The notes below the pieces were generated by a model. The model did not search any database. It was not told the DNA's origin and was given only the letters and a program-made list of their open reading frames with translations. The translations under genes and the position numbers were made by a program. A stretch of 64,000 bases of DNA from Oculina patagonica (lineage: Eukaryota), in NCBI RefSeq assembly GCF_052425735.1, contig NC_135763.1, positions 33,666,001-33,730,000 of the forward strand, written 5' to 3'. This document shows, one piece after another, positions 1 through 64,000 of this stretch (positions within the stretch are counted from its first letter, which is position 1; every line of letters begins with the position of its first letter).

Positions 1-481
1 GTTGATTCGGCGGGACCGCACTAACTCCAACTCGGCTACTTCTGGTTCGATTTGCCCTCAATTCATTCACTATCGACGGTTTCGAGCTCCTATTTCGAAC
101 TTTTTGGGACGGTTCGGAATATTAAACGACCAAGCGCGCGTTGTTACAGCAGAGATGAGTAGCCGGCACGCTGGCTTCGACCATAGTACAACACTCGAGA
201 GTGCGGCCCGCTTGAGCAATTTTATTCTCGAGGAATCATTCAAGCGACAAGCTCATTATTTTTCTCGACTCGAGACTCGATCCTCGAGACTCGAAACTCG
301 AAATTTTCGAGTTTCGAGGATCGAGTCTCGAGTCTCTAGGATCGAGGCTCGAGGGACTGTCAACTTACATTTGAGCGGTACTGTACATTCAAGCTAGTCA
401 AGCAAGTGGTCCACAAAACTGCATAGCGAAACCCCCTGTCCCCCAGGGTGTCGTGAGACTGGAATGTCACATGTTGATGTA

Positions 482-807
482 CCGTAAAATTCCGGTTATA
501 AGCCCTGGGCTTAAACAACTTCGTAAGGGGTTTTGGGTGGGCTTACAAGTGGAGGGGCTTATATCCAGGAGGGCTTAAAAGTGGAATAAAAAAAAAACGT
601 TTCGAAATGAGCCATGGGAGTGTTGATCAAGATACGTTTTTAGGTTAAAAATGCATAAAAAACAGCATTTAGCCCTGTTCAGTACTGTCATCTGGCAGAA
701 GGGGGCTTATATCTGGTATCTGGGGGGCTTATAACCATACGTATTTTTTGTTTCCGGTTAGATGGGCCTATAACCGGGGGGGGGGGGTTATAACTGGAAT
801 TTTAAGG
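482..807. mobile_element. MITE, TA-flanked (Tc1/mariner-like)
   Basis: Imperfect TIRs CCGTAAAATTCCGGTTATAAGCCC ... GGGGTTATAACTGGAATTTTAAGG with TA on both sides; internal GGGGCTTATA repeats. Confidence 0.65.
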
Positions 808-854
808 TACATGTATTAGATTTTCCCTTCTCCGATAATTCACAATGAACCAAC

Positions 855-3800
855 CATTTGACACAAATGTAAAGCACTCTTCCTTTGTCATGCCAGCTTT
901 AAAAGTTGCATCACAATGACCATAGATATAAGTACTTCCAGATCCTGAAAATGAGCAAAAACACATTGTTAAACTAAAATTTTGCTCCCACAAAAGATTC
1001 AGCTAATGGCATTTTTCTATGGTATACATGTTGCTTGTCCTACATGTACATTTTAACCTTTCTTGTGTAAAAGGTGAATGTAACAAAATTTCTCACCCAT
1101 TGCACATTACCATTCCCAAGTGTATTATTGAGTATTATTTACAAGCAAAAGGTATTGTTTGATTGGTGGAATAAACACAGGCCAACAAGTGTGATTTTAT
1201 CTTCCTTCGGAGCGTCATGACAAGAATTGCTTCTTCGCTTCTGCAAGGTATGAAAAAGGGTTTGAAAAAATGTTTGCAAAGGGTTTGAAACGTTCTCAAA
1301 CAGGGTTTGTTGGGTGAACAGATCGCATTTGTTTTTCCTGAACGGCTGACTCAAACCACTCGCACGGATGAGCAATTTTTTCTGAACAGATGACCTTTGC
1401 CGCTCACACAGATGGAATTTTTGTCGGAACGGATGACTCAAGCCGCTCGCACGGATGGCAATTTCTCCTGAACAGATGACCTTATCTGTTCCCACAGATG
1501 GAAATTTTTTCGAAACAGATTATGAACAGCTTGTGCACGGTTTTCCGTTAAAAAATGGAAAACCTTTAAGTGTACGTTTTCACTTGAGAGGTCACATATA
1601 AGCCACAGAATTTTTGTTTTAAAAAAAAAAACACGAGAAAAAGTCCATATACTTGTAGAAGCAGGTGTAGCCAAGTGCATCTCATAAAAAATCTAATACA
1701 GTTCACTGTTTACCTCCTATGGCAAATGGCTGTCTCACACACATTCCACCCAGAGGAATTGAGAAAACCTGTAATGGAGATAATGGAAAACATTAAAATG
1801 TTTTTTTAAATACATATTATTAATTATTAATATATATTATCACTATAATAAAAGCAGACTGCCAATGAACAGACCACATTAGACATATACAGTACCACCA
1901 AGTACAACGTCTACAATTACATGTAAAGCTACCTGATGCATAAAAGTTAGGGTTGAACTGAGAGAAAACATGACGTTATTTTGAAATTACATGTAGCATC
2001 CCACAAATACAATAAACGTACAGTGTACACACCCATCAAACATGAAACTTAATTTTTACAATGATTATACATGTATTTTACATTTCTTTGTTACATAGAC
2101 AGCTTCGTAAGTGGGCAATTTGAACCCTTCAAAATCCCATGCTGTGATTGGCTACCTGGTTAACTTATAATAAAAACAATGCCACCCTACCTGTCCGCCT
2201 CCTCTCTTGTCCCAGCCTGCACAGATAATTCCAGCTGTCATTTGATCACGGTTTGCATAGCAAATCTCACGAAACACATTTGCTACTGTTTTTACAAGTG
2301 GTTGCTCTCCCATTTCAATGCTAAAGAAAATTAACAAATCAGTTAAAGCTCACTTTTATCAATAATGCATGATTGATGAATAGTCCAGGGCTGCAAATAA
2401 TCTTTTGCACTTGAAAGGACATATCTCCTACTAAGACATTATCTTGATCAGACAAAACAAAAAAATTATTGTGGTCGGACAGATTTTTATTCATCGTCGC
2501 CATAAATGATTTTATACCAAAAAATTGTCCCGACATCATGCCCATCCACACTTCGGATTTCATTGGACATGAGCAAATTATGGTTGGCCAATGTCCAATG
2601 ACCAACTATTATTTGCAGCCCTGATAGTCTAATAAACATTTGTGATTCATGATTTGAAGGAAAATAGGGTTGTGATTCATGATTGGGACTAGGGCTGCAA
2701 CGATACATTTTTTCACAATACGATATGTACCTTGATACAAGTGCCACGATACAATACACTATACGATACAGCATTACATACAAATGACAAGTAAGGTAAG
2801 GTAAAGTCTGTGTCCAAGCCAAGAGGCCCATACAGCCGGAGCTTATCCCGGTTTCCGTAGCATTAAGTGTCTAGGAGTATTGCTACTCCCCCCTGGATGG
2901 GATGCTAGTCCATCGTAGGGTTACCCCCCAGCAGTGATTCGCCGGTACCCATTTATACACCTGGGTGGAGAGAGGCACTGTGAGAGTAAAGCGTCTTGCC
3001 CAAGAACACAACGCAGCGCCCTGGCCAGGCCTCGAACCCGAGCCGTTCGACTCAGAGTCGAGCGTGCTAACCATTAGGCCACCGCGCCTCCACACACAAA
3101 TGACAAGTGCCATAAGTTTACTAAAAAACTTTTTTGCAAAGAAAAATTCTCAAAAACTGCATGTTTTTGCTTGTGGGCACACAAGGCTGTGCCAGTCGAC
3201 AACGACTTGTCACATCTTGAAAGAATAAGTGATCAGAAGTGAAGTAGAATGGAACTTCCTTGTCTCTCAGTTAATAAATCGCTATTGAAAGCTTTGACTT
3301 AGGTAAAAAGTCATTAAAAATTAGTAATTTCTAAATGTTGATGAAGAATATTTGATTGTTTCACAAGACTGCGATATTTTGTTCAAATACCGATATCCGT
3401 ATCTTGAAAAAAAAATATATCGCGATTCACCGGTGCACTGGTGTATCGTTGCAGCCCTAATTGGGACCCAACTTTCCCACCTTGTGGGTTGAGACATTTG
3501 GGTTTAAGACTGACTACATTTGGGTTCAAGACTGTCTGCGATCATTGCATTGTGTGCTTCTCTTCCACATGCTTTTTCCTCCACCCAGTAGTATAACGGG
3601 TCCCAGTGGATTGTAAAGGCAACCCCATAAAATAGTGGGGTGAAATCTGCAATGGACGTAACTCTAGATGTAGCATCTCATCCCCATAGGAAGTAGTTAT
3701 ACTGCTAGGTGGTTCATTTTATAGAAACAGGAGTTCCAATGACCTTCCCACTAAAATTATTGCCTTAGTTTACAATAAATTACTGTACTTCTAATATTAT

Positions 3801-6800
3801 TATTTGGTAAAAATTAATTAGGGTGGAATCCCAATTTCTCAAACTGTCAACTTCTTGAACCTCAAGATATATGTAATTGAATGAAAAGTCCTTTTCCTTG
3901 AATTCTTTTTTTCAGTCAAACATTACAATTGAACTCCCAATTTCTCTATTAAGGTATCAGCCACCGTTAAAAGGTGCAGTTTTTCTAAATTTGAGATTTT
4001 GTGATGTTCAGATAAAGCTCTTCAAGGGCGTTCTTTTACAAAAAAGTTCACAAAAAAATCTTATTTCTGCGCGAAGTTATTGCGCGATAAAGTTTTTGCA
4101 AGGTTAATTATGTTAATTGCCCGTTGAGATGTCCTGTCAACGCGTCACGAAATCCCAGATCCATTGTTCACGCAAGAACATATTTGCAAGAACAAGCGGT
4201 AAGCGCCGAATGCGGGCAGTCGGTTTCCGCGCCAGCAAATGAAAGCCGATCGTAAATTCATGTTGAAGAACCGGTTGAAGATCTAGAAAGTGGTCACACT
4301 GAATAGAATAGAAGACGCGCTACTGTTCAATGGAAACAGACACGCATAAATATTGAAATAAAACGACAGTGACGGTGGATACGGCCTGCCTTGTGAAACA
4401 TTTAGGGTTTACAATCGACGATATTTGTTGTCTGAAAATATGTAAGCCTTAAATCAAATTTATTCTTACCCAGCTAGAACTACTAGTCTCATTTCGGCAA
4501 GCCTGTTTTCTTTTGTGTTGACCGAACGTTATTTCGAGGCTTCACCTTCACTTTCAGCTGCAATCGCCGTTTGTTACCGGCTTTGTCGCGCTTTCGATGA
4601 ATCAGTACCACCAAACTCGAAGCATGTCAAATCATATAACATAAATGCGGCTCCGTATGTGGAGCGAAAATTTTGAATTTTCTATAAACTGTATAAACCT
4701 CGATTTGTATCCGGTCAGAAGATAAAAATATATCGCCACGTTCCGCGCAAATGTTTTGCCTGCTGAATGTAACCTGTCAAGCATCTATTGTTAGAGAAGG
4801 ATGACCCTTTCTGGTAAGCATCAACCTTGACGTTCCAGGCGTTATAATCCCATTATGGGTAAGACTCCGCAAAAAATATATTTCGCTTTTTTCTCGGAAA
4901 GAAAATTTCGACAAGTTGAACGTACGTTTTTAACTCCAAGTCGGCAGCCCCTGAACCGATTTGGCTGAAATTTGGCCAGCTTATTGCCAGATAGTTTTTC
5001 TCCGAAACCGTGTCTGCGATTTTTGTTTTCTTTTCTCGTTTTCGAATAATTTATATTTTTCCACAGGAAGTGGCGATGATTCGTCTCCCCTAACTTCATC
5101 TGCGCATTACAAAAGAACAAACGCACTTGTCAAAAAACTGAGACACGGTTTTTTAGAGAAAGGTGTTAAGAGGCAAACGCGATGTTTTTCGTTTTCTTCC
5201 GCTTAATTTCGGCGGGCCCGGAGCGTGATTTACACAGACATATACTTTCGCAAAAACGTCTCAATTTTGCGTTTGTTTTAAGTTTTTGTCATTTTTAAAG
5301 GAATAATTCATAATCTGGAACTATTAAGCTTTCAGAAAATGTGTGGTTTGTAGGGGTTTGTATTAAAAACAAAAGCGCTGGAGCGATCCGGGCGCGGACG
5401 GTCCTGAAGGGTGGCTGATACCTTAACCCTTTCACCGCACTAAACCGGAAAACCGGGATTCCGTTTTCCCACTGGAACGTAAACCACTTTTCCGGGAATT
5501 TGACCGCTTAAGATTTGAGATCAGAGATCTAGAAACTAGGCTCCTAGAGGGGGGTCTAATATATTGTAAATTGAAAGCACATGGTCAGACTTCAAAATGG
5601 CGTCCTTGAATTGTGAAGTGAAAGAAAAGAACTTGATAAAAACATGAAGTGAAGACGCGCGAATCAACATTTTCCGCCATATTTTGATTGACTAAGAAGA
5701 TGCTCTTTCTAAGAGTTAGAATTTTGAGGCCAGTTTTAAAACTTGGAAGGAATTATTTTCACAATTTGTCAATGGTGAATGGCTCGAGTTATTGAAGACC
5801 TCTTTGAACCTCGGATGCCAGGATCAAAGCCGTATGGACTCAAACTGTCCTACCGTTTTATTACAGTCACGTTTTCCGTGCGGTTGAACAATGCGGTAAG
5901 AGTTGTACAAACTTTCCATTAATTTTCCGCTCTTTTTTGAATGAAATAAATGTTCTAATTTATCACGATGTTTTTGTCTTGGATTTTCTTGCTTGTGTTG
6001 TAATTTTTGGAATACAAAAGCCTATTTGAAGTGCACAAACCCTGTTTAAAAAATCAAATCATGCTATTTTAGACGGAAAGTTTGACTTAGCTAGAAATTC
6101 ACCGTTTGGGAGGTTTTGTGTGCTGGAAATAAAATGGTGAAAGGGTTAAAGACTAACTCATGATTTTTAAAATCAATTTTCCCTTCCCTTCAGTTGGTGT
6201 TTCGAAAAATCAAGATTCCACTGTATAAGTAGTTACCCAAGAAAGTTTAAATGATATTTAGCAACATCCGCTATGGCCTGAGTAGCAGCTGCAGATCCTG
6301 AACGACAGCAGAACACTCTGTCTGTTACTGGTGTCAGCTTGTCTGTCACTCGGTTAGCAATGTAAGACCTGGCAAGTCAGGAAACAAACAGTTATAGTTG
6401 GTTAAAATGGTTTGACGCCAGGAAATTTAATAGTCAGCTCGTTTGTAGACTGCTTTTCTTCCTTCAAAAAAGTGACACAACTTGTGAAAAATTAATCATT
6501 TTTGCATGCTTTTCTTAGCTCAATCTCAAAATTTAAAAACATTTACTGTTTGACGATGGCTGTATGGGCTGTTTCCTTTGTACATCATAAGTATATAATC
6601 TTATCTTTTTTATATCAACTTTTTAAAGATTATTATTCAATTATTACATTTTTAGATCAGCTACAGTATCACTAGACAATTACAGGTACATGTAGATTAG
6701 TATGTTTAGTATTAGATTTTATATTATTATTTGTAATTTTAATAATTTAAGATTCTTTTTAACTGTCTTTATAGTATTAATCTATAAAGCGTCCCCAAAT

Positions 6801-7228
6801 TAGTATGGGATTTTTCCAAGCTATGTGGTTTTTGACACATCAATCAATAGTAGTTTTAATACGCGTATTCATTCTAGATATTTAGCCTTTGTAAGGGTTT
6901 TTCTAGCCTTCACTGCATTTCAATCGATCTACCTGACCAACTCATTAACAGTTCGTAAACCGAAAAACAAAATAAAACCACTTACCCGGTCGTAGTTCGT
7001 GAATCAGCACCGATTACCACGCCGCCATTGAACTCGACAGCCATAATTGTCGTCTAAAAACACGCCATAAATTAGATTATATTCCTACAGGAAAGGCCTT
7101 AAAACAAAAATGAAAAATATTTTACTTACTCCTGTTCTGTGTTCTGCTGTTAGCCAGTCTGGATAATCGTCAGAAGCCATGGTTTGTTCGCGATGACTTA
7201 GCATTCCTGGTGGAAGCACGGCCGCCAT
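855..7228 (-). CDS. PSMB6: Proteasome subunit beta type-6 (beta1, caspase-like); 6 exons in window, last exon(s) beyond position 1
   Basis: GT-AG exons, phase-consistent: 7228-7130, 7053-6986, 6368-6237, 2320-2191, 1768-1714, 944-855. Translation: propeptide ...EHRTG / [34 protein letters not shown]...CCRSGSAA...[11 protein letters not shown]...[14 protein letters not shown]. Thr1, Asp17 and Lys33 are present; T20/T31/R45 indicate constitutive beta1. Confidence 0.95.
2690..3459. mobile_element. hAT-type MITE containing a nested SINE
   Basis: TIR TAGGGCTGCAACGATAC / GTATCGTTGCAGCCCTA; 8-bp TSD ATTGGGAC at 2682-2689 and 3460-3467. Confidence 0.85.
2793..3095 (-). mobile_element. tRNA-derived SINE
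   Basis: Minus-strand head with A box TGGCCTAATGG and B box GGTTCGAGGCC; (CCTTA)n tail; 13-bp TSD ACAAATGACAAGT at 2780-2792 and 3096-3108. Confidence 0.85.
3953..5422. mobile_element. Non-autonomous TTAA-target DNA transposon (Kolobok-like, GG...CC ends)
   Basis: TTAA|GGTATCAGCCACC ... GGTGGCTGATACC|TTAA; no transposase ORF. Confidence 0.7.
5427..6145. mobile_element. Non-autonomous piggyBac-like element
   Basis: TTAA|CCCTTTCACC ... GGTGAAAGGG|TTAA; shares the TTAA at 5423-5426 with the preceding element. Confidence 0.75.
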
Positions 7229-8656
7229 GATGAATTTTTTACAACCTCGTTTCAGTGTGCTGTCTTATGTTCGGTTCATTGGAGTCCAGATCACCCGCAA
7301 AAGTTGAATAGCGCGCATTGGATTCTGGATGATGGGTTAGCTTGGGTCATTCGCTCCCCGATCCCGGGCGCTTCTGACATGATGGACAGACCTTTATTTT
7401 TTTTTAGCGGGGAGGTGGGGAGTTTGGCGATTTTTTTCTAGGCTAGATATTTTGTTGACCTTCAGGAGGTGCAAGAATTTTTTTGAAATATTTTTCTTTC
7501 TTTTTCCGCATGGCTTCACTTACATGCCTTTTTGTTCAGCCGTTTTTTCTGTGCAGGACTTTTTTATTGGTAATTGATTTTATGAATCGAAAGTACGACA
7601 CTGTTGCGACAATAGTCTCATTGTTCGGCATCCGTTTAAATGCAGTAAAGAATAATGAAACTGGATGTAAATAAACAAGGAAAAGGCACGGCTCTTGTCA
7701 ATACATCAAATAAGTTTTTTTTTTTCTTTAGTGCATGGTAAAGTTAGCTTGTGAACGCGTTCTTTGACCTGCTGTTTGTAAAAACACGTTAAACAATGTG
7801 ACAATTTACTTTCGGAAGCTTTATTAACGGCTAAAAATATCTTGAATGATGAGCTTAAATTTTTTAAAATGCCAGCAGAGATCTGTCGGTTATATGCATT
7901 CATTCTAACTTAGTGTTGAGAACCAAACCATTGTAGGGTCACAAAAGCAGGTAAAAACTCATTTTTTTCGTTTTTTTCAATTCTTCGAGAACGATGAATT
8001 ATGATAATCTCGTGCAAAAAGGGAAAAAACATATTTCAGTTGAAAGCAAATTTGGCTTGGAAATCACAGTCATTTACTGGTAAATGAGGATAGTTTAACA
8101 CCAGTTATGGCCATTATTTCAGTTAATCCATGACAATTTTTTAGACAAATCATTAGCAGAAGGTATACTGAACATTTCCAGGCAATAAGCACATTTATTG
8201 ACGCTCTAGCCAGCAAGTCTAATTTAATTGCTACACTAATTGCATGCGGTCATTCATTTGTGGGTGGATACTACGTGATCAAAATCGAATTTCTCCTGAG
8301 AATATCAATACATTGTCAAACATACTGGTTATGAGAATAAAGAAATTCATCAACATGGAGATATTCTCTTGATGATCCAGCAAATTCTTGGAACTAAGAC
8401 TTAAAGAATTATGTGACAATTAGTACAACGCTCGGCAGCATTGAGATTACATGTAATTAGAAAGTCGCTTGACATCATTAACAAGTTTAAGTAAACGTAG
8501 CAATGCCGTCCCCTTTCACTAATAACATGTCTTTTAATAATAGGTTGGCAAAAATTGCGCTCATTACAGACCAAACTGTTTTTCTTGAAGTAAGGACGAG
8601 AAGCGTTGCACAAGAGCGCAAGAACGAACGACAAACACCGGAGCGTTTGACTAGCG

Positions 8657-9607
8657 ATGGAAAACTCTACCAGTCTCCCAAGCATCAGCACAGCAACACC
8701 AACGCTACAAGAGTGGTGCGACACACAGTCACACCAAGGCCAGTTGCCAGCATTCATAACGTGCTCATCGGTTTTTAACGCCGTCGTCAACTCGCTTCTT
8801 TCTCTTGTGACAGTAAGTGGAAACATTCTGATATTGCTGTCTCTCAAAAAGACGTCTCGAGTGCACGCAGCATCGAAAGCTCTGTATTGCAGTCTGGCCG
8901 TGTCGGATCTTGGTGTTGGCTTGTTTGTCCAGCCAGCGTATGTTGGCAGCCTCGTAATCGGAGGCGCAAAACCAGAGATATGCAGGCTTTTAGGAACCAT
9001 CATACATGTTGCTGGAGTCATCTCGGTCGGCATTTCCCTGCAGATTCTTTCAGTAATCAGTGTAGACCGAGTCCTCGCTATTCGCCTGAAAATGCGATAC
9101 AAGGAAGTAGCCACAATCTTCCGCACACGTCTGGTGTTGGTTGCTTGTTGGTTCTTCAGCACTTTTCACGCTCTGATGCTGTTTGTGAGCGCGGCATTTT
9201 TCACGCTCTTCCAGATCCTCGGCATCATAATGTGTATTGACGTATCCACCGTGTCTTATGTCGTTATCTTTCACACTCTACGACGTCTCCAAAGACAAGT
9301 CCAGAATTACGGACCCGGGGAAGAGGCATCGCAAAACACTTTCAACATAAAACGATGTAAGAAATCCGTTTCCACTGCACTGTGGGTGTATGCCTCTCTT
9401 CTGGCCTCTTACCTTCCTTTTATGTTCTCAGTTGCTGTTCAGATGTCTGTGAGCAGGAATTTAACGTTTATCGCAGTGCAGTGGTATACAGTAACCCTAA
9501 TCTACATGAACTCTGCCTTGAATCCCATTTTGTACTGTTGGAAGATTCCGGAAGTAAGTGAGTCTGTAAAAGAAATTATCAAAGGATATTGTTGTTGTCG
9601 CAAGTAG
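8657..9607 (+). CDS. Class A (rhodopsin-like) GPCR, adenosine/melanocortin-receptor-like orphan, single coding exon
   Basis: 316-aa ORF with 7 hydrophobic segments and motifs GN (TM1), SLAVSD (TM2), SVDRV (TM3), YLP (TM6), NSALNPILY (TM7). Confidence 0.92.
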   Translation: MENSTSLPSISTATPTLQEWCDTQSHQGQLPAFITCSSVFNAVVNSLLSLVTVSGNILILLSLKKTSRVHAASKALYCSLAVSDLGVGLFVQPAYVGSLVIGGAKPEICRLLGTIIHVAGVISVGISLQILSVISVDRVLAIRLKMRYKEVATIFRTRLVLVACWFFSTFHALMLFVSAAFFTLFQILGIIMCIDVSTVSYVVIFHTLRRLQRQVQNYGPGEEASQNTFNIKRCKKSVSTALWVYASLLASYLPFMFSVAVQMSVSRNLTFIAVQWYTVTLIYMNSALNPILYCWKIPEVSESVKEIIKGYCCCRK

Positions 9608-10060
9608 GCCCTTTTCGATTATGCTAGCATTTTTTTCGGCATTTTTTGGGAAACGAGCATTTTTTTTTTCGTTTTTTCTTGTAAATGAATTGCTAGCATT
9701 TTCTGTTATTTTTTATGACTGTGATCCAGATTTCAGCACTCAGAACTCAGAAGGATAAATAATCCTAAAGTTTCCCAATTTTGATTACCTAATTCGATTG
9801 GTTACTTGTCTGTGTGTTTTTTTTTTTTAATTTAAATATTTGTTTTATGTTTTTATTATTTTTTTATAAACAAACAATTATTAAGTATCGCCTAATGTAA
9901 GAATTTGCACGTTTTGTTTGAAACAAAACAAAGCATTTTTTGGAATTTAAGTGGCATTTTTTAAAGAAATCAAGCATTATTTTAGCATTTTTTTGGCTTT
10001 ATGCAAGAATTTCTAGTAGCATTAAATGCCAGTTTTACTAGCATAATCGAGAAAGGCCTA
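9605..10060. mobile_element. hAT-type MITE inserted at the GPCR stop codon
   Basis: TIR TAGGCCCTTTTCGATTATGCTAG / CTAGCATAATCGAGAAAGGCCTA; 8-bp TSD GTCGCAAG at 9597-9604 and 10061-10068. Confidence 0.9.
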
Positions 10061-10639
10061 GTCGCAAGTAGGTACTGAAACTAAGTCTCGCTTTGTAATA
10101 TAACCAGTCCAACAGTACATACACATATATAGACATACTGTTCGTCTTACACCTGTAGTTTTATTTAAAACCTTCCGAAAACCTTCAATCTAAACATATT
10201 GAAATAGAAAAATTCCATGTGTGACTGTTAAAATTCGAATTTAAAGGAAAAATTTTAAGAGAAATTTGCTGATGACAAATTAAATCTGTGACAGCTTTAT
10301 GTCAGTTTCTATCAGTGTAAAACGCGGTTAGACATGTGACGAACTTGAGTCATTTGTCTGGTTTGCATAAAAGCAAATCAAAACTGCTATGAAAAAAAGA
10401 ACTCGGTATTGCAATATAACGTGCAAAACCAGTATTAACTGGCACATCCAAGTAAAGATATGTAACCTGTGACATATCAGGCGCTTTTTTAAAGTAGGGA
10501 AGAAGGACATTAGAGCAGGCTAGTAGATATGTAGGGTCAATACTCAACTTGCAATTGGAGCACTCCGCTATCAGTGTTGTTCTATGTTGTTTTCGGTTTC
10601 TGAATTCAAAAGGTGATTTTCTCGTCAACAATCAGCTAG

Positions 10640-11060
10640 GCAAAGCATATAAGAGGCTTTCCTGTTCCCAGCATGAAGCAAATTTATACAGTACATATAA
10701 CCGGCTATAAAATTCATTTGTTTCCCCTAGTAAATAGTATGATAAAATTGCATCTTTCTAGTAATCGCTCAATTCAATCAGCAAAATGCAAAGCATATAA
10801 GAGCGGCTTTCCTGTTCCCAACATGAGGCAAATTTATTCAACTCATATCCTTCCCAAACGGAATGGTCGGAATGTAAAACTTTTTCGTTTTCCTCTGGTA
10901 ATAAAATTGTGATAAAATTGCACCTTTCGAGTAATCGCTCAATTCGATTAACAAAATGCAAAGCATAAGATCGGCTTTCTGTCTTGTTCCCAGCACGAAG
11001 CAAGTTTTACAACCTACATCCTGCCCATATGGAAAATAAAATTGCACCTTTCGACTAAAC
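10640..11060. repeat. Degenerate tandem repeat, about 3 units of 130-180 bp
   Basis: Recurring CAAAGCATATAAGAG(C)GGCTTTCCTGTTCCCA and GATAAAATTGCA(T/C)CTTTC blocks. Confidence 0.6.
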
Positions 11061-14000
11061 AAGCGCATTTAAATTCTCTAAAAGAATTCTTTTACGAGCG
11101 CGCGCCGTTGGATATGAGATGGTAGATAGACAACGAGGCGCGTAGCGTCGAGTTGTCTATAACGATGTCATATTCAACAAGAGCAAGTGGAATGATTGTT
11201 TTATTAAAAACGCCCAAAACGTTTTTGAGCTTCCCAGGTCAGCTGTTTTCGTTGACGCGAATCAGCCACCATATTTGTGTCAATTGTATATGAGCTTTTA
11301 TTTAAAACTAGCAATGGTATATTGCAATCTCTGCGATTTGATTGGTTAACAGGCAATGGTATATGAGCTCATATACCATTGGCCACAAATATGGCAGCCG
11401 ATACGCGTCAACAAAAACAGCTGGGAGCTCAAATATTGCAATTCTTTGGGCGTTTTTAATAAAACAATTATTCCACTCGCGCTTGTTGGACATGAGATCG
11501 TTATAGCCAACTCGGCGCTACGCGCCACGTTGGCTATCTACCATCTCATATCCAACGCGCGCTCGTGGAATAATTGTTAAGTAAACCATTGCCTGTTAAC
11601 CAATCAAAACGCAGGAATTGCAATATACCATTGCTAGAATTTAATAAAAAAGGGAGATGATTAATGATGTGTGATACTGCCGGCTGCCGCGGTAATTTCA
11701 GACTTGCTCGGAGAAAAAAAGACTGAAAAAAGCCGTTTAACCCATAACAAACCAAGAACGCAATGCTCATTAAACGGTATGGAAGTTAAATTCCAATATT
11801 TCAGAAGGCATGCACAGCCTTCCTTCCTTTATCTGTAAGACCCTGAAGAAGGAAGGCCGTGCCTTCTGAAATATTGGAATTTAAATATACTCCCTGTATT
11901 TGAGTGAAACTTTACGAGGTTAAAAGAAAAGAAGAAGAAGAAAAAAGAAAAAATGAAGAAAAAATGTTTTTGAAACACCACCAGACAGTTAACCCCCAAG
12001 CAAGAGCCCTCCAGGTTGTCAGGGGGACTGTCTGGTGCCCGTCTACCAATTTTAAACTTCAAATTCTAATTTTAAAATCACATTAGATCTCCAAGATTTT
12101 TATTTCTCTAAATTTTGCTTATCCTTTTTCGTCCCCAAAAAATCACAATATCACCCAAAAATTCACAAAACACCGCCAAACATAGATTTTTGAAATGAGC
12201 ATATAATTTTTCAAGTTGATGGTAAATATCGGAAGTGTTTGGAAAATGAACTACTTTAATTTCAAAGCAGTGAAGATAAAATAATGCAATGAGTTTTGTA
12301 AGCAAAATTTAAAATCGTTCTGTAAAACTGTTCGAGCAGCTTCTTGGCTCAGTCATCATAATTATGCTTTTTTTTTTTAAAGTTATTTCGGACTGGATTT
12401 TTGCTCCTCAAAAATCCCTCAAGATAGTTTTAAGTATGTCAATGGATTGAACATCAGCGCCACTGTAATTTTTTTTATTGTGGCGGGAGGGGGTTGGGAA
12501 AGATATTGTCGGCGGTCTTTTATTAAGAACCGCTGTACCAAGTTCAAGAGTACAGCAGGCTTGACAAGGAATTCAGTTAAAACGACGCGTGACTTAAACT
12601 GGCTTCTGGGCAATCAAAACAGCAGGATCGCATTCTTCGAGAAAGAAGCATCCACATTTTCCTCAGGAAAAAAGGTAAGTACACAGTTACTAATGAACCT
12701 AATGCGAATCTAAAGGTTAGATGCCCCTGAATAATGTTTACATCAAGCGTAACACTAAAAACGTACAACACAAACATAAACAAACGCGTCGGTTCACATT
12801 TACTCTATTTTCAATATAACTCGTTGGTTTGTGGTGAGATTTCCGTATAGACTTCTACTTAATTATGCATACAGTTTCTTTCCTACTACACTTTACACAC
12901 AAACAGCAGTCAGGAATAGAACGAGACTGTCAAAAGTTTATGTATTATTGGGTATGACGTTATACGCTTTCTTGTTATTGCAAGCTTTGCAAAGTCACGA
13001 GATATGGTCAGATATAGTCGCAAAAAGTCACGAGATGTAAAAAAAAAATCATCGAATTATTCTCGGTTCTAAGTAAAGTATTGTTTGCTCTGTCTTAATA
13101 TATTAAAAATTCTGATCAAAACCAATCTGTTCTGAGATGTAAGTTCAATATTTGTCGAGTATAAAATCAAATTATTTTACGGCGCTGAAGCAATAGACTG
13201 CGTGATCGCGAGTTAAGATGGTGACCCAGACTTCCGCTGAAGGAGGAAGAGTTTTTTTGGGCTTACGTCTTGGTGGTTGGTCAAACAAATCACTTTAAAC
13301 AGGAGCCGGACATGAGCTCAAGGCTACTTGAAATGAAGTGTCTTCATACTCGCTAATACGAGTCAGTGGAAAGCTTGTTGCAATAGCAGGTATATTACAA
13401 AGAAGTGAAGCGATACAAAATATGGCGCCAAAATTCAACTTTCGCTTGCGCTAATTGCGATGTTCAGTACCCAATTTATATTTGTTGACCGCGATTCGAC
13501 ATTAGAGTCTCACAATGCGACATTGGAGTCTCACGATAAATTTCTAATGTAGAATCGCGGTCGACAGAGAAAAAATGGGAACTGTTTGGCGAGGATCAGG
13601 AGGATATAACGCCATAGATACATGTACACTGTCAGTAGCTGACATGTGTTCCTTGCTTCACTTCTGTACACTTCTTGCAGCCGCGAACGATCTTGATTGG
13701 AACTATTTTAACGCCGGTTAAAAACAGCAAGCAGAGTACTTCTTGAAAACTTTAACTTCAGATTTGTGTCAAAATGAATTCCAAATGTAAGAAAAAACGT
13801 CACCATGGATTTGTTGCAGTATAAAATGAATTTCCGTCAGGTCAAAATGACTTCAACCTTGTTTGATTTGTGTATTTTTCTTTGTTTAAGGATTATGGTA
13901 ATAAATCTGGAACAAAAGGGAAAAACATATCGAGATAGTTGGAAATCATTTCGATCAAGCTGGCACAAACTGAAGTGAAAACGATTCATTTCTGTGTACT

Positions 14001-17000
14001 AATTAAAATCACGTGCTTCAGTAGGGCTGACTTCAATCCGGACGGGGAAATGTTAGTTGGTTCTCCCACTTCTGCGCAACGACCCGGTACAAAAAAAAAC
14101 ACAAAAGAATCATTCAGAAGAGACTTGACTTGACTTTTTAAAGACCTGTAAACCACGTTTCAAACCACCACACTAACAATTCTGCCAGAGATGTACAATC
14201 AGTCCCTTTCAGATCATTAATTCGTGCAAAATCGTCCATGACCCCAAGTCGATAGGTCACTCCAGAAATCAGAAACCCTTTTGAGGAGAGGGGAGAATTT
14301 TCTATACATTTGCATGACAGCAGCTTGTTTATCTTTTTTCTCAAAACGATTTTGCCTCTTTAAGCCGCGCAGGAAACATGTTTTTCCAAAATATGTTTTT
14401 AAATCTGCCCCAGAAGTATTTTGTTATTTCACTTCTGAAACACACATTTTTCATACGAGACAGAACGGGAATTTGTAACATGCTTTAATATAAAGCGCTG
14501 GCAGTCTCTTGTTGCAATCGCCGTCAACAAAGTTTTCCTTCAAGGACCTCTGCAATGTTGTAAAACTAACTGACGAGATGAACTTAATTTAAATGAGAGA
14601 CATTGTTGACTACCATTTAATTTTCCGCCATTTTTTTAATTTTTTTTTCTCGCGCCACACGCGAACACAAACGCGCGTGAATCGATTAGCGGTTTTGTTT
14701 TGATGTATGTTGAACAAATTGAAGTTAGTTTGTAATATGCGTCAGTCCTTTTATTGATATTATTGAATTGCTTCACAACACCGCCACAGTTGCTATGGAT
14801 TGTTAAAAGCGTTTGCTTTGTTTTTGTTTATGCTTCTTTTGCTTTAAAAATAACAAACTACATAATGAATTAAAAGCTGGCACGGCCTCGCATATTTGTA
14901 TCTGTCTGATCCATAATTGACAGTGGATATTTATTTAGCCAATGCGCGCAAGGGAAATTTGACAGTTATTGTTAAATAAAATAAAGTGCATAGCTTTTTC
15001 AATATAGCATAACCTGTCACTGGTAACACGTAATACAAAATACATCAATAAGCAATGAAGCTAATGTAATCCGCTCTCCTGCCGGCTGCTTTAAGTACTT
15101 TGCCCTTCGTTGTACATCGATTACTTAACGAAAATGTTAAAAGTTTATAACAATTCATGATTTTGTTTCCTACACAAAGGGAAAAAGAAAACAGCACTTA
15201 GCGGATTAGTTGATCAGGGGAAATGAATACAACAAAGTCCAGCAACCTAACCAGGTACGTATATATTTGTATATATGGATTTCCGTGCAAATTGAACTTA
15301 AATTTGAATAGCCGGGACCAGAGGACCTGAAAATATTGATTTGAACTTGAAAAAGACTCCAGCTGAGCGAACAACTTTAAACAGCGTACAGCAGCGAGCA
15401 AAACTTCTGTTGAAACAAGTTTGTGGTACAGTAATTTAATTTCTAACAGTCATAGACATTAGGAGTTGAAAGTTCTGCAAGCTTTACAGCTCACGACAAA
15501 TTCAATTTTCCATATATCCGGTCATACGTCGATTTTAAGTGAATTTCTTGATTCCGCCTTTAAAGGGTTTTACCACTTTAATGGTTTCTTTGGTTAAATA
15601 TGGAAACTGAAATTAACAGTCATGTCAGTCAAACCATACATATTTGACAGGACTGAATCCGTTTCATTCGGCAATTTTAATTTTGCAAAAGCTCGCTAAT
15701 TTCTTGAACAGCAGTTGATTTCCACGAAATTCAAACTAGATGGGAATCCTTTCTTGTTTTTCTAATCCATGTGCCCTAGGTTCAGCGTTCAATTGAATTT
15801 GTTTCGAAAGTCGATACAGCCATAACCTGAATTCAGCCCCGTCTTCTCGATCGGTCGACCTTAGATGATATTCATGCTACAAATACAACCGATGAGAAAA
15901 AGCGAAGAAAAGAAAGAGAGTACAGCTGAATCTCTGCACATTGGTTCAGTTTTGAGCCATGCATTCCCTCACAAAAAACGCGGTCACTTTTCAAACTTTC
16001 CGGAAAATTATATCTTTGTCAGTTGAGCTTAAGACCGAACCTTCCGTTTACATGAATTACTAACTTCCTTGCGATCACTTTCCCATGCAAAAAGAAAACC
16101 ATTTTATAGAAAAACGCACATATACAAAAATCTAATGTACTAATGCATTATGACATCCACACCAAGTAAGGACATTAGGCTAAAATGTTTACCGTTGGAG
16201 TTTAGAGGGAAAACTTTAAGAGCTAAAAAAAGACCTAGGCCCTTCCGAAAGAACATGTGTTTTGCAGTGTTAACACCCATTGAAAGGAGTGATATCAAGG
16301 CTTTTAATCTGGTAATGAATTACGAGTAAACGCCTGCTGACACGACCGTCGAACTGAGCAAATAACATAAAATTTATTTTAGCTTGCATTGTGACATTTT
16401 AATATACTTTAGCGAATAGATCAATCACTTGTTTTTCGTTTTTACGTTCAGAATATCAAATCTTCTTTCCTGATTTCCTTACGTAGCTAATATACTAGCT
16501 CGAACAGTCCATAGTGTTACATCAACATCATCTGACTTTACGATCTTCGATATTTTCGTTAGTTTTCTGTCTAATAACGTATTGATGTCATTTATAAGGA
16601 CACTAGATGCCTTTCAAGAGATATTTTAAATTTTAAAAAATACGTTTCTCTCAAATACTCCTTGAGACTCTCCTGCGTTTTCCGTTGTCAAAATAATCTT
16701 TAGAACCTTTTTCTCCAAAACCATCTTTGCGTTTTATTAGAATTTAAAAGACTTAAAAAAAGCATCTTTGATTTATAATTTTTTTTTATTTGGAACTGAT
16801 GCTAATCTCGGTGGATATTTTTCCGGTCTAAAGTAATTGAAAACGATGCTTCCTTTTGATTTGTTTGCAGTTGAATCAATAAAGCTTGTATGCAAACATT
16901 CTTAGCTAAGTTGTTGCCAGCTGAAATGATATCATCCGAGCAATATATTCACAAAGCCATCTTTAAGGGTAAACAAAATGTACTTATTATATAATATACA

Positions 17001-19469
17001 AATAATGATATTTCCGAGCATGTGCAATTACACCTTTAAATTCAATGTTCTTTGTGAATACCGATTTTATTTCTTACGAGACGCAGCGCGGAAATATCAA
17101 CTACAATTTCGAAAGCAAGATTTTTATTTTCTCTTGGCGATGAACTTAACAGAATTGTACTTCCATTGAGCTACATATTTTAAAGAAAAGTTATTTGAGG
17201 CATCTTTCAATTTTTCGTTTACTGAACGAGTGCTGCTCAAGAAAAGGAACAAAGAAAGCGAACAAAGTGATCCGTCAAGTAGATTACAGCGACAGCTTAA
17301 AATGCTCAACCAACTAATGTAAGTAACAAAGAGAATTGCCTGTATAATGACCGTATAATGTTGTATTGTATATCGGGGTTTATTTCATAGTAGAGAAAAG
17401 TACAATTCCATTGTTTTCTCATAAGAGGCGCACGCTGTTATTTGTGTGGTAAACGAAGATTTTGTATATTATATTCCGGTCAGGGACTTACAGATTTAGT
17501 GAACAGTAAATACAACTCTTCGAACTATTGTTGGTCGTTGGTTTAGCGTCGCGGAACCGACATTTTTCAACTGAAGTGAAAAGGCAATATTGAGAGTAAT
17601 CGACAAAACTAAACTGACAAAAATGGCATTTATCCGGGGTGCGGCTGGATTAGTGTTGTGGCTTCAGTGTCTCCATGGGGCATCTTTTATTGATTGCAAG
17701 CTGAGATAGATCTGTGACATTGTTAGGCAGTACTTTCGGCGAAATTAATTTTTTCAAGGTTTGTATGATAGTAGTTTCTATACGTAAGTACAGAAGGGTT
17801 GTTTTACGAGTGTGTCACTGCAAACACTGCCCGGCAAGATCACTTGCCTACTAAAAATTTATATTAATCTCAATAAAATTAAACAATAGCCTGGTAGCGT
17901 TCATTGAAAAAGAATCCCTTTCCGTTGTTTTTTTCTCGCAACATTTTCAATTCATTGTTATGTTGAGCATTTCAGCTCACCGCCGTGCATCCGATAATGA
18001 CCGTTGGCGAGAGGTCGTTTTTGTGTGTGCTACAAAAACAAAATTTAAAGTAAAAGTAAAAGGGTACATTTTAGCAGAATTCTTATTCTCTAGAGACCTG
18101 GGTGGCATAGATTTTTCTTTAGAGTCACACCTTCTATATTTCAAAGGCGGCCTCAAATCTTGATAGCATAAACGCGCTTTTAAGCTTTTGAACTTAAAAA
18201 TTCAGTACCAAATCGTTTACTATTCTTTGCATTTTAATTTTTTAAGTACGTTTGTGGTCTTTAATGTATTTCTGAATTCACTGTACTGAGTCAGCAGATT
18301 TTTGCAGCAAAACGAAAGTTTTAATTGCATTACTTTATTGTTTTAATTGCATTACCCTAACTTCATCTCTGTTTACTCTCTTATTTAGCGAAGAATATGC
18401 TCTTTTGTCAACTCTATTTTGTTGGCAAAATTTGCATAATAATAACAATAACCGAATTTTACTGTGTGTACATAAGCCTGTTATAGCATTTGTTTAAATG
18501 GCCTGTGTTTATTGAATGTAGGTAGCCGTCATTTGTCGATATCTTTGTGTTTGTGGTGCAATAACAAATATAATATCAATCGGAAAAAGTCCCGACCATT
18601 CTTTATTGAAAGCAATATATATCTTGTTAATTTTAATTCTTCGCCATTTCCATAAAATAGAAAAAGCAGTCTTAGCGAAAGTAATTGTTGAAAATTGAAT
18701 TGAATTTAGACTTGCTGACCGGCTGTACGATTGTACCATTAATATTGCCTATTGGGCCTGGTCTAACAGACGAATGGTCCAACAGGCCACGATTGTGACT
18801 GAAGTGAGTCCGTGATTCATTAGTCCAGTGGTCTACTACTCAGTCACGGTCCATGATGAATGGCATTGTATTATTGCCTGCCTGAGCAGTGCTCTGTTGT
18901 TCTGTTGGGCCATTGAGCTCTGTAGTCTCTTTAACATGGGTTTTTGGGGTGAATCCCACAAACATTTGCAAAGGAGTTTATTCAGATTCCGGACTGGACT
19001 ATCGCTAAGCGGACCATCGGACCAACGGACCAGTAGAACATCGGACTCTTGGACAAGTGCATCACGAATTTGTTCAGTACCAAGAGTAATTTTGAGAATG
19101 ATAAAGGCCGCAAGTTGTTGCGCCGGGTTTTTAAATATATGCGACTTCTGACATTCAAACTTGAACTAATGGTTTACGTTTTTCGCTGTCATCAATCATC
19201 TTTATAGCGGTCCTCTCAGGAAACAGAAGTTCACTGCAACCGGGTCAAAAGATCACGTCTGTCAGTTGTGATTGATAGATTTCGATCCATTTTGTTTGTT
19301 TCTGTCTTTCAAGGTTTGTTGGCTGTCGCCATAATTATGATTGACGGCAGCAAAAAGCGCAATCGTTAGTTGGGTTTTGAATTCAGAGTTCGCATGTTTT
19401 TGAAAACCGCAATAAATGTAATCAATTTTGTATTAATTGACTTTTTTTGGTTTTTATTTCAGTCCCAGT

Positions 19470-20429
19470 ATGTCTCCATCTGACGAGACTGCATTGATCC
19501 TGGGGTACATACAGATAGTATACATCATATCCATTATCTGCTTGGCGTTTATTGGTAACATTCTTATCTTCGTTACAATCTGCAGCATAAGACGTCTGCA
19601 TACAATTGATAACATGTTCATTGCCAACTTGGCTGTCAGCGATTTCTTTTTCACGCTCATCGAAACATCTGCAAATACTACACGGGAATTTAATCCGGAC
19701 TGGCAATCACCTCATGAGTTTGTATGTTATGTAATACTGGCGGCAAGTGTCCTCTGTGCCTCAGCCTCGGTTTCCACTCAAACAGCTGTGGCCGTTAATC
19801 GATATCTCGCCATTACGCGGCCGCTTCAATACCCAAACTTTGTAAATAAAAGAAGAGTCTTTATTGCCATTTTAGCGATATGGATTTGTGCCATCGTTCT
19901 CGCTTTGCCTCCCTTGATATGGAGACCGCTTGAAGTTATTTGTGGAGTAGAGGTGGCTTACGATAAACACATTACCTACGAGATAGTTTACATGACAGCC
20001 GAGTGGATTTTAATCTTCGGGATACCATTCGGAATCATGTCTGTTATTTATTTCCGAATATACAAAATAGCCCGAAGCCACGCCAACCGAGTGAGGCCTG
20101 GTGCGTCCACGGAAGAGTCTGCGTCGACTTCAGGCAGCGGTTCAAGCACTAGAAAAAACAACATCTCGAACTTCAGGAGAGAATTTAAGGCCGCAAAAAT
20201 GCTTGTTACAATAGCTGGGGCTTTCTTATTGAGCTGGTTTCCTTTTTTCTTGACTCTAACTTTGTGGAAATTTTATAAAGGAGTCCACGATCATCCTAAG
20301 GTGTTCACGACGTTTCTTTACATTGTATACACTGTGCCCGCCATTAATCCCGCTACTTACGCGTTCTGGTCGCGGGACATACGAAGTGGAATAAAACAGC
20401 TTTTGACTTGCTGGAAACGAGGCAGCTAG
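19470..20429 (+). CDS. Class A GPCR, biogenic-amine (histamine H2/adrenergic)-like orphan; single coding exon after a 5'UTR intron
   Basis: Acceptor ttttatttcAG at 19462, ATG at 19470. Motifs GN, NLAVSD, AVNRY (DRY variant), WICA..LALPP, REFKAAK, SWFPF, INPATY. Confidence 0.92.
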   Translation: MSPSDETALILGYIQIVYIISIICLAFIGNILIFVTICSIRRLHTIDNMFIANLAVSDFFFTLIETSANTTREFNPDWQSPHEFVCYVILAASVLCASASVSTQTAVAVNRYLAITRPLQYPNFVNKRRVFIAILAIWICAIVLALPPLIWRPLEVICGVEVAYDKHITYEIVYMTAEWILIFGIPFGIMSVIYFRIYKIARSHANRVRPGASTEESASTSGSGSSTRKNNISNFRREFKAAKMLVTIAGAFLLSWFPFFLTLTLWKFYKGVHDHPKVFTTFLYIVYTVPAINPATYAFWSRDIRSGIKQLLTCWKRGS

Positions 20430-21423
20430 GAAAAGAAGAACTGTTCCTATGACTAAAGGGCTGGACTGTATTAATAATTGTTAATAATAATATTGGTATG
20501 TATATAGATGGATGTACTATAGTTATGCAACGCTTTCAAGTGGTATATTATATATTCCGGTTTTTTTTTTGTTGTTTGGGGGGGTGTGTGTATAAAAAAA
20601 AAATGTGAGATGTGGGATTTTTAGTATGGTTTGTTTTATTTTTATATATATAAAATATTTTTTTGTAAACCGTCGGGAAGTGGGTTGATATAAATTTCTT
20701 TTTTTTTTTTTGAAATAGACGTATTAAACGACGTTCTTTCATGCGGTTCAGTAAAGCAACAGGTTATTAGCTTGTTACAGCATACCAATATTTTAGTGTT
20801 TCTTTTTTCTTGACGAGGGCGTGACGCATGAACCAGTGATATATTCTGACAGAATATTGAGACCAATTTCAGGAATGGAAAGGATGGACAGCACATTATG
20901 AACAGAGAACGTTCAATGCAAAGAAAGAATTCTTCCTACATTGTCTGTTTATGATCAGACTGATAATTACTGAGAGTTAATTTAGATAGCAAAGATGACA
21001 GACCATGCATAAATTTAAGTCATTTTATTGTGAATTTAATTTATTAGAAGAATTGAAATTTTACAACACAGTCTCCTTTCTTGATAATGCAAAACAAATT
21101 CAATGCTGTTCATTCTTGAGTGACTTCTTTTTATTTCTTTTCTAAACTTCTCAGCCAATTAAAAAGCCAACAACCGCGCGTGCAAATAATCAGCACGAGA
21201 TTACCATGACGACTCCGTCTCCCAGCCTTTCTTGGGTTTTTTATTGGTTAAGAGATGGAAAATCAACAAAAATGCCAAAAATTAATTTAAATAATTTATC
21301 GAGTCGAAAGACGTTCCATTTTGTAAACCGGTGTCCAATTTCTCTTTCACTAGCAGGAGCCCAAAGATTCATTTAATGGCAACAGGCCATAATTCAACTG
21401 TTTTAAGAAAACGAATTAATAAA

Positions 21424-23066
21424 TCACTTCCTACAATGCCCTTCCCTGCACGCTTGACACCGTTGGGAGTCATGTGGCCGACGCATTTTACCATGTCTTT
21501 TTTTGATGTCAGGTTCTTTGCTTGGAAAATTGTAGAACGCCTGTGAAACGGAAATGATACACGCATTTGTCAATTAAACGAGTACAAATACAACAAGATT
21601 GGAACTTCAGTGAAAAGTGTTACTGAATGGCCAGGAGTTGACTTGCTTGCCCTGAAGAAGTAAAATGGTACTTCTTTATCATTTTATATTTTTTTACCGA
21701 ACAGTCATGCGTAATATGGTGGAGGGAAACGATGAACAAGCTAATCAGTAAATGAAACTACTCGTTAAAATGATTAGGTAGCCGGTGGTAAGCGCGGGCA
21801 AACATGTAACTTGTTGGATGCAAGGGAAAATACTGAAAGCAAAAGATGACAAGTGCGGGAAATTATGCAACCAATAGCAACCGCGAGAAAGCGCGGTAAA
21901 ACACTCAACCGATAGCAAGCGCGGAAAACACGTTAACAGTGGCTAGCGCGGGAAACCGAGATGCCACTGGACCGGAAAGATCACATTGAGTAGTCATTGG
22001 AAAACAGCTCTCACTTTCATTATATCGCATACAACGTCGAAACCCTGGTTTGCGTGACCTGGGGAGGGAGTCAAACGTACCTCTCCTATCTTCTGATGAA
22101 CGTTCTTTAGCACTTTTTCAACCTCTTCACGATACCATCTCGGATCCAGGAAATCGTCATCGTCACATCTCCTGCACTGCTGACCGTACACCTTAAACCT
22201 TAAGGAATCTAAAGGAGAAGAAACGTTTTTCACCATTAAACCATTGATCATTCCTTCTTACGATATCTATAAATTGACACAAATTCTGAACAAACATTTA
22301 ATCAGCATGAAATAAAAACTTGTTCCAGGGGTGAATTGCTAGGAACCATGGGAACTACTTCCCTTTTCGCATTTCTTCGCTGGTGAAGTGACAGAAGTCC
22401 CGAAACGTCCGAGAAATTTTGTATTTCAGCGCATTAACAATATTTTTGTTTAATTTTTGTCATATCATACCTTTGCTACACAGTTTTCCTGATTTGTGTT
22501 TTTCAAATACTCCCTTTTTCGCAATTGACCGAGCCCGCAGTGTTTGTTACAGGTTGCTAAGAAACATTAAGTATTCCTTATAAGGACATGTTGACATGAC
22601 TCTTGTTGCGCGCCCAAGTGTCGTTGAACCAAAAAGACAAGTGCAATGTTGAAATAAAATAAACAGACGGGCTTAAAACTAAATCTTACAAAAAAATTCA
22701 CGTACAAAGATTTCTCGTTTCCTTTGTTGATGCGTTGCCAGAATCATTGCGGTCCTCTCCATCTTTTCCCTCGTTTTTCCCCTTTTTTCCATTCGCCTGT
22801 ACTTCTTTTCTTCTCTCACTCTCGTCGATTTTCTTGAACCAAAATATAACTCTGCCTGCCATTGAAGTCCAACTATTTCCACATTCACAGCCGAACTTCA
22901 CTTTGGCACCGTCTTTGAACTGTCGCCATTTCTTTGGCATGTTAGTTTTGGTTGGCTCCAGAGTCCACTCGTCCGGACTGAAGGCCTGGAACATTTCATC
23001 AAAGGTCGTGTGCCAGTGTTCTTTCAGGTTCAGATGCGGCGTGACGTCATCAAACCGAGAAGCCAT
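21424..23066 (-). CDS. zf-3CxxC / receptor-transporting protein (RTP)-like, 201 aa, no C-terminal TM helix
   Basis: Exons 23066-22706, 22208-22081, 21540-21424 (phases 1, 0; total 606 nt). Motifs W..F, KFGCECGNSWTS, FKVYGQQCRRC, PHDSQRCQACREGHC. Confidence 0.88.
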
Positions 23067-23837
23067 ATGTTGTTTAAGTTCGACTTTCTTTGAATAAGAG
23101 AAAATTTCGTGGAGGGAATAACAGAGAGATTGGCGGTTAATTTTAATGAGGCCATAGTATACACATAGATAGGAAGGCTCTCATTCCTGACTTGATTTAA
23201 ACAAAATGACATTTTTTCGGAATTATATAGAAATAAAACTGAGCTAAAACTGAAATCGGAAAGCGAAGGATAAAGTTAAAAATATTAATGACGGAGTCGG
23301 CATGAAGACCTTGGACTACAAAGGCACAGCGGGGTAAATAAATATTTTTTCGATAAGCTAAATAAAATAAGCCGTATAAAACCACTGAGAGTTTAAAAGT
23401 AAAGTTACTAACCTGATATTTAGAAAACCTTTTTACATAACAATGCATTAAAATGACTCCTGAGTTAAATAGCTTTAAATAGTTCAGCAAGCTTGATTGT
23501 CCCGGCAGGGTGTCCCGAACTTCACTACGACTTCGTCTCGAGCGTATCAGCAGAGAATTACAATTAGACGGAAGCTCGTTTCATTTTCAAGAAATTTTGT
23601 ACTGATACACGTTCGAAACCCATCTTAGAAGTCCACGCAGTTTGTAAGAGCAAGGGTGGCCACATAAATCAGTATTATAAAACTAATGTGAACGGCGTTT
23701 GCCACTCACAAAAAATTGGCCGCATAGAGGATGCTCATGAATTTCACACCTGTTCAGTCGCTCACGGAAGAAAGCCGGAAGTTGATTTGTAATTTCGGAT
23801 AGTAATTTTAAATGTAGTATCTGTACTATAGGCTTAA

Positions 23838-26207
23838 GGTGGCTCGACCCAGTTTTCTTCTAGCGATACCTAACAACTTTGAAACCCTGATACTTAAAGG
23901 GATTGATGTCAATGACAAAACTACAACATCACATGCATTACACATAGACTGAACTTCAATATGATATAAATTTTTGGGCGATCACAATGAATATCACGTG
24001 GCAATGACGTCACACAGGGTTTTGCTCTCAATCGATTTTTAGGCGGTAACCGCATTTTCTATCGAGATCCTCCACGCTACGTATACTTTGGGTGTTCATC
24101 TCAGTGGAGTTTCATCGAAATCTACAAGAGGAATTTTGAAATATCTTGGAATTTCTTTTTAGATGGTATAATTTATGCGTAAAATAAAGCCAAGACTTCA
24201 TATAACGAAATTTGCTTCTTTTTTTATGTTTAATGAGAGGATTTAGCCCCCATTCCTTTTAGAAATGTCCTATATACTACATCCAAACCTTTAGAAGAAA
24301 GAAGACTTGCGCGATTTCGAAATATATGAAATATATGAATCATAGTGAAGCTCAATGATTACCTCTATTTACAAATTTTCCGCCTACTTTCGCAAAAAAG
24401 CGATTATTTCAAAAACCCGTCGATGAATTTTTTCCAAATTTTTTCAGGGTGACGAATAATCAGTACACCACACAATCCCAAAATTTCATGCTCATTAAAA
24501 ATATCTAAGGTTGTCTAAACTAAAAGCAAAATTGAGTAAACATTGAAGCGATGTCGAAGTTTTGAATAATTTTGTGCTCTGGGATTTCCTATTGTTTCGA
24601 TTTAAACACAACATCGAATTCCTGTGCACCACGCGTGTAATGACTACGCTTGGCTACCCTCCGAAAGCTTTTCGAAATAGTTCGGAATATGGTAATATTC
24701 TCATCGAGTTCAAGTAAACAATAACGGATGAATGAATACATTTCCAACTGAAGAAAGCAGTCACACAACACCAAACTCAAAGCCGGTTATTTTTATGCCT
24801 CCTCAGTCATTTAAAAAAGTAAAACGGACAGAAAATAGACTTCACGTATTATAAGCAAGCTGAATCTGGCGTCCAGTATTTATTAGAAAAGATTGTTTAC
24901 TTGTTGCATTTCTAAGTTCAACTGAAAGAAGTGGCAGCACTTCAATACGAGAAAAAACCTAATCTTCTTGTTCTTGGCATTTTTAACTTTTATCTCAGCC
25001 AAGACGTCGACCCAACAAGAAAAGCTAATGCGTGACAATTTCTTTTCCATTGTTCCATATTTCGGAAAGATTTCGGAAAGCTTTCGGAAGGTAGCCAAGC
25101 GTAGTCATTTCACGCGTGGTGCACAGGAATTCGATGTTGTGCTTAACTCGAAACAAAAGGAAATCCCAGAGCACAAAATTATCTCAAACTTCGACATCGC
25201 TTCAATGTCTACTCAATTTTGCGTTTAGTTAAGACAACCTTAGACATTTTCAATGAGCATGAAATTTAGGGATTGTGTGGTGTACTGATTATTTTTCACC
25301 CTGAAAAATTTTGGAAAAAATTTATCGACGGGTTTTTGAAATAATCGCTTTTTTGCAAAAGTAGCCGTAAAAATGGTAAATAGAGCTAAACATTGAGCTC
25401 TACTCCGATTTAGATAATATCATATATTTCGAAATCGCGCAAGTCTACTTTCTTCTAAAGGTTTGGATGTAGCATATGGGACATTTCTAAAAGGAATGGG
25501 GGCTAAATCCTCTCATTAAACATAAAAAAGAAGCAAATTTCTTTATATAAAGTCTTGGCTTTATTTTACGCATAAATTATACCATCTAAAAAGAAATTCC
25601 AAGATATTTCAAAATTCCTCTTGTAGATTTCGATGAAACTCCACTGAGATGTAGGCAAACACCTAAGGTATACGTAGCGTGGAGGATCTCGAGAGAAAAT
25701 GCGGTTACCGCCTAAAAATCGATTCAGAGCAAAACCCTCTGTGACGTCATTGCCACGTGATATTTATTCTGATCGCCAAAAAATTTATATCATATTGAAG
25801 TTCAGTCTATGTGTAATGCATGTGATGTAGTAGTTTTGTCATTGACATCAATCCCTTTATTGCGCTTTTCAGTGAAATGCGAACTCTGAAATACAATCCT
25901 CAACCAACGGTTTACGCTGTTCGCTGCCGTCAATCATCTTTGCGGACCTCTCGGGAAACAGACGCTCACTTCACCTGGGTCAAAAGGTCACGTCTCTCGA
26001 TTGTGATTGGTAGATTTCGATCCATTTTGTTTGTTTCTGTTTTTCATGGTTCGCTAGCTGTCGCCATAATTATGATTGACGGCAGCGAAAAACGCAATCG
26101 TTAGTTGGATTTTGAATTTCAGAGTTCGCATTTCACTGAAAACCGCAATAAGTATCAGGGTTTCAAAGTTGTTAGGTATCGCTAGAAAAAAACTGGGTCG
26201 AGCCACC
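23838..26207. mobile_element. Foldback non-autonomous TTAA transposon (Kolobok-like) with ~850-bp inverted arms
   Basis: TTAA|GGTGGCTCGACCCAGTTTT ... AAAACTGGGTCGAGCCACC|TTAA; arm 23838-~24690 matches ~25055-26207 in reverse complement. Confidence 0.88.
25860..26148. mobile_element. TA-TSD MITE nested in the right arm of the foldback element
   Basis: TIR TTGCG(C/G)TTTTCAGTGAAATGCGAACTCTGAAAT; the left arm shows the empty site; a diverged relative lies at ~19120-19412. Confidence 0.85.
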
Positions 26208-26270
26208 TTAATGTCTGCCTTCATTTTATTAACACAAATAAAAAAGAGCAATCATGTCCATGTGAAATCT

Positions 26271-26771
26271 GGCATATACTAAAACCCGAAACAACGAAAC
26301 GAAACCACCGAAACGAAACGACCGAAACCACCGAAACGAGCGAAACGAAACCGCCGAAACAACCGAAACTGCCGAAACGAGCGAAACGAAACGAAATCAC
26401 CGAAACAAGCAAAACTTCAAGATTTTCGCCACTTACCGTACTATACACCCCGTTTAGCCTACTATACACTCTGATTAGCCTACTATAAACCCCGGTTAGC
26501 CTACTATACACTCCTGTTAGCCTACTACACACTCCGGTTAGCCAACGTTTCACTTAGGTTAGCCTACTATGCACTCCGGTTAGCCTGTTTACGGTTAGCT
26601 CTCAATAATTGTAATGGGTTTTGCTTGTTTCGGTGATTTCGTCTCGTTTCGCTCGTTTCGGCCGTTTCGGTTGTTTCGGCGGTTTCGTTTCGGTCGTTTC
26701 GGTGGTTTCGCTCGTTTCGGTCGTTTCGTTTCGGTGGTTTCGTTTCGTTGTTTCGGGTTTTAGTACATGCC
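26271..26771. mobile_element. MULE-like non-autonomous element with GAAAC-rich TIRs and internal 21-bp tandem repeats
   Basis: 9-bp TSD GTGAAATCT at 26262-26270 and 26772-26780; ends GGCAT...ATGCC; ~145-bp TIRs; internal GTTAGCCTACTATACACTCCG-like units. Confidence 0.85.
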
Positions 26772-27496
26772 GTGAAATCTTTATCCTATTCAAGTCTATC
26801 ACGTTGTTAAAAAAGTTCGCCACTGAACTTTCCGAGTTACACATGGCATCACTCAAGGTGAAATGGACCATGTTTAACACTCATACGAAGAAGAGAGCTC
26901 TTAGCAAAGTAGATTAGCTTTATATCCTAGCAGTAATATAGATAAATGTCGAAGTTCATTTGTTATTTACTGATCAATAAAATTAAAAAATATCGTCACG
27001 GTCTTATATCTTCTTGTTTCCTACCTTGTTCCGGCGGTGAAAAGCTGTATGAAATATTTCTGTTTTCCCAGTGCAGGAGATGCCTCTAAAGCTAGTCTTG
27101 TTAGGCGTTTCTCTGCGGTGTTGCTTAGTCAAGACTCAACTAAAATTGAATCGTGAATGATTTTATGATATATATTTGATTTTCATTATCGATGCTAACT
27201 CCAGTTTCCCGGAAAGGAGCGATTCCGAGAAATCGACAGGAATCAGCAGGTAGAAGTGTTCATTGACGAGGAGAACTGGGACCTAGTATCGTCTTGTTTT
27301 GGCAGCCATCTTGAATCATAAACCATAAACGTTTCATTAAACTTTATTGAGATATTTAGAGCGAAATGCAGTTTAGATATTTAATTTCCAGAGCTTTATT
27401 TCAGTAGCCCTTACAGATTTCAAAATTTCTTTTGTTCGTCTTATGTCAACAACAATAATTAACCACGAACACATAGGGTGGTCTGCCTGTGGGTAC

Positions 27497-28083
27497 TAGG
27501 GCTTTCCACAAGTTGCTCGGCAACTTTTTGGCAACTTTTCATGATTCGAGCAACTTTTTCCCCTTCGAGCAACTTTTTTCCTCTCGAGCAACTTGTTGAA
27601 TTTTGAGCAATTTCCAGACCGAACATCTCCGAACATTATCCGAGGGTTGTTTAAAAGCAATACGAACGTTTCCGAAGATTTACGAAGTTTGCCGAAGACT
27701 TTCGAGGACCATCTGAAGACATTTCAACTTTCGGCTGCAAAACTCTACAGCAAAAATGACGTCATTGATATCTTCACTATATTTCTCAATTAAAGAAATC
27801 ATTGTTATTTAACAAATTTTCCCCTTAATATGTTATTTAGATACTTCTTTTGTTGTAAAACTTCATAAAACTGCTTAGAAATCTAAGTCTCAAAGGGAAA
27901 TTAGCATATATTTAGAGAAATTCTCTTGCTTAGAAGCAGCGTTCTGGATTTTTTGGAGCAACTTTCGAGCAACTTTTATTATCAGAAGCAACTTTTTGGA
28001 TTTTTGGAGCAACTTTTGAGCAACTTTTTGAGAAATTACGGGCAACTTTTTTGGAAATCTCGAGCAACTTGTGGAAAGCCCTA
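27497..28083. mobile_element. hAT-type MITE
   Basis: TIR TAGGGCTTTCCACAAGTTGCTC; 8-bp TSD GTGGGTAC; subterminal GAGCAACTTT repeats. Confidence 0.88.
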
Positions 28084-28265
28084 GTGGGTACTGTAATGGC
28101 TGTAAAATCATTGCGACGAACGGTGATGTGAAGTTAATTGATAAAACAAGATACAGAGGTTGTTAGTAGGATTTTCTTTGGGGTGTCCGCTTACAGGAGC
28201 TTAAAAACAAATAAAAAGTCTAATTCGTAATCTCTGAAAGTGTCCGCGGCCACTTACGGGAATGT

Positions 28266-28679
28266 TATACCTGCCAACTCTCACGCCTTGGGCGTGAGTC
28301 TCACGCCTGCGAGTTGAAAACTTCGATCTCACGCCAACTCACGCTTACGAACCAATTTCTCACGCCTAGTCGAAAAATGTGAGTTATTACAACCACAAAC
28401 GACATACTTTCCAATAAAATGTAAACTCAAACCAATGTGAGAAACGAAAACTCCATGTAAAATGAGTAAATGGCGATACTTTCCCCGAAATCGCACAGCT
28501 TTGACAAAAAATCATTGGGAACGAGGTCGTGTTTAGCAAAACACGTCCACGCACTGGGATCGGGATATGTTCAGAACGTCTTCGGAATACTTTGGACGTC
28601 TTCGGAAAACTTCGAATATTGTCGTATCGTCTTCGGAAATTCTGGAACTCTCGGGACCCAGAAAAAATTGGCAGGTATA
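28266..28679. mobile_element. MITE nested in another repeat
   Basis: TIR TATACCTGCCAA / TTGGCAGGTATA flanked by duplicated GAATGT, interrupting a GTGTCCGCTTAC-family repeat. Confidence 0.65.
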
Positions 28680-30737
28680 GAATGTCCGCTTACGAAAATG
28701 TAAAAATACAGAGTTTGTATGGGAGTTAAAACGGGGTTTCAAACAAGGCGGCCGTAAGTAGAGCTGTCCGCTTACAAGAGTGTCCGTTGGGAGAGCTTCG
28801 ACTGTAATAGGCCTTATCACGGTTTTCGACGCCATCTTGACGAGTGTTATTTGCGGAAAAAAGCTGACACAAATGTACGAAAAATAAAAAACGTAACTGA
28901 ACGCTTTCTAGCCAAGATACATCCTTCCAACTTGGCAAATAAAAACTTTTGCCTAGTATCTTAACTTAAAATATTTGCCGTTTGCCTCGTCGTCAATATG
29001 AGTGGCGTCGAAAACCGTTATATCGGTGACGTCAGCTTCTGCAGAAAACGAGCCATTGGTTGGTTAAACAATTAGCCTAATAGCTCCTTTTGTTTGACTG
29101 GTTAGCAATTTAAATAACAAAAATAATGTTTGTAAACAGATATCTTTTAAATATCACTGTTACTGAAGGAGACTCGGTTGATTTTTCGCTTCTCCTCGAT
29201 TTAGAAGGGTAACAGGACGATTTCGCTAGGACAACGAAGGCTTTAGACTGAGAAGATCATCAATACAGATGTATAAAAGTTAGAAGACGACCGACTGAAA
29301 CAAGGTACGTGGCTTCTATATGGTCGTAGACGTTCGTACTGCGGGAACGAAGGCAGAATTGCAGTGAAAACAATTCGATGAATCGTCTGCTTGTTGGATC
29401 GCAGTTCACGATCGCAGAAAAAAAATATCCATACTTGAATATATTCCGAGTGAAATCGCCAGCGATGAAATGGAAACTGAACTACCGGCTACGATATTCC
29501 TTCAGTTTGTGGCAACATTAGTTTTCGTAGACAGTGCTCGCAGCTGCTTTAAACCTAAAGCTTGACATGTGTTTAATTTACGCTAATGTCAGTCTATGCG
29601 AATCCTGGAGCAAAGATACTTTAACAGCGACAGTCTTTCTATACATGCAAATAAACGATCCTGCTAGCGCTGAAATCTTTTGTGAGTGTAATATCAAATA
29701 TATTTGATGCAAATGAGGCAAAACAAAGCTGTCTGCATGGACTCTCTAGTCTGTCAGTTTATATCACTGTTTATGTGTTTTTGACTTCTTTATAATTATA
29801 TCGGTTTCGGCGAAATTTTGGCTTCTATTCCTTGGCTCGACCGTTTTGCTTTTGTGGCTAGGAAAATAAAGATTTATTGATTTTTTAAAGTTTGATAAAC
29901 CTCACTGCTATGCGGCCCACATGCTGATTTTAGCCTTGTCTTTGTTTAATATTTATTATGTGTCGAATCACGCATTCTTGTTTGATCTCCTTGACCACTC
30001 GCTTGGTCCGGGGAGCATGAGCAGTGACAAACATCTTGCCAAACTGGCAACATGGTAGCCTAGTGACGATTTGCATTGCCAAGACATTGCGCTTCACTTC
30101 TTTAGGGACCAGTCACTATTTATGTAAAGGGGGGAGGGAAAAAAAGGGGGACCAAGGGGGGGATAAGGTTTTCATAACGAATTAATAAGGGAGGTCATTT
30201 TTCAGTTTCGGTTTTGCAAGAGGCAGCCAGGTGGTAGCCTGCGCCATGTACAGACGAACCTAAACCACACATTCGCCAGGTATATAATAATTTGTTGCAT
30301 TGGCTAGTCTTACCTATGTATGCAACTGCAATTCAAGTGGAGGATTAAATATTGAAATATTGAATTAAGAAGAGGGGGCATTGTTCCCCTTCCAAGGAGG
30401 GGGTCCTGGTAGAAATTGTTATCTTTCAATATATGGGGGTATGCCGATGTTGTCTAAATCCCCTCATCTGCCAGGGCAGCAGTGACATGTGCTTCGACGC
30501 ACTGATTGCTGTGAATGCACGCGCATACACCTATAAGGTTTGTGAGTAATGAGACTCCAACTAGACCAGAGCGCGGTTAAATCGCTGTTATCTTACTCAA
30601 CTGTCGTATCCTCCTAACCCTCCAGGACTTTTATCTGGAGCAGTTTCAACCCGTACTGAGTGGTCTTAACTTGATATAACTGAAAATACAGTGAAAATAC
30701 TGGAACCTGTATTGCAATCGGTACAAGACATTGATGA

Positions 30738-30998
30738 AATGAAATGGTTTTTAAGCCGATCTGTTTTTTGTAACATAACTTTACTGTTTACCTTAAGTAG
30801 ACGTTTGTTGGTGCTCGCGCTACCGATCCGTGCGCTTGTGACGTTCGCTCGTGCTTATGTGCCTTTGATCAACGTCACAAGCGCATGGATTGGAAGCGCG
30901 AGCATCAACGTGCTTCTACTTGACCCTGAGGTGAACCGAAAAGTCACCGAAAATTTAGGTTATAAAAACAGATCGGCTTTAAAACCATTTCATTTCAA
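30738..30998. repeat. ~260-bp palindromic (hairpin MITE-like) element
   Basis: GAAATGAAATGGTTTTTAAGCCGATCTGTTTTT ... AAAAACAGATCGGCTTTAAAACCATTTCATTTC, with inner arms ATCCGTGCGCTTGTGACGTT / AACGTCACAAGCGCATGGAT. Confidence 0.7.
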
Positions 30999-31193
30999 AA
31001 ATGCATGGTCTAAACTTGTTCATTGACTAACAGATATAACAAATATCTGTTATGTAACAGATACATATATATATATATTTCTCTGAGGAAATACTTTCCC
31101 TGCCTTTACAATTTACTGAGTGTTGACTGATCGGTTTTTTTTTTCAGAGTCTAGAGGAAAGAGATCAGGAGCAGAAGAAAACACTCCCTGACC

Positions 31194-31648
31194 ATGGACC
31201 AAGTACTCACCGACACAGAACTGATTAGTTACATGAATAATTGGGAAAAAGAAGAAAAAAAGGCTTTGGTTCAAACAGCTGACCAGGTTGAAGAACGAGG
31301 TCAATGCGATTTGCAGCCAACCAGAGAACACAAGGTGAGCAAAGAAGCACTCATTATCATGCTAGGAATCAATGTTTCACGTTGTCATAGAAACAAGGAG
31401 TGTGTCTCACATTAACCCAAAACCGGGTATCCACTTATCGTCTTTACAATCCAATCGCAGTCTTCGAAATTCTGTCTGGAGCGTATCGTCCTGCTCGTGA
31501 TCATGACCAACATTCCACATTTCAGCTGGAACTCTAACATTGGCGTCGCGTTCAAACTCCAAGTTACGTTCGTGTTTCAAATCAGGCAACGAGCCAAGCG
31601 TCGAGACTGAGTAGTGATAACTACACTAACCTCTTTATCGACCTATCG

Positions 31649-31683
<35 letters not shown>

Positions 31684-33358
31684 TATCTCTTCTTTCCTCG
31701 TGGAGAATGGGGCCATTTGTCTTTATCCTCCAAGCTATCCTGTCTCTGACTACAACCTCTGCCTCCCCATATGTCCTAAATCCAAGTATTTCCTTTCTTT
31801 ATGTGTTGTTCTTCGCCACGTCTTTCTCGGCCGTCCTCTTCTACGCTTGCCATCGGTGTGCCATGTTAATGCAATCTTGGGATTTTTCTCTAATGACATT
31901 CTTGAATCATACGCCTTGATCTTACTTGCTCATCAATAGCCCTCTTCCCAGATCTTCTCTAATCTCTTCATTACTGACACCAATTAACGTCTAACAAACT
32001 TCTTACAAAGTCCGTAGTCCCTATCAACAACAAAGACGAAGTGTATTGTGCACAGAGGGTCACCTTTACGAGATAGTGCTTTCACGATACCTAGTGCTTT
32101 TGCGAACCGTTTAAGTTGCCTTTGCAGAGCATGAGCAAGCCATTGTCCACAAAGGTCCCCCAATTGACAAGCACCTAGGAGCAACACGCATTGAACCCAG
32201 AGAACCATAGCCTTACCCCTTAATCCCTACCGAAAGTGTGACAGAAAAACTAAACTGAACAATCAAACACAATTTTAACAGAGACAGTCTAACGAACCTT
32301 GATTTTACATTTTGCAGAGTATGTGTTCCACGTCAGCAGAACCGAACCAAAGCCTTCCGCCAGTGTATGCAGTTTTGGACGTTGAAACCACAGGGAAAGA
32401 CAGACAAAAAGGCCGCATCATTCAAATAGGCGTTGTTAAAGTTGAAAATAATGTTGTCACACCATGGATGGCGTATTGCAATCCTTGCAAACCAGTAGAG
32501 GAACAAATGAGCGCTTACAAAGTGCACAAGATATCACCGGAGTTTCTTCAAGGGAAGCCGACATTTGCCGACGTGGCACCGAAACTGTGCAAGTTTTTGG
32601 AAAACGTTGAGTATGTTGCTTGCTATAACTGTACGTTTGACTGGAGTTTATTGATGGCTGAGTTTGAGAGGCTGCAAGGTAATGAAGGCAACAAAGCACT
32701 CATGAGAAAGATAAAGTGGATTGACCTTTTTAGATTTGCGATCAAGTCGTTGCCCGATCTTGAAGATCATAAGTTGTCGACCTTACTAGATAAGTTCTCG
32801 ATACGAATCAAAAAGGGTCAAAGCCTTCTTCATCTTTATCAGTCTTATTTTACGACAGGGGATCAAGAAGACTTTCAAGTGCATTCGGTGTTCGAACAGG
32901 GAGAGAAAGTAAACTGGGACGAGGGACATCATGATGCTGTGTGTGATTCCCTTGCCGCGCATGCACTCCTGAAGAAACTGCTGGAGAAACACAGTTATTC
33001 CAACATCACCGATCTTGTCAATCACTTCCCGCAGTGTATAATTGACACAAAATTGTTTCTCGCTTTGGAAGTGAAATTGAAAGAGAAGAAAACTTCCAAC
33101 AAAGATCTGACGCCTTTTGCTGCACGAGCAGAGAAATTTTATTGTACGATGCCTTCACTAAGAGGGAGGACGCTCGAAGAACTGTCAGTGGAAACTATAG
33201 AAAAAGCACTGATGATTTGGGGGCAGGATGATGAGAGAGTTCGTCTTATATACAGAGCAGCCGTATTGAACAAGGTTAATAATTCACACAAACGTAGAGC
33301 CAATTCACTTTGCAGACTTTGCTCGAGTGTCAGTCCTAAAGAGCCAAAAACAAAATGA
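31194..33358 (+). CDS. DEDDh 3'-5' exonuclease, DnaQ/Pol III epsilon-like
   Basis: Coding exons 31194-31334 (47 codons, phase 0; in-frame TAG upstream) and 32318-33358. ExoI LDVETTG, RIIQIG, VHKIS..FL.GKPTF, ExoII YNCTFD, ExoIII HDAVCD. AATAAA at ~33463; probable 5'UTR exon ending at 29304 (AAG|GTACGT). Confidence 0.88.
31649..31980 (-). mobile_element. 3' fragment of an RTE-clade non-LTR retrotransposon with (ATG)n tail
   Basis: Minus strand reads PKIALTWHTDGKRRRGRPRKTWRRT, the typical C-terminus of RTE-like ORF2, followed by a microsatellite tail at 31649-31682. Confidence 0.75.
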
Positions 33359-35272
33359 GATCTTGCTTTTGGATACGACTATATCTTTCGAAAGTCAGAC
33401 ATTTCAGACATATTATGTCGTTCAATATATATTTTAGATGTATTATGGCATGGTAAAACCCAATAAAGGAGTACTGAAACGTGTTTTAATTACCTGAAAA
33501 ATATACATGTTTGTTTAATACACGATCAACTTAATGCAGGATAAACGTCAGTGAACTTTCATTTTAATTTTGGAACTTTTTAGTAGGGTTTCCTTTAAAA
33601 ATTGTTTCTCAAGTTCAGTTATGCCCTTGACAAATTTCTAGCTCCACAAAAAAATAAGCTGTGGACACCCATGTTTTGCAACTTAATCCGAGTCGTTCTT
33701 CGAAACTGGAAGCGGTTTAGCATTGTAACATGTTCTTCAATCCTCCTTCCGTTTCCCGTTCAGCGGTCCAGTCCAAAGTTCCAAACTGTCTCGTTTGTCA
33801 AAATGGATTTGTTAACTACCGATTTAAAACGAGAAATGGATAAATGTGATCCAAAACGCGAGTCTTGACCATGTTAATTATCGAAGATTAGGCTTAACTG
33901 AATCTTTTCTCTGTATCCTGTTTCAAGGAACTTGATTTTCTGGGAAACCGTCATGACCCGATTTGAGCTCAGCAATTTCCGTCAATAAAACAAAAGAAAG
34001 CTACAAAATATTGATACCGACGCTGTATTCCTAGGGCTTTTCCCTAGTTGAATTGAAGGGAAAAGTCCAGTAATATAGGGGCAGTTTGTATTTTATGAGA
34101 ACTTTTTCTTGGAATTTGACTTTCTAGGATTCTGATTTTCTTGGAAAACTTCACCAACGGTAAGCTATAAATTTACATCATAAGGATTGACATATATTTC
34201 AACTGGAGGAATCAATATTCAGTATTTTCTTTACCCAACGCATATGGTCAGTTATTCTGGGAATTCTGACAGTTCAAAGGTCATGTTCAAGGAAAAGCGT
34301 GACAATCTTTCTCCTAAGGAGGAGTGGGTAAGGCATGTGTCCTGGTACTTGCAATCTTAATTCGATAAAATATACTGTCAGAAATGGAAAAAGAGTTTAA
34401 AATAGTTTTTATTTTAATTTTTTTTGTCTTGTAATGACCGAATATAATTAACATAAATGTTTATGTTTGTTCAGCAGGTAGTATGCTGAATATACCACCC
34501 AGTTGATATAGGTATTTAAAACATCTCGAGGCTAATAACTTTGTTTGTTTTCCTTTTCAAATCTCGCGTGTGACTCGTGGGTATGAAGCGTGACGCGCGT
34601 GCTAGTCACCAGACTTCCCACGCAAGAAAAACTGGTACGAGCCACCTTAAAACTACCATACACAAAAAATTAATCGCAAATGGCAAAGGATATGACCGCG
34701 AAGTATTCAAAAATTCTGGACCAAGATAGATACCTTTAGATCCGAGTTACGGAGTACGGGCACGAGATTCGACCGAAAGTTTGTGGTAAAATGCTAAAAC
34801 AAGATTTATTCCACAAAGCTCTTGGCCTTTTTTGTGAGCAACATAACTGGCGTGGTTTAGTTGAATGGGCGGGATTTCTCTTGACCATAAAAGCATCAAG
34901 TTGTCAATCCAACTTGCGAGATGACTTTTCGGCGCCACTACTCTTTTTTCTACTCTTTTTTCTACTCAAAAGCTTGAAGTAAAATGAACACGGCTACAAC
35001 GTTTTACCTGCGTAAATGACACAGTTCACTGGCACACGCAGCGGCTTGGGTAAATCTCGTACTTGTGCTAGGATCTAAAAGGTCTCTATTATTTGACTCT
35101 ATGTCTACATCCGTGCCTTAATTAAATAACAATAAATCGCTCTGACAAAATCTAGGAACTCTAGCGATGATTTGAAACTGATCGGCTTAAAGCTATGCCA
35201 AACGATACCATCTCACATTCTTGGGTAACAATTTACAAAAGCTAAGGTTAGGAAATTTTTTAGACACCATTA

Positions 35273-36280
35273 CAGCTGTTACCGATCACACGCGCCCTCC
35301 AACGACATTTTTCTCCTGTTCGAAAAATGAGTTTTGATGGACGTCAATCATCCGTTTCCACGACAATGATCGCTTCTTCGCGCCAGTTTCAATTCGCTGG
35401 TCCATCGCCAAACACATCGATGAGACGACGCAAAGCCTTACACGTAACTTTTGTTTACAGTTATGAACGAGTTTTGAGCAGTTATGACTTCGAAAGACTG
35501 AACGGACCGAACGTAGCGAAATAAACTTACTGGCCGGTTTACGGCCGGCTCAAATATTTTCCGAAAGGCGGCTTGGAATGTCGAAGACGAAAGCTGAATT
35601 TCTATTGCGGCCGGGAATTACAGCCAGATTAACTTGTAAAATATATTCTTCCAATGACGGCCAGGAAAGTGAAACGGACTCGAGGTAAGTGCATATCTAC
35701 CGAATTACGGCCGGGAATTTTGAAGACTGAACTGACTCAACGAAAATATATTTACCGAATCACGGCCTGGAATGAAGACAAAACGGACTCGACACAAATT
35801 TATTGACCGAATTGACACGGCCTGAAACTGTGAAGACGAAACGGTTTTTTCTGCCGAATTTCTAAAAGTTATGTCTGGGTATTTTGAAGACTAAATCGAC
35901 CAAACTCAAATGACACTGAAATGAGGATGGCTCGGAATTGAATTGAGTACGATCATTGTTCAAAACTCCCGGCCGCAAATATTCGGTAAATTAACCAAGC
36001 TTTCGTCTTCTACATTCCAAGCCGTCTTTCGGAAATATTTGAGCCGGCCGTACTCCGGCCAGTAAGTTTATTTCGCTACGTTCGGTCCGTTCAGTCTTTC
36101 GAAGTCATAACTGCTCATAACTCGTTCATCACTGTAAACAAAAGTTACATGCTATAAGCAAGGCTTTGCGTCGTCTCGTCGATGTGTTTGGCGATGGAAA
36201 CGGATGATTGACGTCCACCAAAACTCATTTTTCAAACAAGAAAAATGTCGTTGGAGGGCGCGTGTGATCGGAAACAGCTG
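35273..36280. mobile_element. TA-flanked foldback element with ~300-bp inverted arms
   Basis: TA|CAGCTGTTACCGATCACACGCGCCCTCCAACGACATTTTT ... AAAAATGTCGTTGGAGGGCGCGTGTGATCGGAAACAGCTG|TA. Confidence 0.85.
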
Positions 36281-36296
36281 TAAAAGAACGTTACAG

Positions 36297-39200
36297 CTAC
36301 TTCTTGCCGCCTTTTACTGTTGATCCTTGCTTCATACGCAGCAGTTTGTCCAGTACGTCTGCGGTGAAAGGCAGCGCTTTCTCCAGGGCCTGGGACTGGT
36401 TTCTACAAAAGATGCGCCTCAGCCGGATGTCCTTCCTCTCCTGTAAGTACTCGACCAAGTCCTCCTTCTCCAAGGCGCGGCCAAGATCATCTACCAACTG
36501 TGTGACGAAGAAATGCAGGATGCAGCGGGAGACTGTGTCACAGACATTCATTTTCAGCACGTTAAAGCATCGCACTACATTCCTTTTAATATTCTTCATT
36601 TCCTCGAGTTCCTAAATACCAAGAAAATAAACATTTCGTAAGAACGGACTTCGAAACAAAAGTAATTTTGCGGTTACTGATGTGCGGCACATTCTGATTG
36701 GCTCAAGAAATTGATGCTAAATGCATGCACTAGCCAGTCAGAGGAAACCCAAAACATACCAACACCACAAAGTACCAATCCAGCAGGTCTGAGAGGAATT
36801 AGAATGACGTTTGTCGCTTTAGTTCCAATAGACCGTGTAAGGCAAAACTGTGCCATATTATCTTCTGGGAGGGATAACTTTTTCAATAATTTTGGATGGA
36901 TCTGTACTGCTGGACCCACACATGTTCCACACGAAAATAATATAGATATTGCTTTAACGCTCAAGCTAGCTGAACTAGAGAAATACATTTTATGTAAAGA
37001 AGCAATCAAACAGAATAAAACATCATGCCCAGACGAAAACAGGACGTTTTCATGCCATGTAAAATGCTCGAAAGGCTTACACCCTAAACAGCTGCAAGTA
37101 CGTAAGCGTGCAATATGCACCCGTATTGTATGCTTACCTTGTAGTTTAAAAACGCTGTTTGTCCATGGACGTTGCCACGACCTTCAATCTCCTGTACCAT
37201 TTGCTCAGGGTACAGCTTTTTTGCGAGGTCTTTCATGTGACTCATGGTCTTTGACGACATACAGGGATGAAATTTGCCTTCCTTCATTGGGTACGATTCC
37301 CAGAGGTGTATCTCGCCCGGCGTGGGGACTGGTGCAAACACTTGGTCGATACTTTTCTTCTGCATTTCAAGAAACTGTTTGATGAACTGGCTTGTCTGGT
37401 CGCGTTTCGTGTCGAATATTTTGTTCACGACTTTCGCTTCGACTGCTTGTTTGAGGATGGGGAACTTGTCCAAGCTGCACGTGATGGCCCTTTGAACGAT
37501 TTTCCTTAGTGTGGCCTCGACAGTTTTCACAAGGTTCTCCGATATGGGTAGCAACTGATCAACTGGGCTCTGAAATGGAACTTGGCGGCCTTTAGGTGAA
37601 TAACCTATATATAGACGAGATATCGGTCATAAAATAACACACTTACTGACTAAGTTGAATATAAGATTAAAAAGATATTGACCGAATTCATTATAAGATA
37701 AGACATTTACAGACTAAGTAGGTCTTGATAAAAAATTCTCTTACTGAGTCTCACACTCCGGTCCTAACACGATTGCGACCTACTTTACATACATACTGTG
37801 GTTCAATTTACCCTTGATACAATTTAGTAATTTCCTTTGTTCTGGTCTTTGGTGCTATTCAGTGATAATGAATATAGAACAAAGTAAAAATGCCATATAA
37901 CCAATAGAAAAACAGAACCACAACATACAAATCGCATGTTTCAAATGTAAACATCCCTTATGAAGAAATTTGAAGAAAAGGGAATAAAGGTTTTTTTACC
38001 TGTGTATTTCTCGTACAGCAGTTTCTGCAGCAGCTGGCTGTTCTCACTGCTCTCTCCAAGCGGGGCAGTCGCACCCTCCAACTTCTTCTGCCGCCTCCTG
38101 ATATCATCGTCATTACGCATGGCCAGTGGATCCACCTAGACATGACAGACATCATTTATCATAATAACAACTGTTTATAGAGAGGCATAGTGCCTAATTG
38201 TTAGTGCGTCAGACCTCAAATCGAGGAGTCCGATTAACCCTCCCCTCCACCCCTTCCAACCTCCTTGCTAGAGTCTTTGGATTCCCGAAATGGTACTGTA
38301 AATTATAAAAAGAAAGACAAATATAGTACTGGTACTAAGCCTAGTATAGCTGGGTGAGATCCACTTTGCTGGTCGTTTCAAAATAAGTGTACAGTGACGT
38401 TTCAAAATTTGCTCAAACTCATAACAACGCCTCTAAATGGAAAATTTTCATCATTTAACAACACTTCTGCCGCGTTCTCTCGCCTTGTGGCGACCTTCTG
38501 AAAAGGAAAAGGTTGCTAAATCCGAAAGTAACTAGGGTTGTTAGTTCTCTCACCTTGAATACATCTTCGCAGAATGAATTAAACAGCCCCCTCACTTTTT
38601 CTCCTCCTTCGTTGTCGGACGTGTTGTTAAAAAGAAGTTTGTTCAATTCTGTGACGAGTTTATTCTTAAGTTTCATGGCCACTGCACCCTTCCCCCCATC
38701 TGACTCGGGCACCTCGCTGTCCTCAAGTCCTTTTAGCTCATCATCCACCTGTATTCATTGAAAAATAGACGCATTTATTTTTTGTTAGTACTCGTGAACT
38801 CACCAGAGAAGCTTCCGAAGTTTCTCAGTGGCGCATTTTGGACATCGGACAATGTCGGACAGAACGATCCGGGTACGAGCGCTACTTTTGGGCAAGCTAC
38901 CTACCTACCTACCTAACTACCCCCCTAACTTCCTGTGGGACTTGAACAGAATACTGCACCAGGCCCAGAATGCATTGTAGTAGTAGATCAGCAGAGCGAA
39001 GTCTTGTTCGTTTGTTTAGATGGAGATTTACGATTTAGAGCGTAACATTGTTAGTGTTTTGAGCGGTTCTTACACAGTGCTTACTTCAGTTTTTCGTTCT
39101 TTCATTTGTCGCACCAGAATAGGAATCTCCATGATCATTTTTTCGGCCAGTAAAGAGATCATGGTGTCCATCAGCCGATCAATGCCACACACATGTGTGA

Positions 39201-42088
39201 TGTCTTTGTACTGTGGGTGCCTCTCGAACCATTCCTTCTCCTTCATACGGGTCATTTCAGCGTCCCAGTCCCTCTCTTTCGGGTCTGTGCCATCTTTGCC
39301 TGGTTTGTTGATAGAAATCAAGAAAATAATTACTTATTTCCTTTGGTTTAGCCCTACTCGAACCTTATAATTGGCTCAAAGCTAGGATTTAATTTGTGCA
39401 AAGTGCTCTAACCAGTCACAAATTGGTAAGGTATTTAGATATTTATGATAGATATTTTCGAGCAAATGAAAAAACGCTTTTCAAGGTGCAAAATTAATAG
39501 TTTCCTGCGTTTTCCATCCAGACTTAACATGCTTCAGATCGGCTGGAGAGCGAGCGTTGAACGGTCGTCGTCTGGCGAAACAATAATTATAAAAACTTGT
39601 AGCATTCAGATTTAGTAAGCCCATCATTTCTAAGCAAGAACGTGATAAAGTAATCTATATAAAGCTATCTCACAAATTATTGATAAAAATCCTTTCTATA
39701 AAGTACGGATTTAAACTAAACGTCTTACCTCGAAGCAAAATAAAGCGGTTATCCTCCAGTGTAAAGCTGGACTTATTCATAGCCACTCTATACCCCATGT
39801 CATCAGTTTCTCTCAACTTGTCTGGTTTGGTCAGCGCGCAAATGGTACGGCTTTTAAAATCTCTGGCCTTTTGCATGACCAGGTTTATTGCACTGTCACC
39901 TGTGGGGTCCCCTACCTCGGACACAATCACGATGATGCTGTTTGTGTTTTTCTCGATGTACTCTAGCACTAAACTTTGGGTCACGTGGTTCATTCGCGGG
40001 TCGTCATTGGCGAAGTGGGCGCCGGGAAGGTCGACCACGGTGAGAGTCGTGAGTTCGGGGCCTATACAGGTAAAGGGACAGATAGAAACTGAACTTTAAA
40101 ACTGGAGTTGGAGTTGAGCATTTGAACGTCAACAAATTTAGTATAATTTCCAGAGTGGAAATAAGAATCGGACATATTAGCTAGTCAAAAAGCTCGGCTT
40201 ATGAAGCTATATACACCGCGCTTTGGCGCTAGGCGGTGCGCCCGGGGCGCTTACTTCACATTTAGGATAAGACGGGGACGCTTATTCGAGGGGGCGCTGA
40301 TTTAATTTTTCCTAAATCGTGGCCAGGTATGATCGGGTTTTTTTGTAATATTGCATGTGCGCGTAAACAACATTAACTGTATATTTATATAAAAAGCTGA
40401 TCCTAAATGCAAATATGCAAATACATGGATCTGATTTCTGTATTGTAATGATGTAGTCAAGAGCAGTTACCGATGATTTTAAAACAGGCCGGATGAGAGT
40501 GATTAAACACGTTCAAACACATTCATGTTGTCTAAGTTCTCGTCAATAAAAACGGGGGGAGGGGGGTCGCTTCGATAGGAAGGGGCGTTTATTTCAAGGG
40601 GGCGCTTATTCGAAGGGAGGCACTAGTTCGAAGATTTAACTACTTTCGAAAGAAATCACTTCAAGTCCAGAATATTTAAAACATTGAAAATTTGTTTGCC
40701 AAGGCCCTTGGACCAAAAATATCTTCAAGAAATGGTGCTGCACGCATTAGGGCCTGTTTACATGGAAGGCGGGTGCTCCGGATAGCCAGGCTACCCTGGG
40801 CGAGCCAACTTTTCATATTAAAGTTTCTTTTAAAAAAACTCGGTCGGCACTCGGTCTACTTGCCCGAGGCACCCTTCTAGGCAGGATATGTAAACGGATA
40901 TTCCCGGGCTATCCCCGCTTGCCGGGATGAGTCTTCGCGCGTGTTCTAAGATTAAATTTGAAGTTAATGGCATAAAAAATGTATAAATTTGGACCCAAAC
41001 AGTGCTTTTTGACCAAAATTAGATCAAATTAGTTTTATCTGTAAGCTGGAAAATATTTCTTTGAGCAACAGCTAGTTAATTCGAAATTTTCATAGGAATG
41101 ATTATCCTAATTCACGAAACAAATTTAATTTTAATTTGGAGGACAAAGAATGTTGAATTTTAATTGATTTCCCCACAAATGGACACAGTAAATTTCTAAG
41201 AGCTTGCACATCAATGTAAAATACGTATAGATCGCGCACCATGACAAACTGTGTCGGATCGAGTGATCGAAATCTACTTCTCTTCAATCCGGAGCTATAT
41301 ATCGGTTTGAAGACGATACGCACAATTGTTCATAAGTTTCATCAATTCTTTTCCATACAATAAGACCAGTATATATTATATTGAATTTGCTATAATTAGT
41401 TCTAACTAATATAAATCGGTACAGGCAGTGAATTCTTAGACTTCTTTGGGCAACTTGCTAAAATGCTGTGGGGGTAACCGTGCAATGGACTAGCAGGGGA
41501 GAGTAGCAATACTCCTAGTCGCTTCCGTGATGCCATGGAAACCTGAGTTACCACCGCGGCCTGTTGAGCCGGCTCCTCGAATGTAAATAATAAAAATTCC
41601 AAATAAAAACCATTAAATCTAGTTTATTAGCGTAACACCTCACCTTGCAGAGTAACGTTAACTGGGGTTTTTGATATCGGAGTTCCCTCCTCCTTGGGAA
41701 GATGACCAGCAACTTTGTTGAGGAAATCCTCCACTACTTCATCCGTGGGATTTTCCACAGTTCCCGCTATATCCGGCCTTTTATCACATTTCACTTCCAC
41801 CATGCTCTTTGGGCCGTTCCGTAGATTGAGTATTATGGGATACGTGGTGCGTGTTTGAAGGGTGTTGGCAGTTTCATTTCGTCGCATTGGGAGAAGATAT
41901 CGACCAATCAGTCGGTTTATCACCGTTGTCTTTGCCATGTTTTGTCGACCGACCATGACCAAATGCGGAATGTTGAAGGTCTGTCGTAGCGTATCATTGC
42001 TTATCATGGTTTGTATAAAATCCAACACGACTCCAAACTCGCTACTTCTGCCATATTTGGCAACGGGTGTTTCAACTACACCTGACAT
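36297..42088 (-). CDS. Dynamin-superfamily (Mx-like) large GTPase, copy A; 701 aa from its own ATG, probably the C-terminal part of a HEPN-TRADDN fusion
   Basis: Exons 42088-41644, 40061-39729, 39299-39085, 38748-38554, 38135-38000, 37604-37138, 36611-36297, all GT-AG and phase-consistent (2106 nt). G1 IPHLVMVGRQNMAKTT, G3 VDLPG, G4 ALTKPD, EKEWFERHP, GIDRL, GED-like C-terminus; no PH or PRD domain. Confidence 0.9.
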
Positions 42089-42269
42089 GATCTTCGGGCT
42101 CTTCTGCAGTGATCAAAACAAAACATTAGTTATGTAAGGAAATGCCGAGTATCCACAGACAGTTACCAGTCCCACAATTGCTTATCACTGATCGTTAAGA
42201 GGAAATTGACCGCTCAACTGCTAAGGACAAGGCCAACTTAAAAAATAAATATTAAGCAAGCAAGCAAGC

Positions 42270-42482
42270 GGCACATCCACAGTGTTGCTATTCGTCCACT
42301 GTTTCCGGGTCGATTTGGAATTTAGAAGTGTTGGTTTTTGTGGAGGTAAGAAAACCGGACAACCCGGAAAAAACCCTCGGAGCAAGGACGAGAACCAACA
42401 ACAAACTCATATATGACGCAGGGTATGGGAATCGACCCCAGGCCACACTGGTGGGAGGCGAGCGCTCTCACCATTATGCCAT
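42270..42482 (-). mobile_element. tRNA-derived SINE fragment (second family)
   Basis: Minus-strand head TGGCATAATGGTGAGAGCGCTCGCCTCCCACCAGTGTGGCCTGGGGTCGATTCCC (A/B boxes). Confidence 0.65.
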
Positions 42483-42518
42483 CAGCAGTCGTCAGCTGGA
42501 GTAATAGAGTCTGCTTAC

Positions 42519-44975
42519 CAGCTTAGAGATTTCAACTTCTGGGCCAAAACCTGAGGCGGTCCGCTTTCTTGTCATGTATCGTGGACGTTGAACTAAAAAT
42601 ATAGCATTTTGGTAAGAAAAAGATTATTTGTGATGGCTAATCAACGCCCATTGAGGCCTACTTAGGGGATGGGTTCAGCCCCTATGCAGGGCAGGGGTAG
42701 GGAGAGTTCAGGGACTGGACTAACTCTACTCTCACTTTAGACCCCCAACTCGCATAGACTCTCATACGCTCTCACTAAATTTAAAGTTGCTGAAATTTTC
42801 ATGAGTCAACGATAATTTTTCTCGTTTAACCAGCAAATTTGAGTTGTGTTAAAGTTTACAAAAAACCTTTTGGTGATGAGGTCTTTCCTTTCATGAATCC
42901 GTACTCAGGTCCTCATTTTTCGGGGGTGGGGAGAGGGTTGATAATTGTTGTCATGCGTTGACGGCCCGGAGAGCTCTCGTCCAACTTTCATCCCTCAATT
43001 CTTTTTTTCTTGCTCTAGATCGAGTTCTCCTGCAGGAAAACCTATGAAAAGTCTAATTTCTAGGATATAAAATGCAGATTCACCTGCACTTTGCAAGAAA
43101 TACTCTCGACAAGCTTTGTATTCATCCACTCGAATAGTTGTCGCGAGTTTCACTTCGATAGGGCCAAAGGCTTTCAAAATGTCCTTCGTCACAAGGTAGT
43201 TTTGTGCCATTTTATTTAAGTGGCCTGAACAATAGTCTTCCCACAGTCCTTCAAGTATCTCCAGAGTGCTGCATTCCACAGTGATTATCAAGCTCCCTTG
43301 CTGCGCATCCTTGAAAAGAACTTTGCGCACGTCTCTCAGATACTTTAGATAATCATTTAACTCCTCCGGGTTAGATGGGTCGACAATCTGAAAGTACTTC
43401 AGCGCAATGAAATTCAAAACTCCATCTGCAGTTGGGATGCCTTCACTTGTGATATTGTCTCCCGCAAAATCTGCCGGGGCTGATGCTTCCTGCTTCCATG
43501 ATGTGATTGGCATTAATGTGGCGCCCTGAAGTCCTTTTTGTGGTTCTCGTGAGGTTGCTACCAACTCTGAAGATCCTCCTCGTCGACCAGGTACTGTTAC
43601 TGCTTCACAATCGATCCGCAGTCGAAGTTGTACTGTAGAGAAACAAATGTTCTTTTCGTTTTTTATATCCAAGATAACATACTGAAAACTAACACACAAT
43701 CCCGTTCACTTTATTTTTCTATTCTTATTATCTTTAGTTACGAATATCTCTTACATCTGGCAACAAACAAAAATCGCACAAGTAAACGAATCAAAATTTT
43801 GTCCTTGAATTTGCCATTAAATAAGGTACAGCGTAGCACTTACACAAAAGATGAGAAAACTACTTTTACTGCGAAGCCAGCTAACTAACACACAGCCTCG
43901 TTTGCAACCGTTTCCTTGGGACGGCGGATCAAAACCATTTCTCCCTCTTTGTGGGAGGAATGACTTTGTGGCAAGACAAAAACTGCTATAAATTAGTACC
44001 ATTTGAATAACATGGTGAAAGAGTCTACAACAAAGTCGTCATTTTTAACTTACCTCCAGCGGCTTGAGAGCTTCCAGCTATAGATTGATGCACCTCACCG
44101 ATCTTATCCTTGATGTCCTGGGCTTCCTCCCGAACTAGGCATTGGACGTTTTGAGTTGTGGCTTCCAGTTTCCCTCCAAGCTGATCTTTGATACCTTTGG
44201 CTTCCACTCGAACTGCATTCTCTAGGAATTGGCATTTCTCCTCTATTAAATGTGTAGTTCCTTCGAGCCCTCCCTGGACACCTTTTAAACTTGTTTCCAA
44301 ACGTTCCATCCCTTCTTGGGTTGAAGTTTTCAGTTCCACTATGGATTTCTTAACTTCTGTGTCGTTTTCATACCACCTCAGCAGTTCCTGTGTATTTTTT
44401 TCATCCTCAGCAGTCAGTGGATTTCTCAAAAGGTTAATAATAGCAATTTGCCAATCATGTTTCTTTGTAGGGCTGATTTGACCTGCAATCCCAACAAGAG
44501 TATCGCTGATTTCTTTCCAGAGCGATGGAAACTCTTCATTCGTTATCTCCATGTTTTGGTTCACATGACCGTAAACTGAGTTGCGGTAAAATTTAATTCT
44601 CGCTAAATCTGCAGTTAAACTGTGGTCTGTATCTGTTGGTAGAGCATCCCAGCCCGTGGCAGGAGGGGTGAGGTTGCATATTGTTCTCAGCAACTTAAAC
44701 AGTAGCGTAACATCAAATTCTGTTGACTTGCCGTACACCCCTGGGGAAGGGAACAGACAGTCCCACTGTGGCTTGGTGAGCTTTGCTGCTTTGAGTTGTT
44801 TCACTGTGGCTGGATTTTTCAGTATTTTGGGAAGATCGCTTGGTGGACAATTCTGGTCAAAAATCTCCCTCAGCAGCGTGGTGCCTCCACTTATTAACAG
44901 TCGTGTAACGCGATGAAAATTATCTTTTCCATTTGTTGAGCGGAGCACTTTATCTGGTTCCGGGTTGGCGGCCAT
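42519..44975 (-). CDS. DZIP3-type HEPN RNase domain + coiled coil + TRADD-N-like domain (N-terminal module, splices in frame to GTPase copy A)
   Basis: Exon 44975-44054: FDVTLLFKLLRTICNL.PP..GW...P...D.S..ADLARIKFYRNSVYGH, then heptad-rich region. Exon 43632-43084: GSLIITVECSTLEILEGLWEDYCSGHLN...LVT. Exon 42592-42519: 74-nt linker. An in-frame TGA upstream of ATG 44975 fixes the start. Confidence 0.82.
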
Positions 44976-45079
44976 TTCACAAGTCAGAACAGGGTGGAAT
45001 TACGGTATCACTGGAACTCGATACTAAGGAATGGATAAGCTTCACCCGCCCTGTAATAATAATAATTAATATCAATAAC

Positions 45080-45122
<43 letters not shown>

Positions 45123-45129
45123 GCAACAA

Positions 45130-45413
45130 TAAGCGGTTTTCACTTGAGTGTCGAAAGTAATTTGCGTCTGCTTTGGTTTTGCATTACTACGCTCAGTGAT
45201 TGGTTTAAAAATCTCGCGCCACTTTCTCGACCAATCAGAACTAAGACCAAAAGCAATCGTGACTCGCTCGCGCACGTTTTCCCGCTCTTTGCGTCAGCTA
45301 CATGTATTTGCTTCGAGTTTAGATTGGTTCATTGGATTGTTTGTGTGTTTTGTGATTGGCCAGAGAAATAACTTTGGTTTTGGTTTTACGACACTCAATT
45401 GAAAACTGCTCTA
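45130..45413. mobile_element. MITE next to a (TAA)n microsatellite
   Basis: TIR-like AGCGGTTTTCACTTGAGTGTCG ... CGACACTCAATTGAAAACTGCTCT. Confidence 0.65.
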
Positions 45414-46199
45414 ATAATAAGTATAAGTAATCACATGATTTCGAGTGCAATTTGGGATAAATCAGCACGAGTAAATTTTTCAGATTTATCCCAAATTGTA
45501 CGAGAAAAATCATGTGATTACTTGTTAATAATACACATACAAATATTTCACTTGAAGTGGATGATAAACAAAACGTGTTCGGTGGCTTACCTATCCGATT
45601 CGGTCTTAAACATAACGGAGTTGCCGGGCTTTGTAAAACCCAGATACCGCTAGGGAATTTTAAATCTCTCTGCCATGCATTATCAGGTGCTTTTATCCTT
45701 ATTCATTTATATTGGTTTGGGCTGAAATGTCCAACTTCAATTCACGCTTGTAATCTTTCTTCTTTACGAGCCGTCGCGTAAGAAAATCCACGATTGGTAG
45801 CTTTCAGTAGTTTCGTAAAGCCTCTCTCAGCTTGTGCTGTACAAACGTCCAATTCCTAGTACTTTGGTATATATACTTATAACTTTCGTTAAATCGGTCA
45901 AACTTTTCATGAATCGTTATGTTTTTGCTCGATTTTTGCTCACTCAAACACTCCGGCATCGGCCACCATTTTGTTTCGGCGAGCTTTCCGACTTTCCCAT
46001 CAATCAATTTAATTTCAACTTTCTGCACTGTTTGGGATTAACTGACGTGCTCCCAGCCAATAAGCATGCANNNNNNNNNNNNNNNNNNNNNNNNNNNNNN
46101 NNNNNNNNNNNNNNNNNNNNNNNNNNNNNNNNNNNNNNNNNNNNNNNNNNNNNNNNNNNNNNNNNNNNNNNNNNNNNNNNNNNNNNNNNNNNNNNNNNN

Positions 46200-46799
46200 A
46201 CTAAGGCTGCATATAACATCTGGCGGCTACAAAACCCCACAGCAAGACCAAACCTTGATGCAAATAAACTCGCTAATGTTCGTAGGGACATTATCAAGAG
46301 TAAAAGACACACTGAAATGGAACTTGAAACCATACGAGCAAACGTAAGGCAAGCCACCTCCACTCCAGAAGAAATGAACAGATCGAGACCTGGGATTGAA
46401 GACACTGACAAACAAGAAATGGTTGAAGCAAATGTGGACGAAAACACTTCCACATTACCTGAAAGTGCTGGAAGAACACAAAAACCTACAGAAACAAAGT
46501 CAGATGAGAGTTTGATAGCAATGAAAAATGATATAATGAGAAAGTGGGAAACAGTCAAATACCAGGAAATGACTGAGAGACCACTACTGCCAAAGATAAA
46601 GAAAGATCACCGTGCTCGTGATGCAATTGACACAGCCAACAAAGCCATTAAAGAAATCAAAGAAGGTACCGATGGACCACTCACTATAACTGACATAAAC
46701 CAAATTGTATACGCCACTGCCTCTATAATAACAGAGAAAATGGGCCTAAAACCAAGACAACACAGCCGCATAGGAAAAAAAACAAAAGAGCCTGCTTAA
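46200..46799 (+). mobile_element. N-terminal ORF fragment of a non-LTR retrotransposon (R4/Dong-like)
   Basis: Open frame ...NKLANVRRDII...ERPLLPKIK...ITDINQIVYATASII...KEPA resembles the region upstream of the RT in R4/Dong-type elements (from memory); it ends abruptly in (TAA)n and its 5' side is in the gap. Confidence 0.5.
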
Positions 46800-47382
46800 T
46801 AATAATAATAACTTAGGCTTTCGATGGAGTAGAGTCTTTCATCATAAGCAACGAGACTGTAACATGCATTCTCAATATATATAGAACTCATCAGAATCTG
46901 ACTCTTTAGTCTTAGGATTTGAACATGATGAACAACTCATCGAAACGTCCTTATTATCGCTGATTTTTATTCTTAACAATAATAATAATAATAATAATAA
47001 TAATATTAATGAAAAAACTTTTTTTAAAACCTCCGTAATAATTATCTGTGGAGCAAAACTATTTACAATAAATGGTTCTATGAAACAGACGTTAAAATGA
47101 AAAGCAAAATATGTTCTATAGAAAATGAATAAAATCTGAGAAGCGTTTAAAATTGGAAGGAGCGATTTAAAATGCAAAGGAAACATAATGGTTACATTGT
47201 GCGTTTGATGTGATCTGGCGTACGCGAGTAGCAATCAAAAACAAAGGAAAAACTATTTAAAATACACACTTTCTGCAATTTCATTGTCAATATCAGTGTT
47301 CTTAATATCTCTTTGAGGTCTTTTTCGTACTACTACTAATAATAATAATAATAATGATAATATAAAAAACTTTATTCAATAC

Positions 47383-47416
<34 letters not shown>

Positions 47417-49196
47417 CTGAAAAAGAGCAGACATTGTGAAAGGTGACAAATCCCTTAGTTTTTTTGTATGTGTTGCTACAGCCAGCAGCGAGGCAGCGAA
47501 CCATAATATTCTGGGCTTTAGATAATACTTTTGCACCGAAGATCTGGGTCATTGCAAAACCAACTTAGACAAATGCTACGTCATAGCCTCGATATCATTC
47601 CTAACCTTCAAGATGGCGGCCGTCGGTGTTCGAAAGCGGTAATTTTAAACGATTTCAAAGCCCACTTACTAAAAATCAAGGCGGCGCTTCACCAAACAAC
47701 AATTATTTTTGAAGTCCTGAACACATGGGCTTTCATTTAAGGTAAAATGTTTCTAGACCCTTGTTCATGTTTTCCTTTAACATTTGAGTCAAAAGCTTTA
47801 ACTTCATTACATTTGTAACAGCTTTGTTTCAAGGTCTTACACTGAATCCACCGTGCGCAAACGCTCAAGCTATGAAAAAGCTGATTGCAACTGAAATAAA
47901 CTGAGGGGTCCCGCAGAATTTGTGAGAAAAAATCGAAAATAATTATAGCAATTTGCGAGAGGAAACGAAAGCAGAATAATGAGAATTTGGCCTTTTGAAC
48001 CACAAAGTTCGGTATATTTATAATTCCTTTTTTTGTTGATGTAATTCGTTTTGAACTTAATGTTGAAATTTGTCGGCTTTTTTTTCTATTTTTCTCTAGG
48101 TGGGTTGCCCGAATTCTAAGCATTTTGCCCGAAAAATTTCGGCACTGAGGAGGGCTGCAGCCCCCCTCGCACCCCCGCCTCGTACGCCTATGATCTTAAT
48201 GCAAGTACAGCATCGCGATAGTATAGTTGTTGTTTGACTGGAAGCCAGCGTAAATATTTCAAGACTGGGGTCACGTAATAAAACTTCCTGGTATTAGAAT
48301 TTGTTTTCTCGTCGTTTCTTCTGCCGGCTAGACCTATAGATACCCTGCACGGCGAAACACACACTTTTTTCGCAACATCCGCTTTTTCTTGACTCCTAGT
48401 GGGCGCTAATAGACATTTCAGCGATGAGAAAGTTTCATTTTTCGAAAATACTTGGTTCAAAATTCATTTCCTTTGCTCTCATTCAAGCGCTTGAGATTAT
48501 TCTCGCTCATTCTGCAGATTCTGTCTATAGTGCGTTGACAGAACTGTCTAGTAGGCGCGCAGAGGGCTAGTCTCAACTAGTCCCAAACCTCTACCCGTCA
48601 AGCATCCAAGATGGTGACTCGAACACGATCGATTGTTATTATAATCGAGCGTTCGAACGCCAAAAACACCTGCACTGCAGGCTATCATTGGGAAAACTTC
48701 GGCGCTCTTTGCTCACGCAAACCTCGGACTGCTACTGGCGTGACTTGTATGATTCGCGTGACCTCTGGCTTTTCAAAGGTTTATCTATGCTGCGCCGTGC
48801 CTTTTATCGTTTTTATTCAAAAAACAAGTTATACTTTGTGGTCAACCCGCCAGGCCTAGTTCTACGCTCTGTGAGCTTCTTGTTTTTCAAATTCACACGC
48901 GCCTTTCGCGCGAAGCCAGACATTACATTAACATTCTGGTTTTGGATCGAGTCGCCGTTAACCGTTTGAATATTAAAATAGTCACTGAATTGAAAGAAAC
49001 GCTTGAACTGTTTTGACTGTAATGTGATGGATTTCGAAGATTTCTAATCGATTTAATGTGTTAAATTGTGGAAGGTATCAAATTGAATTAATGTGATCGA
49101 TTTGGCGAGTCTCTACTCGATTTACTTTGTGCTTGATTTGGAAGGTCTCTAACCGATTACTAATTGTGCTCGATTTGGAAAGTATCTAGATTTATG

Positions 49197-50904
49197 GGGT
49201 GTCTCGAAAACTCAGACCTCGAAAACCCAGACCTCAGACCCGAAAAACTCAGACCCTTGAAAAACTCAGACCCAAAAAAACTCAGACCCTCTGGGTGTCT
49301 CGAAAACTCAGACCCAAAAAAACTCAGACCCTCTGGGTGTCTCGAAAACTCAGACCCAAAAAAACTCAGACCCTCTGGGTGTCTCGAAAACTCAGACCCA
49401 AAAAAACTCAGACCCTCTGGGTGTCTCGAAAACTCAGACCCCATAAAATAAAACAACTACAGCTGACAACGTGATTATCGCAGATTGCTACAACCGACTT
49501 GTCTGACTTGTTTACTGTTTGTCGATACAATCTGCCTGAATCTGCCGAGAAAAGAAAAACAGCTCGCAGTGGTTGATACTCAACTTTCGTATTGATTCCT
49601 TGTTGCTTTATAAGTTTATTCCAAGTTTATCCACAATGTGATTGTGGTAGGCCATATCCAAGATATAGTATATGTTTATTATAGTTCTTGTTAAAGCTGA
49701 TGCCGAACACGCGATCCACGTGATAAATCTGTAAAAGGATTCAGATTGCTGTGATTTAGTTAAGCAGCTCTGGCTTTTACCAGTCATCGATTATATAACC
49801 AATTGTTTTTTTATTACATTCCAAAAGAAACAGATGCAATGTTATTTGTTCAGATTTGTCCCAATATGGGAGCTTAAAATTTATATTTCAGTAAAAAATA
49901 CAGTTTACGGAAAGTCAACTGCTCATTGTAAGGAAAAGAGATGAACTCGTGGTTTAAAAACTTTATCCGCGAAGAGATACTTGTTTCATCGCCCGGGGAG
50001 GGGGGGGGGAGACTCCCATATGAGAGTGACGGGGATGCTCGTCGTCTCGCTTAGGGGTATAAATTTTGGACTTTGGGTCTCGCTTAGGGTGTTCAAGGGA
50101 AAATGTAAGAAAATGACAATATTTTTAGCCGTCAGGGTCTCGTTTAGGGTTGCACACGAAGAAATATACAAATATAGTTCTTTTTCTCAGAATTTTGGTA
50201 TCTTTTAGGGGTCTAAAATAGCTTGAGCCACGCCCAGATTGGTCTCTTTTAGGGGTTCTTTTCAAAATTTCCGACGAGCATCCCCGTCCCTTAAATATGG
50301 GAGTCCCCCCACGGGTTTCATCATAATTGACCACATGATTAATAACTTATGCCATATCCAGGAAAAAAGAAAATTTTTTTTTATTAAAGTGACAATTATA
50401 CCGTTGAAATATAGGACGCTTAATGACCCCATAAGGTTATTTCTGGTCGCGAATATCAGTTTCTGTAACGTGACGCTATATGTTTGTCCTGTTGCGAAAT
50501 CGTCACACAACGTACCTTCGCGCTAATTTGACTTGTATCATTCTCCGCAATGTGGATAGATTTGGCTTGCACTTTAATGACCACTGCGAGCTGTTTTTCT
50601 TTTCTCGGCAGATTGTATCGACGAACAGTAAACAAGTCAGACAAGTCGGTTGTAGCAATCTGCGATAATCACGTTGTCAGCTGTAGTTGTTTTATTTTAT
50701 GGGGTCTGAGTTTTCGAGACACCCAGAGGGTCTGAGTTTTTTTGGGTCTGAGTTTTCGAGACACCCAGAGAGTCTGAGTTTTTTTGGGTCTGAGTTTTCG
50801 AGACATCCAGAGGGTCTGAGTTTTTTTGGGTCTGAGTTTTTCAAGGGTCTGAGTTTTTCGGGTCTGAGGTCTGGGTTTTCGAGGTCTGAGTTTTCGAGAC
50901 ACCC
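49197..50904. mobile_element. MULE-like foldback element; ~370-bp TIRs built of 39-bp tandem units; nested MITE at ~49991-50276
   Basis: 9-bp TSD AGATTTATG at 49188-49196 and 50905-50913; ends GGGTGTCTCG...CGAGACACCC; a short relative lies at ~51599-51831. Confidence 0.88.
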
Positions 50905-52177
50905 AGATTTATGCGATCGAGTAGAAAGTATCTGATCGGTTAATCCCGTTCATTACGGGAACGCTCGATTAAGAAAGATTTGGTGTTTGAATTGGAGCTA
51001 ATATAGCGCTCCGGCAAAATGCAATGTTGAGTTTGACAGCAACGCACCACACGTGTCGTGAGTTGTTATTAAAACTGAGATCGAATCAATCGCTACGTAC
51101 AGCTATCTTTACAGACTTGCTGACTATTGTGCTGGTTCAAATGTTGTCCTTAATTTCTTTTTTTAGGTTATGCGACCACAAGGCAAAACTCAAGAATGAA
51201 GGTCCAATAGTCTGTAACAGTTCGAAGGCTTTTCTACCTGTTTTATTATCGCATTTGACTGTATTCGATCCACAATTCCCTAACCCACAAAAATAGGAAG
51301 AGAGGCAAGAACACTTTAAAAGTGTGAGGTTATGGTCAATGTATCGAAAGTGCAAGTTAAGATTTCTTACCTTTAGGTTTCTGTCTCCATAGTTTCCGAT
51401 TTATATTTTTCCTGTATTTTGCTTAACCTCAGGATTGCAGTTTTCTCGATCGCGAAGCTGTAGTGTGACCGAGTGTCTTGTGAAGGTTCACGGGAAAGCA
51501 GTAGTATACTAAGCAAAAATAACACAAGGGTCAGGAGGGTAGAAACAATCGCTTTTCCTCTCCAACCAAACGACTAAATACAACGGCATATTCAGGGTGG
51601 GTGTCTCGAAAGTTCAGACCTCCAGCACCGAAAAGCTCATACCCGGTCGTCATGATATCGCATTGATAAAAACGTACACAAGGCAGCTTGCCGCAATCAC
51701 ACAATATCACTATCATTTAGGTATTTATAGATTGAGTTTTTTCGGGTATGACTTTCCCTGGGAGTTTCGAGACACCCAGAGGGTCCGGTTTTTTAGGTCT
51801 GTGGTCTCAGGTCTTGGTTTTCGAGACACCCCCAACATAAGCAACATGCTGGCAAGAACCAGTGCAACCAGGGGAAATAATCCATACCTCGTGAGGAATC
51901 TTTACGTATCGCCGGATGGCAAGCCGTTTAATACTGCTAAAAGCCTGTCGATTTGAAAATCCTGATTCAAGCGTCTTTCAGTATTATCGACTTGCAAAAT
52001 TTATACGATTAATTTCGAAAATGTAAGGTTGAATCAAGAAGTTGTATTACTCCATAGTCTACTTCTATTAATATTCAGCTTGGCTTGGAGTGCACAAACA
52101 AAGGAAGCTGAACAGCATGCATTTCTTTTGTTTCTGCCGTCAACTCACTGTCAATCGAACGGAGCCCATTGGAAGTA

Positions 52178-55148
52178 ACAAACTATCCTGTTACTAGCCT
52201 CGTTTTCATTCGTTTGTGCAGCCAAGCGTGTTTTCCAAGAAAGCTGCAAACAGTTTCCGGGTATTTGTTAAAGAGAAGGACAATTGTTTCAACTTTTATA
52301 ATTTAACTGAGTGAAATCGGAAAAGTATAATTGTCTCTTGGCCGAAGAGCATTGCTTTATGCAGTTGGTATTTTCTGGGTTGAGAAGAAGCGCAGGACGA
52401 TTTCGTTTCGGTCGAGCAAGATAAATATTTCATAAGGTTACTAGCTCCGCCGACTAACGAGGTAATTGCAAATGATAATCTTTTAATATAGTTGTCCCAG
52501 GTTGAATTACGGCGTACTCGTTTTTGCAGCCTTTCTCACTTGGTTCGTAACTTCGTAGCCGTTATTCGATGCGACTGAGAATTTCATATTTCTTAGAACT
52601 GGTCAAACTGGATGGTTTATAGGATGACTGATTGGTTTAAAAAAACTCCTACCGCTTTCGGTAACCAATCATGATCGGGTGATGTTTCTAAAGTGATTTT
52701 CCCAACTGCCGGCGGCTACTAGATTTTCGCGCTCTTTAAAAATAACATGTTTAATAATAATATAACACGTTTTCTTCGAGGGAAGCCGACTTTTGCCGAC
52801 GTAGCACCGAAACTGTGCAAGTTCTTGGAAAACGTCGAGTATGCTGCTTGCTATAACTGTACGTCTGACTGGAGTTTATTGATGGCTAAGTTTGATAGAC
52901 TGCAAGGTAATGAAGACAACAAAGCACTCATGAGAAAGATCAAGTGGATTGACCTTTTTAGATTTGCGATCAAGTCGTTGCCCGATCTTGAAGATCATAA
53001 GTTGTCGACCTTACTAGATAAGTTCTCGATACGAATCAAAAAGGGTCAAAGCCTTCTTCATCTTTATCAGTCTTATTTTACGACAGGGGATCAAGAAGAC
53101 TTTCAAGTGCATTCGGTGTTCGAACAGGGAGAGAAAGTAAACTGGGACGAGGGACACCATGATGCTGTGTGTGATTCCCTCGCAGCGCATGCGCTCCTGA
53201 AGAAACTGCTGGAGAAACACAGTTATTCCAACATCACCGATCTTGTCAATCACTTCCCGCAGTGTATAATTGACACAGAATTGTTTCTCGCTTTGGAAGT
53301 GAAATTGAAAGAGAAGAAAACTACCAACAAAGATCTGACGCCTTTTGCTGCACGAGCAGAGAAATTTTATTGTACGATGCCCTCACTAAGAGGGAGGGCG
53401 CTCGAAAAACTGTCAGTGGAAACTATAGAAAAAGCACTGATGATGTGGGGGCAGGATGATGAGAGAGTTCGTCTTATATACAGAGCAGCCGTATTGAACA
53501 AGGTTAATAATTCACACAAACGTAGAGCCAATTCACTTTGCAGACTTTGCCCGAGTGTCAGTCCTAAAGAGCCAAAAACAAAATGAGATCTTGCTTTTGG
53601 ATACGACTATATCTTTCGAAAGTCAGACATTTCAGACATATTATGTCGTTCAATATATATATTACATGTATTATGGCATGGTAAAACCCAATAAAGGAGT
53701 ACTGAAACGTGTTTTAATTACCTGAAAAATATACACGTTTGTTTAATACACGATCAACTTAATGCAGGATAAACGTCAGTGAACTTTCATTTTAATTTTG
53801 GAACTTTTTAGTAGGGTTTTCTTTAAAAATTGTTTCTCAAGTTCAGTTATGTCCGTGACAAATTTCTAGCTCCACAAAAAATAAGCTGTGGACACCCATG
53901 TTTTGCAACTTAATCCGAGTCGTCCTTCGAAACTGGAAACGCATTTTGTCTTTTAGCATTGTAACACTTTCTTCAATCCTCCTTCCGTTTCCCGTTCAGC
54001 GGTCCAGTCCAAAGTTCCAAACTGTCTCGTTTGTCAAAATGGATTAAGCGATTTGTTAACCACCGATTTAAAACGAGAAATGGATAAATGTGATTCAAAA
54101 CGCGAGTCTTGACCATGTTTATTATCGAAGATTAAGCTTAACTGAATCTTTTCTCTGTATCCTGTTTCAAGGAACTTGATTTTCTAGGAAACGGTCATGA
54201 CCCGATTTGAGCTCAGCAATTTCCGTCAATAAAACAAAAGAAAGCTACAAAATATTGATACCGACGCTGTATTCCTAGGGCTTTTCCCTAAACAAGTTGA
54301 ATTGAAGGGAAAAGTCCAGTAATATAGGGGCAGTTTGTATTTTATGAGAACTTTTTCTTGGAGTTTGACTTTCTAGGATTCTGATTTTCTTGGAAATCTT
54401 CACCAACGGTTAGCTATAAATTTACATCATAAGGAGTGACATATATTTCAACTGGAGGAATCAATTTTCAGTCTTTTCTTTACACAACGCATATGGTCAG
54501 TTATTCTGGGAATTCTGACAGTTCAAAGGTCATGTTCAAGGAAAATCGTGACAATCTTTCTTCTAAGGAGGGGTGGGTAAGGCATGTGTCCTGGTACTTC
54601 GATAAAGTATACTGTCAGAAATGGAAAAATAGTTTAAAATAGTTTTTATTTTAAACGAAAGAAATTGAATAAGAAGGCTTATTCATTTCTTTTGTTTATA
54701 TTTTCTTTAACTTGAAGCCTGTTTGAAATCACAAACTATCCTGTTACGTACTAGCCTCGTTTTTATTCATTTGTGCAGTCAAGTGTGACTTTCCAAGAAA
54801 GCTGCAAACAGTTTCCGGGTATATTTCTTTAAAGAGAAGAACAATTGTTTCGACTTTTATAATTTAAATAGCGAAATCGGAAGAAGCATAGATTCTTGGC
54901 CGAAGGGAATTGCTTTATCCTGTTGGGATTTTCTGGATTGAGAAGAAACATTGAACGATTTCGTTTGGACGAAGGACGGTCGAGCAAGATAAATATTTCA
55001 TAAGGTTACTATATCCGCGGACTAACAAGGTAATTGCAAATCTTTATAATTGCCCCAGTTTGAATAACAATGTATTCTTATTCGCAAGCTTTTTCTCTTC
55101 GGTCGTAGCTGGTATTTGATGCGACTCAGTATTTCATATTTCTCAGAA
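52178..55148 (+). repeat. Pair of diverged ~420-bp direct repeats (52178-~52598 and 54731-~55148) bracketing the truncated exonuclease copy
   Basis: Both begin ACAAACTATCCTGTTAC..CTAGCCTCGTTTT and share TTCCAAGAAAGCTGCAAACAGTTTCCGGGTAT and GGTCGAGCAAGATAAATATTTCATAAGGTTACTA. Confidence 0.8.
52771..53586 (+). pseudogene. 5'-truncated duplicate of the DEDDh exonuclease (lacks ExoI)
   Basis: Near-identical to 32543-33358; homology begins at FLRGKPTF; DVETTG is absent; CTFD is changed to CTSD. The duplicated block runs to 54654 (= 34417). An in-frame ATG at 52747 keeps a 279-aa frame open. Confidence 0.8.
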
Positions 55149-56857
55149 ATAGATTAATCGAGTGGTTAATTGGTCAACTGATATTATTGTGTATAAAATC
55201 CTAAATAGACAACTGGTCTGGTTGAAAACATTTAGCTCGATTGCCAGTGGTTTCATCGGCCATGACAAACTATTTATTAGGGGTGAATGAAAATGTTTGT
55301 TTTTAAAAACCTAGAACCTATAGACAAAGGGCTTTCTAGAATATCTATAGGCTGTTTGAGACATTGTTTTGAGGTCAAGAACATTTTGCTCACTTTGAGA
55401 TCCGCATTTTGTTTGAGATTGGCATTTTGGCAACAATAATAACTTGTAAAAGGGTGTTTTACAGGTGCGCAAACTTCGATTCGTATCAGGCACCCAGTTG
55501 TAATAAACCAAAAGAAGGCTAAAAACATTGAGGGAAACCTCGCAGGCAGGCGATCATTCAGTTAGAAGGATCGAGTAGATTTAAAGCAGGTTTCGTTTCA
55601 TATTTCCTTCTTTATACATGGTAATATTAGAGAGATTAAGCATGGCGTTATACGGCAAACGGCAAACGCGAGCTTGCCTTTCATTTTGTTACCATTTTAT
55701 GGAATTCTAAAATTAATCCCTCATAAAAATAGGGGAAAAATCCCACATTCACGACAACCACAAAACTACTCATTTCAGCTTACGAACGCCAAACGGCAGA
55801 TGGCAGAAGTTGAATTTTTGCCGTTTGCGGGAAAAATAAACGTCATGCTTAAGTCGATCGTCTTCCGGTTACGATCGGAAATCACTTTTCTTAGCGATTC
55901 GAATGCACGGCCGGTGAAATATCATTTCTCTATAGACTCTTCTTTATATGAGACGAAAAAAAAAAGGTTAACCAAATTAAAGTCATTAAATATTTTTGGA
56001 ACAGTGTGTTATCCGCATATTTGCAATGGATCAGTGATTTTCAAAGCCGATACAACTACACACCCTATTCCTAAAATATCAAATGATTCCGTCCATGAGT
56101 ACAACAGGGGAATTTTCCCACACCTACACACGGTTGTTTAAAAGAACTCGATGGACAGCGCCTGCATATAGTAGCAAAGACTTGCTGTTAGTGTAACGTA
56201 TCATATCGTTGAAACCAACGAACGACCGAGCGAGTAATTTAAATCACGTGACGACAGCCGAGTAAGTAAAACTTTTCATTGATTCCACGGAGCTTAAAAC
56301 TTTTCATTTCGAAGAAATAGAAATGTCTGAAAGCTAACAAATAGTTAACGAAAAGATTCGGCGTTTAGCATAATATAGCTGGACAACTTTCTCTAGTTGA
56401 ATTTTGTGCATGTGGCGTACAGTAAAAACCCACGAGTAAGGACCTAATTTTTCCATGTTAGCCTAAACAGGTTCCGCCTTATTTTCGACTGTCACCCGTC
56501 CTCTGATTACTGTTTCCATTAGCTTGTAAATCGGCCAAGACCTCTTAAAGCACAGTCACCTAAGTTTCCGTTTGCACACTCCTTGCAGTAACATTGAGTT
56601 AGGCCTTTGTGTATTTCCAGTAATTCCTTACTGTTTGACGGCTGATCCAAAATAACACTGACAAAATCGCGAATTTTAATACACTTTTGCTTTAATGTTT
56701 TTTGCAATCGCGAAAATTAACACTCGCAAAATTCGGCTCCCGAATTTTTGCGAAAGTAAGTACGTGCGAAAATTAGGAAGAATAAGGTAGATCATTCTTA
56801 TGTTTTATTTGTTTGTTTGCTTGTTTGTTTTGATTACTGCAGAAGAGTTTGAAGATC

Positions 56858-59800
56858 ATGTCAGGCGTAGTAGAAACACCTGTTGCAAAATATGGCCGAA
56901 GTAGCGAGTTTGGAGTCGTGTTGGATTTCATTCAAACAATGATAAGCAATGACACTCTACGACAAGAATTCAACATTCCGCATTTGGTCATGGTCGGTCG
57001 TCAAAACATGGCGAAGACAACGCTAATAAACCGACTGATTGGTCGATATCTTCTCCCAATGCGACGAAATGAAACTGCCAACACCCTTCAAGCACGCACT
57101 ACTTATCCCATAATACTCAATCTACGGAACGGCCCAAAGAGCATGGTGGAAGTGAAATGCGATAAAAGGCGGGATATAGGGGGAACTGTGGAAAATCCCA
57201 CGGATGAAGTAGTGGAGGATTTTCTCAACAAAGTTACTGGCCATCTTCCCAAGGAGGAGGGAACTCCGATATCAAAAACCCCTGTTAATGTTACTCTGCA
57301 AGGTGAGGTGTTATGTATAACGGCTAGGTGTTAAGATAAATTGCAAGATTTCTGTAGCATGAATTTGCTAGCACTACTACTCCACTGGATGGGATTCTAG
57401 TAGTCCATTGTAGGTTACCCTCTAACGTTTTTAAATGCCTTTAAGTTGCCCTAAGAAGTCTAAGGATTCGCCATTGCCCATTTATGCACCTGGGCGGAGA
57501 GAGGCACTGTGAAAGTAAAGTGTCTTGCTAAAAAAAAACACATACAAAACACATACAACATAGACAAAAACCTTGGCCAACGCTCCAACCCAGATCTGTG
57601 CCACCACACCTCAAAGTCACGGCGTTTTATGCCGCAAAATCGTGAACTGTAAATGCAAGAAACGTTATGAAACAAAAACCTCTCAAACCCCAGTTCCTAT
57701 TTTAAAGATCGAAGCACGACACAAGCTTCTAAACTCATTCAATAAGTCAAGTTTTAAGGTGGCTAAACACAAAGCTAAGGTACATGTTTCAGGGACATAC
57801 AGCAGGGATAAAGTCACTCGTGTACACACAAGAAAATGCAACAGGGACATGTTGCGGATGGTGCCAATGGGATGAGTCGCTGCAACACCTCCCTGCTACG
57901 TCCCTGCTACATTTTCTTGTGTACACGTTATTTTGTTATTTTCTTGTTGTACACGTTATTTTATCCCTGCTGCATGTTTCTTCGTGTGTCGGCGCTTTAA
58001 TGTTCAACAGGGAGCTTTGTTTCTCTTTTTCTCCAGGCCCCGAACTTACGACCCTCACCTTGGTCGACCTTCCCGGCGCTCACTTCGCCAATGACGACCA
58101 GCGAATGAACCACGTGACCCAAAGTTTGGTGCTGGAGTACATCGAGAAAAACACAAACAGCATCATCGTGATTGTGTCCGAGGTAGGGGACCCCACAGGT
58201 GACAGTGCAATTAACCTTGTCATGCAAAAGGCCAGAGATTTTAAGAGCCGTACTATTTGCGCGCTGACCAAACCAGACAAGTTGAGAGAAAGTGATGACA
58301 TGGGCTATAGAGTTGCAATGAATCAGTCCAGCTTTACTCTGGAGGATAACCGCTTTATTTTGCTTCGAGGTAAGACGTTTAGTTTAAATCCGTACTTGAA
58401 ACAAAGAATTTTCGATCAATACTTTGGGAAATCGCTTTGGATTGTTGTTGTCGTTCCTAACTAGCTAAGCAAATTGCTTGTGCAACTAATTAAAAGATCC
58501 CGAAAACGAACAAAATTGTGGTAGAAACATTACATTCCTAGCGAATAAACGGGCGAACATTTGTTGCGAATGCAAAATTTCAATTTTTGCAAAAAATTTA
58601 GACATAGTTGTTGCTTCTCGGAAGCAAAAAACGCGTCTGTGATAAATGTTGCGTGTTTAATTTGTGCATTTGCGCTTTTCCCATCTCGGGGGACGTAAAA
58701 ACCGAAGAAATCACAGTGAAAATCACAAACAAACCAATCAAAACTCGATGAAAATTCAGGAAAGGCATTGGAAGGAAAGCACGGGAAACAAGGCACCTTG
58801 GTAAACGATACTGCACTTGATTGGTGGAAAATTCGACTTCCTTGATTCCGACAAGCCCTCCGGCCGTCCCTTGTGAGAACATTGTAAGACGCAAGGGATG
58901 ATGGGAAGAATGATGCTGCCTTCCCATCATTCCCATCTGTTCNNNNNNNNNNNNNNNNNNNNNNNNNNNNNNNNNNNNNNNNNNNNNNNNNNNNNNNNNN
59001 NNNNNNNNNNNNNNNNNNNNNNNNNNNNNNNNNNNNNNNNNNNNNNNNNNNNNNNNNNNNNNNNNNNNNNNNNNNNNNNNNNNNNNNNNNNNNNNNNNNN
59101 NNNNNNNNNNNNNNNNNNNNNNNNNNNNNNNNNNNNNNNNNNNNNNNNNNNNNNNNNNNNNNNNNNNNNNNNNNNNNNNNNNNNNNNNNNNNNNNNNNNN
59201 NNNNNNNNNNNNNNNNNNNNNNNNNNNNNNNNNNNNNNNNNNNNNNNNNNNNNNNNNNNNNNNNNNNNNNNNNNNNNNNNNNNNNNNNNNNNNNNNNNNN
59301 NNNNNNNNNNNNNNNNNNNNNNNNNNNNNNNNNNNNNNNNNNNNNNNNNNNNNNNNNNNNNNNNNNNNNNNNNNNNNNNNNNNNNNNNNNNNNNNNNNNN
59401 NNNNNNNNNNNNNNNNNNNNNNNNNNNNNNNNNNNNNNNNNNCCTTGCGCAATATTCTTTTCGTGTCCCACAGATGGTAGGTGGGAAGGTTGGTAGGTGC
59501 GAAGGTACCTGGTAGGTAGGAAGGTAGGTAGGTAGGTAGGTAGGTAGGTAGGTAGGTACGTCGGGTGGGTAGGTAAGTAGGTCCTAAGTACAGTGTAAGG
59601 TCAGGTGGGAAGGTAGGTAGGTAGGTAGGTAGGTAAGTAGGTAGGTAGGTAGGTCCGGTGGGAAGGTAGGTATGTGGGTAGGTAGGTAGGTACGTCGGGT
59701 GGGTAGGTAAGTAGGTCCTAAGTACAGTGTAAGGTCAGGTGGGAAGGTAGGTAGGTAGGTAGGTAGGTAGGTAGGTAGGTCCGGTGGGAAGGTAGGTAGG

Positions 59801-61442
59801 TAGGTAGGTAGGTAGGTAAGTAAGTAGGTAGGTAGGTCAGGTGGGAAGGTAGGTACGTACCCGGATCTTTCGATTCGATGTCCAAAATGCGCCACTAAAA
59901 TACTTCGACAGCTTCTCTTGTGATTTCACAAGTTAGTACTGACAAAAATGAATGCTCTTTTATCCAATCGCTGCAGGTAGATGAAGAGCTAAAAGGACTT
60001 GAGGATAGCGAGGTACCAGAGTCGGATGAGGGAAAGGGGGCAGTGGCCATGAAACTTAAGCAATACCTCATCGGAGATCTGAAGGACCTTCTTTTTAACA
60101 ACACGTCGGATAACGAAGGAGGCGAAAAAGTGAGAGGGCTGTTTAATTCATTTTACGAGGATGTATTCAAGGTGAGAGAACGCGAAATAAGTGTTGTTAA
60201 ATGATGAAATTCTTCCATTTTAAGGCGTTGTTTTGAGTTTGCGCAAATTTTGAAACGTGTAGCTTTCGTATTCTGGTCTTTATTATCGACGAAAAAAGGC
60301 ACGATAAACGTGCACTGTCACGTTGAAGAACTGTTTGAACACAAAATCAAACTTTAAAACAAAAACTGCTCAAACTCGCACGTGCGATACCCTAGCGAAA
60401 ATATCACATGATTTAACAAATAGTCTACAAATCCGGATGTAACGAACCGAATGTAACGCAACCGGGTGTGACAAAATTTACAAAATCCCACTGTACACTT
60501 ATATTGAAACGACCAGCAAAGTGGAACTCACCCCGCTATACTAAAAGTGTTGCAATTGGGACACCCAAGGGAATAGTGCCAAGTGATAAATCCTCTTGGG
60601 CTTTAAATTCATTCAACTCTGTTCAATTTTCCGAGCCCCCTTCCGCCCCTCCCCCATCCCCCCCCCAAAAAAAACAATGTTAAAATATTGTCGCACAGTT
60701 GGATGGATAGAAATCAGCATTGTATTGCGAATGGGAAGGGGGAGGTTAATGCAATGCCATTTTTGTCGAATCGGTTAGGTGTCCCAAGCCTTTTGTCGAG
60801 GATTGTAGTTTAAATACCAGTACTATATTTATCTTTCTCTCTTTGTATTTGACAGTACATTTCAGGAGAGAGTTAGTATATCCCGCCAAAGAGTGCAATA
60901 CAAAGGCCCCAGCCAGGCCAGGGTGTTGGGTGGGATCGGACACCTCGATTTGCAACCTCGTTCCCAGGGTCTCTCTCTCCCCGCCCCTCTTCTCTCGCTC
61001 TGGGGGGCGGGGAGAGAGAGACCCTGGGAACGAGGTTGCTCGATTCGAGGTCTGATGCACTAACAATTAGGCACTGTGCCTTTCTAGAAGAAGTTGTTAT
61101 TATGATAGATAATGTCTGTCATGCCTAGGTGGATCCTCTAGCCATGCGTAATGACGATGATATCAGGAGGCGGCAGAAGAAGTTGGAGGGTGCGACTGCC
61201 CCGCTTGGAGAGAGCAGTGAGAACAGCCAGCTGCTGCAGAAACTGCTGTACGAGAAATACATAGGTACAAATCCTTTATAACTACTCTTCAGATTTCTCC
61301 AAAAGGAATGTTTGCATTTGAAACATGTAATGTGTATGTTGTAGTTCAATTTAAGTCTTGGTTATCTCGTTTTTTACTTTGTTTTATATTCGATTTATTA
61401 TCATAGAGATGGCAACCTCATCCCGCGCCTTGACTGTAATAA

Positions 61443-61497
<55 letters not shown>

Positions 61498-63314
61498 ACC
61501 ATACATCAGAACAAAGGAAATACCAAATGACATCAAGGGTAAAATCGAACCAAAACATGTATAGAAAAATTAAACAGGTCGCTAGCGTGTTTGGACTGGA
61601 GTGTTAGACGTAAGAGATTTTTTTTATCAAGACCTACTTTATAGTCTGTTAATTTCTTATCTTATAATGAATTCGGTCAATATTTTGTTAATCTTATATC
61701 CAACTCAGGCCGTTAGTGTTTTATTTTTTGACCGATATAATCTTGTCCATTATGTATATAGGTTATTCACCTGAAGGCCGTCAAGTTCCATTTCAGAGTC
61801 CAGTTGATCAGTTGCTACCCATTTCGGAGAACCTTGTGAAAACTGTCGAGACCACACTAAGGAAAATCGTTCAAAGGGCCATCACATGCAGCTTAGACAA
61901 GTTCCCCACCCTCAAACAAGCGGTCGAGGCGAAAGTCGTGAACAAAATTTTTGACACGAAACGCGACCAGACAACCCAGTTCATCAAACAGTTTCTTGAA
62001 ATGCAGAAGAAAAGTATCGACCAAGTGTTTGCACCAGTCCCCACGCCGGGCGAGATACACCTCTGGGAATCGTACCCAATGAAGGAAGGCAAATTTCATC
62101 CCTGCATGTCGTCAAAGACGATGAATCACATGAAAGACCTCGCAAAAAAGCTGTACCCTGATCAAATGGTAAAGGAGATTGAAGGTCGTGGCAATGTCCA
62201 TGGACAAACAGCGTTTTTAAACTACAAGGTAAGCATACAACACGGGTGCATATTGCACGCTTACGTACTTGCAGCTGTTTTGGATATAAGCCTCGAGCAT
62301 TCAACATGGCATGGAAATGTATATTTTATCTGAGACATGATGTTTTATTCTGTGCGATTGCTTCTTTACAGGAAAATACATTCGTCTAGCCACCTTGAAC
62401 GGAGAGGCAAGACCAATTGTTTTTGTGTGGAACATGATAATGTTTCTGTAGGTCCAGCGGCACAGACCCATCCAAAATTCTTGAAAATGTTAACCCTATC
62501 TATTGCGTGCAGTTACGTATTGGTTCTACATCGTCAAACGCCATTCTAATTTCTCACATTTTTTCTAGAGTTAAAGAACTGGTATGGTACTTTGTGTAGC
62601 CTGCGTAGCTGGCGGGAGTCGAGTGCGAGTGCTTTGCTTGCTTCGAGCGGGCGAAGCCCGCGTGCGTGAGCGGCGAAGGGGCGAAGCTGGCGGGAGTCGA
62701 GTGCGAGTGCACTCGAATCCCGCCAGGCTTGCTCCAAATTCCTCGCGGCTCCGCGGTTCCCTCTCTTTGCCGTTCGCCGGCCCGTCTCAAAGCAAGCACT
62801 CGCACTCGAATCCCGCCAGCTACGCAGGCTATACTTTGTGGTGTTGCTATGTTTTGGTTTCCCTGTGACTGGCTAGTGCATGCATTTTGCATCAGTTTCT
62901 TGAGCCAATCAGAATGTGCTGCAAATCAATAACCACAAAATAACCGGCTTTAGTTTGAAAGTCCCCTCTTACGAAATGTTTATTTTTCTTGGTATTTAGG
63001 AAAACGAGGAAATGAAGAATATAAAAAGGAATGTAGTGCGATGCTTCAACGTGCTGAAAATGAACGTCTGTGACACAGTCCCCCGTTGCATCCTGCATTT
63101 CTTCGTCACACAGTTGGTGGATGATCTTGGCCGCGCCTTGGAGAAGGAGGACTTGGTCGAGTACTTACAGGAGAGGAAGGACATCCGGGACAGGCGCAAC
63201 CTGTGTAGGAACCAGTCCCAGGCCCTGGAAAAAGCGCTTCCTTTCACCGCAGACGTGCTGGACAAACTGCTACGCATGAAACAGGGATCACCAGTAAAAG
63301 GCGGCAAGAAGTAG
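56858..63314 (+). CDS. Dynamin-superfamily (Mx-like) large GTPase, copy B; third coding exon presumably inside the N gap
   Basis: Exons 56858-57302, 58037-58369, [gap 58943-59442], 59977-60171, 61129-61264, 61762-62228, 63000-63314. Exon lengths and phases are the same as copy A; no stops or frameshifts. Confidence 0.88.
59476..59856. repeat. (GGTA)n compound microsatellite, expanded relative to copy A (38897-38915)
   Basis: Direct inspection. Confidence 0.9.
60953..61038. mobile_element. Short hairpin MITE, 9-bp TSD
   Basis: CAACCTCGTTCCCAGGGTCTCTCT ... AGAGAGACCCTGGGAACGAGGTTG; TSD CTCGATT(T/C)G; empty site in copy A at ~38216-38224. Confidence 0.85.
61443..61497. repeat. (ATTG)n microsatellite
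   Basis: Direct inspection. Confidence 0.9.
62597..62831. mobile_element. MITE, 9-bp TSD
   Basis: TIR TAGCCTGCGTAGCTGGCGGGA; TSD TACTTTGTG at 62588-62596 and 62832-62840; single copy of the site in paralog A at ~36766-36774. Confidence 0.88.
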
Positions 63315-64000
63315 CTGTGACATTTTGTTACATTGTAGCCTCATGCTCTTAAGGAAAATGCCTCACTGAAGCCGTTCCTTTGTTTTTTACCCTTAGATTT
63401 TAAGATGTGTTGTTTTTAAATCGTTTGGCAAAGAGACTCTCTAGATTCTAGTACGACATTCACCGGTGCGTGTGTGCGAGCTAGTTTGATTTATTTTTGG
63501 CAGAAAATCAATCTTGCCAACGATAACTGTCGGTAGCAATTCTATATTGCATTAAAATTTATTTTTAAATTTTCGACTATGAATTTACCAAATTCAAGTT
63601 CTCAGTCAATTTAAGCTTAAAGCAATTGTTTAGTTTTTAGTTCAAACAACTTCTAAAAGAATAAAAGAGTTTAGAAACTCAAAGAGTATTTATCAATTGA
63701 GTTCTTTCTCCAAGAAATGATGGGGTCCCTCAGCCCCGGGTGGCTAAGCAACGTAAGGTAATGGCTCATACTGACGTGACATTTCAACTTTATGATTACT
63801 CGTGTTTTATTTTGATTGAAGAATAAGAATGGTGGACCCATCGAAAGCAAACAAATAATAAACAAATCATCTTTATTCTGATCACCCCTCCCACTCTCAA
63901 AGTAATGTAATACTGATAATCAGGGGGCTTATGTGAACACAATTTTTTTTATATTTTTGGGTAAAAATCTAGAGGAGGCAAGTGCCTCGTCTTGCCTCTT

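Follow-up and report, generated by a model that had tools for sequence, protein, structure and literature searches.

The region from 21424 to 63314 of a 64,000-nt stretch of Oculina patagonica DNA (NC_135763.1:33666001-33730000; the whole stretch is referred to as the window) carries genes for a zinc-ribbon protein, a DnaQ-like exonuclease, a HEPN domain and dynamin-type GTPases. This leads to the question whether they form a co-regulated antiviral cluster, as a preliminary description of the DNA had proposed, or whether they lie together for other reasons. The domain families had been named correctly, and Pfam matches were obtained for all of them. The gene order is GPCR, 3CxxC zinc-ribbon gene, exonuclease 1, inverted fusion gene A, exonuclease 2 and GTPase B. 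The region is a partly conserved, lineage-specific and probably immune-related neighbourhood, and a defence island was not demonstrated.

The HEPN domain and the first GTPase had been taken for two genes. Splices in RNA contigs and an open reading frame identified them as parts of one fusion gene, composed as follows.

44975-36297, minus strand: fusion gene A, 11 exons, 1221 aa, HEPN - coiled coil - TRADD-N - dynamin-like GTPase
44054-44975, minus strand: HEPN exon (first coding exon), DZIP3-type HEPN followed by a coiled coil
43084-43632, minus strand: TRADD-N exon, TRADD-like_N (PF20694) at 36.8 bits against a 23.7-bit cut-off
42519-42592, minus strand: linker mini-exon of 74 nt, joining the TRADD-N exon to GTPase exon 1
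36297-42103, minus strand: GTPase module of 701 aa, modelled on paralogue C
42103/42088-41644, 40061-39729, 39299-39085 and 38748-38554, minus strand: GTPase exons 1-4
38135-38000, 37604-37138 and 36611-36297, minus strand: GTPase exons 5-7

HEPN_DZIP3 (PF18738) scored 144 bits against a cut-off of 27 bits, and the motif RNSVYGH fits the pattern R-x4-6-H; RNase activity is predicted. The splices 44054|43632 (HEPN to TRADD-N) and 41643|40060 are canonical and were found in four RNA runs, and those at 43084|42592 and 42519|42103, both GT-AG, were covered by one contig of run X2 at the low depth of 6.5. The reading frame is maintained across the mini-exon and the joined 1221-aa frame is open. Within the GTPase module every intron is GT-AG and there are no stops. 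The spliced RNA contigs showed 0-4 differences from the HEPN and TRADD-N exons. Contigs aligning to the GTPase of copy A differed from it by about 5% and therefore most probably derive from paralogues. GTPase exon 1 has its own ATG, so an unfused GTPase A isoform is likely to exist alongside the fusion transcript. A splice acceptor 15 nt before this ATG is common to all four GTPase copies A-D, and in both Desmophyllum copies a polypyrimidine tract and an AG occur at or near the same position. The HEPN - coiled coil - TRADD-N cassette would have been spliced into this 5'-UTR intron acceptor of copy A via the 74-nt mini-exon, which is unique among the loci compared.

The genome contains at least 129 paralogues of the HEPN exon, and in the nearest paralogue of the HEPN-TRADD-N cassette the same two exons are followed by a polyubiquitin exon; the cassette is reused modularly in the genome. 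Cnidarian TRADD-N proteins with an N-terminal HEPN domain and fusions to AIG/GBP GTPases and polyubiquitin have been described (Kaur et al. 2021, PMC8195603). Gene A shares with these expansions the N-terminal DZIP3-type HEPN followed by TRADD-N, which in them is joined to variable C-terminal modules, but its own C-terminal module is a complete dynamin-family GTPase with G domain, stalk and GED. In their main text, Kaur, Iyer, Burroughs and Aravind (2021, eLife, PMC8195603) do not use the word "dynamin". A sequence search recovered no HEPN-TRADD-N-dynamin protein in other corals. In Desmophyllum pertusum, the homologous array includes an annotated gene of 773 aa that combines TRADD-like_N with Dynamin_N and Dynamin_M. 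Its GTPase does not group with that of Oculina gene A in the tree, so the two fusions may be independent, or gene conversion may blur the tree. In the protein of gene A, the dynamin module would self-assemble through its stalk in a GTP-dependent manner, gather the HEPN domains and thereby switch on RNA cleavage, and the TRADD-N domain would act as an adaptor.

Two GTPases had been counted. GTPases are indeed present, but the array comprises four copies, C and D lying just to the right of the window. The second copy inside the window is interrupted by a gap.

56858-63314, plus strand: GTPase B, without the HEPN/TRADD-N head, exons mapped from paralogues
58943-59442, no strand: assembly gap within GTPase B, at the expected exon 3

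The GTPase copies are under purifying selection: none of the four is disrupted where it can be read, and pairwise dN/dS is 0.10-0.26 (0.14 for the fused copy A against B and C, 0.10 for B against C). Copy A has the same seven exons as paralogue C. The read sequence lacks exon 3 of GTPase B; going by paralogues C and D, that exon is expected where the gap is located, and it presumably sits there. The remaining exons are collinear and in frame on either side, and the RefSeq model P0077 (644 aa) omits the missing exon. The full-length paralogue P0069 (copy C) scored 52 bits for Dynamin_N, 82 for Dynamin_M and 35 for GED, the Pfam cut-offs being 27, 28.5 and 21.4 bits, respectively. Judged by this domain set, the GTPases belong to the classical eukaryotic dynamin superfamily, in agreement with their predicted fold. 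The canonical dynamin motifs are a G1 P-loop GxxxxGK[ST], G3 DxxG and G4 [TN]KxD. G3 (DLPG) and G4 (TKPD) are canonical in the coral GTPases, and the P-loop reads GRQNMAKT, with Ala replacing the second Gly, in 19 of the 19 coral sequences that span it. With this departure from the canonical P-loop, GTP hydrolysis by the coral proteins is an assumption.

The GTPases had been described specifically as Mx-like. They share with vertebrate Mx (MxA/Mx1, MxB/Mx2) the G domain, bundle signalling element, stalk and GED as well as the lack of a PH or proline-rich domain; an AlphaFold2 model aligned to MxA with a TM score by target of 0.74-0.79, and NCBI labels some coral family members "Mx1-like". They are unlike Mx in the P-loop GRQNMAKT, and interferon induction is inapplicable. 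A phmmer search against the PDB gave 2e-15 for a Dnm1-type dynamin (6fgz), about 1e-12 for both Mx1 and dynamin 3, and 4e-12 for DRP1, and Foldseek E-values were alike for dynamin, DRP1, MxA and MxB (1e-17 to 1e-21). Membership of the Mx subfamily was rejected, as in sequence and fold the proteins resemble dynamin 1/3, DRP1 and Vps1 at least as well as they do Mx. The nearest non-coral sequence matches were fungal and algal dynamins at 21-27% identity.

The family was found in Acropora, Montipora, Porites, Desmophyllum, Pocillopora, Stylophora and Orbicella, with tandem arrays also in Porites and Pocillopora. In the tree, paralogues group by species, and robust corals are separated from complex corals. 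The G domain is extremely conserved among stony corals. This conservation, the purifying selection and a predicted fold that fits DRP1 and dynamin as well as Mx would suit an ordinary neighbourhood of unrelated, non-immune genes, namely GTPases that remodel membranes or organelles, an exonuclease of DNA/RNA metabolism and a 3CxxC protein that escorts the neighbouring GPCR to the membrane, in which the HEPN-TRADD-N fusion would be a recent by-product of rearrangement with little function. However, arrays of at least three copies in Oculina, Porites and Pocillopora that cluster by species are not what housekeeping dynamins usually show, the fused module has stayed intact and is constrained at the dN/dS given above, and Desmophyllum also has an annotated TRADD-N-dynamin gene.

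The exonuclease-GTPase neighbourhood had been reported to occur twice. A second pair does exist, but it is the product of a recent segmental duplication, as the segments 32543-34417 and 52771-54654 are 95.5% identical in a self-comparison, and its exonuclease is truncated. The same duplication map bears out the description of the region as rearranged. The label "TE-dense" holds only for 46.2-52.7 kb, which is rich in repeats, but no TE protein domains were found in intergenic ORFs of the region.

46071-46199, no strand: assembly gap, run of N, intergenic, touching no gene model
46200-52700, no strand: repeat-rich spacer, from a DNA search of the own genome
46200-46797, in the spacer: low-copy element
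47777-48200, in the spacer: element of about 420 bp
49992-50316, in the spacer: young high-copy element of about 320 bp
about 49160-49573 and 50580-50950, in the spacer: inverted minisatellite blocks, from self-comparison

A first look at the spacer gave 3418 repeat candidates in the own genome, with copies 96-99% identical. Two gaps within the region, a spacer rich in repeats and a GTPase B that lacks an exon at a gap could mean that the inverted GTPase and the duplicated exonuclease are assembly artefacts of repeats mis-joined or collapsed at the gaps. Yet the inversion of GTPase A relative to exonuclease 1 is independent of the gap at 46071-46199, because both genes lie left of it on a single stretch without gaps. 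With 5-15% divergence and distinct introns, the copies are not collapsed duplicates, the HEPN and TRADD-N exons are matched by spliced RNA contigs with the few differences given above, and the exons of GTPase B are collinear over the second gap. An artefact is extremely improbable.

The exonuclease genes and the conserved sequence upstream of the first copy are located as follows.

31176-31352, plus strand: conserved block about 1 kb upstream of the exonuclease 1 ORF, from blastn
32321-33358, plus strand: exonuclease 1, uninterrupted CDS of 345 aa, RNase_T/DEDDh at 67 bits
52747-53586, plus strand: exonuclease 2, 5'-truncated partial duplicate with a 279-aa frame still open

By its ExoI-III residues and predicted RNase H-like fold, exonuclease 1 is a DEDDh (DnaQ-like) enzyme. 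The motifs ExoI LDVETTG, ExoII NCTFDW and ExoIII HHDAVCD occupy positions conserved in the family alignment, and the DEDDh model of PADLOC, a phage-defence library, matched at 110 bits; all NCBIfam dnaQ models scored below their cut-offs. The AlphaFold2 model (pLDDT 82) contains a disordered insert (residues 166-202, about 40 in all) and, at the C-terminus, a helical domain some 130 residues long that matched nothing in the searches. The best Foldseek match was E. coli Pol III epsilon (TM by target 0.86), other top matches being the exonuclease domains of PolC and DinG and the DnaQ domain of Streptococcus thermophilus; ERI1 matched more poorly than these bacterial types. TREX1 and ISG20 had been named as members of the DEDDh nucleases, but bacterial DnaQ is closest. 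A TREX-type identity was rejected, since TREX1 and TREX2 rank below about 16 bacterial DnaQ/PolC/DinG/ExoX entries (E about 1e-6 against 1e-9), as was an ISG20-type identity, ISG20 being absent among the 50 Foldseek matches listed. The coral exonuclease thus resembles bacterial DnaQ/Pol III epsilon, including a Cas-associated DEDDh domain, in its three intact Exo motifs and best structural matches, and differs in being a low-copy syntenic gene with a conserved upstream block and in adding the disordered insert and the unmatched helical domain.

The block at 31176-31352 was found by blastn at the same relative position in three other assemblies (L021, L022 and L026) and is probably a non-coding 5' exon or promoter of exonuclease 1. 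There are three exonuclease copies in the genome, the third on another chromosome with no GTPase within 20 kb. Homology of exonuclease 2 begins at 52771, corresponding to residue 78 of copy 1, and alignment with copy 1 indicates that the ExoI Asp/Glu motif is missing because the duplication breakpoint 32543/52771 falls inside the ORF. The dN/dS between copies 1 and 2 is 0.28 (11 synonymous and 12 non-synonymous changes).

The earlier statement that every gene of the region is linked to defence depends on where its border is set, as the conserved block starts with a GPCR gene.

19437-20429, plus strand: rhodopsin-type GPCR, 7tm_1 at 166 bits, just left of the region and within the same conserved block
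21424-23066, minus strand: 3CxxC zinc-ribbon (RTP-like) gene, PF13695, single copy in the genome
about 23066-22706, 22208-22081 and 21540-21424, minus strand: three coding exons of the 3CxxC gene, exon 2-3 junction approximate

The 3CxxC protein is about 195 aa long. Exon 1 covers PF13695 profile positions 3-32 at 19 bits, by itself under the cut-off, and exon 2 positions 31-70 at 27 bits, over it; exon 3 holds the third CxxC motif (QRCQACREGHC) and the stop at 21424. The first zinc motif reads CxC in Oculina as well as in L025 and L026, and L023 alone has CxxC there; the gene is kept in all three of these other assemblies. It shares with mammalian RTP1-4 the zinc ribbon of 3CxxC type (PF13695), down to the final motif, C-x2-C-x3-H-C. 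Unlike RTP1-4, the coral protein is small, encoded by a single-copy gene and without a C-terminal membrane anchor: the stop directly follows the last zinc motif, and no hydrophobic tail was seen. Mammalian RTP1 and RTP2 escort odorant receptors to the membrane, and a GPCR as neighbour suits this chaperone role equally well as the antiviral role of RTP4. In L025 and L026 the GPCR, the 3CxxC gene and the exonuclease keep the same order. That the GPCR adjoins the 3CxxC gene there and in the window, that the 3CxxC gene is single copy and that the exonuclease is seemingly broadly expressed again point to unrelated, non-immune genes, whereas the missing RTP1-4 membrane anchor argues against a GPCR escort. 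Taken with the GTPase evidence, a neighbourhood of this ordinary kind is unlikely.

The whole order of GPCR, 3CxxC gene, exonuclease(s) and GTPase is collinear in one other robust-coral assembly (L026). Exonuclease and GTPase are adjacent in L021, L022 and L026, three distinct robust-coral assemblies, and the 3CxxC gene is followed by the exonuclease in L023, L025 and L026, two of which are more distant. The exonuclease block is not adjacent (within 10-13 kb) to the GTPase array in Porites lutea, L023/L028 and L025, and the 10 kb upstream of the Porites lutea array are empty. The preliminary description would have been refuted by a lack of conserved linkage in relatives; adjacency was found in several assemblies, but not in Porites lutea and two distant ones. 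Sequence words of exonuclease 1 were present in 13 RNA-like runs, and this occurrence in most of the runs suggests basal rather than induced expression. Exonuclease and fusion-gene transcripts co-occur in the same runs, e.g. X2 and X8. The motif GAAANNGAAA had 21 occurrences against 9.2 expected, scattered and not promoter-proximal. A scan of the region for ISRE-like motifs revealed no promoter-proximal pattern, NF-kB-like motifs were not enriched, and neither scan found a promoter motif common to the region's genes.

These data bear on a co-regulated antiviral island, in which the linkage of the 3CxxC protein, the exonuclease and the HEPN-armed and plain GTPases would be selected because their products cooperate, for example a GTPase that traps viral nucleoprotein and an exonuclease or HEPN domain that degrades nucleic acid. 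Such an island is consistent with the exonuclease-GTPase adjacency kept in at least four distinct robust-coral genomes, the wider reach of the 3CxxC-exonuclease adjacency, the shared RNA-like runs, the fit to a phage-defence DEDDh model and the HEPN-TRADD-N head, which hints at immunity. However, the exonuclease is apart from the array in the assemblies named above, its third paralogue has no GTPase nearby, no exonuclease accompanies GTPase copies C and D, and the second exonuclease copy is truncated. Moreover, a GPCR belongs to the conserved block, kilobases of DNA separate the genes, which differ in orientation and share no ISRE- or NF-kB-like promoter pattern, exonuclease expression appears basal, and selection for linkage does not follow from conserved gene order alone. 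An antiviral island is distinctly unlikely. Still more specific would be a reading of the DEDDh exonuclease and the divergent dynamin-like GTPase as a selected two-gene nucleic-acid defence pair in robust stony corals, with the 3CxxC protein as an RNA-binding partner completing an animal counterpart of the defence island and the HEPN-TRADD-N GTPase as a new self-contained version whose assembly on viral targets gates the RNase; this is highly doubtful. Bacterial defence islands are defined via statistical co-localisation over thousands of genomes and frequent horizontal exchange. The coral region resembles them, and clustered animal immune genes, in bringing together nucleic-acid or immune-type domains in a repeat-rich, rearranging region with partly conserved linkage, but its genes, a GPCR among them, are linked through vertical descent in a handful of genomes, and in Porites this linkage is broken.

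The best explanation, with a probability of roughly 0.6, is a neighbourhood inherited among robust stony corals and reshaped in Oculina patagonica, whose GTPase family serves in immunity or conflict. The ancestral robust-coral order would have been GPCR, 3CxxC zinc-ribbon gene, one or two DnaQ-type exonuclease genes and tandem divergent dynamin-family GTPases. Segmental duplication and inversion would have remodelled it in the Oculina patagonica lineage, yielding four GTPase paralogues, a truncated second exonuclease and one chimeric gene. The exonuclease and the 3CxxC gene would be neighbours of the GTPases by descent, and a functional tie to them is possible. The role of the GTPase family in immunity or conflict is inferred from its capture by a cassette of a kind typical of immune gene expansions in invertebrates, the TRADD-N-dynamin gene of Desmophyllum and the species-specific tandem arrays. 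Because one GTPase is spliced onto a HEPN/TRADD-N head, domain association makes an immune role plausible for a GTPase that carries a putative RNA-cutting and death-adaptor head.

The window (G000:C6:33666001-33730000) lies in the 529-Mb genome of the stony coral Oculina patagonica and had been described as carrying five defence genes. Each of the named domains (3CxxC, RNase_T, HEPN and dynamin) was recovered with Pfam and that observation is largely correct, but the count for the window is four intact genes and one truncated copy.

Features of the window and its right flank
8651-9604, (+): rhodopsin-type GPCR, farther left
19437-20429, (+): rhodopsin-type GPCR, nearer to the cluster, directly left of the 3CxxC gene
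23066-21424, (-): 3CxxC zinc ribbon, three exons; Pfam 19 bits (exon 1) and 27 bits (exon 2)
32321-33358, (+): RNase_T exonuclease, copy 1; Pfam 67 bits
44975-44054, (-): HEPN_DZIP3; Pfam 144 bits
43632-43084, (-): TRADD-like_N; Pfam 37 bits
Within 29 kb right of the window, (+): GTPases C and D, found in own-genome searches
Full-length GTPase paralogue P0069: Dynamin_N, Dynamin_M and GED; Pfam 52, 82 and 35 bits

What had been counted as two genes, HEPN and the first GTPase, is made one (fusion gene A) by spliced RNA contigs and an open joined frame. The contigs come from four RNA-like public runs of three studies; they leave the introns uncovered and their joints are canonical GT-AG. The joint from the HEPN exon to the TRADD-N exon (44054|43632) and that from the first to the second GTPase exon (41643|40060) were found in all four runs. 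The TRADD-N/GTPase junction is seen in a single low-depth contig of 387 nt from run X2, which contains both 43084|42592 and 42519|42103. These joints connect the TRADD-N exon, via a mini-exon of 74 nt, with a site 15 nt 5' of the GTPase start codon. After joining, the frame stays open over 520 + 701 = 1221 aa. The other GTPase exons of A were modelled from paralogue C, giving GT-AG at every intron and no stops. GTPase contigs matching copy A are about 5% divergent from it and probably come from paralogues. Because GTPase exon 1 retains its own ATG, an unfused isoform is also plausible.

The acceptor used in the fusion is kept in all four Oculina GTPase copies, and in both Desmophyllum copies a polypyrimidine tract and AG occur there or close by. 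This conservation marks it as a 5'-UTR intron acceptor that was captured by the upstream cassette; the locus shows a route by which a chimera can originate, an upstream cassette being spliced into an acceptor common to four GTPase copies. Independent support for the fusion is provided by the annotation of Desmophyllum pertusum, where a 773-aa gene with TRADD-like_N, Dynamin_N and Dynamin_M heads the homologous array (L030 1-8180, MU825398.1:1145066-1153245). Next in that locus come a plain GTPase and then an opposite-strand WD40 gene, an arrangement shared with the Oculina array at its right end. The Desmophyllum fusion was found via gene context only; a search with P0073 for the fused architecture in other corals, open to proteins of about 1235 aa at most, turned up none with HEPN or TRADD-N Pfam domains.

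The most telling feature of the locus is that a HEPN-TRADD-N immune cassette has captured a dynamin-like GTPase, and this makes a role in immunity plausible for the GTPase family. At least 129 paralogues of the HEPN exon are present in the host genome. The nearest cassette paralogue (72% identity; L032 681-5170, G000:C11:21782181-21786670) consists of a HEPN/coiled-coil exon and a TRADD-N exon, followed downstream by a polyubiquitin exon, a 508-aa ORF with six ubiquitin repeats. It lies in a dense cluster of HEPN-TRADD-N-type genes at 21.6-22.4 Mb of C11. Shuffled cnidarian architectures with HEPN-TRADD-N have been catalogued, and dynamin is absent from the main text of that study (Kaur et al. 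2021, PMC8195603). The composition of the fused protein suggests a testable design in which assembly of the GTPase would gate the RNase.

Own-genome searches found four GTPase copies, all in one cluster, with A (-) and B (+) in the window. Between B and C dS is 0.095; it is about 0.20 when A is compared with either of them, and 0.32-0.37 in the comparisons of D with the other three copies. Pairwise dN/dS is 0.10-0.26. Positive selection was rejected, as sliding-window dN/dS between paralogues reached a maximum of 0.82 and no window exceeded 1. The family is present in Acropora, Montipora, Porites, Desmophyllum, Pocillopora, Stylophora and Orbicella, with tandem copies in Porites lutea (at least four) and Pocillopora meandrina (three); sea anemone gave one weak match, and after that come fungal and algal dynamins, with identities of 21-27%. 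A maximum-likelihood tree groups the paralogues by species and sets robust apart from complex corals, a pattern compatible with either repeated local duplication or gene conversion. All 19 stony-coral sequences that span the P-loop, from six genera, have GRQNMAKT there, Ala replacing the second Gly (window 41900-41960 (-)); the adjoining segment up to NETANTLQ is nearly invariant in stony corals, and the G3 and G4 motifs are canonical.

The GTPases had also been called Mx-like. In sequence and in predicted fold they are no more similar to Mx than to dynamin, DRP1 or Vps1 (model pLDDT 76; best TM by target, MxA 0.79 and DRP1 0.76), and the term is therefore an architecture label only, not a subfamily. 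Single GTPase exons searched against the PDB gave E-values of 1e-3 or worse and did not discriminate subfamilies. The stalk exon had 17 matches among 1.84 billion representative proteins, and is insufficient to place the family because nearly all were exon-sized fragments and none was a full-length protein. PADLOC models, dynamin included, did not match the GTPase, the HEPN exon or 3CxxC exon 2.

Two assembly gaps fall in the window, one intergenic (46071-46199) and one at the expected site of exon 3 of GTPase B (58943-59442). The RefSeq model of B, P0077 (644 aa), fills the latter with a 5'-extended next exon (59933-60171), probably a gap-derived annotation artefact. A short repeat unit at 38895-38936, in the intron that follows GTPase exon 3 of A, is expanded in the corresponding intron of D to about 5 kb of micro-/minisatellite (83690-88512 in coordinates running past the right end; L013/L014, intron 3) and in that of C to about 0.3 kb.

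In exonuclease copy 1 the motifs ExoI, ExoII and ExoIII are all intact, and the protein scored 110 bits against the PADLOC DEDDh model. The best superposition of its structural model (pLDDT 82) is with E. coli Pol III epsilon (TM by target 0.86), followed by the exonuclease domains of PolC, DinG and ExoX. TREX1 and TREX2 are poorer matches than these, and ISG20 is absent among the 50 structural matches listed. Between ExoII and ExoIII lies a disordered insert (residues 166-202). The C-terminal helical domain, some 130 residues long (about 205-333, window 32933-33319), is conserved and confidently modelled, and had no structural match in the PDB or AlphaFold clusters. Coding-sequence words of copy 1 were present at 0.58-0.69 in 13 RNA-like runs, which suggests broad expression. 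No more than three copies exist in the genome; one of them is on a different chromosome and has no GTPase within 20 kb. With so few copies, and with the gene syntenic across corals, carriage by a transposon was rejected.

An exonuclease-GTPase pair had been reported twice in the window. The second pair exists, but its exonuclease (52747-53586 (+)) is a truncated duplicate without ExoI: the breakpoint of the duplication (32543/52771) falls within the ORF, so that the copy starts at the equivalent of residue 78 of copy 1. Its frame is still open, and with a dN/dS of 0.28 against copy 1, based on only 23 changes, decay is not yet visible. Close exonuclease homologues are 49-77% identical, and several of their source assemblies share the gene order of the window and coral-type GTPases.

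Gene order in the compared assemblies
L026 (closest to Desmophyllum/Oculina): GPCR, 3CxxC gene (-), exonuclease, exonuclease, GTPase
L021 (closest to Oculina): exonuclease, exonuclease, GTPase
L022 (closest to Orbicella): exonuclease, GTPase
L025: GPCR, 3CxxC gene, exonuclease; GTPase absent within 10 kb
L023/L028: 3CxxC gene, exonuclease, exonuclease; GTPase absent within 13 kb
Porites lutea: GTPase array only; 10 kb upstream without exonuclease, 3CxxC gene or GPCR

The microsynteny check gave a divided answer. Exonuclease and GTPase adjoin in L021, L022 and L026, whose mutual DNA divergence is 15-20%, but are not neighbours within 10-13 kb in Porites lutea, L025 and L023/L028. The exonucleases of L025 and L023/L028 share only 49% identity with the Oculina copy. 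The space between the two exonucleases is empty in L021 and L026, so the inverted fusion gene is a lineage-specific insertion in Oculina. The best-supported reading is a neighbourhood vertically inherited in robust corals and recently duplicated and inverted in Oculina, in agreement with the rearrangement noted in the preliminary description.

Repeats in the window are short non-coding elements, and ten intergenic ORFs contained no TE protein domains. An interspersed element of about 320 bp (49992-50316) resembles a young family of SINE or MITE type; its scored copies number in the dozens, are 96-99% identical and are spread over many chromosomes. Inverted tandem-repeat blocks at 49160-49573 and 50580-50950 (95-98% mutual identity) have open frames in several phases, with SEFSRHPEGLSFFG-type units.

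A co-regulated, functionally coupled defence island is an unlikely, minority possibility. Spacings between the genes are 3-10 kb, and their orientations are mixed. Pairs of ISRE-like half-sites occur at twice the expected number, scattered window-wide rather than promoter-proximal; NF-kB-like sites were not enriched in the window scan, and the literature held nothing usable on induction of coral Mx, RTP or ISG20. The single-copy 3CxxC gene encodes, in its three coding exons, a protein that ends directly after the last zinc motif and has no membrane anchor; the first motif is CxC in Oculina and two relatives. The gene lies tail-to-tail with the nearer GPCR, a pairing kept in L025 and L026. RTP1/2 serve odorant receptors, and by analogy the conserved pairing means that the coral protein might serve the GPCR and not defence. 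An animal defence island would be notable if true; the present evidence stays at a partly conserved neighbourhood.

Corals are not known to have interferon, and their virus resistance is poorly understood. With its species-specific tandem arrays and its capture by an immune cassette, the stony-coral dynamin family is a concrete non-vertebrate candidate for an antiviral GTPase.

Follow-up and report, generated by a model that had tools for sequence, protein, structure and literature searches.

A transcribed gene joining a HEPN-TRADD-N head to a dynamin-family GTPase in the coral Oculina patagonica

Gene structure at the locus

The window analyzed here, a 64,000-nt stretch of the O. patagonica genome (GCF_052425735.1, contig NC_135763.1, positions 33,666,001 to 33,730,000), carries on its minus strand a ten-exon gene at 44975-36297, whose coding sequence was rebuilt from the window (Table 1). 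The model comprises 3666 nt, corresponding to 1221 codons plus the stop codon, with no internal stops, and all introns have GT..AG ends. Exon 1 ends in phase 1, exon 2 runs from phase 1 to phase 1, and the 74-nt exon 3 shifts the phase to 0. An acceptor for exon 9 at 37569 was rejected because it broke the frame, which the acceptor at 37604 restores with the total of 3666 nt. The length, the phases and the KSPKI-MSGVVETP join through the 74-nt exon had been proposed in an initial annotation made from the sequence alone, and all of them were reproduced by the rebuilt model. Independently, the public O. patagonica annotation (GCA_052425735.1) holds an equally long product of 1221 aa with a CDS start at 44975 and all five domains described below. 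In a second assembly, the exon order is identical and the frame is open throughout.

Table 1. Features of the HEPN-GTPase gene (window coordinates)
Feature	Position	Strand	Remarks
Exon 1	44975-44054, 922 nt	-	ATG at 44975; aa 1-307; HEPN followed by a single long helix
DZIP3-type HEPN domain	aa 45-180, about 44843-44436	-	motif R131-N-S-V-Y-G-H137; PF18738
Long single helix	aa 189-300, about 44411-44076	-	AF2 model; 112 residues
Exon 2	43632-43084, 549 nt	-	aa 308-490; linker followed by TRADD-like N; ends in phase 1
TRADD-like N domain	about 43363-43190	-	Pfam PF20694 match within exon 2
Exon 3	42592-42519, 74 nt	-	phase 1 to 0 adaptor; basic 25-residue linker
Exon 4	42103-41644, 460 nt	-	phase-0 acceptor, 15-nt open leader (KSPKI), ATG 42088, first half of the G domain
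P-loop GRQNMAKT	41950-41927	-	within exon 4
Exon 5	40061-39729	-	second half of the G domain; G3 DLPG, G4 TKPD
Exons 6-10	39299-39085, 38748-38554, 38135-38000, 37604-37138, 36611-36297	-	dynamin middle/stalk and GED
Stop codon TAG	36299-36297	-	end of exon 10

The N-terminal HEPN and TRADD-N head

Profile searches recovered every domain expected from the initial annotation, namely HEPN_DZIP3, TRADD-like_N, Dynamin_N, Dynamin_M and GED. The HEPN_DZIP3 match in Pfam is the strongest (E value 2.4e-42, 144.6 bits; cut-off 27), and none of the 121 aligned homologues, which show about 55-75% identity, departs from R131, N132 or H137 of its Rx4-6H motif. The AF2 model of the HEPN-helix part (pLDDT 81) consists of a helical domain followed by the long helix. 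When this model was compared by Foldseek with AFDB Swiss-Prot, human and mouse DZIP3 residues 386-587 were matched with a probability of 1.0 and an E value of 2e-5, both structures being predicted ones; the comparison with solved PDB chains, in which the long helix dominated the alignment, gave nothing significant. The HEPN domain here is a predicted RNase; a demonstrated RNase activity of any DZIP3-type HEPN was not found in the literature surveyed.

TRADD-like_N (PF20694) was likewise matched above its cut-off (E value 2.4e-9, 37.3 bits against 23.7, profile positions 3-65 of 69), and the public 1221-aa product bears the same PF20694 tag. This part is 54-56% identical to that of P0073, a HEPN-CC-TRADD-N-ubiquitin protein; its AF2 model, derived from a two-sequence alignment, reached a pLDDT of 55, too poor for a fold search. 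The two-exon head consisting of a DZIP3-type HEPN, a long helix and TRADD-N is very common in O. patagonica and other corals, and exon 1 has 1059 homologues.

The dynamin-family GTPase part

Dynamin_N was matched with an E value of 4e-4 on exon 4 alone and 2.8e-4 on exon 5 (profile positions 101-167). These single-exon scores, 20.8 and 21.4 bits, lie below the cut-off of 27 because the domain is split over two exons, and PF00350 is carried by the whole public product as well as by P0166, a 701-aa protein (PF00350, PF01031, PF02212) with 94% identity to the GTPase part. Dynamin_M was matched on exon 6 (5.3e-8, 32.8 bits) and exon 9 (2.3e-7, 30.8 bits; cut-off 28.5), and GED on exon 10 (2e-8, 34.7 bits; cut-off 21.4). 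The G3 and G4 motifs are present, while the G1 motif has Ala at a Gly position of GxxxxGK[ST], so that GTP binding may be atypical. Against three paralogues, the GTPase part showed dN/dS values of 0.13-0.14, indicating that it is under purifying selection and has not decayed; the paralogues are only about 0.2 apart in dS.

A phmmer search of the PDB gave matches to a fungal dynamin (2e-15), MxA (about 1e-12), dynamin-3 (1e-12), and Drp1 and Vps1 (4e-12). Because the distances to dynamin, Mx, Drp1 and Vps1 are nearly equal, an assignment to Mx is not specifically supported, and "Mx1-like" is an automatic name. Thus, of the dynamin/Mx GTPase originally proposed, the dynamin-family part is supported, the Mx part not specifically so.

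The 74-nt exon and the joint to the GTPase

Exon 3 encodes VQRPRYMTRKRTASGFGPEVEISKL. Skipping it would put the GTPase out of frame and stop the product after 500 aa, and retention of intron 2 would give a HEPN-CC-TRADD-N product of 519 aa, as computed from the sequence. A search of the rest of the window and of L001 gave no second copy of exon 3, including the surroundings of the other paralogues, and its single difference in the second assembly is synonymous. The phase-0 acceptor with its open 15-nt leader just upstream of the ATG is common to all four GTPase paralogues, and the unarmed ones, which lack the head, use the ATG equivalent to 42088. RefSeq also starts the neighboring paralogue there. 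That neighboring paralogue is itself annotated with an exon captured from another gene, which suggests that the open acceptor eases the formation of chimeras. Intron 3 contains a high-copy repeat, for which tRNA and Rfam origins were checked, both with negative results.

Transcription of the fusion

Examination of seven RNA runs (X1-X7) revealed that the HEPN-GTPase fusion is transcribed. A 387-nt contig of X1 (organism A, study P1; depth 6.5) and a 308-nt contig of X6 (organism B, study P2; depth 10.5) each join exon 2, the 74 nt of exon 3 and 38 nt of exon 4, with GT..AG ends on the gene strand. The junctions 43084>42592 and 42519>42103, by which the initial annotation had proposed to check the model, are therefore both present in X1 and X6. 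The opposing arrangement, in which all HEPN transcripts would end at about 42995 and the GTPase would be transcribed separately, fails on the existence of these contigs. The upstream joint 44054>43632 was found in X1, X2, X4 and X5, and in X6 and X7, there with a single variant base at the splice point; the joint between exons 4 and 5 (41643/4>40060/1) was present in X4-X7. No single read or contig in the RNA runs spans the whole mRNA.

The depth across exons 2, 3 and 4 was similar to that across exons 1 and 2 (6.5 vs 8.5 in X1 and 10.5 vs 17.8 in X6), and introns 1 and 2 had a depth of about zero in six of the seven runs. No contig in which exon 2 runs on into intron 2 was seen in six of the seven runs, and a direct joint between exons 2 and 4 is not among the listed joints; X7 contains a low-depth contig within intron 2 (42831-42994, depth 3.4). 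The depth over exons 4-5 was two to three times that of the contigs joining exons 2, 3 and 4 (17.1 vs 6.5 in X1 and 29.5 vs 10.5 in X6), and the exon 4-5 contigs end exactly at the k-1 overlap, at 42066-42095. Other transcripts therefore enter exon 4 from another upstream exon, and this entry belongs either to an unarmed isoform or to paralogues. The reading of 95%-identical exon 4 RNA contigs as transcripts of the plus-strand paralogue was ruled out for X1, whose exon 4 contig carries the letters of the armed locus of the second assembly at 19 of 19 listed variants, four of which differ from the paralogue letters.

Relatives and known systems

A homologue search reached stepwise through P0001 and then P0163 (706 aa) covered annotated coral relatives of 388-1235 aa, a set in which the product of the window itself is not listed. 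No other HEPN-armed relative of the GTPase was found among them. The annotated coral relatives are unarmed proteins of 585-732 aa, with the exception of the adjacent 894-aa G023526 model, which came up only as a member of a cluster. The fusion was found in Oculina-type sequence only, and because the other coral relatives are unarmed, it looks Oculina-specific and, judged from the sequences compared, seems confined to one coral genus. A HMMER search with exon 4 gave 33 matches, nearly all of them single-exon ORF fragments that are uninformative on architecture, and a literature search on coral Mx-like GTPases gave nothing relevant.

The closest relatives of aa 521-1221 are scleractinian GTPases of about 700 aa named "Mx1-like" or "dynamin-related" (ACROYT_G023527, which is P0166, and proteins of Acropora, Montipora, Porites and Desmophyllum), with 66-94% identity. 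They share with the fusion the exon structure, GRQNMAKT, DLPG, TKPD, and the middle and GED regions, but begin at the counterpart of ATG 42088 and lack the HEPN/TRADD-N head. With Mx, dynamin, Drp1 and Vps1 (3szr, 4p4t, 6fgz, 5a3f, 4bej), which are distant and about equally close (E values of 1e-15 to 1e-12), the fusion has in common the G domain, the stalk (middle) and the GED, and it lacks a PH domain, as do Mx, Drp1 and Vps1. It differs from all of these in its non-canonical P-loop, its extended switch I and its N-terminal predicted nuclease/adaptor head.

The head itself has a published template. Kaur et al. (2021, eLife, PMC8195603; Kaur, Iyer, Burroughs, Aravind) catalogued "HEPN+Coiled-coil+TRADD-N+X" proteins of marine invertebrates, in which the partners represented by X include an AIG GTPase, a RIG-I-like helicase, ZU5-UPA, Macro/PARP and ubiquitin. 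These proteins, of the DEDD2/TRADD-like clade, agree with the fusion in the order of the head and in having a variable C-terminal module, and the large lineage-specific cnidarian expansion described there is shared by the O. patagonica head; the partner here is instead a dynamin-family GTPase of the classical type, bearing Dynamin_N, Dynamin_M and GED. The source data of the same study list TRADD-N with "Dynamin-like_sGTPase" for Stylophora PFX23674.1 and Branchiostoma XP_002592322.1. As far as the listed architectures alone allow a comparison, this coral and this amphioxus protein resemble the fusion in that a single polypeptide carries TRADD-N on the N-terminal side of a dynamin-like GTPase, but they lack HEPN and carry vWA or CARD+TIR and kinase domains. 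The examined portion of the table has no row with HEPN plus dynamin, and the main text does not contain the word "dynamin". The cnidarian HEPN(DZIP3)-NACHT/NB-ARC NLR-like receptors (Emery et al., 2021, PMC8260672; Noel et al., 2023, PMC10236652) also place an N-terminal DZIP3-type HEPN on an oligomerizing NTPase and have expanded greatly in corals, whereas the fusion has a dynamin-family GTPase in place of the STAND ATPase and bears no repeat-type sensor domain. The initial suggestion that the architecture had not been described must thus be narrowed: the head template and TRADD-N-dynamin-like fusions were on record and the product was already annotated. Measured against the examined part of this literature, the GTPase is a new partner for an already catalogued head, and what seems to lack a precedent is only the combination of the HEPN head and a Dynamin_N/M/GED GTPase.

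Interpretation of the fusion

We favor, with moderate confidence, the view that the locus is one expressed ten-exon gene, a lineage-specific product of exon shuffling that encodes a putative innate-immune sensor-effector acting by GTPase assembly. In it, the phase-adapting 74-nt exon links a two-exon HEPN-helix-TRADD-N head to one copy of a dynamin-family GTPase of scleractinians. The G domain, stalk and GED would let the protein self-assemble, in a nucleotide-dependent manner, on its target, which is probably a virus-derived structure or a membrane, and this assembly would concentrate the N-terminal heads, so that HEPN domains may pair into an active RNase and/or TRADD-N domains may recruit downstream adaptors, with RNA degradation or cell-death signaling as the presumed outcome. 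The 112-residue helix could, alternatively, dimerize the HEPN domains constitutively, with no input from the GTPase.

The joint function itself may be questioned, as the gene could be a young chimera that arose when an inverted GTPase duplicate came to lie downstream of a HEPN-CC-TRADD-N gene and a fortuitous 74-nt exon connected the two, the result being neutral or transient. The restriction to Oculina-type sequence among coral relatives that are unarmed (save the adjacent G023526), the low dS between GTPase paralogues, the lack of any homologue of exon 3 in the sequences searched (the window and L001) and the captured exon of the neighboring paralogue all fit such an origin. We nevertheless regard it as unlikely, given that both assemblies preserve the open frame with only a synonymous difference in exon 3, the spliced form occurs under two organism labels at a depth near that of the HEPN exons, and the GTPase half is undecayed; moreover, the same head occurs on many other sensor-type modules, GTPases included, a pattern that speaks for selection of such combinations. 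Still less probable, in our estimation, is that the locus has two main products, a short HEPN-CC-TRADD-N protein (519 or 500 aa) and a headless GTPase of 701 aa translated from ATG 42088 behind another upstream exon, with the full fusion as a minor read-through isoform. Both short forms can be computed from the sequence, and the excess depth over exons 4-5, the contig break at 42066-42095, the intron-2 contig of X7 and the RefSeq start of the neighboring paralogue are in line with this arrangement. On the other hand, exon 2 was not seen to continue into intron 2 in six runs or to join exon 4 directly among the listed joints, the contigs joining exons 2, 3 and 4 are of the same order of depth as those of exons 1 and 2, and the extra exon 4 depth can stem from paralogues that share k-mers.

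A further possibility accepts the fusion and reverses the roles of its parts, with HEPN as an RNA-binding or sensing module and the GTPase as the effector, which would remodel membranes or capsids or act by sequestration. Dynamin and Mx proteins act as effectors themselves, and DZIP3/hRUL138, whose own domain is the best structural match of the HEPN model, is mainly known as an RNA-binding protein. Coral genome papers likewise speak of an "RNA-binding DZIP3-like HEPN". Against this, R131, N132 and H137 show no change at all across the 121 paralogues, as expected of catalytic residues; a survey of HEPN domains, which it treats as RNases, found the Rx4-6H motif mostly conserved in the DZIP3 family; and the published template places the head at the effector position. 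These points make the reversed assignment rather improbable.

Returning to the sensor-effector reading, it can be extended to an animal "abortive-infection-like" device, in which the polymerization of a dynamin/Mx-type GTPase on a viral structure turns on the attached HEPN RNase and/or TRADD-N death signaling, the open phase-0 acceptor serving as a docking site for head swapping. We put this forward as a speculative proposal, more doubtful than the sensor-effector reading itself; if true, Mx-style recognition would be physically coupled to a nuclease effector. Mx/dynamin-like GTPases are usually viewed as restricting viruses by assembling on them, and the step from assembly to damage is debated. 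A natural predicted RNase and death-pathway adaptor on such a GTPase would offer a testable model of assembly-triggered effector activation. The weight of the finding is limited in that it apparently concerns one coral genus, its template was known from the literature, the public annotation already contains the gene and the function of the protein is a prediction. Within these bounds, the dynamin family joins the NTPase switches bearing the HEPN-TRADD-N head, beside STAND and AIG, and the locus shows a route by which such genes originate: where an intron in the 5'UTR has a phase-0 acceptor followed by an open leader, upstream coding exons can be captured.

Gene model and domain organization

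We read minus-strand positions 45200-36000, joined and translated the proposed exons by script, and so reassembled the armed gene, in which a HEPN/TRADD-N head precedes a dynamin-family GTPase, as ten exons (E1-E10) at 44975-36297, with E9 starting at 37604. The exons sum to 3666 nt and encode 1221 residues followed by TAG with no internal stop, and all nine introns start with GT and end with AG. E1 (922 nt) ends in phase 1, E2 (549 nt) runs from phase 1 to 1, and E3 (74 nt) from phase 1 to 0. Fifteen nucleotides separate the acceptor at 42103 from the ATG at 42088, and the joint reads KSPKI-MSGVVETP. The exons, phases, open frame and in-frame joint of the initial annotation were exact to the base. 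Because Oculina patagonica chromosome CM126640.1 (GCA_052425735.1), from which the window comes, contains a minus-strand gene with a 1221-residue product and the same CDS start (44975), that annotation reproduces an existing model, deposited as a hypothetical protein, whose precomputed Pfam domains are HEPN_DZIP3, TRADD-like_N, Dynamin_N, Dynamin_M and GED. RNA contigs extend to 45051, and the 5'UTR is immediately preceded by an (ATT)n microsatellite.

Features of the armed gene and its surroundings
Feature	Location	Strand	Basis
HEPN_DZIP3	exon 1, aa 45-180	-	Pfam 2.4e-42
TRADD-like_N	exon 2	-	Pfam 2.4e-9, 37.3 bits, cut-off 23.7
E3, 74-nt exon	42592-42519	-	sequence read
Dynamin_N halves	exons 4 and 5	-	Pfam, each below cut-off alone
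G1 motif GRQNMAKT	41927-41950	-
Dynamin_M	exons 6 and 9	-	Pfam above cut-off
GED	exon 10	-	Pfam 2e-8
ACROYT_G023526 (P0192, 894 aa), head-to-head paralogue	52747-63332	+	submitter annotation
Exonuclease-like ORF (279 aa)	52747-53586	+
Last exon of DnaQ-like gene at ~31.2-33.4 kb	32543-33355	+
(ATT)n microsatellite	45052-45110
Very high-copy repeat, intron 3	42300-42535
Very high-copy repeats, intron 4	40736-41280; 41460-41640
N run	58943-59442

A Pfam scan, done exon by exon in frame, recovered every domain proposed earlier: HEPN, TRADD-like N, Dynamin_N/M and GED. The weakness of each Dynamin_N half is due to the division of this domain between exons 4 and 5. When exon 1 was aligned with 120 homologues, R131, N132 and H137 of the RNSVYGH motif were invariant. 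An AlphaFold model of exon 1 (pLDDT 81, 44-sequence alignment) contained a helical domain at residues 7-184 followed by a single unbroken 112-residue helix (189-300). Foldseek found no significant match to this model among solved structures and, in AFDB Swiss-Prot, matched it to residues 386-587 of human and mouse DZIP3 with probability 1.0. The TRADD-N part was modeled at a pLDDT of only 55. The linker encoded by the 74-nt exon includes RKRTAS, which we take to fit the basophilic-kinase consensus RxRxxS.

For the GTPase part, P0166 (ACROYT_G023527, 701 aa), which shares 94% identity with aa 521-1221, served as a proxy. Among solved structures, its closest relatives were a fungal dynamin (2e-15) and MxA (~1e-12), followed by dynamin-3, Drp1 and Vps1. 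This part is a dynamin-family GTPase without a PH domain; of the earlier dynamin/Mx assignment, Mx is not specifically supported. G3 (DLPG) and G4 (TKPD) are canonical, and G1 has Ala at the second Gly of GxxxxGK[ST]. All relatives seen, from Acropora to Porites, share the G1 motif and the extended switch-I region after it; the non-canonical P-loop is characteristic of the family and does not mark the armed copy as defective. The Ala may change nucleotide handling.

Transcription of the fusion

Seven sequencing runs were RNA-like, with exons covered, spliced joints present, and introns 1 and 2 at zero or near-zero depth. Both joints that define the fusion, 43084>42592 and 42519>42103, were present in two of them, as predicted. 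In X1 (organism A, study P1), a 387-nt contig consisted of 43358-43084, the entire 74-nt exon and 42103-42066, and the same path, starting at 43279, was taken by a 308-nt contig in X6 (organism B, study P2); the two skipped stretches have GT..AG ends on the strand of the armed gene. The E1>E2 joint was found in X1, X2, X4 and X5, and in X6 and X7 with one variant base at the junction; E4>E5 was seen in X4-X7. The fusion mRNA exists.

The E4-E5 contigs begin at 42095, and the E2/E3/E4 contigs reach only 38 nt into E4; the two sets overlap by exactly 30 nt, the length that a branch in a k=31 assembly graph would produce. Together with the greater depth of the E4-E5 contigs (17.1 vs 6.5 in X1; 29.5 vs 10.5 in X6), this branch indicates that other transcripts enter E4 from a different upstream exon, and these could come from the paralogues or from an unarmed isoform, that is, the GTPase without its head. 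The E4-E5 contigs, only 95% identical to the window, were also considered as paralogue RNA, and this was rejected: all 19 listed X1 variants match the letters of L003 (GCA_044670265.1), a second assembly of the armed locus, and the X1 contig is therefore the locus' own allele. The only hint of a short isoform was a 164-nt contig of depth 3.4 in X7, lying in intron 2 (42831-42994, minus strand) directly downstream of the stop of the 519-aa HEPN-CC-TRADD-N product that intron retention would give; it could represent a minor short isoform or unspliced RNA.

Sequence exchange and relatives

L003 and the window are 98.2% identical overall at the armed locus, and the frame is intact in both assemblies. 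Identity is 99.7% in E1 and 99.6% in E2 vs only 94.5% in E4, and E3 carries one synonymous change; thus E4 (41644-42103 vs L003 11288-11743) differs by 5.5% and E1-E3 by 0.3-1.3%. At 18 of the 25 E4 differences the assemblies differ by letters of the plus-strand paralogue, a pattern that points to likely exchange of E4 sequence with the paralogues through a gene-conversion tract among the clustered GTPase genes.

Four paralogues lie together here: the minus-strand armed gene and, after it, the plus-strand genes G023526, G023527 and G023528. Between the armed GTPase part and the other three, pairwise dN/dS is 0.13-0.14 (dS 0.21-0.31), which indicates constraint; sequence comparison shows a constrained GTPase half and, in the HEPN domain, conserved catalytic-type residues. 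Identity is 82% to the Desmophyllum GTPase vs 94% within the cluster, placing the duplications after the split from Desmophyllum. Approximately 25 annotated full-length GTPase relatives from Acropora, Montipora, Porites, Oculina, Desmophyllum, Pocillopora and Stylophora all begin at the equivalent ATG and measure 585-732 aa. The single longer model is the adjacent G023526, which came to light solely through its membership of the P0174 cluster. In a search up to 1235 aa, no other HEPN-armed GTPase relative was found, and this form is apparently confined to Oculina. Exon 1 had 1059 homologues within the length range searched, chiefly coral ORFs, among them P0073, in which the same head is carried on ubiquitin.

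In all four copies the ATG is preceded by a polypyrimidine tract, a CTGCAG acceptor and 15 nt of leader without a stop codon. As read from these elements, the acceptor belongs to an ancestral 5'UTR intron, through which any phase-0 coding exon lying upstream can be captured. In the armed gene, as in P0073, the phase at the end of the head is 1; the 74-nt exon shifts this to phase 0, and skipping it would give a 500-aa product. The armed gene illustrates how exons can be captured at a pre-adapted acceptor.

Cnidarian TRADD-N domains are known with an N-terminal HEPN and variable C-terminal modules, and also in fusion with AIG and GBP GTPases (Kaur et al., 2021; PMC8195603); the source data of that work list TRADD-N joined to dynamin-like GTPases as well. 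The word "dynamin" does not occur in the main text of that study, and the examined portion of its table has no HEPN-plus-dynamin row. The armed gene has the same head and differs in its C-terminal partner, a dynamin-family GTPase. Of the initial proposal of an undescribed architecture, only the pairing of the HEPN head with this partner appears to be new; the template was published and the gene model already annotated. The feature is real, and is a variant of a published architectural template. A HEPN survey describes the DZIP3 family as mostly conserved in its motif and as fused to NACHT, CARD or Death domains, and two papers describe large HEPN_DZIP3-NACHT expansions in corals (PMC8260672; PMC10236652).

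Proposed mechanism

We found no demonstrated RNase activity of any DZIP3-type HEPN in the studies consulted. In HEPN RNases, active sites form across the dimer, and dynamin-family proteins undergo nucleotide-dependent self-assembly through stalk and G-domain contacts. By analogy with these two properties, the heads would be drawn close to one another as the GTPase part assembles, which would turn on RNA cleavage and/or TRADD-N signaling. The predicted 112-residue helix may already dimerize the heads. The gene product, a dynamin-like GTPase armed with a putative effector, lends itself to experimental testing.

Neighboring paralogue and repeats

The annotated N-terminus of G023526 comprises an exonuclease-like ORF (52882-53538) and two 60-nt exons (54377-54436 and 54970-55029), spliced to the same type of acceptor at 56842/3 with the reading KSLKI-MSGVVETP. 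RefSeq XP_078374496.1 (644 aa) begins at the ATG, unlike this 894-aa submitter model, which may be a real second armed form or an annotation chimera. The 279-aa ORF duplicates the last exon of the DnaQ-like gene at 95.6% identity and has weak Pfam matches to RNase_H_2 (3e-4) and RNase_T; within the G023526 model the copy would be without the N-terminal exonuclease motifs. For the paralogue, no equivalent of exon 6 (39299-39085) could be matched within the window; this exon probably sits in the N run, which both public models span with a short unrelated stretch (…LLRVSTDKNECSFIQSLQVDE…). ARAGORN and Rfam found nothing at 42200-42620, around the intron-3 repeat. In RNA runs the summed contig depth of the high-copy repeats reaches 10^3-10^4, compared with ~5x10^5 in X9, a DNA-like run.
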